The position numbers and the translations under genes were made by a program. 38,875 nt of DNA, taken from contig DAOLKI010000001.1 of the NCBI GenBank assembly GCA_035331665.1, positions 1-38,875 on the forward strand, read 5' to 3'. The notes beneath the pieces are model-generated. The model made no database searches and was not told where the DNA came from. It saw nothing but the letters and a program-made list of their open reading frames with translations. Numbering within the stretch: position 1 is the first letter of the stretch; each line of letters starts with the position of its first letter. Origin of the DNA: Rhodocyclaceae bacterium. Lineage in GTDB: Bacteria > Pseudomonadota > Gammaproteobacteria > Burkholderiales > Rhodocyclaceae. Below, piece after piece: positions 1 to 38,875 of this stretch.

Positions 1-377
1 GCCGTGTCGGCGGCGAAGATCATGTCGCACATCATGGCCAGTTCGCAGCCGCCGCCCAGGGCAAATCCGGCCACCGCGGCGATGATGGGTTTGCGGCAGC
101 GGGCGACCTGGTCCCAATTGCGGCTGATGTAATTGGTCTTGTAGACGCGCATGTAGTCCCACTCGGCCATGGCGCCGATGTCGGCGCCGGCGGCGAAGGC
201 CTTGTCCGACCCGGTGACCACCATGCATCCGACGCCCTCGTCGGCATCGAAGGCGGCCAGCGCGGCACCCAGTTCGTCGATCAGCGCGTCATTGAGGGCA
301 TTGAGCGCTTTCGGACGGTTGAGGGTGATCAGGCCGACCTTGCCGCGGGTCTCGACCAGGATGTTTTCGTAAGCCAT
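1..377 (-). CDS. enoyl-CoA hydratase/crotonase family protein (N-terminal part; gene runs off the left edge)
   Basis: Not in the ORF track because there is no stop in the window. Hand translation of the reverse strand from ATG at 377-375 gives MAYENILVETRGKVGLITLNRPKALNALNDALIDELGAALAAFDADEGVGCMVVTGSDKAFAAGADIGAMAEWDYMRVYKTNYISRNWDQVARCRKPIIAAVAGFALGGGCELAMMCDMIFAADTA with no stop. It contains the crotonase signature AGFALGGGCELAMMCD. Confidence 0.85.
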   Translation of the reverse strand, partial: MAYENILVETRGKVGLITLNRPKALNALNDALIDELGAALAAFDADEGVGCMVVTGSDKAFAAGADIGAMAEWDYMRVYKTNYISRNWDQVARCRKPIIAAVAGFALGGGCELAMMCDMIFAADT

Positions 378-379
378 TG

Positions 380-997
380 CTACTCCTTGCGTGGATTGGT
401 GATCTCCGGCGCGCTCCGCAGGGTGGGTGCCTCGCCGGCCTGGACCGCGGCCGGACGGCCGCCATCCTTGTTCTTGGGCTGGATGACGGCGCGTACCCGC
501 TCCCGCGGACCGGTCGCGGACGAGGTGCCCTTGGGCCCCCCCGTCACCACGTAGTTCTCGCTCTTGCCGTCGTAGGAGATGAACTCCCCGCGCACTTCGT
601 CCAGGCCGCTCTTCACCCAGGCGTGACCGAAGAATTCCGTCTTCTCGGCACGGCCATCGTGCTCGATGCGATCCGACTGACCTTCGACGAACTCGTCCCT
701 GCCTTCCCGCTTTTGCCGGAAGTAGGCCAGCCCGCCGGGACCGCCTTGGGCGATTCCCTTCTGGAAACCCTCGGCGTCCTGGGTCACCGTCAGGCGCGCG
801 GTGCGGATCAGCAGCGTGCCTTGGGTCAGTTGCACGTTGCCCTCCAGGACGTGGACCTTCCGCACGTCGTCCACGGTGATCCGGTCCGCTTCGAGGTTGA
901 CCGGCCGGTCCCGGTCGGCCCGCTCGGCGAGGGCGATTCCGGCCGGGAGGATCAGGGCCGCCGCCAACAGGCGGCGCATACGGGTTCGTGTGCTCAT
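380..997 (-). CDS. lptA: LPS transport periplasmic protein LptA (OstA-like)
   Basis: 205-aa ORF with a signal peptide (RRLLAAALILPAGIALA). The OstA-type pattern is present: LEADRITVDD...VLEGNVQLTQGTLLIRTARLTV...AYFRQK...VEGQSDRIEHD. It lies directly downstream of lptC-kdsC-kdsD. Confidence 0.85.
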   Translation of the reverse strand: MSTRTRMRRLLAAALILPAGIALAERADRDRPVNLEADRITVDDVRKVHVLEGNVQLTQGTLLIRTARLTVTQDAEGFQKGIAQGGPGGLAYFRQKREGRDEFVEGQSDRIEHDGRAEKTEFFGHAWVKSGLDEVRGEFISYDGKSENYVVTGGPKGTSSATGPRERVRAVIQPKNKDGGRPAAVQAGEAPTLRSAPEITNPRKE

Positions 998-1587
998 GAT
1001 CGTGGCGGTTTCCGATAGATGGTGCCCTGGACCCGTCCGCGCAGGACGGCGACGCGACGGGCATTGTCCGCGTCAACGCCGGTGCCGACGACGACGCTGT
1101 TGCCCTGGGTGATGGTGACGGCCGAGTCGGAATGCGCCTTTTCCTCGTCCGGCAGCACGACCAGTTCGGCCGTCGTGATGACGGTATCCGGGTCTCCGCG
1201 CGCGCCCTGCCGCAGGTAACGGACGTTGCCCGACAGGCGGACCTCCTGGCCGTCGCGGCTCATCCAGGCATTTTCCGAGGACAGGACAGCCGGGCGCTCC
1301 TTCTGGAAGAGGACGCGAGGCTGGCTCACCTCCGTACTGTCGTCGTCCGGGTAATGACGCATGGATTGTGCGTCCAGGGTGTGCTGGAGTTTTCCGTCCG
1401 GCGCAAAACGGCGCAGGTGCAATTGCTCCACGATGTAATCCGGATCGTGCCGGGCGCTGCCGCGCCTGGCCCCCGAATCGACCTGGGTCGCCCGCTCGAG
1501 CCAGAAGCTCAACGCCGCCAACAGGACCAGCAGGACCAGCGGAAAGAGGCGGGATCCGAGGCTTCTCACCGGGATCAGCCCAGCCAA
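994..1587 (-). CDS. lptC: LPS export system protein LptC
   Basis: 197-aa ORF with an N-terminal membrane anchor (LFPLVLLVLLAALSFWL) followed by a beta-jellyroll-like periplasmic part. It overlaps the lptA start by 4 nt and sits in the canonical position between kdsC and lptA. Confidence 0.8.
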   Translation of the reverse strand: MAGLIPVRSLGSRLFPLVLLVLLAALSFWLERATQVDSGARRGSARHDPDYIVEQLHLRRFAPDGKLQHTLDAQSMRHYPDDDSTEVSQPRVLFQKERPAVLSSENAWMSRDGQEVRLSGNVRYLRQGARGDPDTVITTAELVVLPDEEKAHSDSAVTITQGNSVVVGTGVDADNARRVAVLRGRVQGTIYRKPPRS

Positions 1588-2096
1588 GGCGCGAGGGCGG
1601 CGTCGAGCCGGCCCTGGGCGGCGAGAATGAACTCGCAGACCTCGCGCACCGCGCCGGCACCTGCCGGGGCCCTGGCCACATAATCCGCGTGCCTCATGAC
1701 CAGCGCGTGACCGTCGGGCACCGTGGCGGCGAAACCGCAGGCACGCAGCACCGGCAGGTCCACCACGTCGTCGCCCATGTAGCCGGCCTCGGCGGGATCG
1801 AGCCCCAACCGGGACACCAAGTCCAGCATGACCGTTCGCTTGTCCCCGATGCCCTGGAACAGGTGTCCGATCCCGAGGTTGGCGGCGCGCTTCTCGACCG
1901 CCTCAGACCGGCGCCCGGTGATGATCGCGAGCGTCGTTCCGGATGCGGCGAGCATCTTCAGGCCATGGCCGTCGCGGCTCGAGAATCCCTTCATTTCGTC
2001 GCCGGCGGACGAGAAATACAGGGTCCCGTCCGTGAGGACCCCGTCCACGTCAAAGGCCATCAGGCGGAGCCGGGCGGCCTTGTCGGCGGCTGTCAT
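1575..2096 (-). CDS. kdsC: 3-deoxy-D-manno-octulosonate 8-phosphate phosphatase KdsC (HAD family)
   Basis: 173-aa ORF with HAD motif I (FDVDGVLTDG) and the downstream motifs ITGR and YMGDDVVDL. It lies between kdsD and lptC. Confidence 0.9.
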   Translation of the reverse strand: MTAADKAARLRLMAFDVDGVLTDGTLYFSSAGDEMKGFSSRDGHGLKMLAASGTTLAIITGRRSEAVEKRAANLGIGHLFQGIGDKRTVMLDLVSRLGLDPAEAGYMGDDVVDLPVLRACGFAATVPDGHALVMRHADYVARAPAGAGAVREVCEFILAAQGRLDAALAPWLG

Positions 2097-3100
2097 CAGA
2101 TGACCTTCGCCCGGAACAGGTCGTGCATGTTCAGGGCGCCGACGACCGCGCCCCGGGCATCCAGCACGAGAAGCTGGTTGATGCGCAGACGGTCCATCAT
2201 TTCCACGGCTTCAACGGCCAGGCGATCCGGACCTATCGAATGCGGATGGGTGGTCATGACCTTCCGCACGGGGATTTCCCGCAGGTCGCCGAGGCGCTCC
2301 AGGCTGCGGCGCAGGTCGCCGTCGGTGAAGATGCCGGCTAGCCGGCCTTCGGAGTCCTGGACGATGGTCATGCCAAGGCCCCCACGGGACATTTCCAGCA
2401 GCGCATGCGGCACCGGCGTTCCTTCGCCGACCCGGGGCAGGCCGTCGCCGTCGCGCATCACGTCGCGCACGTGGGTCAGCAGCTTGCGGCCCAGGGCGCC
2501 ACCGGGATGGGTGCGGGCGAAGTCGTCCGCGGAGAAGCCTCTGGCGTCGAGCAGGGCGACGGCCAGCGCGTCGCCGAGGGCCAGCGCGGCGGTGGTGCTG
2601 GCCGTGGGCGCCAAATTCAGGGGGCAGGCCTCCTCGCGGACACGGGCGTCGAGATGGATGTCGGCCTCGCCTGCCAACGAGGAGTCGGCGTTGCCGGTGA
2701 TGGCGATCAGGTGTCCCCCCTGCCGCTTGACCAGGGGAACGATGGTGAGCAATTCGTCGTTCTCGCCGGAGTTGGAAATGGCGATCATCACGTCGTCGCG
2801 CGTGATCATGCCCAGGTCCCCGTGGACCGCTTCCGCCGCATGCACGAAATAGGCCGGCGTGCCGGTGCTGGCGAGCGTGGCCGCGATCTTGCGCGCAATG
2901 TGGCCGGACTTGCCGATGCCGCTCACCACGACGCGGCCGTGGCATTCGAGGATCGTCCGAACCGCGTGGTCGAATTCGGCGCCGAGGCGGCTGGCCAGGG
3001 CGAGCACGGCATCGGCTTCGATGTGCAGGACGCGGCGCGCCATCGCCAGGGCGGGCGATTCCACTATGTCATCGGGGGTAAGGGGACGGACTTGGGACAT
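2096..3100 (-). CDS. kdsD: arabinose-5-phosphate isomerase KdsD (SIS plus tandem CBS domains)
   Basis: 334-aa ORF. SIS-domain motifs are present (VVVSGIGKSGHIARKIAATLASTGTPA, ISNSGE), and the C-terminus has CBS repeats (VRDVM..., VVGALNMHDLFRA). Confidence 0.9.
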   Translation of the reverse strand: MSQVRPLTPDDIVESPALAMARRVLHIEADAVLALASRLGAEFDHAVRTILECHGRVVVSGIGKSGHIARKIAATLASTGTPAYFVHAAEAVHGDLGMITRDDVMIAISNSGENDELLTIVPLVKRQGGHLIAITGNADSSLAGEADIHLDARVREEACPLNLAPTASTTAALALGDALAVALLDARGFSADDFARTHPGGALGRKLLTHVRDVMRDGDGLPRVGEGTPVPHALLEMSRGGLGMTIVQDSEGRLAGIFTDGDLRRSLERLGDLREIPVRKVMTTHPHSIGPDRLAVEAVEMMDRLRINQLLVLDARGAVVGALNMHDLFRAKVI

Positions 3101-3169
3101 GGTCCGGGCTGCCGTTATGATTGGCGACGATTATATCAACCCCCCCGGACCGGCCGGTCTCCCATCGCC

Positions 3170-5140
3170 ATGTCATCCCTGCAGCTCGTATTGCTCCTGC
3201 TGGCGGCGGCCGTGCTGGTCGTGGTGGCCTTCCGGACCCTCGGCCTGCCGCCCATCATCGGCTACCTGCTGGTGGGCTGCGCGATCGGACCCCATGCGCT
3301 CGGGTGGCTGCCCGACGAGGAATCGACCCGCCGGCTGGCGGAGTTCGGCGTGGTCTTCCTGATGTTTTCCATCGGGCTCGAGTTCTCGTTGCCGCGGCTT
3401 TACAGCATGAAGCGCATCGTCTTCGGCCTCGGCCTCGCCCAGGTGGCGACGACCCTCCTGGTCGGCATGCTCGCCGCGTGGGCGGCAGGTGCGTCGATGC
3501 GGCAGGGAATCGCGCTCGGCGGCGTGGTCGCCATGTCCTCCACCGCAGTGCTCTCCCGCCTGCTTGCCGAACGCCTCGAACTGGAGTCGGCCCACGGGCG
3601 CGAGGTGATCGGGGTGCTGCTGTTCCAGGACCTGGCCGTGGTGCCCCTGATGATCCTTCTGCCTGCCCTGACCCAGGCGCCGGAAGCCTTTGCCGCGACG
3701 CTGCTCCCCGAACTGGCCAAGGCCGTCGCCGTGCTCGCCGTGGTGATCTTCTTCGGCCAGCGCCTGATGGGCCTGTGGTTCTTCATCGTGGCGCGGCGCA
3801 AGTCGGCGGAATTGTTCGTCCTGAACGTGCTGCTGATCACCCTCGGGCTCGCCTACGTCACGGAACAGGCCGGGCTTTCGCTCGCCCTGGGGGCATTCAC
3901 GGCCGGCATGCTGATTTCCGAGACCGAGTACCGCTACCAGGTCGAGGAAGACATAAAGCCCTTCCGGGACGTGCTCCTCGGGCTGTTCTTCGTGACGGTC
4001 GGCATGCTGCTCGATCTGCCCCTGGTGATCGAGAACCTCGCCTGGGTGGCGGCGGCCCTGGTCCTGCTTCTCTCGGTCAAGCTGGCGCTCGTGGCCGGCC
4101 TGTCGCGCCTCTTTGGCGCGGCGCCGGGCACGTCCTTGCGGGCGGGCCTGTGGCTATGCGCCGGGGGCGAATTCGGCTTCGTCCTGCTGGACCGGGCGGG
4201 CGAGCTGGGACTGATGAAGGGACATCTGATGCAGGTGACGCTGGCGGCGCTGGTCCTGTCCCTGATCCTCGCGCCATTGATCGTCCATTTCTCGGACCGC
4301 ATCGTGATGCGCTTCGTCTCCTCCGAATGGCTGTTGCGGTCCATGCAGCTGACCCAGTTGGCCGCCCGATCGCTGACGGCCGAAAGGCATGCCATCGTCT
4401 GCGGCTACGGCCGCACGGGCCAGCACCTGGCGCGTTTCCTCGAACAGGAGGGCATCGCGACCGTGGCCCTGGATTCCGACCCCGAACGCGTCAGCGAGGC
4501 CGCCGCCGCGGGCGAGCCCGTCAGTTACGGGGATTGCGCGCGCCGCGAAACCCTGGTGACGGCGGGTGTCGTGCGGGCCCACGTGCTGATCGTCACCTTT
4601 TCCGACAGCCACGCGGTGCAACGGGTGCTTCACCACGTGCGGGACCTGCGCCCGGACCTTCCGGTGGTGGTGCGGGCCCACGACGACGCGGACATGGAAC
4701 GATTCGCGGCGCTCGGCGCCACCGAGGTGGTCCCGGAGGCCCTCGAGTCGAGCGTCATGCTGGCCACGCACGCCCTGGCCCTGCTGGGGATTCCGATGCA
4801 CCGGGTGATCAAGCGTCTGCGCGAGATGCGCGAGCAGCACTACGTGCTGCTGAGAGGCTTCTTCCATGGCGCCACGGACGCGGCCGACCATCTGGAAGAG
4901 GCCGATCAGCCGCGGTTGCATGCGGTTCTGGTGACGGACGGGGCCAAGGGTGCCGGCCGCCCGGCCGACGAACTCGGCCTGGTGGAAATGGGCGTCCAGG
5001 TGTCGGCGGTGCGCCGCCGCGGGGCAACCCGCCAACGCGTCGATCTTCGCGAGCCCCTGGCCGAGGGGGACGTGGTGGTGCTGTTGGGAACGCCGAAAGC
5101 CCTGAAGGCGGCGGAGGAAAGAATCCTGCGCGGAAAATGA
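3170..5140 (+). CDS. monovalent cation:proton antiporter-2 (CPA2) family protein, KefB/YbaL-like, with TrkA-N and TrkA-C domains
   Basis: In-frame ATG at 3170 (MSSLQLVLLLLAAAVLVV...) inside the long ORF 2405-5140. The part upstream of 3170 overlaps kdsD antisense and is Arg/Gly-rich. There are multiple TM helices, a Rossmann motif (VCGYGRTGQHLARFL) and a C-terminal TrkA-C-like segment. Confidence 0.85.
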   Translation: MSSLQLVLLLLAAAVLVVVAFRTLGLPPIIGYLLVGCAIGPHALGWLPDEESTRRLAEFGVVFLMFSIGLEFSLPRLYSMKRIVFGLGLAQVATTLLVGMLAAWAAGASMRQGIALGGVVAMSSTAVLSRLLAERLELESAHGREVIGVLLFQDLAVVPLMILLPALTQAPEAFAATLLPELAKAVAVLAVVIFFGQRLMGLWFFIVARRKSAELFVLNVLLITLGLAYVTEQAGLSLALGAFTAGMLISETEYRYQVEEDIKPFRDVLLGLFFVTVGMLLDLPLVIENLAWVAAALVLLLSVKLALVAGLSRLFGAAPGTSLRAGLWLCAGGEFGFVLLDRAGELGLMKGHLMQVTLAALVLSLILAPLIVHFSDRIVMRFVSSEWLLRSMQLTQLAARSLTAERHAIVCGYGRTGQHLARFLEQEGIATVALDSDPERVSEAAAAGEPVSYGDCARRETLVTAGVVRAHVLIVTFSDSHAVQRVLHHVRDLRPDLPVVVRAHDDADMERFAALGATEVVPEALESSVMLATHALALLGIPMHRVIKRLREMREQHYVLLRGFFHGATDAADHLEEADQPRLHAVLVTDGAKGAGRPADELGLVEMGVQVSAVRRRGATRQRVDLREPLAEGDVVVLLGTPKALKAAEERILRGK

Positions 5141-5165
5141 GAAGGCCCGCCAGGGGCGGGCCTTC
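5134..5165 (-). terminator. intrinsic terminator downstream of the pilin gene (it may also stop the convergent antiporter transcript)
   Basis: Perfect 11-bp stem GAAGGCCCGCC / GGCGGGCCTTC (5141-5151 and 5155-5165) with a 3-nt loop. On the minus strand it is followed by TCATTTT. It sits between the convergent stops at 5140 and 5184. Confidence 0.65.
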
Positions 5166-5183
5166 GGAACAGGTGGCAGCCCT

Positions 5184-5846
5184 TCAGTAGGCGGCGCAGA
5201 CGGTATACAGGTTCGCGTCGTCCGCCGGGGCGAGGGCGACGGCGTCTGCCGCCGTCGCGCAGGTGTTTTGGCAAATGACCCGCAAGGTGCCGGTCGCCGT
5301 ATTTCCATCATCGATGGTGGTATCGATCTGTCGGGCGAAGCGGCCCTGGATGTTGGTGGAACAGACATAGAAGTTGGCGATGTAAGGCGTCGTCGGTGCA
5401 GTCAGGACCGGGTCGCCCGTAATGCCGATGGCTCCGCCGTCGGCATTGCGCGGGACGTAATCGGCGGCCGCCGTATTCGTGGTACCCGTCGCAAGGCCGG
5501 CCAAGCGCACGTGCTGCCAGAACAGATAGGTTTCGTCGGTTGCAGTGGCGGAGTTCCAGGTGCCATTCAGTCGGGCGTTGCCGACGGACCCGGCGGGCGT
5601 CGTGGCAACCGTGGCGCCGGCGCCCACGTGATTGACCACGGCGGTGTCGTCACCCGGAAGGGCGCGAAACTTGTCCTGGTAGGCATAGACGAAGGTCGAG
5701 ATGTTGCGGAAGTCGCCCGCCATGTTCTTGACCTTGGCGCTGTTGATGAGCTCCTGGCCCTTCAGCACGCCGCCGAGCAGCAGGCCGATGATGACCAGCA
5801 CGATGGCGATTTCGACAAGGGTGAATCCGGATTGCTTGCGGTACAT
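5184..5846 (-). CDS. type IV pilin-like major subunit (prepilin N-terminal cleavage/methylation domain)
   Basis: The internal ATG at 5846 gives MYRKQSG/FTLVEIAIVLVIIGLLLGG. This is a short basic leader, then Gly-Phe, Glu at +5 and a hydrophobic helix. A strong SD (AAGGAGAAGG, 5851-5860) lies 4 nt upstream. The C-terminal region has four Cys. The ORF-track start at 5993 would add 49 non-pilin residues and overrun the promoter. Confidence 0.85.
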   Translation of the reverse strand: MYRKQSGFTLVEIAIVLVIIGLLLGGVLKGQELINSAKVKNMAGDFRNISTFVYAYQDKFRALPGDDTAVVNHVGAGATVATTPAGSVGNARLNGTWNSATATDETYLFWQHVRLAGLATGTTNTAAADYVPRNADGGAIGITGDPVLTAPTTPYIANFYVCSTNIQGRFARQIDTTIDDGNTATGTLRVICQNTCATAADAVALAPADDANLYTVCAAY

Positions 5847-5899
5847 TTTTCCTTCTCCTTGGCGACAGGGTGTCGTCCTTCTGGCGTTAATATGGAATC

Positions 5900-5915
5900 T
5901 GCAAGAACGGTGCCA
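5900..5915 (-). promoter_or_regulatory. sigma-54 (-24/-12) promoter of the pilin gene
   Basis: The plus strand reads TGCAAGAACGGTGCCA, so the minus strand reads TGGCAC-CGTTC-TTGCA. This is an exact match to the TGGCAC-N5-TTGCW consensus. It lies 54 nt upstream of the pilin ATG, and a sigma-54 activator is encoded in the same locus. Confidence 0.7.
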
Positions 5916-5932
5916 GCCGGTTTCCGTAAAAA

Positions 5933-5945
5933 AATCGACCGCTTG
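5933..5945. promoter_or_regulatory. possible IHF-type bending site between the sigma-54 promoter and upstream repeats
   Basis: AATCGACCGCTTG matches WATCAANNNNTTR with one mismatch and is preceded by an A7 tract (5928-5934). Two GGAAAAT direct repeats (minus-strand reading; plus strand 5950-5956 and 5973-5979) lie beyond it. Confidence 0.25.
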
Positions 5946-5985
5946 GGCAATTTTCCTCAGGTGAAGTGACGGATTTTCCACGCTG

Positions 5986-7728
5986 ATGTCCAAAATTGGA
6001 CATATCCCTAAAGTGATAGGTGCGCGCTCCTCGTCGGAATTGCTGGACTGGATCGCCCAGCGGCGCCGCTGGTTGCTCTTCGCGTTATTGTTCCTTTTCT
6101 ACCTCACCCTGCTGGAAGGCGTGGCCGACCCGGTCAGTCGCACCCTGGCGGTGGTGCAGGTGGGCCTGTTCTTCTTGTGGCAACCCTTCATCCAGGCCGA
6201 CCGGCACATTGCTCCCCTCAGCGTTGCGGTACTCGCGGCCCTGGTCGTCTACGGTGCGGCCCATCTGAGCTGGGGAACTCTGATCCTCTGGGCCCTGCTC
6301 ATCGCCGGGATCATCGGGGGCAAGGTCTTCCACCCCGGCAGCCGATGGAATCGCCTGTTCCACCTTCTGGCCCTCGCCTTCCTCGTCGCCGCCATGCTTG
6401 CGGTTCTCGTGCCACGCGTGCTCCCCGGTGGGGTCCAGGTCGGCGGCAGCCTGGACCAGGTCGTGATCGCCGGGTTGCCCATCCTGATGCTGATCATGGG
6501 ATTGCTCCCCGTGGAGCCGGAGGCTCCCGGTTACCGGAACGCCGTCGATCTTGCCTACAGCGCCTTCATTTTTCTCATCCTTGCGGTCCTGATGCTGGGT
6601 AGCGTTGCCGGGATGGCGATCGGTCGGCTGGATTACCTGAGTTCGCTCGTGGTGGCAACGCTGGTGACGGCCGGCGGCCTGATCCTCCTGACATGGGCCT
6701 GGAATCCCCGGGGCGGTTTCGCCGGATTCGGGACGATCCTTTCCCGGCATCTGCTCTCGATGGGCACGCCTTTCGAGGAATGGGTGGAGTCCCTGTCGGC
6801 GGCTGTGCAAGGGGACGACGATCCGGGCCTGTTCGTCGCCCGGGCCTGTGCCGAATTGCCGCGCCGCATACCCTGGGTCTCCGGCGGGGAGTGGCGCACC
6901 GAGGACGGCGTGGGGAGTTTCGGCACGGGAACAGACCAACGCAGCGAGTACCGGCACGAGCGGCTCACGGTCGTCGTCTTTACGCGCCACGCGTCGACGC
7001 CGGTGATGGCCTGGCATTTGAACGTGGTCACCCGACTGATCGCCGAGTTCTACAATGCCCGGGTCCGGGCGGCCGAGCTGAGGCGCTTGACGTACCTTCA
7101 GGCCATCTACGAGACGGGGTCGCGATTGACCCACGACGTCAAGAACCTGCTCCAGTCCTTGAACACGCTGTGCGCCGCGGCGACCGGCGACGATGCATCC
7201 TCTCCGCGTTTCCAGGAGATGGTCCGGCGGCAGTTGCCGGTCATTGCCGCGCGCCTTCAGCAGACCCTGGAGAAGTTGAAGACGCCCGAATTGGCAGAGT
7301 CGCCCGCCATGGACGCCGACGACTGGTGGCATGACTTGGCGGGTCGCTTCGCCGGCGAAAGTGTCGAGTTCGCGCCATGGGACGGCGTACCGGGCCTGCG
7401 GGTGCCGGCAGCCCTGTTCAACGCCGCGGCGGAAAACCTGCTGCGCAATGCACTGGAAAAACGGCAACGGGAACCCGGCATCGCAATCCGCGTCTGCCTG
7501 GAGACGGATGCGGAAAAGGCCGCGCTGTCGGTGACGGATTGCGGCAGCGCAATCGGCGATGACCTGGCCAGGGAGATAGGTCGGGGACCGGTCGAGTCGG
7601 CAGGCGGCTTCGGCATCGGGCTCTACCAGATTGCCCGTTACGCCGCGGCCGGCGGCTATCGGTTGTACCTGGCCGAGAACCGCCCGGGCCGGGTGCGCTT
7701 CCGCCTTGCCCCGGATTCCCGCGCCTGA
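5986..7728 (+). CDS. polytopic membrane sensor histidine kinase
   Basis: 580-aa ORF. The first 260 aa or so are a run of hydrophobic helices. Kinase motifs follow: H-box RLTHDVKNLLQSL, N-box ENLLRNALEKR, G1 VTDCGSAIG and G2 GGFGIGLYQ. It is divergent from the sigma-54-dependent pilin gene. Confidence 0.8.
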   Translation: MSKIGHIPKVIGARSSSELLDWIAQRRRWLLFALLFLFYLTLLEGVADPVSRTLAVVQVGLFFLWQPFIQADRHIAPLSVAVLAALVVYGAAHLSWGTLILWALLIAGIIGGKVFHPGSRWNRLFHLLALAFLVAAMLAVLVPRVLPGGVQVGGSLDQVVIAGLPILMLIMGLLPVEPEAPGYRNAVDLAYSAFIFLILAVLMLGSVAGMAIGRLDYLSSLVVATLVTAGGLILLTWAWNPRGGFAGFGTILSRHLLSMGTPFEEWVESLSAAVQGDDDPGLFVARACAELPRRIPWVSGGEWRTEDGVGSFGTGTDQRSEYRHERLTVVVFTRHASTPVMAWHLNVVTRLIAEFYNARVRAAELRRLTYLQAIYETGSRLTHDVKNLLQSLNTLCAAATGDDASSPRFQEMVRRQLPVIAARLQQTLEKLKTPELAESPAMDADDWWHDLAGRFAGESVEFAPWDGVPGLRVPAALFNAAAENLLRNALEKRQREPGIAIRVCLETDAEKAALSVTDCGSAIGDDLAREIGRGPVESAGGFGIGLYQIARYAAAGGYRLYLAENRPGRVRFRLAPDSRA

Positions 7729-7732
7729 CCGG

Positions 7733-9046
7733 TCAGGCGACCTGTGCCTCGCGCACGGCCTTGCGGCCGATCAGGCGGTAAACGGTCATGTTTCCCTTGC
7801 CCTTCAGGTAGATCGTCTGCGGCTCGTGGAACTCGAAATTCTCGTGCAGGCGGCGGTAGGTGGTGGTGTCGCACTGGACCATCCCGGGTACGCCCTCGGT
7901 CGTGATGCGGCTGGCGATATTCACCGTATCGCCCCACAGGTCGTAGATGAACTTCTTCTTGCCGACCACTCCGGCCACCACCGGCCCGGTACCTATCCCG
8001 ATGCGCACCTCCAGGTGCGAGGTATTGACCGCGAAGTCCCGGTGCAACAGGTCGCGCATGGCCACCGCCATGTCCGCGATGGCCGCGGAGTAGTCCCGCG
8101 GCCCGTCGTTCAATCCGCCGGCCACCATGTACGCGTCGCCGATGGTCTTGATCTTCTCGAGCCCGTAGCGTTCTGCCAGTTCGTCCCAGGCCGAGAAGAT
8201 CCGGTTGAGCATCGAAAACACCTCCCCGGGAGACATGCCGGCGGCCACCTGGGTGAAATTCACGATATCGGCGAACATGACCGTCACATCGGCGAAGCCG
8301 TCGGCGATGGTCTCGTCCGAGTTCTTCAATCTTTCCGCCACGGGACCGGGCAGGATGTTCAGGAGCAGACGCTCGGACCGGTCCTGCTCGATCTGCAGCA
8401 GATGGTGGGCTTCCCGCAGTTTCTCCTCGGTCTTCTGCTTCTCCTGTATGGAAAATCGCAGCAGCATGTAGATGATGGTCGCCACGGCGACGAAGTTGAG
8501 CGCGAAGAACACCACGCTCGTTCGCACGGGCACGGCCGTCGCCTGAAGGCTTGCGACGTCGGCGAGCACGAAGTCGAAGGCGCCCGAGAGCAGGGTCAGG
8601 AAGGCCCACGCGAAGAACCAGGCCACCGACTCCCGTACGCCGAAGAAAAGGATGGCACCGACGGGCGCCAGGAGGCCCCAGAGGATGATGCCGCTCGCCG
8701 TGATGAAGTTGCCGATGCTCCACTGCACGGCAAAGGGCGCGAACAGGAACAACGCCAGTTGCGTGACCCGGAAGAAGTCGAAATTGCGGCTCGCCACGTA
8801 GAGGACGAGGTTGGCGGTCAATGCCAGCTGGAACAGGAAGGGATAGGTGGCCGACAGCTGCGGTCCGAGCATCCAGTACAGGGCCAGCCACAGCATCGAC
8901 GCCGCACTGACGAGGCCGGTGGCGAAGACCAGGAGGGACTTGTTGAGGCGCTGCTCCTCGCTGTCGCCCGGCTCCACCCCCGCATTGCGAAGTCGGGCCA
9001 GGAATCCGTCTCTTCTTCTGGCGGCGAGGGATTGGGGCGCGGACAT
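7733..9046 (-). CDS. membrane-anchored class III adenylate cyclase
   Basis: About six TM helices, then a CYCc domain with VTVMFADIVNFT, KIKTIGDAYM and IYDLWGDTVNIASR. The Lys in KTIGD and the Asp in YDLWG are the adenine-specifying pair. The start is taken at ATG 9046 (MSAPQSL...); ATG 9163 is an alternative. Confidence 0.85.
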   Translation of the reverse strand: MSAPQSLAARRRDGFLARLRNAGVEPGDSEEQRLNKSLLVFATGLVSAASMLWLALYWMLGPQLSATYPFLFQLALTANLVLYVASRNFDFFRVTQLALFLFAPFAVQWSIGNFITASGIILWGLLAPVGAILFFGVRESVAWFFAWAFLTLLSGAFDFVLADVASLQATAVPVRTSVVFFALNFVAVATIIYMLLRFSIQEKQKTEEKLREAHHLLQIEQDRSERLLLNILPGPVAERLKNSDETIADGFADVTVMFADIVNFTQVAAGMSPGEVFSMLNRIFSAWDELAERYGLEKIKTIGDAYMVAGGLNDGPRDYSAAIADMAVAMRDLLHRDFAVNTSHLEVRIGIGTGPVVAGVVGKKKFIYDLWGDTVNIASRITTEGVPGMVQCDTTTYRRLHENFEFHEPQTIYLKGKGNMTVYRLIGRKAVREAQVA

Positions 9047-9202
9047 GATGTGGGCGTTGCGTTTCAGCCGATTAGTCTCGCAGGAAGCCCAATGCCGGTC
9101 AAGGCGCCCATCCGCCCCGAACGTGGCCAAGTCCCTTTCCCGGAGCATGCCGTCATCGCGCATGTGGTAGCGGGTGGCATGCGTCGCCGGGATGCGACGC
9201 CG

Positions 9203-10030
9203 TCACGGCAGTTGGCCGGCGGCGATCATCCGGTTGTACAGGATATTCGGCGACAGCCAGGCAACGATGTCGTCGAACTCGCCGTCGGTGCTCCCCGCGG
9301 CCGTCGGCGGATGCGAGACGAAGGCCGGATCCGCCGCGGGCGCCGCGGCGTTCGGGTTCGGGTTGTGCTGCTCGCCCGTACCTGTCCCGCCGCCTCCGCC
9401 TGTGCGCCCGTTGGGCCCCAGCGAGTAGATCACCGCCACGGCGTTGTCGGTCAGTTTCCCTGCCGTGGTGCAGGTCGCATGGCCGGCGGCAGTCGCCAGA
9501 TTGGTGGTCCCGGGATTCTGCACGGCCGATCCCGATGCGCAGACGCTCAGGAAGGTATTGGAGGCGAGGAACGAGGCCAGGCCGTCGAGTTTTGCGTTCT
9601 TCATCCCGTTGGCGGTGGTGAAGGCATTGGCCACCGCATTCACCGTGCCCGGATACACCGCATAGCGGATGGGGCGGTTCCACGCATCCGTGGCGAAGCC
9701 CTGCGCGTTTGTCGGGGTGACGCCAAGGGTGACCGCGGGCACGAAACCGGAGTAGGGCGCAACACAGGCGCCGCCGCCGGACGGATCCTCCACGCCGGCG
9801 CTCGCTGCCGTCGCCGGGCAGGGGAGGCGGCCGTGGGAAGCGGCGAAGCCGATGACCGCCTCGCGGATGTCGGCCACCGTCTTCTCCGTCTCGCCCAGGG
9901 CCCTCAGGTCCGACTGGGTGGAGATCGGGATCAGCATTCCGCCGAGGAGCAGCGCGACGATCAACAGCACGACGGCCATTTCCGTCAGCGTGAATCCGCC
10001 GCATGCGGCGCCGCCCGTGTCTTCCCTCAT
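9203..10030 (-). CDS. minor pilin-like protein (prepilin cleavage/methylation motif)
   Basis: 275 aa starting MREDTGGAACGG/FTLTEMAVVLLIVALLLGG, with Glu at +5. It also has an LPCP...C module and a Gly-rich stretch. Its start overlaps the stop of the upstream gene (ATGA at 10027-10030). Confidence 0.8.
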   Translation of the reverse strand: MREDTGGAACGGFTLTEMAVVLLIVALLLGGMLIPISTQSDLRALGETEKTVADIREAVIGFAASHGRLPCPATAASAGVEDPSGGGACVAPYSGFVPAVTLGVTPTNAQGFATDAWNRPIRYAVYPGTVNAVANAFTTANGMKNAKLDGLASFLASNTFLSVCASGSAVQNPGTTNLATAAGHATCTTAGKLTDNAVAVIYSLGPNGRTGGGGGTGTGEQHNPNPNAAAPAADPAFVSHPPTAAGSTDGEFDDIVAWLSPNILYNRMIAAGQLP

Positions 10031-12282
10031 CGCGTCTTCAGTTTGAAGTCGGAAACCGTGTACCGTTGGCCTACCGTGGACTGGCCCACCGTGAAGCCGA
10101 CCCAGAAATTGCGGAACACCTGCACCGTGGCCCGCAGGTCCTGGAGGGTGACCTGGTCGCGGAGGTAGATGGTGGGCGGCAGCAGGATGCTACCCGACTC
10201 GAGCCAATTCGCCCAGGACGTACCCGAGAAATCGACCGCCACGTTGTCGATGCCGGGGAAGTCGGTCGCCTCCGCGCTCTTCACCACCCAGACCTTGACG
10301 TCGTAGGTGCCCGTGCCGCGCCCGCCGACGCCGGACGGCGGAGTATAGGCGCGGACGATGTCCATGCGCACCAGGAAGGTCCGGTCGCTTGCGGTCGGGC
10401 AGACCGTGGAACTGTTCAGACAGGTCAGGGTGGCCCGCTTCGTCGAGAGCGGACTGGTCAAGGTCGGGAAATCCGGACCGAAACTGCCCTCGTTGGTGGA
10501 TGATGGCGACGCGGCGTGGTGCACATTGTCATCATCGACCGTCGTGAAGCTGTTCCAGTAATGCAGCGCCACGTGGTTCGCGTTCGTGTCGGACCTGTCC
10601 GCGTTGTTCTGCGTGTCGAACTCGAGGCCGATCTTGGAATAGACGACGGGGCTGGAATACGGGATGCCGAGGGCATTGGCGTTGGTGCCGGCATATCCGA
10701 GGAACCGGCCACCGTTGCCGCACATGGCCGTGGTGGCATTGCTGCTGCTGTCCGCCAGGGTCAGGGTGAATCCCTGGCCCGGGGTGTCGTTCTCGATCCG
10801 GAACTTGAAGTAGGCGCGGATGCCGGTACCGAACGGGACCGTCGTGCCGTACCAGGTGCAGCCGAACAACTGGCCGGTGACCAGCGCATATCCCGTATCG
10901 GCATCCGTGTGGCCCGTGGTGGCATTGTCATTGCCGAGCACGAGGGTTTCGCCGCTGCGGTTGACCAGGGACTGGGTGCCGCCGACGCCGACGATGCTTA
11001 GTGGCGCAGTGACATCGGTGAAATCGCCCAGATCGCGCTGGAAGGACACTTCCGGCGGATTGAGGCAATACATGAGGTCCTGGGAGGCGGCGAGCCGAGG
11101 ATTGGTGATCGTCAAGGTGGACGGCCCGGCGAAATCCGTTCCGGTACCGGTGAAACTGGTCAGATTCGCACCTTCGAGAAAACTTCCCGGCGAGGCGGCT
11201 TCGCCAGCGGTGCGCGGGCCGCCGGCGACTCGTTCGCCGGCGAAGAGCAGCACACCCGTGCATGCGCCGCCGTTGAGACACTTGGTCTTCTGGTTGGTGC
11301 ACACGGAATAGCGATATTGGTTGTACCAATAGGGATAGTATTGGGGTGACGTGGCGCTGTTCGGGAAGGTTCCCGGAGCGACGGTTGCCGCAATCGTCCC
11401 GGAAAGCTTCGTCCCCGCGGCGGCGGCGACGGCCGGGGCAGGCAGGACCGCGCGTCCCTCGAAATCGAGCTTGATGTCGTTGCCGAGGGACGACAGGTGA
11501 GTCGCGAAATCCGCCCGGGCCTTCAGGGCCGTGAAGATTTCCTTTGGCGAGATGGCGAGCACCCGGTCATTATTCGTGCCGCTCGACGACTCGCCTTCCG
11601 TCACGTTGACGGTGCCGAGGGCGACTCCGCCGGCCCCAAACGGGGCCGACTCCAGGTAAGCGGCGAAATTCGCGGCCGTGTCGGCACCGCAGGACCGCGT
11701 GGCCGTCTCGGCAGACCGGGACTGGCCCACCAACGGGCTCCCCGGAGCGAACACGACAGCCGCGCCACCGCCCTCGCCATCCCCCGGGGTCGATCGGATC
11801 GTCCCGGTGGCCGTGGCCAGATGGAAATTTCCTTGCATATCCCAGGTGAAAGGCGCTGCCGCCGCGGGCGAGTTCTTGAAGTTCGCTCCGACGCCGTACC
11901 AGAGACAGGCGCCGGTTTCGTCCCGGAGCGGTTCCAGGCCGAGGGTCTTGTAGGGGAGATATCCGACGACGGTCTGGCCGGACGTTCCGCAGGGAGGGTC
12001 CGCGATTCCGTCGCCGTCCGTGTCCGGGCAGGGCAGGTAGCCGAACATGCTTGTGGGATGGGCGTCTCGGTAGGTGGCCGCGTAGCCGAGCAACGCCTGT
12101 TTCGCCGTGGCCAAGGCCTTGAGGCCGACTTCCTGCCGCTGTGGGGCGGCCGGCAGCGACATCTGACGAACCAGAAGGAAGAGAACGCCCGCCCCGAGAA
12201 TCGCCAACAAGGCGAGAAGGGCGTATCCCCCCTCCGCCGATGACCGGCCGGGCTGGGAATGCCCCGTGGTCCTGTCCGCCAT
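10027..12282 (-). CDS. large non-canonical pilin-like protein with a C-terminal L-type lectin/ConA-like domain (MshQ/GspK-like candidate tip protein)
   Basis: 751 aa. The N-terminal hydrophobic helix (GGYALLALLAILGAGVLFLL) has no Glu at +5. An LPCP module is shared with the next gene. The C-terminal 341 aa carry lectin-like strand motifs (see the domain feature). A GAGG SD lies upstream. Confidence 0.7.
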   Translation of the reverse strand: MADRTTGHSQPGRSSAEGGYALLALLAILGAGVLFLLVRQMSLPAAPQRQEVGLKALATAKQALLGYAATYRDAHPTSMFGYLPCPDTDGDGIADPPCGTSGQTVVGYLPYKTLGLEPLRDETGACLWYGVGANFKNSPAAAAPFTWDMQGNFHLATATGTIRSTPGDGEGGGAAVVFAPGSPLVGQSRSAETATRSCGADTAANFAAYLESAPFGAGGVALGTVNVTEGESSSGTNNDRVLAISPKEIFTALKARADFATHLSSLGNDIKLDFEGRAVLPAPAVAAAAGTKLSGTIAATVAPGTFPNSATSPQYYPYWYNQYRYSVCTNQKTKCLNGGACTGVLLFAGERVAGGPRTAGEAASPGSFLEGANLTSFTGTGTDFAGPSTLTITNPRLAASQDLMYCLNPPEVSFQRDLGDFTDVTAPLSIVGVGGTQSLVNRSGETLVLGNDNATTGHTDADTGYALVTGQLFGCTWYGTTVPFGTGIRAYFKFRIENDTPGQGFTLTLADSSSNATTAMCGNGGRFLGYAGTNANALGIPYSSPVVYSKIGLEFDTQNNADRSDTNANHVALHYWNSFTTVDDDNVHHAASPSSTNEGSFGPDFPTLTSPLSTKRATLTCLNSSTVCPTASDRTFLVRMDIVRAYTPPSGVGGRGTGTYDVKVWVVKSAEATDFPGIDNVAVDFSGTSWANWLESGSILLPPTIYLRDQVTLQDLRATVQVFRNFWVGFTVGQSTVGQRYTVSDFKLKTR
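10030..11052 (-). other. lectin-like (legume/ConA-type beta-sandwich) domain of the 751-aa protein
   Basis: The ordered motifs are FKFRIENDTPGQGFTLTLAD, GGRFLGYAG, KIGLEFDTQNNADRSDTNANHVALHYWNS and FWVGFTVGQSTVGQRYTVSDFKL. They parallel the legume lectin pattern F.F.I...ADGlaFfl / G..LG / vAVEFDT..N..D...HvGIdvNS / V.vGFSa.TG....h.i.sW.F. Confidence 0.55.
11989..12030 (-). other. Cys-bracketed DxDxDG calcium-binding-type loop in the 751-aa protein
   Basis: Hand translation gives C-P-D-T-D-G-D-G-I-A-D-P-P-C (aa 85-98). DTDGDGIAD fits the DxDxDGxxD Ca-loop pattern. Confidence 0.4.
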
Positions 12283-12290
12283 GGGCCGCC

Positions 12291-12725
12291 TCAGTCGGCG
12301 CGGCGCACCGATTTCCTGACGACGCCGCCGCCCAGGCCGTCGTTCTTCTCGCGCGTTGCCCGGTTGATGGACTCGCCGACCTTGAGGCGCGCCGGAACCT
12401 CGTCGCTCGCAGTGAGGACGGCCTCGGCGGGGTCGCCGGGACGCACTCCGACGGTCACGCCGGTGCCGACATCGCGGTGGTACTGGGGCATGCCACTGAC
12501 CCAGACCGTGTCGTGGCCGCTGGATCGCCGGACGGTGCCGTCCAGGCTCATCACGGCGCCCTGCAGCGTCTGGGTCTGTTGAACGTTGGCCTGACGCTGA
12601 CGCTCCAGGGACGCCCGCCGTTCCGGGGAAAAGAACAGCCTCCCAAGGGGTTCGGCCGCTTCGGCAATGGGCGGCACGCCGAGAGCCAGAGCGACGAGGA
12701 CCGGCAAGAAGCGAACCTTGCTCAT
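12291..12725 (-). CDS. small secreted/periplasmic protein (MshK/PilP/GspC-like position)
   Basis: The internal ATG at 12725 gives MSKVRFLPVLVALALGVPPIAEA/AEP, a signal peptide. This ATG overlaps the upstream stop (ATGA at 12722-12725). I recognise no family motif. The ORF-track N-terminal extension is Arg-rich and overlaps the upstream gene. Confidence 0.5.
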   Translation of the reverse strand: MSKVRFLPVLVALALGVPPIAEAAEPLGRLFFSPERRASLERQRQANVQQTQTLQGAVMSLDGTVRRSSGHDTVWVSGMPQYHRDVGTGVTVGVRPGDPAEAVLTASDEVPARLKVGESINRATREKNDGLGGGVVRKSVRRAD

Positions 12726-13336
12726 TTGCGCTCCCGGATGGTGATCCACTCGATGATGCAATCCGCCTTCAACTGCGCCGCGTCGGGGCGTTCGGCGCCT
12801 CCCGTTGCGGAGATACGATCGACGGTGCAACTGCGCACGTGCAGGAGGGCCTTGGATCTTGCGCCAAGATCGCGGACGAGCCCGAGCAGGTCCTCCTCGT
12901 GGAGCAGGCGCATCTGCAGGTGCATCGTGCTTCCCATGAATTCGTACCCGCCCGCGGCGGCACCGTCGGGCAGCAGCACCGGATCGACGGGTTTCTGGGG
13001 CAGGATCTCGTATTCGATGTCGAACAGCTTGCGGTTGGCCTTGATCCGGGCGATCTCTTCCACCCAGGCGAGGCGTTCTTCCCGACCGATCAATCCGCGC
13101 CGGGTGATGTCGAGATAGCGCGCGATCTTTTCCCGGATCTCCTGTTCCTCGTCGGTGGCCCTGGAGAGCTTGCGTTGAATCTCCTGCCGCTGGCCGGCCA
13201 CTGCCGCCTCTTCGCGCAGGACGGCCTGTACCTGGACCCGGGCGAGCCAGGCCAGCAGCGCGCCCGCCAGGACGAGGCCGGCGCAGGATGCCACGCTCCA
13301 GCGCAGTCGCAAGAGGTCCGCGAACAGGGCCTGCAT
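12722..13336 (-). CDS. bitopic assembly-platform protein, GspM/PilO/MshJ-like
   Basis: 204 aa with one N-terminal TM (VASCAGLVLAGALLAWLA), a coiled coil (REEAAVAGQRQEIQRKLSRATDEEQEIREKIARY) and then a globular part. There are ATGA overlaps at both ends. The assignment rests on architecture and position only. Confidence 0.5.
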   Translation of the reverse strand: MQALFADLLRLRWSVASCAGLVLAGALLAWLARVQVQAVLREEAAVAGQRQEIQRKLSRATDEEQEIREKIARYLDITRRGLIGREERLAWVEEIARIKANRKLFDIEYEILPQKPVDPVLLPDGAAAGGYEFMGSTMHLQMRLLHEEDLLGLVRDLGARSKALLHVRSCTVDRISATGGAERPDAAQLKADCIIEWITIRERK

Positions 13337-14880
13337 CAGAGTTTCACCGCAATGCGCAGGGTGAAGCGGGGACGTTCCGCCACCGCGCGCCCCTCGCTGC
13401 CGCTGCGCAGGGACTTCCCGGATTCGACCTCGAAAGGCATGCTGAGCACGTCCACTTTCAATGCGGTGTCCTTGCGCAAGAGGTCGGCCAGGTTTTCGAC
13501 AGCGGTCAGCTGCGCCCGCCGGTCGGACGCCATGGCCGACGGAAGGCTCGCCGCCAGATCAAGGATTGCGTAGGCGGCGGTTCCGGATGGATGGGGTGCC
13601 TCGGTGCGCGGCGACGCCGTCGAGGATTTCTCTCCCTCGGGATTGTCCGTCACCGACCACGCGAGGCGGTCGAGCTCGATTCTCGGATCTTTCAGCAAGG
13701 CGCTGCCGACCGCGGCGAGGAGGCCGTCGGGTGCGGGGCTGCGCCGGGTGACCTCGTCGAACTTGCGGACCAGGAGCCGCAGGTCGTCGTTGCCCAACGG
13801 CACCTTCGGCAGTCCGCCCAGTATGCCGGCGTAGCGTTGCTGGTCCGTTGCGATCTGGGCCTTCAGGGCGTCGACCCGCGACTGCAGGTTCATCTGCTCG
13901 ACGAGCACCTTGCCGGAATAGAGCAATGCGCCCGCGAACAGCACCGTACCCGTCGCGAGTATGGCCGAGCGCAGCCGCCAGAGCTTGAAGAATCGCCTTT
14001 CGTCGCCATGGGCGAACTGGGCCTTCGGCACCTGGCGCATGAGCAGGTGCATGAAGAGGAGTTCGGCATGGGAGTCGGCCGGCAACGACCGCAGGCGCCA
14101 CCGCCGGGCCTCGTGCGCAAGGTCGGCGACCTCGTAGGCGAGATCCTCCGTATCCCGGCAGCGATTGCGCAGGGATGCGGCCTGGCCCGGATGGGCGAGG
14201 ACGATGGTGGGCAGCCGGGTACCGCGGACGACGAGACGCTGGGCGACAAGGTACTGGTGAATCTTGGCCGATTCCAGCGCCGCCGAGTTTGCCATTTCCT
14301 CGACGGTATCCACGGCCAGCACGGTGAGGCGGGAGAACCGCAGGCGACCGTTCTCGAAAAAGGTCTGCCGCAGGCCACCCCGCGTGAAACTGATCAGGAG
14401 GAACTGGCGGCGGCCTCCCGCGAGAGCGGTGGCGAGCGACTCCGCCACCAGCGGCACCGAGAAGACCCCCGCGACCCGGCATTCCGCGGCCCGCAGGGCG
14501 ACCAGCCAGGGTTCGAAATGCTGCGGCCGGGTGAGCGCGGTCAAGAGGATGCGCTCGTCCCTTCGGCCTTCGGGGAGCCTGCCCTGGGAGATCGCGACCG
14601 AAAGCTGGGATCCGTAGAAATACTGACCGAGCTTGCGGGTGAGCAGCGCCGTGCGGTCGGCGCCCCGGACGTAGGGAATGTCCTCGAGCTGGAATCCTTC
14701 CTCCGACACGTCCGCCAGCAGGTGGAACAGGCCGTTGCGCCGCTTGTGCAGGTAGGCCGCGAACCGTTCGACGCCTGCGCCGTCGGTGCCGAATTGTCCC
14801 TCGGGTTCGAGCAGGCCCTCGTGCCAGCGAAAGGCGTCGAGGCGCGAGCCGTCGAGGAAGAGCACGAAACGGGCGGGCAT
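13336..14880 (-). CDS. GspL/MshI-like (PilM-PilN fusion-like) assembly-platform protein
   Basis: 514 aa. There is a cytoplasmic domain of about 290 aa, one TM (AILATGTVLFAGALLYSG), a coiled coil (QSRVDALKAQIATDQQRY) and a periplasmic domain. It is translationally coupled to the GspF-like gene (ATGA at 14878-14882). The assignment rests on architecture and position. Confidence 0.5.
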   Translation of the reverse strand: MPARFVLFLDGSRLDAFRWHEGLLEPEGQFGTDGAGVERFAAYLHKRRNGLFHLLADVSEEGFQLEDIPYVRGADRTALLTRKLGQYFYGSQLSVAISQGRLPEGRRDERILLTALTRPQHFEPWLVALRAAECRVAGVFSVPLVAESLATALAGGRRQFLLISFTRGGLRQTFFENGRLRFSRLTVLAVDTVEEMANSAALESAKIHQYLVAQRLVVRGTRLPTIVLAHPGQAASLRNRCRDTEDLAYEVADLAHEARRWRLRSLPADSHAELLFMHLLMRQVPKAQFAHGDERRFFKLWRLRSAILATGTVLFAGALLYSGKVLVEQMNLQSRVDALKAQIATDQQRYAGILGGLPKVPLGNDDLRLLVRKFDEVTRRSPAPDGLLAAVGSALLKDPRIELDRLAWSVTDNPEGEKSSTASPRTEAPHPSGTAAYAILDLAASLPSAMASDRRAQLTAVENLADLLRKDTALKVDVLSMPFEVESGKSLRSGSEGRAVAERPRFTLRIAVKL

Positions 14881-16082
14881 CAGATCTTCAGCTTGGTGAT
14901 CACGTCGTAGATGGGGCCCAGCACCGAGAGCATGACCCAGCCCAGGATGAGGCCGACGATCAGCGTCATGGTCGGTTCGATCATGGCCTGGACCCGCTCG
15001 ATGGATTCCCGCACGTCCCGGTTGTAGAAATAGCCGACATTGACCAGGGCGGTGTCCAAGGCGCCGGTGTTCTCCCCGACCCGCAGCATGCGCACGACCA
15101 GTGGCGGGAACAGCCCGGCATTCTGGAACGCGACGGTGATGTTTTGTCCTTCCGCAATCATTTCGCCGATGCGCTGCAACGCCTCCTTGACGGCGACATT
15201 TCCCACCACGTCCTCCGTGGCGCGCAGGGATTCGATGATCGAGATGCCGGAACCGTAGAGCATGGCGAAGACGCTTGCAAAGCGGGACAGGATGATCTTG
15301 CGCAGGATCTCACCGAGCCACGGAATCTCCAGCTTCAGCGCGTCGAAGCGGCGGCGGGCGCCCGGATGGGTGCGCACCGCGACCAGCAACGTCACCACGG
15401 CGAGGACCGGGATTCCGAGCACCAGGTACCAGTAATCGACGAACACGTCGGAGACGGCGATCAGAAGCCGCGTCTGGATCGGGAGTTCCTGCCCCATGTT
15501 TCGGATGAACGCCGCCATCTTGGGGACGAGATACGTCATCAGGAACAGGGTCACGGCGATGACGATGGTGCCCAGGAAGGCCGGGTAGGTCAGCAGCTTT
15601 TTCGTATGGGCGGCCAGTTCGTCCTGCCACTTCAGGGATTCCACGAGGTTGCGCAGGACGGCCGGCAGGTTGCCCGAGTCCTCGCCGGCGCGCACCAGAC
15701 TCACGAACACCCCGTCGAACACGCTGGGATGCTCCTGCATCGCCTGGGACAGGGTCTTGCCGCCCTCGATGCTCTCTATCATCCCGGCGATGACTTCCTT
15801 GAAACGCGGGTGCACGATGCTGTCTCGCAGATCCGTCAGGCCCTCGAGGATCGGCACGCCGGAGCGGGTGAGCTGTTCCAGGTGGAAGCAGAAGTTGATC
15901 AGTTCGCGACGGGATACCCGGACACCGGCCATCAAGCCCTGCTGGCGCACCGGACCCCCATTGACGAAGTCCAGTTCCATGCGCTTCAGGCGCATTTCCA
16001 GGTCCACGATGTTGATGGCATCCATGCGCCCGGCCACCAGGCGGCCGCCGGCATTCATCGCCTTGTAGAAGTACAGGGCCAT
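14880..16082 (-). CDS. mshG: type IV filament inner-membrane platform protein (GspF/PilC/MshG family)
   Basis: 400 aa with two GspF-type repeats (FCFHLEQLTRSGVPILEGL... and FASVFAMLYGSGISIIESL...) and three TM regions. It is adjacent to the assembly ATPase. Confidence 0.9.
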   Translation of the reverse strand: MALYFYKAMNAGGRLVAGRMDAINIVDLEMRLKRMELDFVNGGPVRQQGLMAGVRVSRRELINFCFHLEQLTRSGVPILEGLTDLRDSIVHPRFKEVIAGMIESIEGGKTLSQAMQEHPSVFDGVFVSLVRAGEDSGNLPAVLRNLVESLKWQDELAAHTKKLLTYPAFLGTIVIAVTLFLMTYLVPKMAAFIRNMGQELPIQTRLLIAVSDVFVDYWYLVLGIPVLAVVTLLVAVRTHPGARRRFDALKLEIPWLGEILRKIILSRFASVFAMLYGSGISIIESLRATEDVVGNVAVKEALQRIGEMIAEGQNITVAFQNAGLFPPLVVRMLRVGENTGALDTALVNVGYFYNRDVRESIERVQAMIEPTMTLIVGLILGWVMLSVLGPIYDVITKLKI

Positions 16083-16091
16083 GGGGATTCG

Positions 16092-17798
16092 TTACATCCG
16101 CTCCGTCAGGTCGACCACCCGCGCAACCTCCTCGAGGGCGGTGGACCCGTCCAGCACGCGGCGCAGCCCGTCCTCGGCGAGGGTCCGGAAACCCTTCTCG
16201 CGCGCCATGTTGCGGATTTCGCGCGCCGTGGCGCGGCGGGCGATGAGTTCGTCGAGGTCGGCATCCAGGCGCAGCAGTTCCATGATCGCGAGCCGGCCCC
16301 GGTAACCCTGGAAATCGCAGCGCTCGCAACCCATGGGCCGGTAAAGGACCGGTGCGGGACGGCGGGCGTCGAAGCCGAACAACCGCTGCTCGTGGGGCTC
16401 GGCCGGGTGGGGCTTGCGGCAATCCGGGCACAGCCGGCGGACCAGGCGCTGGGCGATCACGCCGATGATGTTCCCGGCCATGATGTCCGGCAGGATGCCG
16501 ATATCGAGCAGGCGCGGCACGGCGCCGATCGCCGAGTTGGTGTGCAGCGTCGAATACACCTGGTGGCCCGTCATCGCGGCCCGGAAGGCCATCTCCGCGG
16601 TATCGGCATCGCGTATCTCGCCGACCAGGATCACGTCCGGGTCCTGGCGCATCATCGACCGGATGCCGTTGGCGAAATCGAGCTTGGCCGCCTCGGCGAC
16701 CGACGTCTGGCGGATCATGGCCATCGGATATTCGACCGGGTCCTCGAGGGTCATGATGTTCTGACCCTCCTGGTTGATGTGGTTGAGGACCGAGTAGAGG
16801 GTCGTCGTCTTGCCGCTGCCCGTCGGCCCGGTGACGAGGATGATGCCTTCGGGGCGGGCGATCATCAGCTTCAGGTGGTCCAGCTGGTGGTCGTCGAGTC
16901 CCAGCCGGTCCAGGGGCACGATGCCTTTCTGCCGGTCGAGAATGCGCAGCACGATGTTCTCGCCGTGAATCGTCGGTTGGGCCGCGACGCGGAAATCCAC
17001 CTGCCGGCCACTGATGTTCAGCGAGATGCGTCCATCCTGGGGCGCCCGGGTCTCGGCGATGTTCATGCCGCTCATCACCTTGATGCGCACGGCCATGGCC
17101 GCCCAGTAGGACTTGTGCAGGGCGCGGATCTGGCGAAGGATCCCGTCGATCCGGTAGCGGATGCGCAGGAAACTGGCCTCCGGCTCGAAATGGATGTCCG
17201 ACGCTTCCCGCTTCACCGCGTCGGTGAGCAGGGCATCCACCAGCCGGACGACGGGCTGGCTGTACTCGTCCATCGATGCCGCGAGGCTCCGGTAGTCGAT
17301 CTCGCCGGTCTCGATCTCGTGCAGGATGCCGTCGATGGAGAGTTCGTGCCCGTAGTACTGGTCGATGGCCCGGGCGATTTCCGATTCGCCGGCGATCACC
17401 GTCTCGATCAGGAGGTCGTTCGGTGCGGCCGCCCGCAGCTTGTCGAGCGCGACGATGTCGTTCGGATCGGCGATCGCAATGGTCAGGCGATGCGTCTCCG
17501 CCAGGTAGTCGAGGGGCAGCAGCCGGTGCCGCTTCGCTGTCTCGCGCGGCACGAGGCGCAGCGCCGCCGGATCGACGATGGCATGGGCCAGATCGACGGA
17601 CCGCTGGCCCAGGGATTCGGAGAGGGCGTCGCGCAGCGTGGCCTCGGAGACGAAGCCGAGGGAGACCAGCAGCTTGCCCACCGGCTGGTTCGACTTCATC
17701 TGCTCCAGCAGCGCGATGCGCAACTGGTCTTCCGAGATGACCCCCTGGGCGATCAGGATCTGCCCGATGGGCCGGCGGTGGGGAGTGGGTGTATTCAT
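16092..17798 (-). CDS. mshE: type IV filament assembly ATPase (GspE/PilB family) with MshEN-type N-terminal domain
   Basis: 568 aa with Walker A GPTGSGKTTT, Asp box LEDPVEY, Walker B ILVGEIRD, His box GHQVYSTLHTN and a tetracysteine CPDC...CERC. The N-terminus has a tandem 24-residue MshEN-like motif (aa 9-62). Confidence 0.9.
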   Translation of the reverse strand: MNTPTPHRRPIGQILIAQGVISEDQLRIALLEQMKSNQPVGKLLVSLGFVSEATLRDALSESLGQRSVDLAHAIVDPAALRLVPRETAKRHRLLPLDYLAETHRLTIAIADPNDIVALDKLRAAAPNDLLIETVIAGESEIARAIDQYYGHELSIDGILHEIETGEIDYRSLAASMDEYSQPVVRLVDALLTDAVKREASDIHFEPEASFLRIRYRIDGILRQIRALHKSYWAAMAVRIKVMSGMNIAETRAPQDGRISLNISGRQVDFRVAAQPTIHGENIVLRILDRQKGIVPLDRLGLDDHQLDHLKLMIARPEGIILVTGPTGSGKTTTLYSVLNHINQEGQNIMTLEDPVEYPMAMIRQTSVAEAAKLDFANGIRSMMRQDPDVILVGEIRDADTAEMAFRAAMTGHQVYSTLHTNSAIGAVPRLLDIGILPDIMAGNIIGVIAQRLVRRLCPDCRKPHPAEPHEQRLFGFDARRPAPVLYRPMGCERCDFQGYRGRLAIMELLRLDADLDELIARRATAREIRNMAREKGFRTLAEDGLRRVLDGSTALEEVARVVDLTERM

Positions 17799-17837
17799 GC
17801 TCGCGTCGTTGTCCCGGGCGGACCGGCGCGCCGGTGC

Positions 17838-19106
17838 CTACCGGTCCTGCAGTTCTCGCAACCGGGCCGTCAAGCCGGCCCGGTCGAATGCCGCCGGCCG
17901 CGTATCCGCCATGGTAAGCGCCTGATTGTAATACTGGACGGCGAGCTTGACCTGATGCAGGTGGTCGAGGCTGACCGCGAGGTTATAGACGACGTCGGGG
18001 TTGTCGGGATCGAGCGTGAATGCCTTGAAATAGGATTGCTGGGCATCGCTCCAGCGGGATTGACGCGAGTGCAGGTTTCCCAGCGCGAAATGCAGCGAGG
18101 CCTGGTCGGGTTGGCCGGAAATCAGGGTCTTCAGGCGGGTCTCGGCCTGGAGCGGATCGGCGCGGCCACGCAGTCCGATGAGGCCGGCCACCGCCACGGC
18201 ATCCTTCGGGTCCGATTCGGCGGCACGGAAATAGAGGTCCTCCGCCTCCTCTGGGCGACCCTGGCGCAGGGCGACGCTCGCCAGTCCCACCAACGCGTCG
18301 GTGTTGCGCGGTTCCCCCTTGAGTACCCGCTCGTACTCGAGCCGCGCCTGGTCCATGCGACCTGCGGAGAACGCGTCGAATGCCGCGGCGACCCCCGCAT
18401 TAACCTGCAGACGGGACGTGGAAATGCGCACCGGGCTCTGGGGCGTGGGTGGCGGTTCCGGCAGGCGGGCTTCGGGCGGCCGGGATTCGGTCGCGACACG
18501 TGCCTTGGGCGGCGCAAGCGCGATCTCCCCCCCGGCGACCGCAACGCTCTTTGCGGTCGAAGGCTCAGCCGCTTCGGTGGGCGCGGGGGAGGCTGCCGGC
18601 GCGAGGGGCTTCGGTGGGGGTACCGGATTGTGGGCACCCGTCGGCGGGACCAAGGGCTGGGTTCCGGATGGGCGGGTCTGCCACCAGTACCATCCGCCGA
18701 TTGCGCCAGCGCCCACGATCCCCAGTGCGACGGCAATGGCGGCGAATGGGCGCCGTTCGGTGCCGGGTTGCTTCGCCTCGAACAACTGTCGGGCGGCGGC
18801 CATCTCGGCGGCCGCGTCGGCCGATTCCCCGTCCGCCGTGCGGGAGGGAGATTCGGAAGGCGTTCTCCGACGCGGCGGCGCGGGTCGCTCGAATTGCCGG
18901 TCCAGGTCCTCGAGCCGGTTCGGCAACTCCGGCAGGGTGGCCCGGCCGCCCGTGCCGGCACCTGCCGGAGCGCGGGCGCCCTCGGACTCCAATGGCGTGA
19001 GTTCGAGATCCGCCGGTGCTTCCGCTGTGACCTGGGGAGCACCCTCTCCGACGGCCTGGCGTTTTGCCTCCTCGGCCTTCTTGAGGGCATCCATCAACAG
19101 GCTCAC
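17838..19106 (-). CDS. mshN: TPR-repeat bitopic protein (MshN-like; N-terminus GspB/ExeB-like)
   Basis: 422 aa starting MSLLMDALKKAEEAKRQ. A Pro/Ala-rich region and a TM (FAAIAVALGIVGAGAIGGWYWW) follow, then TPR-like repeats (LGNLHSRQSRWSDAQQSYFKAFTLDPDNPDVVYNLAVS...). Its GTG start overlaps the secretin stop (GTGA at 19103-19106). Confidence 0.75.
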   Translation of the reverse strand: MSLLMDALKKAEEAKRQAVGEGAPQVTAEAPADLELTPLESEGARAPAGAGTGGRATLPELPNRLEDLDRQFERPAPPRRRTPSESPSRTADGESADAAAEMAAARQLFEAKQPGTERRPFAAIAVALGIVGAGAIGGWYWWQTRPSGTQPLVPPTGAHNPVPPPKPLAPAASPAPTEAAEPSTAKSVAVAGGEIALAPPKARVATESRPPEARLPEPPPTPQSPVRISTSRLQVNAGVAAAFDAFSAGRMDQARLEYERVLKGEPRNTDALVGLASVALRQGRPEEAEDLYFRAAESDPKDAVAVAGLIGLRGRADPLQAETRLKTLISGQPDQASLHFALGNLHSRQSRWSDAQQSYFKAFTLDPDNPDVVYNLAVSLDHLHQVKLAVQYYNQALTMADTRPAAFDRAGLTARLRELQDR

Positions 19107-20923
19107 GGCCGCAGGCCCTCCAGATTCAGCTGCGGTTGCGGCGGCCCCGGATTCTTCTCGAAGAAATCCTGTCCCGGAAGCTGGTCGCGGAAGGCCGCAT
19201 AGTCACCGGAAAGGCTCGCGTCCCGGATGACGGTCGGCCGCAGGAAGACCACCAGTTCCGTCTTGCGCCGCAGGTCGTTGCGATTCTGGAAGATGTTGCC
19301 AAATACGGGAATCCTGGAGGCGCCCGGGACGGCATGGTCCGTGTTGTCCAGGGCATCCTCCATCAGGCCGCCCATGACGGCGGTATTGCCGTTCTCGACC
19401 CGGATCATGGTTTCCATTTCCCGGGTCCTGATGACGGGAATCTCGTTCTTCACGCCCAGTTTCTGCAGATCGGGGTTCGGGTCCGTGACGGTGCCGAACT
19501 GGCGCGAGATGCTCGGCCGGATATTGAGCAGCACCGTCTCGTTTTCGCCGATCTGCGGCGTCACGTTCATCACGAGGCCGACGGGCACGGAGAACAGGTT
19601 GGTCGTATAGGTGGTCGTGGTCGTGGTCTGGTTCGCGGTGGTGTCGGCCTTGATCGTGAAATAAACGAGGTTGTCGACCACCTTGAGAACCGCGGTCTGG
19701 TTATTGAGGACGGAGAGTTTCGGGCTGGAAATGACCTTCACGTTGCCGAACGCCTCGAGCAGTTTCACGGTGCCACTGATGTTGCCTATGCGCGAATCGG
19801 GGTTGGAATAACCGATCTCCATCAGGGCGGCGGCGGGCGCCGCGATCGCTCCGGCAGCCTTCTGCACCAGTTTCAGGCCCAGAGCATTCAGGCGCAGCCG
19901 CGACCAGTCGATTCCCTGTTGGTAGTTGTCGGACAGGGAGACCTCCGCCACGGTGGCCTCGATGAGCACCTGGCGTCGCGCCGAAGACGTCACCTGGTCC
20001 AGGAATTCCTGGATCTTCTCGTGTTGTCGCGACGTGGCGCGCACGGTGATGACGCCTGATTCCGGATTCATGATCACGGACGCGGCCTCGCGAAAGGTCG
20101 CCCGACGGACGACGGTCGTCCCCGACTGCTGCAGCGCTGCGGGGTTGGGGCTGGCGGCGATACCGGCCTGGGTCTGGGTCCGGCCGGTCGTCGGGGCCGC
20201 CGCGCCGGTGCCGGTAGTGGACTGCTGGTCCTGGCGTTCCACCACTGTCTCGCTGGATCCCTCGGGCAGAATCTTGTCCGTTTCGCGCAGGATATCCTTG
20301 ATGTTCTTTTCCAGGGTCTCCCAGAAGTGGTTCTGGGCCTTGTTCTCCACCTTGGTGAGGGAGTTGTTGCCGCCGACGGTGCCGGCGCCGGTGGTCGTGC
20401 CCGTGGAACTGACGCCGCTCGCTCCCGTGGCCGCTATCTGCGTGGTCACCGTCACGGTGCCGCTCGTGTCCCGGGACATATTCACGTAGTCCACCCGGTA
20501 GGTCTTCAGGAAGGGTGAGTCGGGCATGACGGCGAGATTGGCACCGTCGAGTTCCCAGCGCATGTCCACCTGCCGGGAAATCCGGTTCAACAACTGCGCC
20601 AGAGTCTGGTCGATGGCATTCAGCGTCACCGTGCCGGCGATGCCCGGATGGATATCCACGTTCAGTTTCGCGTCGCGGGCGAGGGCAAACAGCAGTTCCT
20701 GGGCGCGCACGTTGTTGACGACGACGCTGTAGGTTTCCACCTTCGCGGCCGGCCGGGGCTTGCGAGGGGCCGCGCTGGCCTGGACGGGCGGCGGTATGTT
20801 CGCCGGTGGCGGTGCCACGTTGTCGGCGCGCAGATGTCCGGCCGACGGCGGTTGCACGGGTGCCGTGCCGCAACCCGCCAGCAGGGTGACGGTCAGGGCC
20901 GCAAGCGCAATGCGTGGGATCAT
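19103..20923 (-). CDS. mshL: outer-membrane secretin lipoprotein (MshL/GspD/PilQ family)
   Basis: The ATG at 20923 gives MIPRIALAALTVTLLAGC, which contains a lipobox. The C-terminus has secretin-domain motifs (VISSPKLSVLNNQTAVLKV..., IPVIRTREMETMIRVENGNTAVMGGL..., IPVFGNIF...ELVVFLRPTVI). Confidence 0.9.
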   Translation of the reverse strand: MIPRIALAALTVTLLAGCGTAPVQPPSAGHLRADNVAPPPANIPPPVQASAAPRKPRPAAKVETYSVVVNNVRAQELLFALARDAKLNVDIHPGIAGTVTLNAIDQTLAQLLNRISRQVDMRWELDGANLAVMPDSPFLKTYRVDYVNMSRDTSGTVTVTTQIAATGASGVSSTGTTTGAGTVGGNNSLTKVENKAQNHFWETLEKNIKDILRETDKILPEGSSETVVERQDQQSTTGTGAAAPTTGRTQTQAGIAASPNPAALQQSGTTVVRRATFREAASVIMNPESGVITVRATSRQHEKIQEFLDQVTSSARRQVLIEATVAEVSLSDNYQQGIDWSRLRLNALGLKLVQKAAGAIAAPAAALMEIGYSNPDSRIGNISGTVKLLEAFGNVKVISSPKLSVLNNQTAVLKVVDNLVYFTIKADTTANQTTTTTTYTTNLFSVPVGLVMNVTPQIGENETVLLNIRPSISRQFGTVTDPNPDLQKLGVKNEIPVIRTREMETMIRVENGNTAVMGGLMEDALDNTDHAVPGASRIPVFGNIFQNRNDLRRKTELVVFLRPTVIRDASLSGDYAAFRDQLPGQDFFEKNPGPPQPQLNLEGLRP

Positions 20924-20959
20924 GGCGGTCCCTATAGGATCGAGAATAATGGCAAATCG

Positions 20960-20987
20960 ATCATAACACATCAAAATCGGATTGCAA
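20960..20987 (-). promoter_or_regulatory. possible internal sigma-70 promoter ahead of the secretin gene
   Basis: The minus strand reads TTGCAA-16 nt-TATGAT. It lies inside a 108-nt AT-rich gap (43 G+C of 108 by hand count) in an otherwise GC-rich operon with mostly short or overlapping junctions. Confidence 0.25.
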
Positions 20988-21031
20988 CCAACTGATTTTT
21001 AGCAGTTTATTTCTCCGTTGTTTTCCTGTTC

Positions 21032-22591
21032 CTAGCGCAGTCTCCTGACTTGCCTCGGAAACGGCTTCTGTGCCTTCAGCGGGGAGGGCAGGGACGCGAC
21101 GGCCGCCGCCGCCGCTTCGCGTGTCCGAAACTCCCCGTAGAGAACACCGATCCGCGTTTTGCCCTGGACCGGCACGGCATAAGCGCGCAGTTCGCCGTAT
21201 TCCGCGCCGCTTTCCACCTGGGCGAGCAGGCGTTCGACCTCCCCGGCCTGGGCGCCGCCGGTGATGAGGATCTGCAGGACCCAGGCGTCGTCGTTTGCCT
21301 TCTGCAACCAGGCGCGAGTCTCGCCGAGTTTGGCCCGGGTTCGCGCTCCGAAGGGCTCCGTGTCGAGGCCGGGCGGAGCATCCCTGCCGTGGTTCGCGGC
21401 CGCTTGTACGCCGGGGGCCGGCATCGTGGCGGTCGCGGGCGACGGCGCCGGTGCAGCCTGGGAGGTCTGGGCAGGCGACGGTGGCACGGGGGGAGCGGGT
21501 TGGGGGTTCGCGGGCGCCCCGGCAACCGCGGCGGTCGGCGCCGAATCCGCGGGAGCCACGGTGGCGGGGGTGGCCGGAACCACGGGCTGCGGGGCTGCGG
21601 TGGAGGGCGGGAGTGTCGTGGCGGGCGTCGTTGATCCCTGGGAGGGTGTCGGCCCCGGTGCTGACGGGGGCAGGCTTTCCGGGACCTGCGGTCTGGCCAG
21701 CCACCATCCGGCGCCCAGCGCGAGTGCCACGGCGGCGGCCATCGCGGCTCCGACGCCGGCCAATCGCGCGCTGTTCCGGGGCAGAGGGAATTCCGAGTCG
21801 CGCACCGCCGCCTTCACATGCCGCGGGAGCACCTGGTAGCCACCCTCCGCGAAAACAGCCAGCAGGGACTTGTCGGCAAGGATGTTGATACGCCGGGTCA
21901 ACCCGGAGGAGGCCTTGTCGATCAACCGTACCGCGGCCAGGCCGAAGACGTCCGGCCCCCGGTAGCCGGCGGCCCGCATCCGGAAGGCCAGATAACTCGC
22001 GATATCCTCGCGGACGAGGGGCTCCAGCGTGAAATTGTGGGTGATCCGGTCCTTCAACTGCCGCATTTCGGGCCGCGCCAGGATTTCGTTCAGTTCCGTC
22101 TGGCCGAACAGGACCAATTGCAGGAGCTTGTGCCGGTTCGACTCCAGGTTGGAGAGGAGCCGGATCTCCTCCAGCGTTTCCGGCGGCATCGCGTGGGCTT
22201 CGTCGATCAGGACGACCACTTGGCGGCCGGCCGAATACAACTCGATCAGGCGCTCCTGCAGGGCGCGCAGCAGCAACGTCGCCCGCGCGCTGTCGGCGAC
22301 CGGAATTTCCAGTTCGTCGGCCAGCGCGTACAAGATGTCGTCGCGGGAGAGGGAAGGGTTTGCCAGGTAGATGGTCACCACCTTTTCCGGCAAGCGCTCC
22401 ATCAGGACCCGGCAAAGCATCGTCTTTCCGCTGCCCACCTCGCCGCTGACCTTGACGATTCCTTCGTCATGGGTGATGGCGTAGATCAGGGCTTCCAGGG
22501 TGGCGCCGCGATTTGCGCCGGAAAAGAAGAAATCCGTGTGCGGCGTGATCCGGAAGGGCGCTTCGCCGAGACCGAAATGGCGGAGGTACAT
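21032..22591 (-). CDS. mshM: ExeA/GspA/MshM-family AAA ATPase with TM segment and C-terminal SPOR-like domain
   Basis: 519 aa starting MYLRHFGLGEAPFRITPHTDFFF, with Walker A GEVGSGKT and Walker B VVVLIDEAH. A TM (GVGAAMAAAVALALGAGWWLA) and a Pro/Ala/Thr-rich linker follow. The last 86 aa (WVLQILITGG...RIGVLYGEFRTREAAAAAVASLP) resemble a SPOR fold pattern. Confidence 0.85.
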   Translation of the reverse strand: MYLRHFGLGEAPFRITPHTDFFFSGANRGATLEALIYAITHDEGIVKVSGEVGSGKTMLCRVLMERLPEKVVTIYLANPSLSRDDILYALADELEIPVADSARATLLLRALQERLIELYSAGRQVVVLIDEAHAMPPETLEEIRLLSNLESNRHKLLQLVLFGQTELNEILARPEMRQLKDRITHNFTLEPLVREDIASYLAFRMRAAGYRGPDVFGLAAVRLIDKASSGLTRRINILADKSLLAVFAEGGYQVLPRHVKAAVRDSEFPLPRNSARLAGVGAAMAAAVALALGAGWWLARPQVPESLPPSAPGPTPSQGSTTPATTLPPSTAAPQPVVPATPATVAPADSAPTAAVAGAPANPQPAPPVPPSPAQTSQAAPAPSPATATMPAPGVQAAANHGRDAPPGLDTEPFGARTRAKLGETRAWLQKANDDAWVLQILITGGAQAGEVERLLAQVESGAEYGELRAYAVPVQGKTRIGVLYGEFRTREAAAAAVASLPSPLKAQKPFPRQVRRLR

Positions 22592-22603
22592 GGCCGTTCC
22601 CGG

Positions 22604-24064
22604 TCAGGCCGCGTCGCCGCCGGCTCGGGTCAGGGCGGCGATCCGGTTGTACAGGGTGGTCCGATTCACGCCGAGCAGGCGCGCGGCCTGGCTCAGGTTT
22701 CCGTGGGCGATCTTCTGCGCGGCCTCCACGTAGGCGAGTTCCCAATTCCTGAGCGTCTGGTCCAGATCGAAGCCATCCCGCGCCTGGAGCTGGCGCAGGG
22801 CGATCGCCACGAGCTGATCGTGATCCGTCGGGACTGCCCAGGGTGCCGCATCCGCCTGCCCCGGTGCCATGTCGAATTCCTCGTGCAGGTCCTCGGGCCC
22901 GACGGTTCGGCCGGCGTGCTTGGCGACGAGCCGGATCACAATGTTGCGCAGTTCCCTGACATTTCCCGGGAAGTGGTAGGCCAGCCAGGCGGCCTCGGCG
23001 GCCGATGACAGCACGAACGGCGGCCGGCCGGTCTGGCGGGCGTATAGCGCGCGGAAATGATCCAGCAACAGGAGGCGGTCGCGCCCCGTCTCGCGCAATG
23101 GCGGCGCCACCACCGTGAACACGGAAAGCCGATGGTAAAGGTCGGCGCGGAACCTCCCTTCCCGGACTTCGCGGCGCAGGTCCCGGTTCGTCGCGGCGAT
23201 GATCCGCGCCCGGCTATGGCGCGGGAAGGTTTCTCCGACGCGTTGGTACTCGCCGTTCTCCAGCACCCGCAACAGCTTCGGCTGCAGTTCGAGGGGCAAT
23301 TCCCCTATTTCGTCCAGGAAGAGGGTGCCGTCGTCCGCATCCTCGAAATAACCCGACTTGGCCTGCGTGGCCCCGGTGAACGCGCCCTTGGCATATCCGA
23401 ACAGCGTCGGCTCGACCAGGGAGGGCGAAATTGCGGCGCAATTGAGCGCGAGGTAGGGGCGGTGTCGGCGATGGGTCAGGCGATGCAGGAATGCCTGGGC
23501 GACAATCTCCTTCCCGCTCCCGGACTCGCCTTCTATGAGCACGGGGAACGGCGAATCCGCGTACTGGCCGACCTGTTCGCGCAGTTTCCGCACCGGCGGG
23601 CTGTCCCCGACGAATGCTTCCCCATCCGTGCGCGCGGCGGGGGACAACTCGGCCTCGCGGAAGCTGAGAGCCCCCCTCAACGTCTGGCGCAAGGTCTCCG
23701 GGTCGGCGGGTTTGGCCACGAATTCGGTGGCCCCGAGGGCTCGGGCGTGGCGGGCGTTGGACTCGTCGCTCTGACCGGACAGGATGATGATCTTCATCGC
23801 CGGTGACAGGGCCAGCAGATCCCCCACCAGCGCGAAACCTTCGTCCGGACGATGGGGATGCGGCGGCAGCCCCAGGTCCACGAGGGCCAGTTCAGGCGGG
23901 CGCCCTGCAGACCTGGCCACGGCAATCCCCTTCTCGCGGGTGTCGGCCATGAGGATGCGGAAATCGGGGCCGAGAAAGAAGCCGAGACTCTCCGTGATCA
24001 ATGGATCGTCGTCCACGATCAACAGGGTCGGCCTTTCGTCCGCCGCAGGCGAGGCATTCTTCAT
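22604..24064 (-). CDS. sigma-54-dependent response regulator (receiver + AAA+ EBP + Fis-type HTH)
   Basis: Receiver motifs are LLIVDDD and ALVDLGLPP. The AAA+ domain has GESGSGKE, an intact GAFTGA loop and RELRN. The C-terminal HTH is GNLSQAARLLGVNRTTLYNRI. The start is taken at ATG 24064 (MKNASPAADERPTLLIVDDD); the ORF-track start at 24097 is a TTG. The stop lies 12 nt before the next gene. Confidence 0.9.
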   Translation of the reverse strand: MKNASPAADERPTLLIVDDDPLITESLGFFLGPDFRILMADTREKGIAVARSAGRPPELALVDLGLPPHPHRPDEGFALVGDLLALSPAMKIIILSGQSDESNARHARALGATEFVAKPADPETLRQTLRGALSFREAELSPAARTDGEAFVGDSPPVRKLREQVGQYADSPFPVLIEGESGSGKEIVAQAFLHRLTHRRHRPYLALNCAAISPSLVEPTLFGYAKGAFTGATQAKSGYFEDADDGTLFLDEIGELPLELQPKLLRVLENGEYQRVGETFPRHSRARIIAATNRDLRREVREGRFRADLYHRLSVFTVVAPPLRETGRDRLLLLDHFRALYARQTGRPPFVLSSAAEAAWLAYHFPGNVRELRNIVIRLVAKHAGRTVGPEDLHEEFDMAPGQADAAPWAVPTDHDQLVAIALRQLQARDGFDLDQTLRNWELAYVEAAQKIAHGNLSQAARLLGVNRTTLYNRIAALTRAGGDAA

Positions 24065-24170
24065 GTCCAGCGGATGATAGCGCAAACGTCCTTGCAACCC
24101 CCCGCCGCGCCGCCGCCCAGGATGGCACGCGAGTCCGCCGTGCCGGCGGGCAGAGAGCCGCGGGCGGCTC

Positions 24171-24179
24171 TGCTAGAAT
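24171..24179 (+). promoter_or_regulatory. possible extended -10 promoter for the mla operon
   Basis: TGCTAGAAT (TGnTAnAAT) lies 30 nt upstream of the proposed mlaF GTG start. It is immediately preceded by the palindrome GAGCCGC-GG-GCGGCTC (24155-24170). Confidence 0.3.
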
Positions 24180-24208
24180 GCCGAGGTTTTTTGTTTGGAA
24201 ACCGTGCC

Positions 24209-25024
24209 GTGTCCGGGGAACCCCTGGTCGAAATCCGAAACCTCAATTTTTCCTATGATGGGCGCCCCGTCCTGACCGGAATCAACATGGTGATTCCGCG
24301 CGGCAAGGTGGTGGCGATCATGGGACAGAGCGGTTGCGGCAAAACCACGACGTTGCGCCTCATAGGAGGGCAGTTGAAACCCACGAGCGGGCACGTGAAG
24401 GTGGACGGCCAGGTGGTGCACGAACTGGACGACCAGGGCCTCTACCGGCTGCGCCGCCGGATGGGCATGCTGTTCCAGTTCGGCGCCCTGTTCACGGATA
24501 TGTCGGTGTTCGATAACGTGGCCTTCCAGTTGCGGGAGCACACCGACCTTCCGGAGGACCTGATCCGCGATCTGGTCATGATGAAGCTCCACGCCGTAGG
24601 CCTCCGTGGCGCCCACCGGTTGATGCCTTCCGAGTTGTCCGGTGGCATGGCGCGGCGGGTGGCCCTGGCCCGTGCGATCGCCCTCGATCCGATGCTCATC
24701 ATGTACGACGAGCCCTTCGCCGGCCTGGACCCGATTTCCCTCTCGATCATCGGTGAGTTGATCCGTACCCTGACCGAGGCCCTCGGCGCGAGCTCGGTCG
24801 TCGTGACCCACGACGTGCAGGAATCCCTGAAGATCGTCGATTACGTCTACTTCGTCTCGGCAGGCCGCATCGTCGCCGAGGGTACGGCGGAGGAGATCCG
24901 CCGTTCCGACGCGCCGTACGTGCACCAGTTCGTCTGGGGCGAGGCGGACGGCCCGGTGCCGTTCCAGTACCCGGCGCCGTCGTACGCGGAACAGATACTT
25001 CCAGCGGCGGCACTCAATGGATAA
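24209..25024 (+). CDS. mlaF: phospholipid ABC transporter ATP-binding protein MlaF
   Basis: In-frame GTG at 24209 ([16 protein letters not shown]...). Motifs present: Walker [10 protein letters not shown], signature [14 protein letters not shown] and Walker [13 protein letters not shown]. It is followed by mlaE and mlaD. The start is uncertain; TTG 24191 is an alternative. Confidence 0.85.
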
Positions 25025-25811
25025 CGCGATCACCCGCGTCCTGACCAATCTGGGCCACAAGGTCACATCCCGAATCCGGCGGCTCGGATTCGCCAGCCGC
25101 TTCTTCGCCATGACCCTGGTGTATTCCGGGACGGCGCTGAAACGTTTCCATCTGACGATCCGCGAGATTTATTTCACCGGCGTCCTCTCCCTGATCATCA
25201 TCCTCGTATCCGGCCTCTTCGTCGGGATGGTATTGGGTCTGCAGGGCTACGATACCCTGCAGCGCTACGGGTCCTCCGAGGCCCTCGGCATCCTCGTGGC
25301 TCTGTCGCTGGTGCGCGAATTGGGGCCCGTTGTGGCCGCACTGCTTTTCGCCAGCCGGGCGGGATCGGCCATCACAGCCGAAATCGGGCTGATGAAGGCA
25401 ACCGAGCAGTTGTCGGCCATGGAAATGATGGCGGTAAACCCGATCGCCCGTGTCGTTGCCCCCCGTTTCTGGGCAGGAATCATCTCCATGCCGTTGCTCG
25501 CGGCCCTGTTCTCCGCCATGGGCATCTTCGGCGGCTACCTGGTGGGGGTCCAGCTCATCGGGGTGGACGAGGGGTCCTTCTGGTCCCAGATGCAGGCTTC
25601 CGTCGATTTCCGCGAGGACATCGTCAACGGGGTCATCAAGAGCTTCGTCTTCGGCGTCATCGTCACCTGGATCGCCGTCTTCGAGGGATACGACTCGGAG
25701 CCCACCGCGGAAGGCGTTTCGGGGGCGACCACCCGCACCGTCGTCACTTCGTCCCTGGCCATCCTGGCCGCCGATTTCATCCTAACCGCTTTCATGTTCC
25801 GGGGTGTCTGA
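25017..25811 (+). CDS. mlaE: phospholipid ABC transporter permease MlaE
   Basis: 264 aa with the typical MlaE sequence ([45 protein letters not shown]). It overlaps the end of mlaF by 8 nt. Confidence 0.9.
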
Positions 25812-25814
25812 ACC

Positions 25815-26285
25815 ATGAATCGTGCCGCGATTGACCTTTGGGTAGGCTTCTTCGTTGCCATCGGCCTCGCCTCCCTGTTGTTTTTGGCCCTGAAAGTGGG
25901 AAATTTGGCATCTTCGAGCACGGGCGAGACGTACCGGCTGATGGCTGAATTTGATAACATCGGCGGCCTGAAGGTGCGGGCACCCGTGAAAAGCGCCGGG
26001 GTCGTGGTCGGGCGGGTGGCGGAAATCCGCTTTGACCAGGAGTCATATCGGGCGGTCGTCTCGATGCAACTGGACCAGCGGTTCAAGTTTCCGCGCGACA
26101 CCATTCTGACCATCAACACCTCGGGTCTGCTCGGGGAGCAGTACATCGGTTTCGAGGTCGGTGGCGACACCGAAATGCTGAAGGACGGTGAAAAGGTCAA
26201 GAAGACGCAGTCGGCCGTCGTCCTGGAAAAACTGATCAGCCAGTTCATGTTCAACAAGGCGGCCGAAGACGGCGGCAAGAAGTGA
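25815..26285 (+). CDS. mlaD: MCE-domain substrate-binding protein MlaD
   Basis: 156 aa with an N-terminal TM and an MCE core (YRLMAEFDNIGGLKVRAPVKSAGVVVGRVAEIRFD). Confidence 0.85.
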   Translation: MNRAAIDLWVGFFVAIGLASLLFLALKVGNLASSSTGETYRLMAEFDNIGGLKVRAPVKSAGVVVGRVAEIRFDQESYRAVVSMQLDQRFKFPRDTILTINTSGLLGEQYIGFEVGGDTEMLKDGEKVKKTQSAVVLEKLISQFMFNKAAEDGGKK

Positions 26286-26292
26286 GGCGGCG

Positions 26293-27108
26293 ATGCAGCG
26301 CGACAACGAGGAAATGACCATGGCAGGAAACCCCCTGCGCCGGCGCCTGGGTGCCTTGGCGGCAGCCCTCGCCGTGGGAGGCCTGCTCGGCGGATGCGCC
26401 ACCTCCGGCAATCCGAAGGATCCGATCGAGGGTTTCAATCGGGCCATGTTCGCCTTCAACGAGGGTGTCGACACCGTCGTCATCAAACCTGTCTCCACCG
26501 CCTACGACTACGTCCTTCCCGCGCCGATCAAGACCGGCGTCTCCAACTTCTTCGCCAACATCGGCGACGTGTTCATCGCCGTCAACAACCTGCTCCAGGG
26601 CAAGGTGCCGGAGGCCGCCTCGGATGCCGGCCGGTTCGTTGTGAACTCGACGATCGGGTTGCTCGGCGTCATCGACGTGGCGTCGGACATGGGTCTCGAG
26701 AAGCACAACGAGGATTTCGGCCAGACTTTCGGCCGGTGGGGCGTGGGCAGCGGTGCCTACGTGGTCGTGCCGTTCTTCGGGCCGCGTACCGTGCGCGACA
26801 CCGTCGGACTGATCCTGGACGTCAAGACGGATCCGGTCGGGTATGTCGACCACATTCCGACCCGTAATACCCTGTATGCCCTGCGCGTCGTCAGCGATCG
26901 TGCGGCGCTGCTGCCGGCCGACAAGGTGATCGAAGAGGCGGCGCTGGACAAGTATTCCTACATACGCGATGGCTACCTGCAGCGGCGGCGGAACCTCATT
27001 CACGATGGCAATCCGCCCCGGGAGCAGGACGCGGCCTTGGACGAGGACCGGAAGCTCGCGGCCGACCATGCCGCGCAGCCGGCGGGCCCGCTGGCTGCGG
27101 CGCGCTGA
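26293..27108 (+). CDS. mlaA: outer-membrane lipoprotein MlaA/VacJ
   Basis: Lipobox LLGGC followed by DPIEGFNRAMFAFNEGVD, the hallmark VacJ N-terminus. The true start may be an internal Met at 26314 or 26320. Confidence 0.85.
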   Translation: MQRDNEEMTMAGNPLRRRLGALAAALAVGGLLGGCATSGNPKDPIEGFNRAMFAFNEGVDTVVIKPVSTAYDYVLPAPIKTGVSNFFANIGDVFIAVNNLLQGKVPEAASDAGRFVVNSTIGLLGVIDVASDMGLEKHNEDFGQTFGRWGVGSGAYVVVPFFGPRTVRDTVGLILDVKTDPVGYVDHIPTRNTLYALRVVSDRAALLPADKVIEEAALDKYSYIRDGYLQRRRNLIHDGNPPREQDAALDEDRKLAADHAAQPAGPLAAAR

Positions 27109-27127
27109 TTCGATACAAGGATTTTCC

Positions 27128-27736
27128 ATGAAGTGGCTTTTCGCGGGCCTCGCGGCTCTCTGTATTTCCGTTAACGTCGGTGCCCAGGAGGCCGTGGCGC
27201 CGGATGTCCTGGTCAGGAACGTCACCACCGAGGTGCTGGAAATCGTGCGCAAGGACAGGGACATACAGTCCGGGAGCCACCGCAAGGCCATCGATCTGGT
27301 GGAGGCAAAGGTCCTGCCGCATTTCAATTTCGCGCGCATGGCGCAACTCGCCACGGCACGGGACTGGCGGCAGGCGAGTCCGGCCCAGCAGAAGGCGCTG
27401 ACGGACGAGTTCCGCACGCTCCTGGTGCGCACCTACTCGAAGGCCTTGACCGAATACCGCAGCCAGACGATCGATTACAAGCCCCTGAAGGCCCAGCCCG
27501 GCGACATGGACGTCAGGGTCCGCACCGAGATCAAGCAGTCGGGTGCAAAGCCCATTGAGCTCGACTACTCCCTCGAGAAGACCGCTTCAGGCTGGAAGGT
27601 CTATGACATCGAGGTGGGCGGCGTCAGCTTGGTGACGAACTATCGGGAGACGTTTGCCACCGAAATCCGCAACAATGGAATCGACGGTCTGATCAAGACG
27701 CTGCAGACCAAGAACCAGGGCAGCGAAAAGAAATGA
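27128..27736 (+). CDS. mlaC: periplasmic phospholipid-binding protein MlaC (Ttg2D family)
   Basis: The ATG at 27128 gives MKWLFAGLAALCISVNVGAQE, a signal peptide. The body contains LPHFNFARMAQLATARDWRQASPAQQKALTDEFRTLLVRTYS. Confidence 0.85.
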   Translation: MKWLFAGLAALCISVNVGAQEAVAPDVLVRNVTTEVLEIVRKDRDIQSGSHRKAIDLVEAKVLPHFNFARMAQLATARDWRQASPAQQKALTDEFRTLLVRTYSKALTEYRSQTIDYKPLKAQPGDMDVRVRTEIKQSGAKPIELDYSLEKTASGWKVYDIEVGGVSLVTNYRETFATEIRNNGIDGLIKTLQTKNQGSEKK

Positions 27737-28017
27737 TCCGTGTTGCCGGAGATCGCATCCAGGTTTCCGGGCCGATGACCCTCGACGGGGCCACCCGGTT
27801 GCTCGCGGAGGGCACTGCCGCTTTGGCGGCGCCCGCCTGCTTCTTCGACCTCGCGGAAGTCACCGGCGTTGACTCCTCCGGATTGGCCGTCGTTTTTGGT
27901 TGGGTGCGCGCCGGCAAGGGCAAAGGGGCAGACGTCCGGGTGTTGAATGCACCTCGCGATCTGCTCAGTCTGGCCGAGGTATACGGGGTCGCCGAACTCC
28001 TTCCCGTTGCGGGCTGA
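27733..28017 (+). CDS. mlaB: STAS-domain protein MlaB
   Basis: 94 aa. It overlaps the mlaC stop by 4 nt. The STAS-like pattern is present (FDLAEVTGVDSSGLAVVFGWVR), and the position is canonical. Confidence 0.75.
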   Translation: MIRVAGDRIQVSGPMTLDGATRLLAEGTAALAAPACFFDLAEVTGVDSSGLAVVFGWVRAGKGKGADVRVLNAPRDLLSLAEVYGVAELLPVAG

Positions 28018-28095
28018 GTTCGTTCAACCGCGGTTCGATTGACTTCGGGCCTCGCGCCGGAATTGCCTTTCCCGAACCTGCTGACCGTCCTGTCC

Positions 28096-29001
28096 ATGAT
28101 TCCCGCCATCCGCGTTTCCGGTGTCTCCAAGCGTTTCGGCCCCACCCTGGCCCTGGACGACGTCAACCTGGAAATACCCCGCGGAGAGTTCTTCGGCCTT
28201 CTTGGACCCAACGGCGCGGGGAAGACGACCTTGATCTCCGCCCTTGCCGGGCTCGTGCGTCCCGATGCCGGCCGCCTGGAGGTCATGGGGTTCGGAGTGC
28301 ACACCGACTACCGGCAGGCCCGCCGCCAACTCGGCGTCGTTCCGCAGGAACTGGTGTTCGATCCCTTCTTTTCGGTGCGCGAGACCCTGCGCATCCAGTC
28401 GGGGTATTTCGGGATACGGGACAATGAGGCCTGGATCGATGAGATCCTGGAGAATCTGGACCTGATGCCCAAGGCGGATGCCAACATGCGCACCCTCTCC
28501 GGGGGCATGAAGCGTCGCGTCCTCGTCGCCCAGGCGCTCGTCCATCGTCCTCCCGTGATCGTCCTCGACGAGCCGACCGCAGGCGTGGATGTGGAGCTTC
28601 GCCAGACGCTATGGCGCTTCATCCGCCGCCTCAATGCGGATGGCCACACCATCGTCCTGACGACCCATTACCTTGAAGAGGCCGAGAGCTTCTGTACCCG
28701 CATCGCCATGCTGAAGCAGGGCCGCATCGTCGCCCTGGACAGCACCCGCAATCTGTTGCGCCGCTTCTCGGCCCACGCGCTTCGTTTCCGCCTGGCCAGG
28801 GGTGTGCTGCCTGCGGGTCTCGCCGAGCGGGCCAATGAGGAGGCGGGGCTGTGGAGCGTTGAATTCGACCGGTTCGACGAGGTCGAGACCCTCCTCGCCG
28901 TCCTGCGTGATGCGGGATGCATTCTCGAGGACCTGGAAATCGGGAAGCCGGATCTGGAGGAGGTCTTCGTGCGCGTCATGAATCCGGCGGAGGCCCTGTG
29001 A
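28096..29001 (+). CDS. ABC transporter ATP-binding protein (ABC-2 exporter type, YadG-like)
   Basis: The ATG at 28096 gives MIPAIRVSGVSKRFG. Motifs present: Walker A GPNGAGKTT, signature LSGGMKRRVLVAQA and Walker B VIVLDEPTAGVD. Confidence 0.85.
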   Translation: MIPAIRVSGVSKRFGPTLALDDVNLEIPRGEFFGLLGPNGAGKTTLISALAGLVRPDAGRLEVMGFGVHTDYRQARRQLGVVPQELVFDPFFSVRETLRIQSGYFGIRDNEAWIDEILENLDLMPKADANMRTLSGGMKRRVLVAQALVHRPPVIVLDEPTAGVDVELRQTLWRFIRRLNADGHTIVLTTHYLEEAESFCTRIAMLKQGRIVALDSTRNLLRRFSAHALRFRLARGVLPAGLAERANEEAGLWSVEFDRFDEVETLLAVLRDAGCILEDLEIGKPDLEEVFVRVMNPAEAL

Positions 29002-29026
29002 GCCTGGCCCCTGTCGCCGCCGGCCC

Positions 29027-29310
29027 CGGTTTCGGGGAAAGGGGGGAGCGCGAGCGCTCCCCTGCGGAGACAGGATGGGCCATCCCCCCGGCCCCCCTTC
29101 CAGGGGAAGGAGGGTGACGCCTGTGCGCGGACAGCGCCCGCTCCGCGGCATTGGCTTGCCGCCTGCTTGGGGCGGCCCGGCGGCGGCCTTTATCGCCCTC
29201 ATCCCCCGCCACCCCGCTTCCCGGGGAAGGGGGGTGACGTCGGTGCGCGGGCATTGCCCGCTCGGGGGCGCGGGCTGGCCGACTCCTTGGGCCGGCCCGG
29301 CGGAGGCGGC
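29027..29310. repeat. tandem GC-rich intergenic repeat (two units of about 110 nt with a 120-nt period, plus a degenerate third core)
   Basis: Unit A is 29081-29188 and unit B is 29200-29310. Blocks 29091-29180 and 29211-29300 align without gaps at an offset of 120, with 72 of 90 positions identical by hand count. The core GGGGAAGG(A/G)GGGTGACG recurs at 29103 and 29223, and a degenerate copy GGGGAAAGGGGGGAGCG occurs at 29033. Hairpins are present: CCTTCC-AGG-GGAAGG, CTTCCC-G-GGGAAG and GGGGAGCGC-GA-GCGCTCCCC. Confidence 0.75.
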
Positions 29311-30063
29311 GTGAGCGGTTTCACGACACTCCTCTACAAGGAAGTATTGCGGTTCTGGAAGGTGGCCTTCCAGACCATCGCCGCGCCCGTGCTCACGGCG
29401 ATGCTGTACCTGCTGATCTTCTCCCACGTCCTGGAGGAGCACGTGAAGGTGCACGGCGTGCCGTACTCCTCCTTCCTGGTGCCGGGCCTCGTCATGATGT
29501 CCGTCCTGCAGAACGCGTTCGCCAATTCCTCATCCTCCCTGATCCAATCCAAAGTGACGGGAAGCATCGTCTTCGTGCTGCTTCCCCCCATCTCGTATCC
29601 GGCGTTCTGGGCGGCGTACGTGGGGGCGGCGGTGGTCCGTGGCCTTTGCGTCGGATTGGGCGTGTTGCTGGCCACCCTATGGTTTGCCCGGCTCGGTTTC
29701 GCGGCGCCCGCCTGGATCATCGTGTTCGCCCTCCTGGGCGGCGGCATCCTGGGGACCTTGGGGGTCATCGCCGGCATCTGGGCCGACAAATTCGACCAAC
29801 TCGCGGCTTTCCAGAACTTCCTGATAATGCCACTGACATTTCTTTCCGGGGTCTTTTATTCCGTCCATTCCCTGCCGCCCTTCTGGCAGCGGGTGTCGGC
29901 ATGGAACCCGGTCTTCTACATGATCGACGGCTTCCGTTACGGGTTCTTCGGCGTTTCCGACGCTTCCCCGTGGACCAGCCTCGCGGTCGTCGGCGGCTTC
30001 TTCGTCGCACTTTCCGCTCTCACCCTGGCCCTGCTGCGCCGGGGCTACAAGCTGAGAGCCTAG
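29311..30063 (+). CDS. ABC-2 type transporter permease (YadH-like)
   Basis: The GTG at 29311 gives MSGFTTLLYKEVLRFWKVAFQTIAAPVL, and a GGAGG lies 4 nt upstream. There are six hydrophobic segments. The ORF-track extension back to 29167 only reads through the repeat. Confidence 0.8.
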   Translation: MSGFTTLLYKEVLRFWKVAFQTIAAPVLTAMLYLLIFSHVLEEHVKVHGVPYSSFLVPGLVMMSVLQNAFANSSSSLIQSKVTGSIVFVLLPPISYPAFWAAYVGAAVVRGLCVGLGVLLATLWFARLGFAAPAWIIVFALLGGGILGTLGVIAGIWADKFDQLAAFQNFLIMPLTFLSGVFYSVHSLPPFWQRVSAWNPVFYMIDGFRYGFFGVSDASPWTSLAVVGGFFVALSALTLALLRRGYKLRA

Positions 30064-30074
30064 GAGTACCTGCA

Positions 30075-31560
<1,486 letters not shown>

Positions 31561-31583
31561 CCGGTGCGCCGGATAAAATCGGG

Positions 31584-32231
31584 ATGACCATGAGCACCAT
31601 CACCATCGCCCTATCCAAGGGCAGGATCTTCGACGAAACCCTGCCCCTGCTGGCCGCTGCGCGCATTGTGCCGGCCGAGAATCCCGAGTCGTCACGCAAG
31701 CTGATCATCGGCACCAACCGGCCGGAGGTGCGGGTGGTGATCGTGCGGGCGTCCGATGTGCCCACCTACGTCCGGTACGGTGCCGCGGACCTGGGCATCG
31801 CCGGCAAGGACGTGCTGCTGGAGCACGGCGGGACCGGCCTTTACCAGCCGCTCGACCTGCAGATCGCCCGCTGCCGCATGTGTGTGGCCGCCCCGGCCGG
31901 TTTCGACTACCAGGCCGCCGTGCGCCGTGGGGCGCGCCTGCGGGTGGCCACCAAGTACATCGAGGTCGCCCGCGAGCACTTCGCGGCGAAAGGCGTACAC
32001 GTGGACCTGATCAAGCTCTATGGTTCCATGGAACTCGCGCCCCTGGCCGGGCTCGCCGAGGCCATCGTGGACCTGGTCTCGAGCGGCGCGACCCTGAAGG
32101 CCAACAATCTGGTGGAGGTGGAGGAGATCATGCCGATTTCCTCGCGGCTGATCGTGAACCAGGCGTCCATGAAGATGAAACACGACCTGATCCAGCCCGT
32201 TATCGACGCCATTGCCGGAGCCGTCCCATGA
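31584..32231 (+). CDS. hisG: ATP phosphoribosyltransferase HisG (short form)
   Basis: The ATG at 31584 gives [23 protein letters not shown]. The protein is 215 aa and lacks the long-form C-terminal regulatory domain. The motif [12 protein letters not shown] is present. Confidence 0.9.
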
Positions 32232-33532
32232 ATGCCCTGCCGCGCCGCCTGTCGACCCGTGATCCGGAGTTTCTGTCCACCCTCGACGCGCTGCTTCATT
32301 TCGATCATTCCGTCGACGATGCGATCGAACGCACCGTTGCCGACATTCTGGCCAACGTCCGTACCGTGGGCGACGAAGCCGTGCTGGACTACACGCGCCG
32401 CTTCGACAGGCTCGATGTGACGACCATGGTCCAGGTGGAACTCGCCCAGGAGGAACTCGCCGCCGCGTTCGCGGGGCTGCCCGCGGTCCAGCGCCAGGCG
32501 CTGGAACTCGCCGCGGGCCGGATTCGTTCCTACCACGAGCGGCAGAGGGCCGAGTCCTGGGAGTACACGGAGGCCGATGGCACGCGGTTGGGGCAGAAGG
32601 TGACGCCTCTCGACCGGGTCGGCCTCTACGTGCCCGGCGGCAAGGCGGCCTACCCGAGTTCGGTCCTGATGAATGCCATCCCTGCCAAGGTGGCCGGCGT
32701 GCGCGAACTGATCATGGTGGTGCCGACACCGCGCGGCGAGAGGAATGCGCTTGTACTGGCAGCCGCCCACCTGGCCGGCGTCGACCGTGTCTTCACCCTG
32801 GGCGGTGCCCAGGCCGTGGGCGCGCTGGCCTACGGCACCCAGACCATCCCCCAGGTGGACAAGATCGTCGGCCCCGGCAACGCCTACGTGGCAAGTGCGA
32901 AGCGCCGCGTCTTCGGCGTCGTCGGCATCGACATGGTGGCCGGACCCTCGGAGGTGTTGGTGATCTCGGACGGCTCCGGCGATCCGGAATGGACGGCCAT
33001 GGACCTCTTCGCCCAGGCGGAACACGACGAGTTGGCGCAGTCCATCCTGCTCTGCCCGGATTCAGCCTATCTGGACCGGGTTGCCGCGCGTATCGGAGAA
33101 CTCCTGCCGACCATGCCCCGACGGCAAGTGATCGCCGCCTCCCTGTCCGGCCGCGGCGCCCTGATCCTGGTCTCGGACTTGGCGGAGGCCTGCGTCATCG
33201 CCAACCGGATTGCGCCGGAACACCTGGAACTGGCGGTCGAGGATCCGCGCGCCTTGCTGGGGCGGATCCGCCATGCCGGCGCCATCTTCATGGGGCACTA
33301 TGCGTCCGAATCCCTGGGCGACTACTGCGCCGGGCCGAACCACGTGCTGCCCACTTCGCGCAGCGCACGCTTCTCCAGTCCCCTGGGCGTCTACGATTTC
33401 CAGAAACGATCGAGCCTGATCGAGGTGTCGGAGGCGGGGGCCATCGCCCTGGGCCCGGTCGCGTCCACGCTTGCCCACGGGGAAGGGCTCACGGCCCACG
33501 CGCGGGCGGCGGAATTGCGGCTGGGCCGGTAA
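32228..33532 (+). CDS. hisD: histidinol dehydrogenase HisD
   Basis: The ATG at 32228 overlaps the hisG stop (ATGA). The 434-aa protein contains [36 protein letters not shown] and [13 protein letters not shown]. Confidence 0.95.
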
Positions 33533-33545
33533 GGCCGATTCGCGC

Positions 33546-33562
33546 CCCGCCGACGCGGCGGG
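33546..33562. terminator. hairpin between the convergent hisD and hisC stops
   Basis: CCCGCCG-ACG-CGGCGGG, a 7-bp GC stem in the 45-nt gap between the stops at 33532 and 33578. There is no clear U-tract on either strand. Confidence 0.35.
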
Positions 33563-33577
33563 TTCGCGCGAAACGGT

Positions 33578-34651
33578 CTAGCGGAGAATGTCGCGCAGGG
33601 CTTCGGTCAGGGCGCCGCACTGCGCGTCGGTGCCCACCGTGATCCGCAGGAACTGATCGATACGCGGCAACCGGAAGTGACGCACGATGATGCTGCGCTC
33701 CCGCAGGGCCCGGGCCAGTTCGCCGGCATCGCGTGCCGGGTGGCGGACGAACACGAAGTTGGCTGCCGAGGGGATGACCTGAAATCCGAGTCCTGCGAGG
33801 GCGGCCACCAGGGCGGTGCGACTGCGGATCACGGCGTGGCGGGTGCGATCGAACCACTCCCGGTCCTCCATGGCCGCGACCGCACCGGCTAGGGCCAGCC
33901 GGCCCAGCGGATAGGAGTTGAAGCTGTTCTTGACCCGTTCCAGCCCCTCGATCAGATGCGGCTGTCCGATGGCGAACCCGACGCGCAGGCCGGCCAGGCT
34001 GCGCGACTTCGACAGGGTCTGGACGACCAGCAGATTGGGATGTCGGCCCACGAGGGGCACTGCCGACTGGCCCCCGAAATCCACGTAGGCCTCGTCGACC
34101 ACGACCACGGAACCGGCGTTGCCGGCGACGATGCGTTCCAGTTCACCCATCGCCAGGGCCCGGCCCGTGGGCGCATTCGGGTTGGCAAAAATGACACCGC
34201 CATTAGGCCGGAGGTAGTCCGCGGGGCGCAGCGCGAAATCGTCGTCCAGCGGCACGGTCTCGTGGGCGATCCCGTATAGCCCGCAATACACCGGATAGAA
34301 ACTGTAGGTGATGTCCGGGAAGAGCAGGGGCCGGTCATGCTTGAGCAGGCCCAGGAACACGTGGGCAAGGACCTCGTCCGAGCCGTTGCCGACGAAGACC
34401 TCCCGCGGCGAGATGCCGCCGAAGAAGCCGGCGACGGCCTCCTTCAGGCGTTCGGCATTGGGGTCCGGATAGAGCCTCAGGCCGTCGCCGACCTCGCCGC
34501 GCAGGGCTTCGAGGACCCGCGGGCTCGGGCCGTAGGGATTCTCGTTGGTGTTGAGCTTGACGAGATTGGCGAGCTTCGGTTGCTCGCCGGGGACATAGGG
34601 CGAAAGGCCGCGGACGACGGGGCTCCAATACGGGTTCTGGGGAGCGTTCAT
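33578..34651 (-). CDS. hisC: histidinol-phosphate aminotransferase HisC (encoded opposite to the rest of the his cluster)
   Basis: The ATG at 34651 gives [26 protein letters not shown]. The 357-aa protein contains [13 protein letters not shown] and the PLP-lysine context [19 protein letters not shown]. Confidence 0.9.
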
Positions 34652-34782
34652 ACGACGATGCGAATCGTGTGGATCGTTAGGAAGGAACAGGCTGAAGCCC
34701 ATCGGCGCCGTAGGCGTCCGGCAGGCCGGAAAGGCCCGAAATGGTATCATGCAGCGACCCGCAACCGGACCCCGCAGCGGCC

Positions 34783-35367
34783 ATGCGCCAAGCCGAAATC
34801 ATCCGAAATACGTTGGAAACCCAGATACGGGTCGCCGTGGACCTGGACGGCACCGGCAAGTCGAATCTTGCCACTGGCATAGGGTTCCTGGATCACATGC
34901 TCGACCAGATTGCGCGCCACGGGTTGATCGACCTGACGGTGGAAGCGAAGGGGGACCTGCACATCGACGGGCATCACACTACCGAGGACGTGGGTATTGC
35001 GCTTGGCCAGGCGTTGGGCCGGGCCTGGGGCGACAAGAAGGGATTGCGCCGTTACGGGCACGCATACGTCCCGCTGGACGAAGCCCTCTCGCGGGTCGTG
35101 GTCGACCTTTCCGGCCGTCCGGGACTCGTGTTTCATGTGCCCTTTGCCCGTGCCGCCATCGGCGAGTTCGACGTTGATCTCGTGCGGGAGTTCTTCCAGG
35201 GCCTCGTGAACCATGCCTGCATCACCCTGCACATCGACAATCTGCGGGGGGAGAACGCGCACCACCAGGCGGAGACGGTCTTCAAGGCCTTTGCGCGCGC
35301 ACTGCGCACGGCGGTGGAGTCCGATCCCCGCGGCGGCGGAATCCCCTCCACCAAGGGAAGCCTCTGA
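34783..35367 (+). CDS. hisB: imidazoleglycerol-phosphate dehydratase HisB
   Basis: The ATG at 34783 gives [25 protein letters not shown]. The protein contains [30 protein letters not shown] and [18 protein letters not shown]. Confidence 0.9.
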
Positions 35368-35443
35368 GGGGCCGCCTGTCGCCCCGCTCCAACCTGGTCC
35401 GCAATCCAAGCGCTCAACTCCGGAAATTCCCCGAGGTGTCGTG

Positions 35444-36085
35444 ATGAATCCCAATGTCGCCGTCGTCGATTACGGTATGGGCAATCTGCGTTCCGTCGCC
35501 AAGGCCCTGGAACACGTGGCCGGAGGGCAGCCGGTGGTCGTGACCGCCGACCCGGCGACCGTGGCGTCGGCGGGACGCGTGGTGGTGCCCGGCCAGGGCG
35601 CCATGCCCGACTGCATGGCCGAACTGGAACGGCGCGGCCTGAAGCAAGCCGTCCTGCGTGCCGCGGCGGACAAACCCTTCCTGGGCATCTGCATCGGCTT
35701 GCAGATGCTGTTCCAGCACAGCGACGAGGGTGACGTACCCGGCCTCGGGTTGCTGCCCGGCCAGGTGCGACATTTTCCCATGGAGGCCATGACGGGACCC
35801 GCGGGTGAGCGACTCAAGGTGCCGCACATGGGTTGGAACCAGGTCCGCCAGGCCGAACCCCATCCGTTGTGGGACGGAATCGCCGACGAAAGCCGTTTCT
35901 ATTTCGTGCACAGTTACTATGTGGAACCGGCGACGCCCGAAGTGATCGCCGGATCGACCCTCTACGGCATCCCCTTTACCAGCGCGGTGGCCCGCGCTAA
36001 CATTTTCGCCGTGCAATTCCACCCGGAAAAGAGTGCCCAGGCCGGCCTCCGGCTCCTCCGCAATTTCATGCACTGGAATCCCTGA
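35444..36085 (+). CDS. hisH: imidazole glycerol phosphate synthase glutaminase subunit HisH
   Basis: The ATG at 35444 gives [23 protein letters not shown]. The catalytic Cys context is [11 protein letters not shown], and [10 protein letters not shown] is also present. Confidence 0.9.
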
Positions 36086-36171
36086 CGCGTCGATTGCGGC
36101 GGGAACACCGAGCCGAACCCATACCCGTATCCCCGCGATATTTCCGTACCGGTCCCGAGACCTTCCTACCC

Positions 36172-36921
36172 ATGCTGCTGATACCCGCGATCGACCTGAA
36201 GGATGGCCATTGCGTTCGCCTGAAGCAGGGCGCGATGGACGATGCCACCGTGTTCTCCGAGAATCCGGCGGCCATGGCCAGGCACTGGATCGCCCAGGGC
36301 GCGCGCCGCCTGCATCTGGTCGACCTGAACGGCGCCTTCGCCGGAAAGCCGAAGAACGAGCCGGCGATCAAGGCAATTCTTAGGGAAGTGGGCGATGAGA
36401 TACCCGTGCAACTCGGCGGCGGCATCCGCGACCTGGATACGATCGAGCGTTGCCTGGATGATGGGGTGTCCTACGTAATCATCGGCACCGCGGCGGTGAA
36501 GAATCCCGGGTTCCTGCATGATGCGTGCGGAGCCTTTCCCGGCCACATCATCGTCGGACTGGACGCCAAGGACGGCAAGGTGGCCGTGGATGGCTGGTCC
36601 AAGATGACCGGACACGACGTGATCGACCTGGCCAAGAAGTTCGAGGACTACGGCGTGGAGGCCGTGATCTACACCGACATCGGGCGCGACGGCATGTTGA
36701 GCGGCGTCAATGTGGAGGCGACGGTCAAGCTGGCCCAGGCGCTGAAGATTCCCGTGATTGCTTCCGGCGGTATCGCCAGCCTGCAGGACGTCCAGGCGCT
36801 TTGTGGCGTTCAGGACGAAGGCATCATGGGTGCCATCACGGGACGCGCCATCTACGAAGGCAAGCTGGATTTCAAGTCGGCCCAGGCCGCGGCGGACAAG
36901 TTCGCCGGGACCGGGGCGTGA
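36172..36921 (+). CDS. hisA: ProFAR isomerase HisA
   Basis: The ATG at 36172 gives [20 protein letters not shown]. The protein contains [24 protein letters not shown] and ASGGIASL. Confidence 0.9.
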
Positions 36922-36996
36922 TTCGCGGTGCCTGAGGGGGCGACGAATCCCGCGGCCCCGCAACTGCCCACCCCCGTCCCTGCCGGATTCCATCCC

Positions 36997-37751
<755 letters not shown>

Positions 37752-37755
<4 letters not shown>

Positions 37756-38141
37756 GCCAGCCGAAATGGCTGAACCAGGTGAAATGGGACGACCAGGGGC
37801 TGGTACCGGCCATTTCCCAGGACTCGGCGACCGGGGAGATCCTGATGGTTGCCTGGATGAATCGGGAGGCCCTGGAATTGACGGTCAAGGAGGGGCGTGC
37901 CATCTTCTGGTCCCGGTCCCGCAAGAAACTGTGGCGCAAGGGCGAGGAGTCCGGACACGTGCAGTCCCTGCACGAGGTCCGGCTGGACTGCGACAACGAC
38001 GTGGTGTTGCTGAAGGTGGAGCAGATCGGCGGAATCGCCTGTCACACCGGTCGCCGCTCCTGCTTTTTCCAGCGCCTCGAGGGCGGCAAGTGGCTGGAGG
38101 TGGAGCCCGTATTGAAGGATCCCAAGGAGATATACAAGTGA
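37752..38141 (+). CDS. hisI: phosphoribosyl-AMP cyclohydrolase HisI
   Basis: 129 aa containing [44 protein letters not shown] and [11 protein letters not shown]. It overlaps the hisF stop. Confidence 0.9.
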
Positions 38142-38464
38142 TCGATCTCGAAGTCATCCACCGCGTCCAGCAGACCCTGCTCGAACGCAAGGGCGCCGCG
38201 CCCGATTCGTCCTATGTGGCCAGCCTTTACGCCAAGGGCACCGAAGCCATCTGCAAAAAGATTGCCGAAGAGGGGGCCGAGGTCATCATGGCAGCCAAGG
38301 ACGGCGACCGGTTGCATCTGGTGCGGGAGGTCTGCGACCTCTGGTTCCACAGCCTGGTTCTGATGACCCACATGGGCATAGGCGTGGACGACGTGATGGT
38401 CGAATTCCGGCGGCGGGAGGGCATCTCCGGTATCGACGAGAAGCGCTCGAGGACCCATCCGTGA
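38138..38464 (+). CDS. hisE: phosphoribosyl-ATP pyrophosphatase HisE
   Basis: The GTG at 38138 overlaps the hisI stop (GTGA). The 108-aa protein contains [33 protein letters not shown]...[13 protein letters not shown]. Confidence 0.85.
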
Positions 38465-38829
38465 GCGACTGCATCTTCTGTCGCATCGTCAAAGGCGAGA
38501 TTCCGAGCCGAAAAATATACGAGGACGAGGATCTTTACGCATTCCACGATATCCATCCGTCGGCGCCGGTCCATTTCATGATCATCCCGAAGCTGCACGT
38601 GCCGTCCCTGATGGAGGTGCGGTCCGAACACCAGGCAGTGCTCGGAAAGATCCTGCTCAAGGCCGATGAATTGGCCCGTGGCCAGGGCCTCAACGACGGT
38701 TTTCGCGTGATTATCAACACGGGACGGATCGGTCGGCAGGAGGTGTATCATCTGCACGTTCATATCGTAGGCGGTCCGGAACCTCTCGGGTCCATGGTGC
38801 CGCGCAAGCCGCCGCAACCGGCGCAATAG
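38461..38829 (+). CDS. HIT-family (HinT-like) nucleotide hydrolase
   Basis: 122 aa starting CIFCRIVKGEIPS, with the histidine triad HLHVHIVGG. It overlaps the hisE stop by 4 nt. Confidence 0.85.
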   Translation: MSDCIFCRIVKGEIPSRKIYEDEDLYAFHDIHPSAPVHFMIIPKLHVPSLMEVRSEHQAVLGKILLKADELARGQGLNDGFRVIINTGRIGRQEVYHLHVHIVGGPEPLGSMVPRKPPQPAQ

Positions 38830-38838
38830 GAGAGAGGC

Positions 38839-38875
38839 ATGGGAAGCTGGAGCATCTGGCACTGGCTCGTGGTCC
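38839..38875 (+). CDS. tatA: twin-arginine translocase subunit TatA/E (first 12 codons only)
   Basis: The ATG at 38839 is preceded by GGAGAG. Translation MGSWSIWHWLVV matches the typical TatA N-terminus. The gene is truncated by the window edge. Confidence 0.55.
   Translation, partial: MGSWSIWHWLVV

Follow-up and report, generated by a model that had tools for sequence, protein, structure and literature searches.

The window (the whole stretch of DNA analysed, 38,875 nt) carries 11 consecutive, co-directional and tightly packed genes on the minus strand, which run from 24064 to 9203 in the open reading frame list, as stated in the preliminary description of this DNA. Its calls of domain content were also borne out by Pfam and NCBIfam scans. 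Five start/stop overlaps lie where they had been placed: GTGA at 19103-19106, ATGA at 12722-12725 and 10027-10030, and the junctions 14878-14882 and 13334-13338, which had been read as ATGA but are TGATG on the coding strand, that is, 1-nt overlaps (a trivial correction). The gaps of 12, 9 and 8 nt and the single one of 39 nt had been given correctly, but that ahead of the secretin ATG at 20926 is 105 nt rather than 108 nt, the earlier figure probably including the stop codon. Elsewhere in the window are kefB-like, mla, ABC-2, murA and his genes. A genome scan detected relatives of the locus in 123 stretches, almost all of which came from genomes of the Rhodocyclaceae type. In the comparison across genomes that had been proposed earlier, all 44 related loci that were 20 kb or longer had the identical gene order, and chromosomal position was conserved along with it. 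The recurrence of this order indicates that the 11-gene arrangement is more than chance.

The outer-membrane secretin (19103..20926, minus strand) is a lipoprotein of the MshL type. It passed the NCBIfam model TIGR02519 pilus_MshL (260.1 bits; cut-off 250.2), matched Secretin and Secretin_N_2 in Pfam and bears the lipobox LLAGC. Its orthologues carry the NCBI/GenBank name 'pilus (MSHA type) biogenesis protein MshL', and its scores for GspD (157; cut-off 351) and PilQ (106.5; cut-off 284) were sub-threshold. Upstream lies the gene of an MshM/ExeA-type AAA+ ATPase (21032..22591, minus strand; Pfam AAA_22, 3e-29), in which the ATPase is followed by a membrane segment and then a linker rich in proline, and a SPOR (peptidoglycan-binding) domain forms the C-terminus. 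The SPOR match of this protein was weak (Pfam, residues 448-510), and the domain was detected in 18 of 25 orthologues, with a best E of 1.8e-6. The gene of a TPR protein (17838..19106, minus strand; several TPR Pfam matches, residues 244-400) lies between the secretin/MshM genes and the assembly ATPase gene, as in the reference loci L081 and L082. The protein thus occupies the MshN position, and it shows weak similarity to Aeromonas MshN (32% over 105 aa, E 5.5e-4).

The assembly ATPase (16092..17798, minus strand) joins a T2SSE domain (1.9e-129) to an MshE-type N-terminus (MshEN, 5.8e-17; both Pfam). The c-di-GMP-binding MshEN motifs are kept, and the protein scored 61.9 (cut-off 38) against NF053729, a model of the MshE-related c-di-GMP-binding motif; its N-terminus is predicted to bind c-di-GMP. 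It remained below the cut-offs of GspE (541.9 vs 630) and PilB (534.2 vs 675). The adjoining gene (14880..16082, minus strand) encodes an inner-membrane platform protein of the GspF/PilC/MshG family (T2SSF, 9.3e-51, two copies), which scored 297.6 bits against the GspF model, under the cut-off of 424. Together, the MshL-type lipoprotein secretin, MshM, the MshN-like TPR protein and the MshE-type ATPase point to the MSH kind of type IV filament, the class named in the preliminary description. Counting against MSH, the ATPase is equally near MshE, GspE and PilB (37-42% identity). In a small neighbour-joining tree of 16 sequences, which included two gammaproteobacterial MSH-locus ATPases, it formed a separate branch, grouping neither with GspE nor with Aeromonas MshE or the Legionella MSH-locus ATPase.

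In this tree the ATPase stood loosely beside PilB-like sequences, and its best full-length PDB matches were PilB and PilF (430 bits). These results would suit a type IVa pilus that has diverged and serves in twitching or DNA uptake rather than an MSHA-type adhesive pilus, as would a pilin gene under sigma-54 and two-component control (see below), the classic PilS-PilR arrangement. However, we consider such a pilus very unlikely here. The scores for the PilQ and PilB models are far under their cut-offs, and the window lacks a PilT/PilU retraction ATPase, pilMNOP as separate genes and a prepilin peptidase. The last of these absences fits the MSH class, in which the prepilin peptidase is not encoded in the locus (PMC6668835). 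Further, type IVa pili are encoded at multiple loci and MSH filaments at a single one (PMC6668835), and a single locus here holds all components, including MshM and MshN, which type IVa pili lack.

Three proteins lie in the I, J and K positions. The first is a 514-aa fused PilM-PilN/GspL/MshI-like alignment protein (13336..14880, minus strand) that gave no sequence match in Pfam, NCBIfam or PDB; its family comprises 2672 clusters at 50% identity, and all named members are 'hypothetical'. The AlphaFold2 model (pLDDT 78.9) shows a cytoplasmic actin-like domain with a PilM/GspL-like fold, a membrane helix and a periplasmic alpha/beta domain. Foldseek matched this model to PilM (E 3e-10) and to the EpsL/GspL cytoplasmic domain (E 8e-9 to 1e-7, target TM-scores 0.55-0.67), and FtsA was also matched; the earlier term 'GspL/MshI-like' thus holds at the level of the fold. 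The second, a 204-aa bitopic protein with an N-terminal hydrophobic segment (12722..13336, minus strand), was conserved in 80 of 80 fetched loci and gave no family, PDB or hhalign match. Its position and topology suggest a GspM/PilO/MshJ-like role. The third, a 144-aa secreted protein with a signal peptide (12291..12725, minus strand), likewise gave no family, PDB or hhalign match. Its gene starts at 12725 in an ATGA overlap with the upstream gene, the near-invariant motif LGRLFFTPERRAxLERQR was found in 25 sequences, and its position suggests a PilP/MshK/GspC-type label. The earlier labels of these two, 'GspM/MshJ-like' and a small periplasmic protein, are accordingly positional ones.

As reported before, the pilin-like genes number only three. 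One, detached from the others, encodes the major pilin, and the other two encode minor pilins paralogous to each other, a canonical one and one of 751 aa. The canonical minor pilin (275 aa; 9203..10030, minus strand) has the prepilin motif GG/FTLTEMAVV, matched N_methyl and TIGR02532 and was conserved in 58 loci. The 751-aa protein (10027..12282, minus strand) lacks Glu5 and was found by hhalign, AlphaFold2 and Foldseek to combine three parts: a minor-pilin paralogue at the N-terminus, a domain in the middle and an L-type lectin at the C-terminus. Its family aligned with that of the minor pilin over residues 9-253 (hhalign probability 99.6%, E 8e-24), which upholds the earlier view of a 'giant non-canonical pilin'. 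Pfam gave a weak legume-lectin match, its profile matched PDB lectins with E 1e-4, and the AlphaFold2 model (pLDDT 84, pTM 0.81) matched legume lectins in Foldseek (E 6e-8; target TM-score 0.77 for an M. jannaschii legume-lectin domain). The lectin metal site is intact, with E554, D556, N560, D565 and H570 in ConA-type spacing. Among 24 sequences, E554 and H570 were conserved in all 24, D556 in 23 and D565 in 21, and position 560 was Asn in 10, Asp in 8 and Ser in 5. We propose that this protein is a tip adhesin. The major pilin candidate (5184..5846, minus strand; N_methyl 4.5e-8 and TIGR02532), whose real start is the ATG at 5846, has a leader of 7 residues (MYRKQSG/FTLVEIA) and a mature form of about 213 aa with four C-terminal cysteines; its N-terminal 60 residues are almost invariant in 22 orthologues.

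These pilins bear on whether the machine might instead be type II secretion-like, with a short periplasmic pseudopilus that exports folded substrates, possibly the lectin protein, and no surface pilus. GspE and GspF are the top NCBIfam models of the ATPase and platform, and the catalytic domain of the ATPase is slightly more similar to GspE/XcpR (41-42% identity) than to MshE (37%). Further, the alignment protein is built as a GspL-like fusion, and the MshM homologue resembles ExeA in its topology, including a domain that binds peptidoglycan. However, GspD, GspE and GspF all scored under their curated cut-offs and the MshL model was passed, GspC was not found, and the set of five GspG-K pseudopilins is absent, NCBIfam giving weak, sub-threshold N-terminal matches to GspG/GspH. 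The size of the major pilin and its four C-terminal cysteines are typical of true pilins, and the lectin protein, being a minor-pilin paralogue with a pilin-type helix, would become part of a filament and not be released as a free secreted protein. A c-di-GMP-gated ATPase is also the hallmark of adhesive MSHA pili (PMC4624765). We therefore regard a secretion machine as highly improbable, and the earlier term 'T2SS hybrid' as overstated.

The gene at the head of the cluster encodes an NtrC-family sigma-54-dependent response regulator (22604..24064, minus strand; Sigma54_activat 8.7e-63, Response_reg and HTH_8), with a receiver, an AAA+ sigma-54 interaction domain and a Fis-type HTH. Its start ATG at 24064 was confirmed by direct reading, and its best NCBIfam models, PrsR (336.7 bits; cut-off 502.6) and NtrC (329.3 bits), were below cut-off. 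At the other end, as described earlier, the major pilin gene lies beyond the genes of an adenylate cyclase and of a histidine kinase. The cyclase (7733..9163, minus strand; Guanylate_cyc 3.8e-53) is membrane-anchored and of class III; its true start may be Met40, near 9046, and the translation includes the adenine-specifying Lys (KTIGDAYM) and Asp (YDLWGDTVN). The multi-pass membrane kinase (5986..7728, plus strand) has a weak HATPase_c match, the H-box LTHDVKNLLQSL in its translation and weak similarity to the C-terminal half of PrsK (42.9 bits; cut-off 300). All other genes of the locus are on the opposite strand; the kinase gene diverges from that of the pilin and converges with that of the cyclase. 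Of the 44 long relatives, about 20 have the cyclase gene, and about 20 the kinase gene, at the same place. Sulfuritalea-type loci keep the regulator, but their cyclase, kinase and pilin genes are not neighbours. From this neighbourhood we infer that the kinase pairs with the NtrC-type regulator.

The sole zero-mismatch TGGCAC-N5-TTGCW in the window is the sigma-54 (-24/-12) promoter TGGCACCGTTCTTGCA of the pilin gene (5900..5915, minus strand). It begins 69 nt upstream of the pilin ATG, with an AAGGAG ribosome-binding site between, and 21 of 22 related loci have an equivalent element at 40-68 nt ahead of their pilin gene (background rate, 0.0077 per 120 nt). The motif search of the window found no sigma-54 promoter upstream of the machinery genes. 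Thus, the activator gene is first, as in the 'operon led by its own activator' described earlier, but the one good sigma-54 promoter lies distally, at the pilin gene. The region 5000-24400 holds one sigma-70-type match only (20960..20987, minus strand; TTGCAA, 16-nt spacer, TATGAT, extended TG), within the AT-rich spacer that precedes the secretin gene. In related loci this spacer has a median of 112 nt and a mean of 57% A+T, and the window has about 66% G+C. Of 48 related loci, 37 had the sigma-70-like element ahead of the secretin gene, the motif being defined on the same sequences later used for counting, and only 44 matches occurred in 2.6 Mb, both strands counted. An intrinsic-terminator-like hairpin (5141..5165, minus strand; 11 pairs, 9 of them G-C), the strongest of the hairpin list, lies 19 nt past the pilin stop codon; the total of terminator-like matches across the region was not above the shuffled expectation. 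Given a sigma-54 promoter at the pilin gene and a conserved sigma-70-like one ahead of that for the secretin, it is likely on sequence grounds that the locus comprises several transcription units, and the single 11-gene transcript envisaged earlier is not the best prediction.

The absence of a sigma-54 promoter found upstream of the machinery genes would also agree with the regulator, kinase and cyclase being mere neighbours that control, for example, exopolysaccharide in a PrsK/PrsR-like manner, the pilus being regulated independently. In NCBIfam, the regulator matched best to PrsR and the kinase to PrsK, both of the PEP-CTERM system; the kinase gene runs against the other genes, and in L026-type loci the kinase and cyclase genes are not adjacent. 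However, both Prs scores are far below their cut-offs, the regulator gene heads the cluster in every long relative, at 12 nt from mshM, and the pilin gene adjoining the kinase carries a conserved sigma-54 promoter; such a promoter depends on an activator of just the class to which the regulator belongs. We therefore think it unlikely that these genes serve another system.

Judged from sequence, the locus probably comprises MSHA-related type IV pilus genes conserved in Rhodocyclaceae (Betaproteobacteria) and relatives. In the pilus that we envisage, the membrane histidine kinase would phosphorylate the NtrC-type regulator, which would then activate the pilin gene, a monocistronic one, from its sigma-54 promoter, by analogy with PilS-PilR and pilA. 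The neighbouring adenylate cyclase may supply a cAMP input, which is a guess, and the machinery genes from secretin onward would be transcribed from the conserved sigma-70-like promoter. ExeA-ExeB assist assembly of the ExeD secretin through peptidoglycan; by analogy, the SPOR-bearing MshM and the TPR protein may aid assembly of the present secretin. The c-di-GMP-bound ATPase and the platform would polymerise the major pilin through the secretin. The two minor pilins would prime assembly and remain at the tip, where the lectin would be displayed as an adhesin that binds glycans in attachment to surfaces or cells.

The locus thus represents a known type of machine in an unstudied variant, not a new kind of machine. 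A literature search found no paper on this Rhodocyclaceae MSHA-like variant, in agreement with the earlier view that it is poorly characterised. In the canonical Aeromonas reference locus (L081) the order is I-J-K-L-M-N-E-G-F, followed by the pilins, and the present locus is rearranged, as had been recognised. Identity to the Aeromonas core proteins is 43% for MshM (over 270 aa), 39% for MshE, 35% for MshL and 30% for MshG (full length). In contrast, and counting against MSH, the I-, J- and K-position proteins and the globular domains of the pilins are without sequence-level similarity to Aeromonas Msh proteins; the 275-aa minor pilin resembles the Aeromonas minor pilins in the N-terminal helix only, and none of the I-, J- and K-position proteins or pilins matched a curated family. 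Known type IV filaments use a GspI/J/K-type trio of minor pilins; the presence of just two here also counts against the assignment. Aeromonas MshM has merely 295 aa and no periplasmic part, whereas the present homologue has an ExeA-like periplasmic peptidoglycan-binding SPOR domain; this feature and the fused GspL-like architecture are the only type II secretion-like traits of the locus. In Vibrio MSHA, a large adhesin, MshQ, has been proposed, encoded beside the minor pilins (PMC13533445), and the 751-aa protein, likewise a large candidate adhesin encoded near a minor pilin, has a precedent in it.

Eleven genes followed one another in an unbroken series on the minus strand (24064 to 9203), as the ORF list and a direct reading of the junctions confirmed, in agreement with the preliminary description of the locus. 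In order, they encode a regulator, an MshM homologue, a secretin, a TPR protein, an ATPase, a platform protein, proteins of 514, 204 and 144 aa, a lectin-pilin of 751 aa and a minor pilin of 275 aa. Adjacent genes overlap by GTGA at 19103-19106 and by ATGA at 12722-12725 and 10027-10030. Overlaps also exist at 14878-14882 and 13334-13338, but these are one-base TGATG overlaps and not the ATGA previously described. The other gaps in the run measure 12, 9, 8 and 39 nt, and 105 nt precede the secretin ATG at 20926. Beyond the run, an adenylate cyclase gene (9163-7733, minus strand) continues on the same strand, a histidine kinase gene (5986-7728, plus strand) lies on the opposite strand, and the last gene, the true start of which was read as the ATG at 5846, encodes a detached pilin on the minus strand. 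The kinase gene, ending at 7728, and the cyclase gene, ending at 7733, are convergent with four bases between their stop codons. No terminator hairpin was found between them (7728-7733), and their transcription may interfere mutually.

The flanks are ordinary chromosome and contain genes for a KefB-like antiporter, mlaFEDAC with a STAS-domain gene, an ABC-2 transporter, murA and his genes. The 38,875 bases of the window have a G+C content of approximately 66% without a compositional break, and an Rfam scan of the window found no RNA family. We considered a mobile island and rejected it because of the even G+C content across the window and because many relatives have the locus flanked by mla and kef-like genes.

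To place the machinery, we compared its proteins with L081, a canonical MSHA locus drawn from an Aeromonas caviae record. The record (NZ_AP026896.1) is a PLSDB 'plasmid' entry of 4.94 Mb with only 18 annotated features and appears to be a chromosome that was deposited as a plasmid. The secretin (19103-20926), which has a lipobox and the Pfam domains Secretin_N_2 and Secretin, passed the MshL model TIGR02519 (260.1 bits; cut-off 250.2) and was 35% identical to Aeromonas MshL. Orthologous secretins in Rhodocyclaceae genomes bear the NCBI name 'pilus (MSHA type) biogenesis protein MshL'. The ExeA/MshM-type ATPase (Pfam AAA_22, 3e-29) shared 43% identity with Aeromonas MshM (residues 1-267, E 2e-67). 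Further, this homologue has a membrane segment and a proline-rich linker and carries an additional SPOR domain at the C-terminus, which was found in 18 of 25 orthologues (best E 1.8e-6). This is the topology of ExeA, whereas Aeromonas MshM (295 aa) is without the periplasmic SPOR part. The MshN position is occupied by a TPR protein with a weak TPR match to Aeromonas MshN. The assembly ATPase (16092-17798) begins with an MshEN domain (PF05157, 5.8e-17), passed the MshE-related c-di-GMP-motif model NF053729 (61.9 bits; cut-off 38) and was 39% identical to Aeromonas MshE; both 24-residue motifs are legible in its translated N-terminus. The platform protein, with two copies of the Pfam domain T2SSF, showed 30% identity to Aeromonas MshG along its entire length.

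The locus had previously been termed an MSHA/T2SS hybrid. This term is apt for the ExeA-like MshM homologue and for the GspL-like fusion of the 514-aa protein, but not otherwise, as the T2SS cut-offs were failed: the secretin scored 157 against GspD (cut-off 351), the ATPase 541.9 against GspE (630) and the platform 297.6 bits against GspF (424), its best curated model in a set that holds no MshG-specific one. Hallmark genes were also missing, with no match to GspC and no five-pseudopilin set GspG-K in the window; three pilin-like genes are present, and their N-terminal matches to GspG and GspH were weak and sub-threshold. We therefore rejected membership in the T2SS. Membership in the T4aP was likewise rejected because the scores against PilQ (106.5; cut-off 284), which like that against GspD was far lower than the MshL score of the secretin, and PilB (534.2; cut-off 675) were below the cut-offs, no PilT-family gene was found in the window, and the PilM-like and PilN-like parts are fused.

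In the MSH model, mshA may be a loner and the prepilin peptidase is not included (Denise et al., 2019, PMC6668835). The mandatory components of this model (MshL, MshM, MshE, MshG and MshA) all have counterparts in the window locus, those of MshG and MshA being candidates, and the absence of a prepilin peptidase among the genes of the 38.9-kb window agrees with the model. MshI/J/K and the minor pilins MshB/C/D/O/P/Q, which are accessory and not mandatory in the model, were not matched in the window, and the protein at the I position resembles PilM/GspL at the fold level only. The ATPase phylogeny that had been proposed for the locus was carried out as a neighbour-joining tree of 16 sequences and 480 columns, in which the MSH references were those of Aeromonas and Legionella only, taken from a plasmid collection. 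The window clade formed its own long branch and was not sister to Aeromonas MshE or the Legionella ATPase, with a bootstrap value of at most 28% for any sister group in this small reference set, and the ATPase was 37-42% identical to MshE, GspE and PilB alike. Because just two MSH-locus ATPases are included and the method is crude, the tree is indicative only. We consider it very likely that the locus encodes an MSH-related type IV filament machine. To this extent the earlier interpretation stands, whereas its T2SS component largely falls, and the single transcript is less likely, as discussed below.

The Pfam and NCBIfam scan gave no match for the 514-aa (13336-14880), 204-aa and 144-aa (12291-12725) proteins at the I, J and K positions, the last of which was first listed as a 179-aa ORF. 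Profile searches of the three families against the PDB returned nothing meaningful, and the proteins showed no sequence similarity to the Aeromonas proteins of L081; hhalign against single Aeromonas MshI, MshJ and MshK sequences, templates of low sensitivity, was negative. An AlphaFold2 model of the 514-aa protein built from an alignment of 18 homologues (pLDDT 78.9) comprises an actin-like domain (residues 1-285), a long membrane helix and a C-terminal alpha/beta domain, and Foldseek matched it to PilM (E 3e-10), FtsA and the EpsL/GspL cytoplasmic domain (target TM-scores 0.55-0.67). On the basis of this layout and these matches, the protein is predicted to be a fused PilM-PilN/GspL-type alignment protein. 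Its family comprises at least 2672 clusters at 50% identity (E up to 0.001), has no Pfam or NCBIfam model and is called 'hypothetical' for every member bearing a name; it is an obvious candidate for curation as a new family. From position, topology and conservation only, we infer a GspM/PilO-like role for the 204-aa protein and a PilP/MshK-like role for the 144-aa protein. The latter, a secreted protein, has a near-invariant LGRLFFTPE(R/K)RAxLERQR directly after the signal peptide (alignment A4), and no known family or solved structure matches it.

The 751-aa protein (10027-12282) gave a weak legume-lectin match in the Pfam/NCBIfam scan. Its structural model (pLDDT 84, pTM 0.81) begins with a long helix, continues with a mixed domain and closes with a beta-sandwich at the C-terminus. 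Foldseek was run with the whole model, N-terminal half included, and among the matches listed were lectins: the beta-sandwich matched legume lectins with an E value of 6e-8 and a legume-lectin domain of M. jannaschii with a target TM-score of 0.77. The sequence profile matched PDB lectins with an E value of 1e-4. The motif IGLEFDT...NH matches the metal-ligand spacing of concanavalin A (Mn/Ca residues E, D, N, D, H). Among 24 lectin-pilin sequences, E554 and H570 were invariant, D556 was present in 23 and D565 in 21, and position 560 was N, D or S. By fold and metal-site residues, the C-terminus is assigned as an L-type (legume) lectin domain, with predicted sugar binding.

Further, hhalign revealed homology between residues 9-253 of the 751-aa protein and the minor pilin family (275 aa) over its whole length (99.6% probability, E 8e-24). 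Around the processing site the sequence is G↓(Y/A)ALL, without Glu5. We concluded that the protein is a minor-pilin paralogue fused to a lectin, and therefore the preliminary description was right to call it a giant non-canonical pilin. A prepilin motif was found in two proteins, the minor pilin and the detached pilin (5184-5846). The detached pilin shares only the N-terminal helix with Aeromonas pilins, and the globular parts of the window pilins did not match the Aeromonas Msh pilins. Lectin-pilin orthologues range from approximately 700 to approximately 1290 aa; the longer ones carry inserted repeat modules and extra C-terminal modules (e.g., at 12791-15961 of the related locus L026), with precomputed Pfam matches to PF16190, PF12195, PF18483 and PF18815. 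These inserted repeat modules suggest that the adhesive end diversifies fast on a constant pilin base.

Known filaments have a GspI/J/K-type trio of minor pilins, to which MSHA adds MshQ (PMC13533445); the minor pilin set of the window comprises two only. It is conceivable, although we regard it as rather unlikely, that the Rhodocyclaceae system is a separate type IV filament lineage beside MSH, T2SS and T4aP, in which three-pilin initiation and a separate tip adhesin were replaced by two paralogous minor pilins, one of them lacking Glu5 and bearing a functional lectin. If so, no known diderm filament would have a smaller priming and adhesin module, and the system would show that an adhesin can be polymerised as a pilin instead of being docked by beta-strand addition. 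The locus is a variant of a known machine and not a new kind of machine, and as such is unsurprising in principle.

The distribution of the locus was examined by scanning one genome per GTDB species with the 514-aa family as query. Relatives of the 514-aa protein were encoded in 123 stretches, of which 80 were kept; nearly all of these are metagenome-assembled and labelled Rhodocyclaceae, Rhodocyclales, Sulfuritalea, Sterolibacterium or Sulfurisoma. Georgfuchsia toluolica and Candidatus Nitricoxidivorans likewise encode homologues of the lectin-pilin and the secretin. The survey of gene order that had been proposed gave a uniform result: the 44 loci of 20 kb or more all had the order regulator, MshM, secretin, TPR, ATPase, platform, 514, 204, 144, lectin-pilin and minor pilin, with one variable gene without a match above the coverage threshold in a few of them. 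These long loci usually adjoin mlaF. Approximately 20 of the 44 go on with the cyclase, the opposite-strand kinase, the pilin and a kef-like gene, and Sulfuritalea-type loci have unrelated genes after the minor pilin instead. Because the order was conserved in the 44 loci and the downstream genes were variable, we concluded that the locus is vertically inherited in this Rhodocyclaceae clade and that the pilin-kinase-cyclase module is separable from it.

The first gene of the cluster encodes an NtrC-type sigma-54 response regulator (Pfam/NCBIfam), and sigma-54 promoters need an activator of this class. The sole perfect match in the window to TGGCAC-N5-TTGCW is located at 5900-5915 on the minus strand, where it reads TGGCAC-N5-TTGCA. 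It begins 69 nt upstream of the pilin ATG with an AAGGAG ribosome-binding site between, and a strong hairpin follows the pilin stop codon. Of 22 related loci, 21 have a -24/-12 element at 40-68 nt upstream of their pilin gene (background rate, 0.0077 per 120 nt), and the remaining one has a near-match. Ahead of the machinery genes, no sigma-54 site was found within one mismatch of the consensus. The elements of a PilS-PilR-type switch are all present in the locus, namely the -24/-12 promoter at the pilin gene, the NtrC-type activator and a sensor kinase. By analogy with the logic of PilS-PilR and pilA, the adjacent divergent kinase would be the obvious partner of the regulator. The kinase had no HisKA or PAS match in Pfam. 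The PrsK/PrsR (XrtA/PEP-CTERM) system was rejected because the regulator scored 336.7 against TIGR02915 (cut-off 502.6) and the kinase 42.9 against TIGR02916 (cut-off 300).

The spacer between mshM and the secretin gene (20927-21031, minus strand) is AT-rich; the spacers of related loci have a mean A+T content of 57%, compared with the approximately 66% G+C of the window. It contains a sigma-70-like promoter consisting of TTGCAA, a 16-nt spacer and TATGAT with an extended TG. In the window and the equivalent spacers of the related loci L001-L073, the conserved element resembles AAATCATTGAGTTGCA-N11-TGTGTTATGCT. The element was found at the position upstream of the secretin in 37 of 48 loci, and all matches numbered 44 in 2.6 Mb on both strands; as the pattern was derived from the same sequences in which it was later counted, the evidence lies in its positional specificity. 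It may represent an extended -10 promoter of the sigma-70 type, and perhaps a regulator binding site as well. Based on the sigma-54 site at the pilin gene and the sigma-70-like site before the secretin gene, we predict three transcription units: regulator-mshM, secretin to minor pilin, and pilin alone. Accordingly, the single transcript of eleven genes envisaged earlier is not the best prediction, given the conserved sigma-70-like promoter before the secretin. The cyclase matched PF00211 (3.8e-53), and KTIGD and YDLWGDT are legible in its translation. The Lys/Asp pair in class III cyclases specifies adenine (ATP). From its catalytic domain and this pair, the protein is predicted to be a class III adenylate cyclase.

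The best explanation is probably that the locus encodes an adhesive pilus, related to MSHA and gated by c-di-GMP, in which the tip pilin carries a lectin and the major pilin gene is switched by sigma-54 and a two-component system. To our knowledge, work on MSHA pili is almost confined to Vibrio, Shewanella and Aeromonas, and we found no relevant paper on msh genes in Rhodocyclales or Betaproteobacteria. The locus represents a conserved, chromosomally fixed MSHA relative in environmental Betaproteobacteria of groundwater, lakes and wastewater (Sulfuritalea, Sterolibacterium, Georgfuchsia and others), carriers in which attachment and floc or biofilm formation are of practical weight. Although uncharacterised, it is widespread in one bacterial family and useful for the study of minimal tip complexes: with one major pilin, two minor pilins and one lectin, it is a simple genetic system for a direct test of tip priming and adhesin display. 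It further offers a testable circuit, with sigma-54 two-component input at the pilin gene, c-di-GMP acting on the motor and possibly cAMP. Curated models are needed for at least four families without a Pfam or NCBIfam model (the 514-aa, 204-aa and 144-aa proteins and the lectin-pilin).

With the MSHA systems of Vibrio, Shewanella and Aeromonas, the locus shares a lipoprotein secretin that passes the MshL model, an MshM AAA+ protein, a TPR MshN-like protein, an MshEN ATPase and a GspF-family platform. Also common are the single locus without a prepilin peptidase, a major pilin gene free to sit apart and a gene for a large adhesin-like protein next to those of the minor pilins. However, the order regulator-M-L-N-E-G-I-J-K-pilins differs from that of the Aeromonas locus L081, I-J-K-L-M-N-E-G-F followed by approximately seven pilin or accessory genes, and no MshH- or MshF-like gene was found in the run of 11 packed genes. 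There are two minor pilins instead of MshB/C/D/O/P plus MshQ, and the I protein is one fused polypeptide in contrast to two to three ORFs in the Aeromonas locus. The J and K proteins and the globular domains of the pilins could not be aligned to those of MSHA, and the ATPase did not cluster with the two MSH-locus ATPases in the small tree. Further, unlike in MSHA, the adhesin is a pilin paralogue with an L-type lectin end, and regulation is predicted to involve sigma-54, a two-component system and an adenylate cyclase.

The MSH class is already known to vary, since L082, an MSH-type locus on a Legionella adelaidensis plasmid (NZ_LR134433.1, 257543-268967), holds another layout. There, four pilin-like genes (one encoding 563 aa) are followed by I, PilN, J, K and mshL and then by genes for an AAA ATPase, a hypothetical protein and a GspE/PulE ATPase; the annotation shows no platform gene beside the ATPase gene. 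A type IV pilus cluster on a Candidatus Manganitrophus plasmid (L089; CP114559.1) encodes unusually large prepilin-motif proteins of 398 and 501 aa, together with a 1613-aa hypothetical protein, two assembly-type ATPases and PilT.

The T2SS of Aeromonas with the ExeA-ExeB (GspA-GspB) secretin-assembly module has in common with the locus a fused GspL-like protein, a GspE/GspF-family motor and platform, and an ExeA-type AAA+ protein with a transmembrane segment and a periplasmic peptidoglycan-binding domain. However, this domain is SPOR in the window and PG_binding_1 in ExeA, and the locus, in contrast to the T2SS, has a lectin-tipped pilin. The regulatory genes resemble PilS-PilR/pilA of the type IVa pili of Pseudomonas in the multi-pass membrane kinase, the NtrC-family activator and the monocistronic major pilin gene with its sigma-54 promoter. 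In the window, however, approximately 15 kb separate the kinase gene from the regulator gene, one at each end of the locus; their pairing is predicted, and the kinase shows a weak resemblance to PrsK. Finally, the 751-aa protein is comparable to the tip adhesins PilC/PilY1 and MshQ, being a large protein encoded beside the minor pilins and expected to be adhesive and at the tip (PMC13533445). Its presumed adhesive module is an L-type lectin, unlike that of PilC/PilY1 and MshQ. Whereas PilY1/MshQ are proposed to dock by C-terminal beta-strand donation (PMC13533445), the 751-aa protein has its own pilin-type helix and minor-pilin domain and would therefore be integrated as a subunit.

Follow-up and report, generated by a model that had tools for sequence, protein, structure and literature searches.

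Tip-located minor pilins bearing a lectin module are known from type IV pili, with PilC of S. sanguinis as an example (PMC9934059), and modular pilins have been surveyed more widely (PMC8179133). The lectin-bearing modular design therefore already has precedents in S. sanguinis PilC and ETEC CofB. The 751-aa protein considered here belongs to an uncharacterised family, yet appears to be a variation on this design. It resembles PilC in combining a pilin moiety, an intervening domain and a C-terminal beta-sandwich of the lectin superfamily, encoded in a type IV pilus locus (PMC9934059, PMC8179133). PilC likewise has a ConA-like lectin module, follows the same logic of an exchangeable module on a pilin, is modelled at the tip and acts together with PilA, a small partner pilin. 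However, PilC belongs to a monoderm type IV pilus, has a canonical class III signal and carries a galectin-resembling module, whereas the 751-aa protein comes from a diderm host with an MSHA-like machine, lacks Glu5, has a predicted L-type (legume) lectin with a Mn/Ca site, and is accompanied by a partner pilin that is a paralogue of the carrier. Homology to PilC was not detected, and PilC was missing from the PDB matches in searches with the 751-aa protein and its family.

Other systems share individual elements. ETEC CofB and V. cholerae TcpB are also large minor pilins with extra beta-rich domains, which initiate or cap the pilus (PMC8179133, PMC12918778), but they belong to T4b systems, have different domain types and form a homotrimeric tip, and neither gave a sequence or fold match to the 751-aa protein. 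The V. cholerae MSHA pilus (MshD/O/P with MshQ) has the same type of machine, with an MshL secretin and an MshE ATPase, and a large accessory protein, the presumed tip adhesin, encoded beside minor pilins (PMC12918778). MshQ, at ~1200 aa, is described as no pilin itself but as attaching to MshP through beta-strand complementation (PMC12918778), whereas the large protein here is itself related to pilins; Pfam and NCBIfam searches returned no MshQ or PilY1 family match and detected no equivalents of MshB/C/D/O/P. Gram-positive L-type lectin adhesins (SraP, Aap/SasG/Pls) are similarly surface proteins whose stalk ends in a metal-binding legume-lectin fold, but they are anchored in the cell wall and are not pilus subunits (PMC4047093, PMC9999234).

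The DNA analysed (the window) is a stretch of 38,875 nt from a Rhodocyclaceae bacterium, and all features described below lie on its (-) strand. The 751-aa open reading frame occupies 10027..12282, with ATG as its first codon and its stop codon at 10027-10029, as the preliminary description had it; residues 85-98 map to 11989-12030, and the codon of residue 411 begins at 11052. The motifs listed for it in that description (GGYALLALLAILGAGVLFLL, FKFRIENDTPGQGFTLTLAD, GGRFLGYAG, KIGLEFDTQNNADRSDTNANHVALHYWNS, FWVGFTVGQSTVGQRYTVSDFKL and C-P-DTDGDGIAD-P-P-C) are all present. This is a real gene, because its GC3 (0.82) is similar to that of the neighbouring genes, against 0.54-0.65 for overlapping frames on the opposite strand, the ATG has a GAGG ribosome-binding site 6 nt before it, its stop codon shares bases with the next start codon (ATGA), and at least 55 homologues share its start position, with 55 collinear. 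Its product contains 12 Cys, several of them invariant, which would fit an exported protein. We consider, with a little more than even confidence, that it serves an MSHA-like type IV filament system as a modular minor pilin and acts as a lectin adhesin at the tip, and it is probably displayed on the pilus as a sugar-binding adhesin.

Assembly machine genes span 14880..22591, and comprise a GspF/MshG-like platform protein (14880-16082, T2SSF match), an MshE-type ATPase with a c-di-GMP-binding MshEN domain (16092-17798; T2SSE, MshEN and NF053729 matches), a TPR protein (17838-19106) and an ExeA/MshM-like AAA ATPase (21032-22591), both assigned with Pfam/NCBIfam, and an MshL-type secretin (19103-20974; TIGR02519 MshL, 260 bits against a cutoff of 250). 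Between the platform-protein gene and the 751-aa gene, at 12291..14880, lie three conserved genes of 514, 204 and ~144 aa, for which Pfam, NCBIfam and PDB searches gave no match; they are found upstream of the large gene in 51/60, 55/60 and 59/60 genomes respectively. Directly downstream is a 275-aa pilin (9203..10030) with the canonical class III signal G/FTLTE and matches to Pfam N_methyl and TIGR02532, whose profile matches PDB pilins via the N-terminal helix. Its orthologues take the same position in all of the compared loci L001-L005 and in at least 37 of 60 genomes. A further canonical pilin of ~221 aa (MYRKQSG-FTLVE..., 5184..5849; Pfam N_methyl E 4.5e-8, TIGR02532 above cutoff) is a candidate for the major subunit, and its homologues adjoin the pilin pair in L004 and L005. 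Synteny of the large gene with assembly genes and pilins extends over L001-L005 and 60 species genomes; the large gene comes after MSHA-like assembly genes in the genomes of ~60 species, most of them Betaproteobacteria, which ties its product to a type IV filament machine. Neither a prepilin peptidase nor a retraction ATPase was found within the window, which counts against the favoured reading.

The N-terminus (residues 1-42, 12157..12282) consists of an 18-19-residue leader ending at Gly19 followed by a hydrophobic helix (YALLALLAILGAGVLFLL), and its conserved pattern is that of a class III-like signal peptide lacking Phe+1/Glu+5. This feature, noted earlier for the single protein, holds across the family: Gly19, at position -1, is present in 51/51 members and Leu22 in 50/51, and Glu never occurs at +5. 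By comparison, CofB and TcpB retain Glu5. The same QRG/xALL pattern without Glu5 is found in GspK of E. coli K-12 (EQRG/VALLIV), and GspK/PilX-type minor (pseudo)pilins share with the 751-aa protein an expected role as first or tip subunit. The suggestion of a GspK-type cap subunit survives for this motif and fails for the globular part, which has no T2SSK match and no homology to the globular/alpha domain, hhalign aligning only 20 N-terminal residues (probability 11.7%); moreover, GspK is less than half as large as the 751-aa protein, and the locus has no GspI/GspJ partners.

The resemblance to pilins goes well beyond a hydrophobic helix. Residues ~19-255 (11518..12228) form a pilin module, and profile comparison shows, at the sequence level, that it and the adjacent 275-aa pilin are paralogues: hhalign aligns the N-terminal profile of the 751-aa family with the 275-aa pilin profile at 99.3% probability (E 7e-21) over ~212 columns, the whole pilin length, with Gly19 falling on Gly(-1) of the neighbour's GFTLTE site. 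The same N-terminal profile matches the single 275-aa sequence with E 3.3e-9 (BLASTP 4e-6) and, in HMMER, finds the downstream pilins across many genomes, the lowest E being 5e-24. The AF2 model has a long N-terminal helix (H19-42 and H46-74). Counted against a pilin are the absence of a match to Pfam N_methyl or TIGR02532, and a Foldseek search of residues 1-400 against the PDB that returned no pilin and no other fold. The middle domain (residues 256-404, 11071..11517) belongs to the constant N-terminal part, occurs in all family members, lectin-less ones included, and is family-specific; Foldseek found no PDB match for it with E<1, despite a confident model (pLDDT ~90).

Residues ~405-751 (10030..11070) are, by structure prediction and profile searches, an L-type (legume) lectin domain, as had been proposed from strand motifs. 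A template-free AF2 model (pLDDT 85.9, pTM 0.83) has two low-confidence insertions in this domain, at ~590-620 and 690-700. In Foldseek against the PDB, L-type lectins filled all 50 of the top places listed (best E 7e-9, probability 1.00); among them were legume lectins, ERGIC-53 and a M. jannaschii legume-lectin domain, and TM to target reached 0.68. The family profile gave 33 PDB matches, 33/33 of them legume lectins (best 2fmd, E 6e-6). Pfam Lectin_legB scores below its gathering score on the protein itself (E 1.5e-4, 21.8 bits against 26.3) and reaches E 7.5e-8 in one homologue. The lectin resemblance exceeds chance. Shared with L-type lectins (PF00139, PF18483; 2fmd, 5eyx, ERGIC-53, M. 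jannaschii 7elv) are the fold, the strand motifs, the G-x-L-G loop B and the E-x-D-x3-N-x4-D-x4-H metal loop; unlike them, the domain has Gln503 for the Asp of A-D-G, two large insertions, the C475/C521 pair, a DDNxH motif and the fusion to a pilin.

The earlier claim of a conserved metal- and sugar-loop region holds for the metal and is less secure for the sugar. The loop at residues 554-570 (E-F-D-T-Q-N-N-A-D-R-S-D-T-N-A-N-H, 10573..10623) has predicted Mn2+/Ca2+ ligands E554, D556, N560, D565 and H570 at exactly the spacing of the aligned legume lectins, a complete putative set. Among 140 lectin-bearing relatives, E554 is kept in 121, D556 in 121, D565 in 121 (plus 9 with E) and H570 in 133. 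Gln503, however, stands in the alignment where legume lectins have their invariant sugar-binding Asp, which in them follows a non-proline cis-peptide; this position is variable across the relatives (E/N/R/D/Q/Y), so canonical monosaccharide binding is not assured; this too counts against the favoured reading.

Hence the same architecture and filament association could serve a different ligand, with the lectin fold acting through a non-canonical site as a receptor for a protein partner or another non-glycan, or in pilus-pilus or cell-cell contacts, which we consider fairly unlikely. The variable position 503 speaks for it, as do conserved family-specific motifs outside the classical site (W576, D584-D585-N586-x-H588, C475/C521). 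The minor pilin CofB offers a parallel, its lectin-type domain binding the protein CofJ. The staphylococcal L-type lectin adhesins Aap, SasG and Pls, which keep the metal site while the sugar site is remodelled, are thought to bind non-canonically (PMC9999234), and are counted against sugar binding here. Against a non-glycan ligand stand the strong conservation of the full metal ligand set, retention of the Gly-rich loop B and of Asn/Asp at position 560, and D/E/N/Q at position 503 in 94/140 relatives, side chains able to hydrogen-bond sugar hydroxyls. In legume lectins, the Mn/Ca ligand set serves to shape the sugar site. We infer that the lectin domain may bind a glycan.

Comparison across the family argues for a displayed module. 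Among 220 relatives, the lectin is present in 84 without and in 54 with extra domains; 70 have only the carrier, and 12 bear another extension. Carrier-only genes are complete within long contigs, e.g. in Zoogloea. The sequences thus show ~400 N-terminal residues as a constant carrier and an exchangeable C-terminal module (lectin, lectin with beta-barrel domains, others or none). Such free swapping or loss is typical of a displayed adhesin and not of a machine part. It counts against another reading, which we consider quite improbable, in which an uncleaved N-terminal helix anchors the protein as a bitopic inner-membrane or periplasmic machine component rather than a filament subunit, its lectin domain binding peptidoglycan or periplasmic glycans. 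That possibility draws on the missing Glu5, N_methyl match and Foldseek pilin fold, and on the position of the gene directly behind the three genes of unknown family that accompany the machine, but whole-length homology to a canonical pilin with an aligned, invariant Gly(-1) speaks against it, and in Zoogloea the gene travels with two pilin genes, apart from the machine genes. A type II secretion-like pseudopilus, with the protein as a GspK-like cap whose lectin recognises a glycosylated substrate or the cell envelope, is very improbable, since the GspK-like N-terminus, the GspG/GspH N-termini as best NCBIfam matches of both pilins and the lack of a retraction ATPase in the locus are set against an MshL equivalog above cutoff, an ATPase with the MshE-type c-di-GMP-binding domain, no GspC, GspL, GspM, GspI or GspJ homologues detected with Pfam and NCBIfam, no GspK globular homology, and pilins (221-275 aa) much larger than GspG.

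If the protein is indeed a modular minor pilin, prepilin peptidase would cleave after Gly19, and the subunit, because it lacks Glu5, would be the first into the filament. Together with its translationally coupled 275-aa paralogue it could prime or cap a filament of the ~221-aa major pilin, where its bulky middle and lectin domains would find room at the tip only. There the metal-stabilised lectin domain would mediate adhesion by binding a glycan, for example exopolysaccharide or a polysaccharide of cell surfaces or particles, and this adhesion may be sugar-sensitive. Filament extension is probably c-di-GMP-gated through the MshE-type ATPase.

The pilin module also contains, in its alpha-beta loop, the DxDxDG-like pattern between two Cys that the preliminary description had pointed out (residues 85-98, C-P-D-T-D-G-D-G-I-A-D-P-P-C, 11989..12030). 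Its composition suggests a putative calcium loop, modelled with a pLDDT of 93-94. The pattern is kept in the family, with C85 in 55/55, D87 in 53/55, G92 in 55/55 and C98 in 53/55 sequences, and with D/N at position 91 in 49/55 and at position 89 in 32/55.

The open reading frame at 10027-12282 (reverse strand) encodes a protein of 751 aa, and each motif that the preliminary description had placed in it was recovered at its position. It is a real gene, as judged from its third-position GC content (0.82, its neighbours being alike, against 0.54-0.65 for overlapping ORFs on the opposite strand), a GAGG ribosome-binding site 6 nt 5' of its ATG, the ATGA overlap of its TGA stop with the ATG of the adjacent 275-aa pilin gene (9203-10030, reverse strand), and 55 database homologues that are collinear with the protein from the first residues on. 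The gene is translationally coupled to that of this partner pilin. Its product combines a pilin module paralogous to the partner, in which Gly(-1) is kept and Glu5 is absent, with a lectin fold bearing metal ligands; the pilin module (residues ~19-255) and a middle domain (256-404) together form a constant N-terminal part of ~400 residues, here called the carrier, and the lectin domain occupies residues 405-751.

Lectin_legB (PF00139) is the sole Pfam family found in the 751-aa protein, matching residues 490-587 (E 1.5e-4, 21.8 bits against a gathering score of 26.3); the best E-value of this family among the homologues is 7.5e-8, and one of them (P0024) has PF00139 in its precomputed Pfam annotation. 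A profile built from 18 C-terminal domains and run against all PDB sequences gave 33 matches, all legume lectins, with Bowringia lectin at the top (2fmd, E 6e-6). The template-free AlphaFold2 model of the whole protein (mean pLDDT 85.9, pTM 0.83) has 87 Foldseek matches in the PDB at E<=0.001, and the best 50 of these 87 are all L-type lectins (best E 7e-9, probability 1.00; TM-score to target 0.5-0.68 for the lectin matches listed). Legume lectins, ERGIC-53 and the Methanocaldococcus jannaschii legume-lectin domain are among the matches listed. The proposed L-type lectin fold thus withstood structural comparison, and residues 405-751 are established, at the level of the predicted model, as a beta-sandwich superposable on legume lectins. 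The full-length family profile likewise found lectins only in the PDB, the N-terminal 400 residues being unmatched even at E<=10. The sole PDB match of the full 751-aa protein by phmmer (0.33, to a purine-biosynthesis enzyme) is spurious, and a database search by word index with the lectin-only profile returned one fragment.

Residues E554, D556, N560, D565 and H570 align with the Mn2+/Ca2+ ligand motif E-x-D-x3-N-x4-D-x4-H at identical spacing. Conservation of the ligands is high among 140 lectin-bearing relatives (E in 121, D in 121, D in 121 with E in 9 more, H in 133), and a predicted metal site is established from this ligand set. The preliminary description had likened the region as a whole, metal and sugar loops included, to legume/ConA-type lectins; the metal ligands bear this out, but in the alignment to legume lectins the invariant sugar-binding Asp (of the A-D-G motif, in which a cis-peptide precedes it) is absent, the residue at its place being Gln503. 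This position varies among the 140 relatives (E 34, N 33, R 19, D 17, Q 10, Y 10). Given Gln503 in place of Asp and the variability of the family there, canonical monosaccharide binding by the domain is not established. Precedent for non-canonical binding comes from staphylococcal adhesins, in which metal-binding L-type lectin folds have a remodelled sugar site (PMC9999234). A rival explanation is that the fold has a non-carbohydrate ligand; the variable sugar-contact position speaks for it, and the retained lectin metal ligands speak against it. C-terminal to the metal loop lies a further motif, W-x7-D-D-N-x-H (W576, D584, D585, N586 and H588; residues 576-588, about 10519-10557), which is conserved and specific to the family, has no counterpart in legume lectin alignments, and may form an extra metal or ligand site.

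At the N-terminus, members of the family have a basic leader, an invariant Gly (51/51; Gly19 in the 751-aa protein) and then [A/Y/F]-A-L-[L/I], with the consensus QRGxALL. The leader of the 751-aa protein is short and basic, ends in Gly(-1), and is followed by ~20 hydrophobic residues that start a long alpha-1 helix (modelled by AlphaFold2 as helices 19-42 and 46-74). Absence of the Phe/Glu+5 processing signature had been remarked on before and is a property of the family, with Tyr at +1 and Ala at +5 in the 751-aa protein and Glu at +5 in no member. In Pfam and NCBIfam scans the protein matches neither N_methyl nor TIGR02532, nor any other NCBIfam model, and N_methyl is matched by one of the 55 homologues (E 0.0014). 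The 275-aa neighbour has a canonical class III signal, G|FTLTE. BLASTP aligns the two proteins at 4e-6 in the alpha-1C and alpha-beta-loop region, and they have in common the motifs LIGYAA...LPCP...C...G-LP-x-TLG. The family profile matches the single 275-aa pilin at E 3.3e-9, and profile-profile comparison (hhalign) of the family N-terminus with six orthologues of this pilin gives a probability of 99.3% (E 7e-21, 212 columns), running from Gly(-1) through the C-terminal DDxxxWISPxIL motif of the pilin. Plain HMMER with the N-terminal HMM also finds downstream pilins in many other genomes (E down to 5e-24). By sequence homology, residues ~19-255 therefore form a pilin module that is a paralogue of the 275-aa neighbour, and the suggested pilin-like N-terminus has gained a bona fide pilin as its relative.

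Foldseek with a separate, confident model of residues 1-400 (pLDDT 88.1) found nothing with E<1 in the PDB, the alpha/beta-roll fold of solved pilins being unmatched, and the PDB pilin matches of the 275-aa pilin itself run through the N-terminal helix only. As modelled, neither the middle domain nor the globular region of this pilin lineage has a solved relative. Also conserved in the family is a Cys-bracketed loop, C-P-D-T-D-G-D-G-x-A-D-x-x-C, a putative calcium loop that resembles the DxDxDG type. A second rival explanation takes the 751-aa protein for a membrane-anchored component of the machine; the missing Glu5, the missing N_methyl match and the unmatched pilin fold speak for it, and the paralogy with a pilin across the whole module and the invariant Gly(-1) speak against it.

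Comparison with GspK-type cap subunits had been made in the preliminary description on the strength of the missing signature. Escherichia coli K-12 GspK, as read from the genome record, starts MNNEQRGVALLIVLMLL, and its N-terminal pattern (QRG then VALL, Glu5 absent) is the same as that of the carrier family. The likeness holds for this motif but not for the globular domain: the T2SSK Pfam domain is unmatched in 18 and in 55 family members, and in hhalign the family and E. coli GspK could be aligned over the first 20 residues only (probability 11.7%). As Foldseek could not show a pilin or GspK fold either, the label "GspK-type pseudopilin" was rejected for the globular part. The weakest rival, a T2SS-like pseudopilus cap, has that N-terminal pattern on its side; against it, Pfam and NCBIfam scans found no GspI or GspJ at the locus. 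Nor did Pfam return PilX_N, MshQ or PilY1 domains for the 751-aa protein, and the family-specific domains of MshQ or of the PilY1 beta-propeller are absent from it in Pfam and NCBIfam. Other Pfam matches across the 55 homologues are E1_FCCH, End_beta_barrel, Lectin_L-type_dom, AFP_2 and N_methyl only.

The 751-aa gene is linked to an MSHA-like machine. An operon-like array on the reverse strand begins with a sigma-54 response regulator (22604-24097) and continues with an ExeA/MshM-like AAA ATPase (21032-22591), an MshL-type secretin (TIGR02519, 260.1 bits against a cutoff of 250.2), a TPR protein (17838-19106), an MshE-type ATPase (NF053729; PF05157 MshEN, a c-di-GMP-binding N-domain) and a GspF-like platform protein. 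Between the platform-protein gene and the 751-aa gene lie three conserved genes (12291-14880), whose products of 514, 204 and about 144 aa are of unknown family. The 751-aa gene is followed by the 275-aa pilin gene, a class III adenylate/guanylate cyclase that has a membrane domain at its N-terminus (7733-9163; Guanylate_cyc E 3.8e-53), a divergent membrane histidine-kinase-like gene on the forward strand (5986-7728; weak HATPase_c match) and, at the end of the array, a canonical pilin of ~221 aa (5184-5849), which is the candidate major subunit. The order is identical in a Pseudomonadota MAG, Georgfuchsia toluolica, a Sterolibacterium MAG and a Sterolibacteriaceae MAG. MSHA-type hallmarks are thus present in the MshL secretin and in the MshE ATPase with its c-di-GMP-binding domain; the MshA-D, MshO, MshP and MshQ set was not found, the locus having two canonical pilins and the 751-aa protein only, none of which matches Msh-specific families. 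The 514-, 204- and ~144-aa proteins have no sequence match in PDB, Pfam or NCBIfam, and since the 514-aa protein is without a PDB sequence relative, MshI/J/K-like labels for the three genes are by position only. Start/stop overlaps chain these genes at 12722-12725 and 13336, and base 14880 is common to the 514-aa gene and the platform-protein gene upstream of it.

The position of the cyclase and kinase-like genes between the two pilin genes suggests that cyclic-nucleotide signalling is coupled to the pilus, beside the c-di-GMP-binding MshE ATPase; the same pair follows the pilin in two loci from other genomes (L001 and L002). The best NCBIfam models for the ExeA/MshM-like ATPase (TIGR03015, 207 bits) and the sigma-54 regulator (TIGR02915, 337 bits), both under their cutoffs, are XrtA/PEP-CTERM-associated families, and the TPR protein at 17838-19106 weakly matches PrsT. 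There are hints here of an evolutionary or regulatory link of the pilus locus with the PEP-CTERM/exopolysaccharide systems of floc-forming Betaproteobacteria. The flanks (window 1-5140 and 23852-38875) consist of housekeeping genes, with LptA/LptC, a KpsF-like SIS-CBS protein and a Kef-type Na/H exchanger on one side and the Mla operon (MlaF/E/C/A), an ABC-2 transporter, MurA and the his operon on the other, which speaks for a chromosomal setting and against a mobile one. The Lpt/KpsF/Kef flank is kept in four loci from other genomes (L001, L002, L004 and L005).

The mechanism that we favour is that of a tip adhesin. A prepilin peptidase encoded elsewhere would cleave the 751-aa protein after Gly19, and the protein would then be incorporated as the first, tip-most subunit, as argued from its missing Glu5 and its bulk. 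With its 275-aa paralogue it may form a two-protein priming or cap complex, replacing the MshD/O/P plus MshQ or the GspH-K sets. The lectin domain would bind a glycan in a metal-dependent manner and so make the tip adhesive, with c-di-GMP controlling the MshE-type ATPase. A two-protein tip, if true, would be a simple system in which to study the priming of type IV filaments and the exchange of adhesin modules.

Lectin-superfamily modules on tip minor pilins are established from Streptococcus sanguinis PilC (PMC9934059) and a survey of modular pilins (PMC8179133), and the distinctness from known pilus adhesins that was first claimed for the 751-aa protein is thus overstated; the preliminary description also presupposed sugar binding. 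PilC joins a pilin to an Ig-like domain and a ConA-like lectin, recognises sialylated glycans and is stabilised by the small pilin PilA; its tip location was modelled (PMC9934059). The database survey found >1,200 modular pilins, some with carbohydrate-binding modules (PMC8179133), and CofB, TcpB, MshQ and PilY1 are further functional analogues (PMC8179133, PMC12918778). The 751-aa protein is a modular pilin as defined there (Raynaud et al. 2021, PMC8179133), its pilin module being joined to a functional module, the L-type lectin, of a kind not confined to T4P biology. What is new is the class of lectin, which is L-type with a predicted, intact Mn/Ca site; the reduced, MSHA-like betaproteobacterial machine that hosts it; a Glu5-less carrier that is a paralogue of its own partner pilin; and a large family so far unannotated. 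The family escaped annotation because the N_methyl motif is missing; it was recognised only via homology to the neighbouring pilin, and modular pilins are undercounted by surveys based on that motif. A concrete, testable function can now be offered for a large family labelled "hypothetical protein", whose conserved pilus locus is found in Betaproteobacteria of environmental and industrial importance, among them sulfur oxidisers and bacteria that form flocs and granules in wastewater. The lectin domain, a bacterial L-type scaffold predicted to be metal-dependent with a naturally variable contact residue, may also interest glycobiologists.

Among species-representative genomes, a pattern scan detected the family in 60, which belong to Rhodocyclales, Sulfuricella and other Nitrosomonadales, Rhodoferax, and a few Desulfobulbaceae-labelled MAGs. 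Upstream of the family gene, homologues of the 144-, 204- and 514-aa proteins occur in 59, 55 and 51 of the 60 genomes; 40 of the genomes encode the lectin domain, and in at least 37 a paralogous pilin is encoded next to the family gene. Among named strains, Rhodocyclus gracilis DSM 110 has the lectin form and Propionivibrio dicarboxylicus DSM 5885, like Zoogloea, a carrier-only form. Two loci (L010 and L021), from MAGs labelled Deltaproteobacteria or Desulfobulbaceae, have a family member preceded by the same genes; they lie beyond a range that is otherwise betaproteobacterial, and horizontal transfer or mis-binning may explain them. The N-terminal module, for which Pfam and NCBIfam have no model, was used in an exhaustive profile search, which returned 4,401 clusters (50% identity) at E<=1e-3, the weaker tail of which probably includes paralogous pilins, and 1,470 at E<=1e-30. 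Named members are called "hypothetical protein", and one homologue (P0062) is called a PulG-type pseudopilin by JGI.

The C-terminal module is swapped or missing among relatives. In 220 retrieved relatives with a near-complete N-terminal module, the lectin is present at a total length of up to 800 aa in 84 and together with further domains in 54, 12 have another extension, and 70 consist of the carrier only; truncated gene calls may account for some of these 70. In the long forms, many of the additional domains match Pfam E1_FCCH or End_beta_barrel. Such a pattern, in which the carrier is constant and the C-terminal module exchangeable, is the hallmark of modular pilins and PilY1-type tip adhesins (PMC8179133). 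We would entertain, as a speculative and rather unlikely extension, that the family marks a distinct minimal MSHA-like type IV filament subtype, mainly of Betaproteobacteria, in which the customary four-protein initiation complex (GspHIJK, PilVWX plus PilY1, or MshDOP plus MshQ) is replaced by one Glu5-less modular pilin and one paralogous pilin. Swaps between C-terminal modules (an L-type lectin, a lectin with beta-barrels, or no module at all), together with hypervariation of the lectin's sugar-contact position, would then tune adhesion specificity. Through this pilus, c-di-GMP signalling could be coupled to aggregation mediated by exopolysaccharide in genera that form flocs and granules, among them Accumulibacter, Zoogloea, Propionivibrio and Sulfuricella.

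About 24 of the 55 homologues are 1050-1290 aa long and have extra domains C-terminal of the lectin (P0014-P0047; e.g. 10001-13174 in L004). These match E1_FCCH with E down to 2.4e-22, and in four proteins the beta-barrel of phage endosialidase (End_beta_barrel); P0037 has a bacterial antifreeze-protein repeat (AFP_2) instead. Complete carrier-only genes, encoding about 395-406 aa, lie inside long contigs in three loci (L005, from Zoogloea sp. LCSB751, at 10001-11188; L012; L045). The Zoogloea gene encodes 395 aa and is without a lectin; it stays with two pilin genes, apart from the machine genes, and this group adjoins a GGDEF gene and a two-component system.
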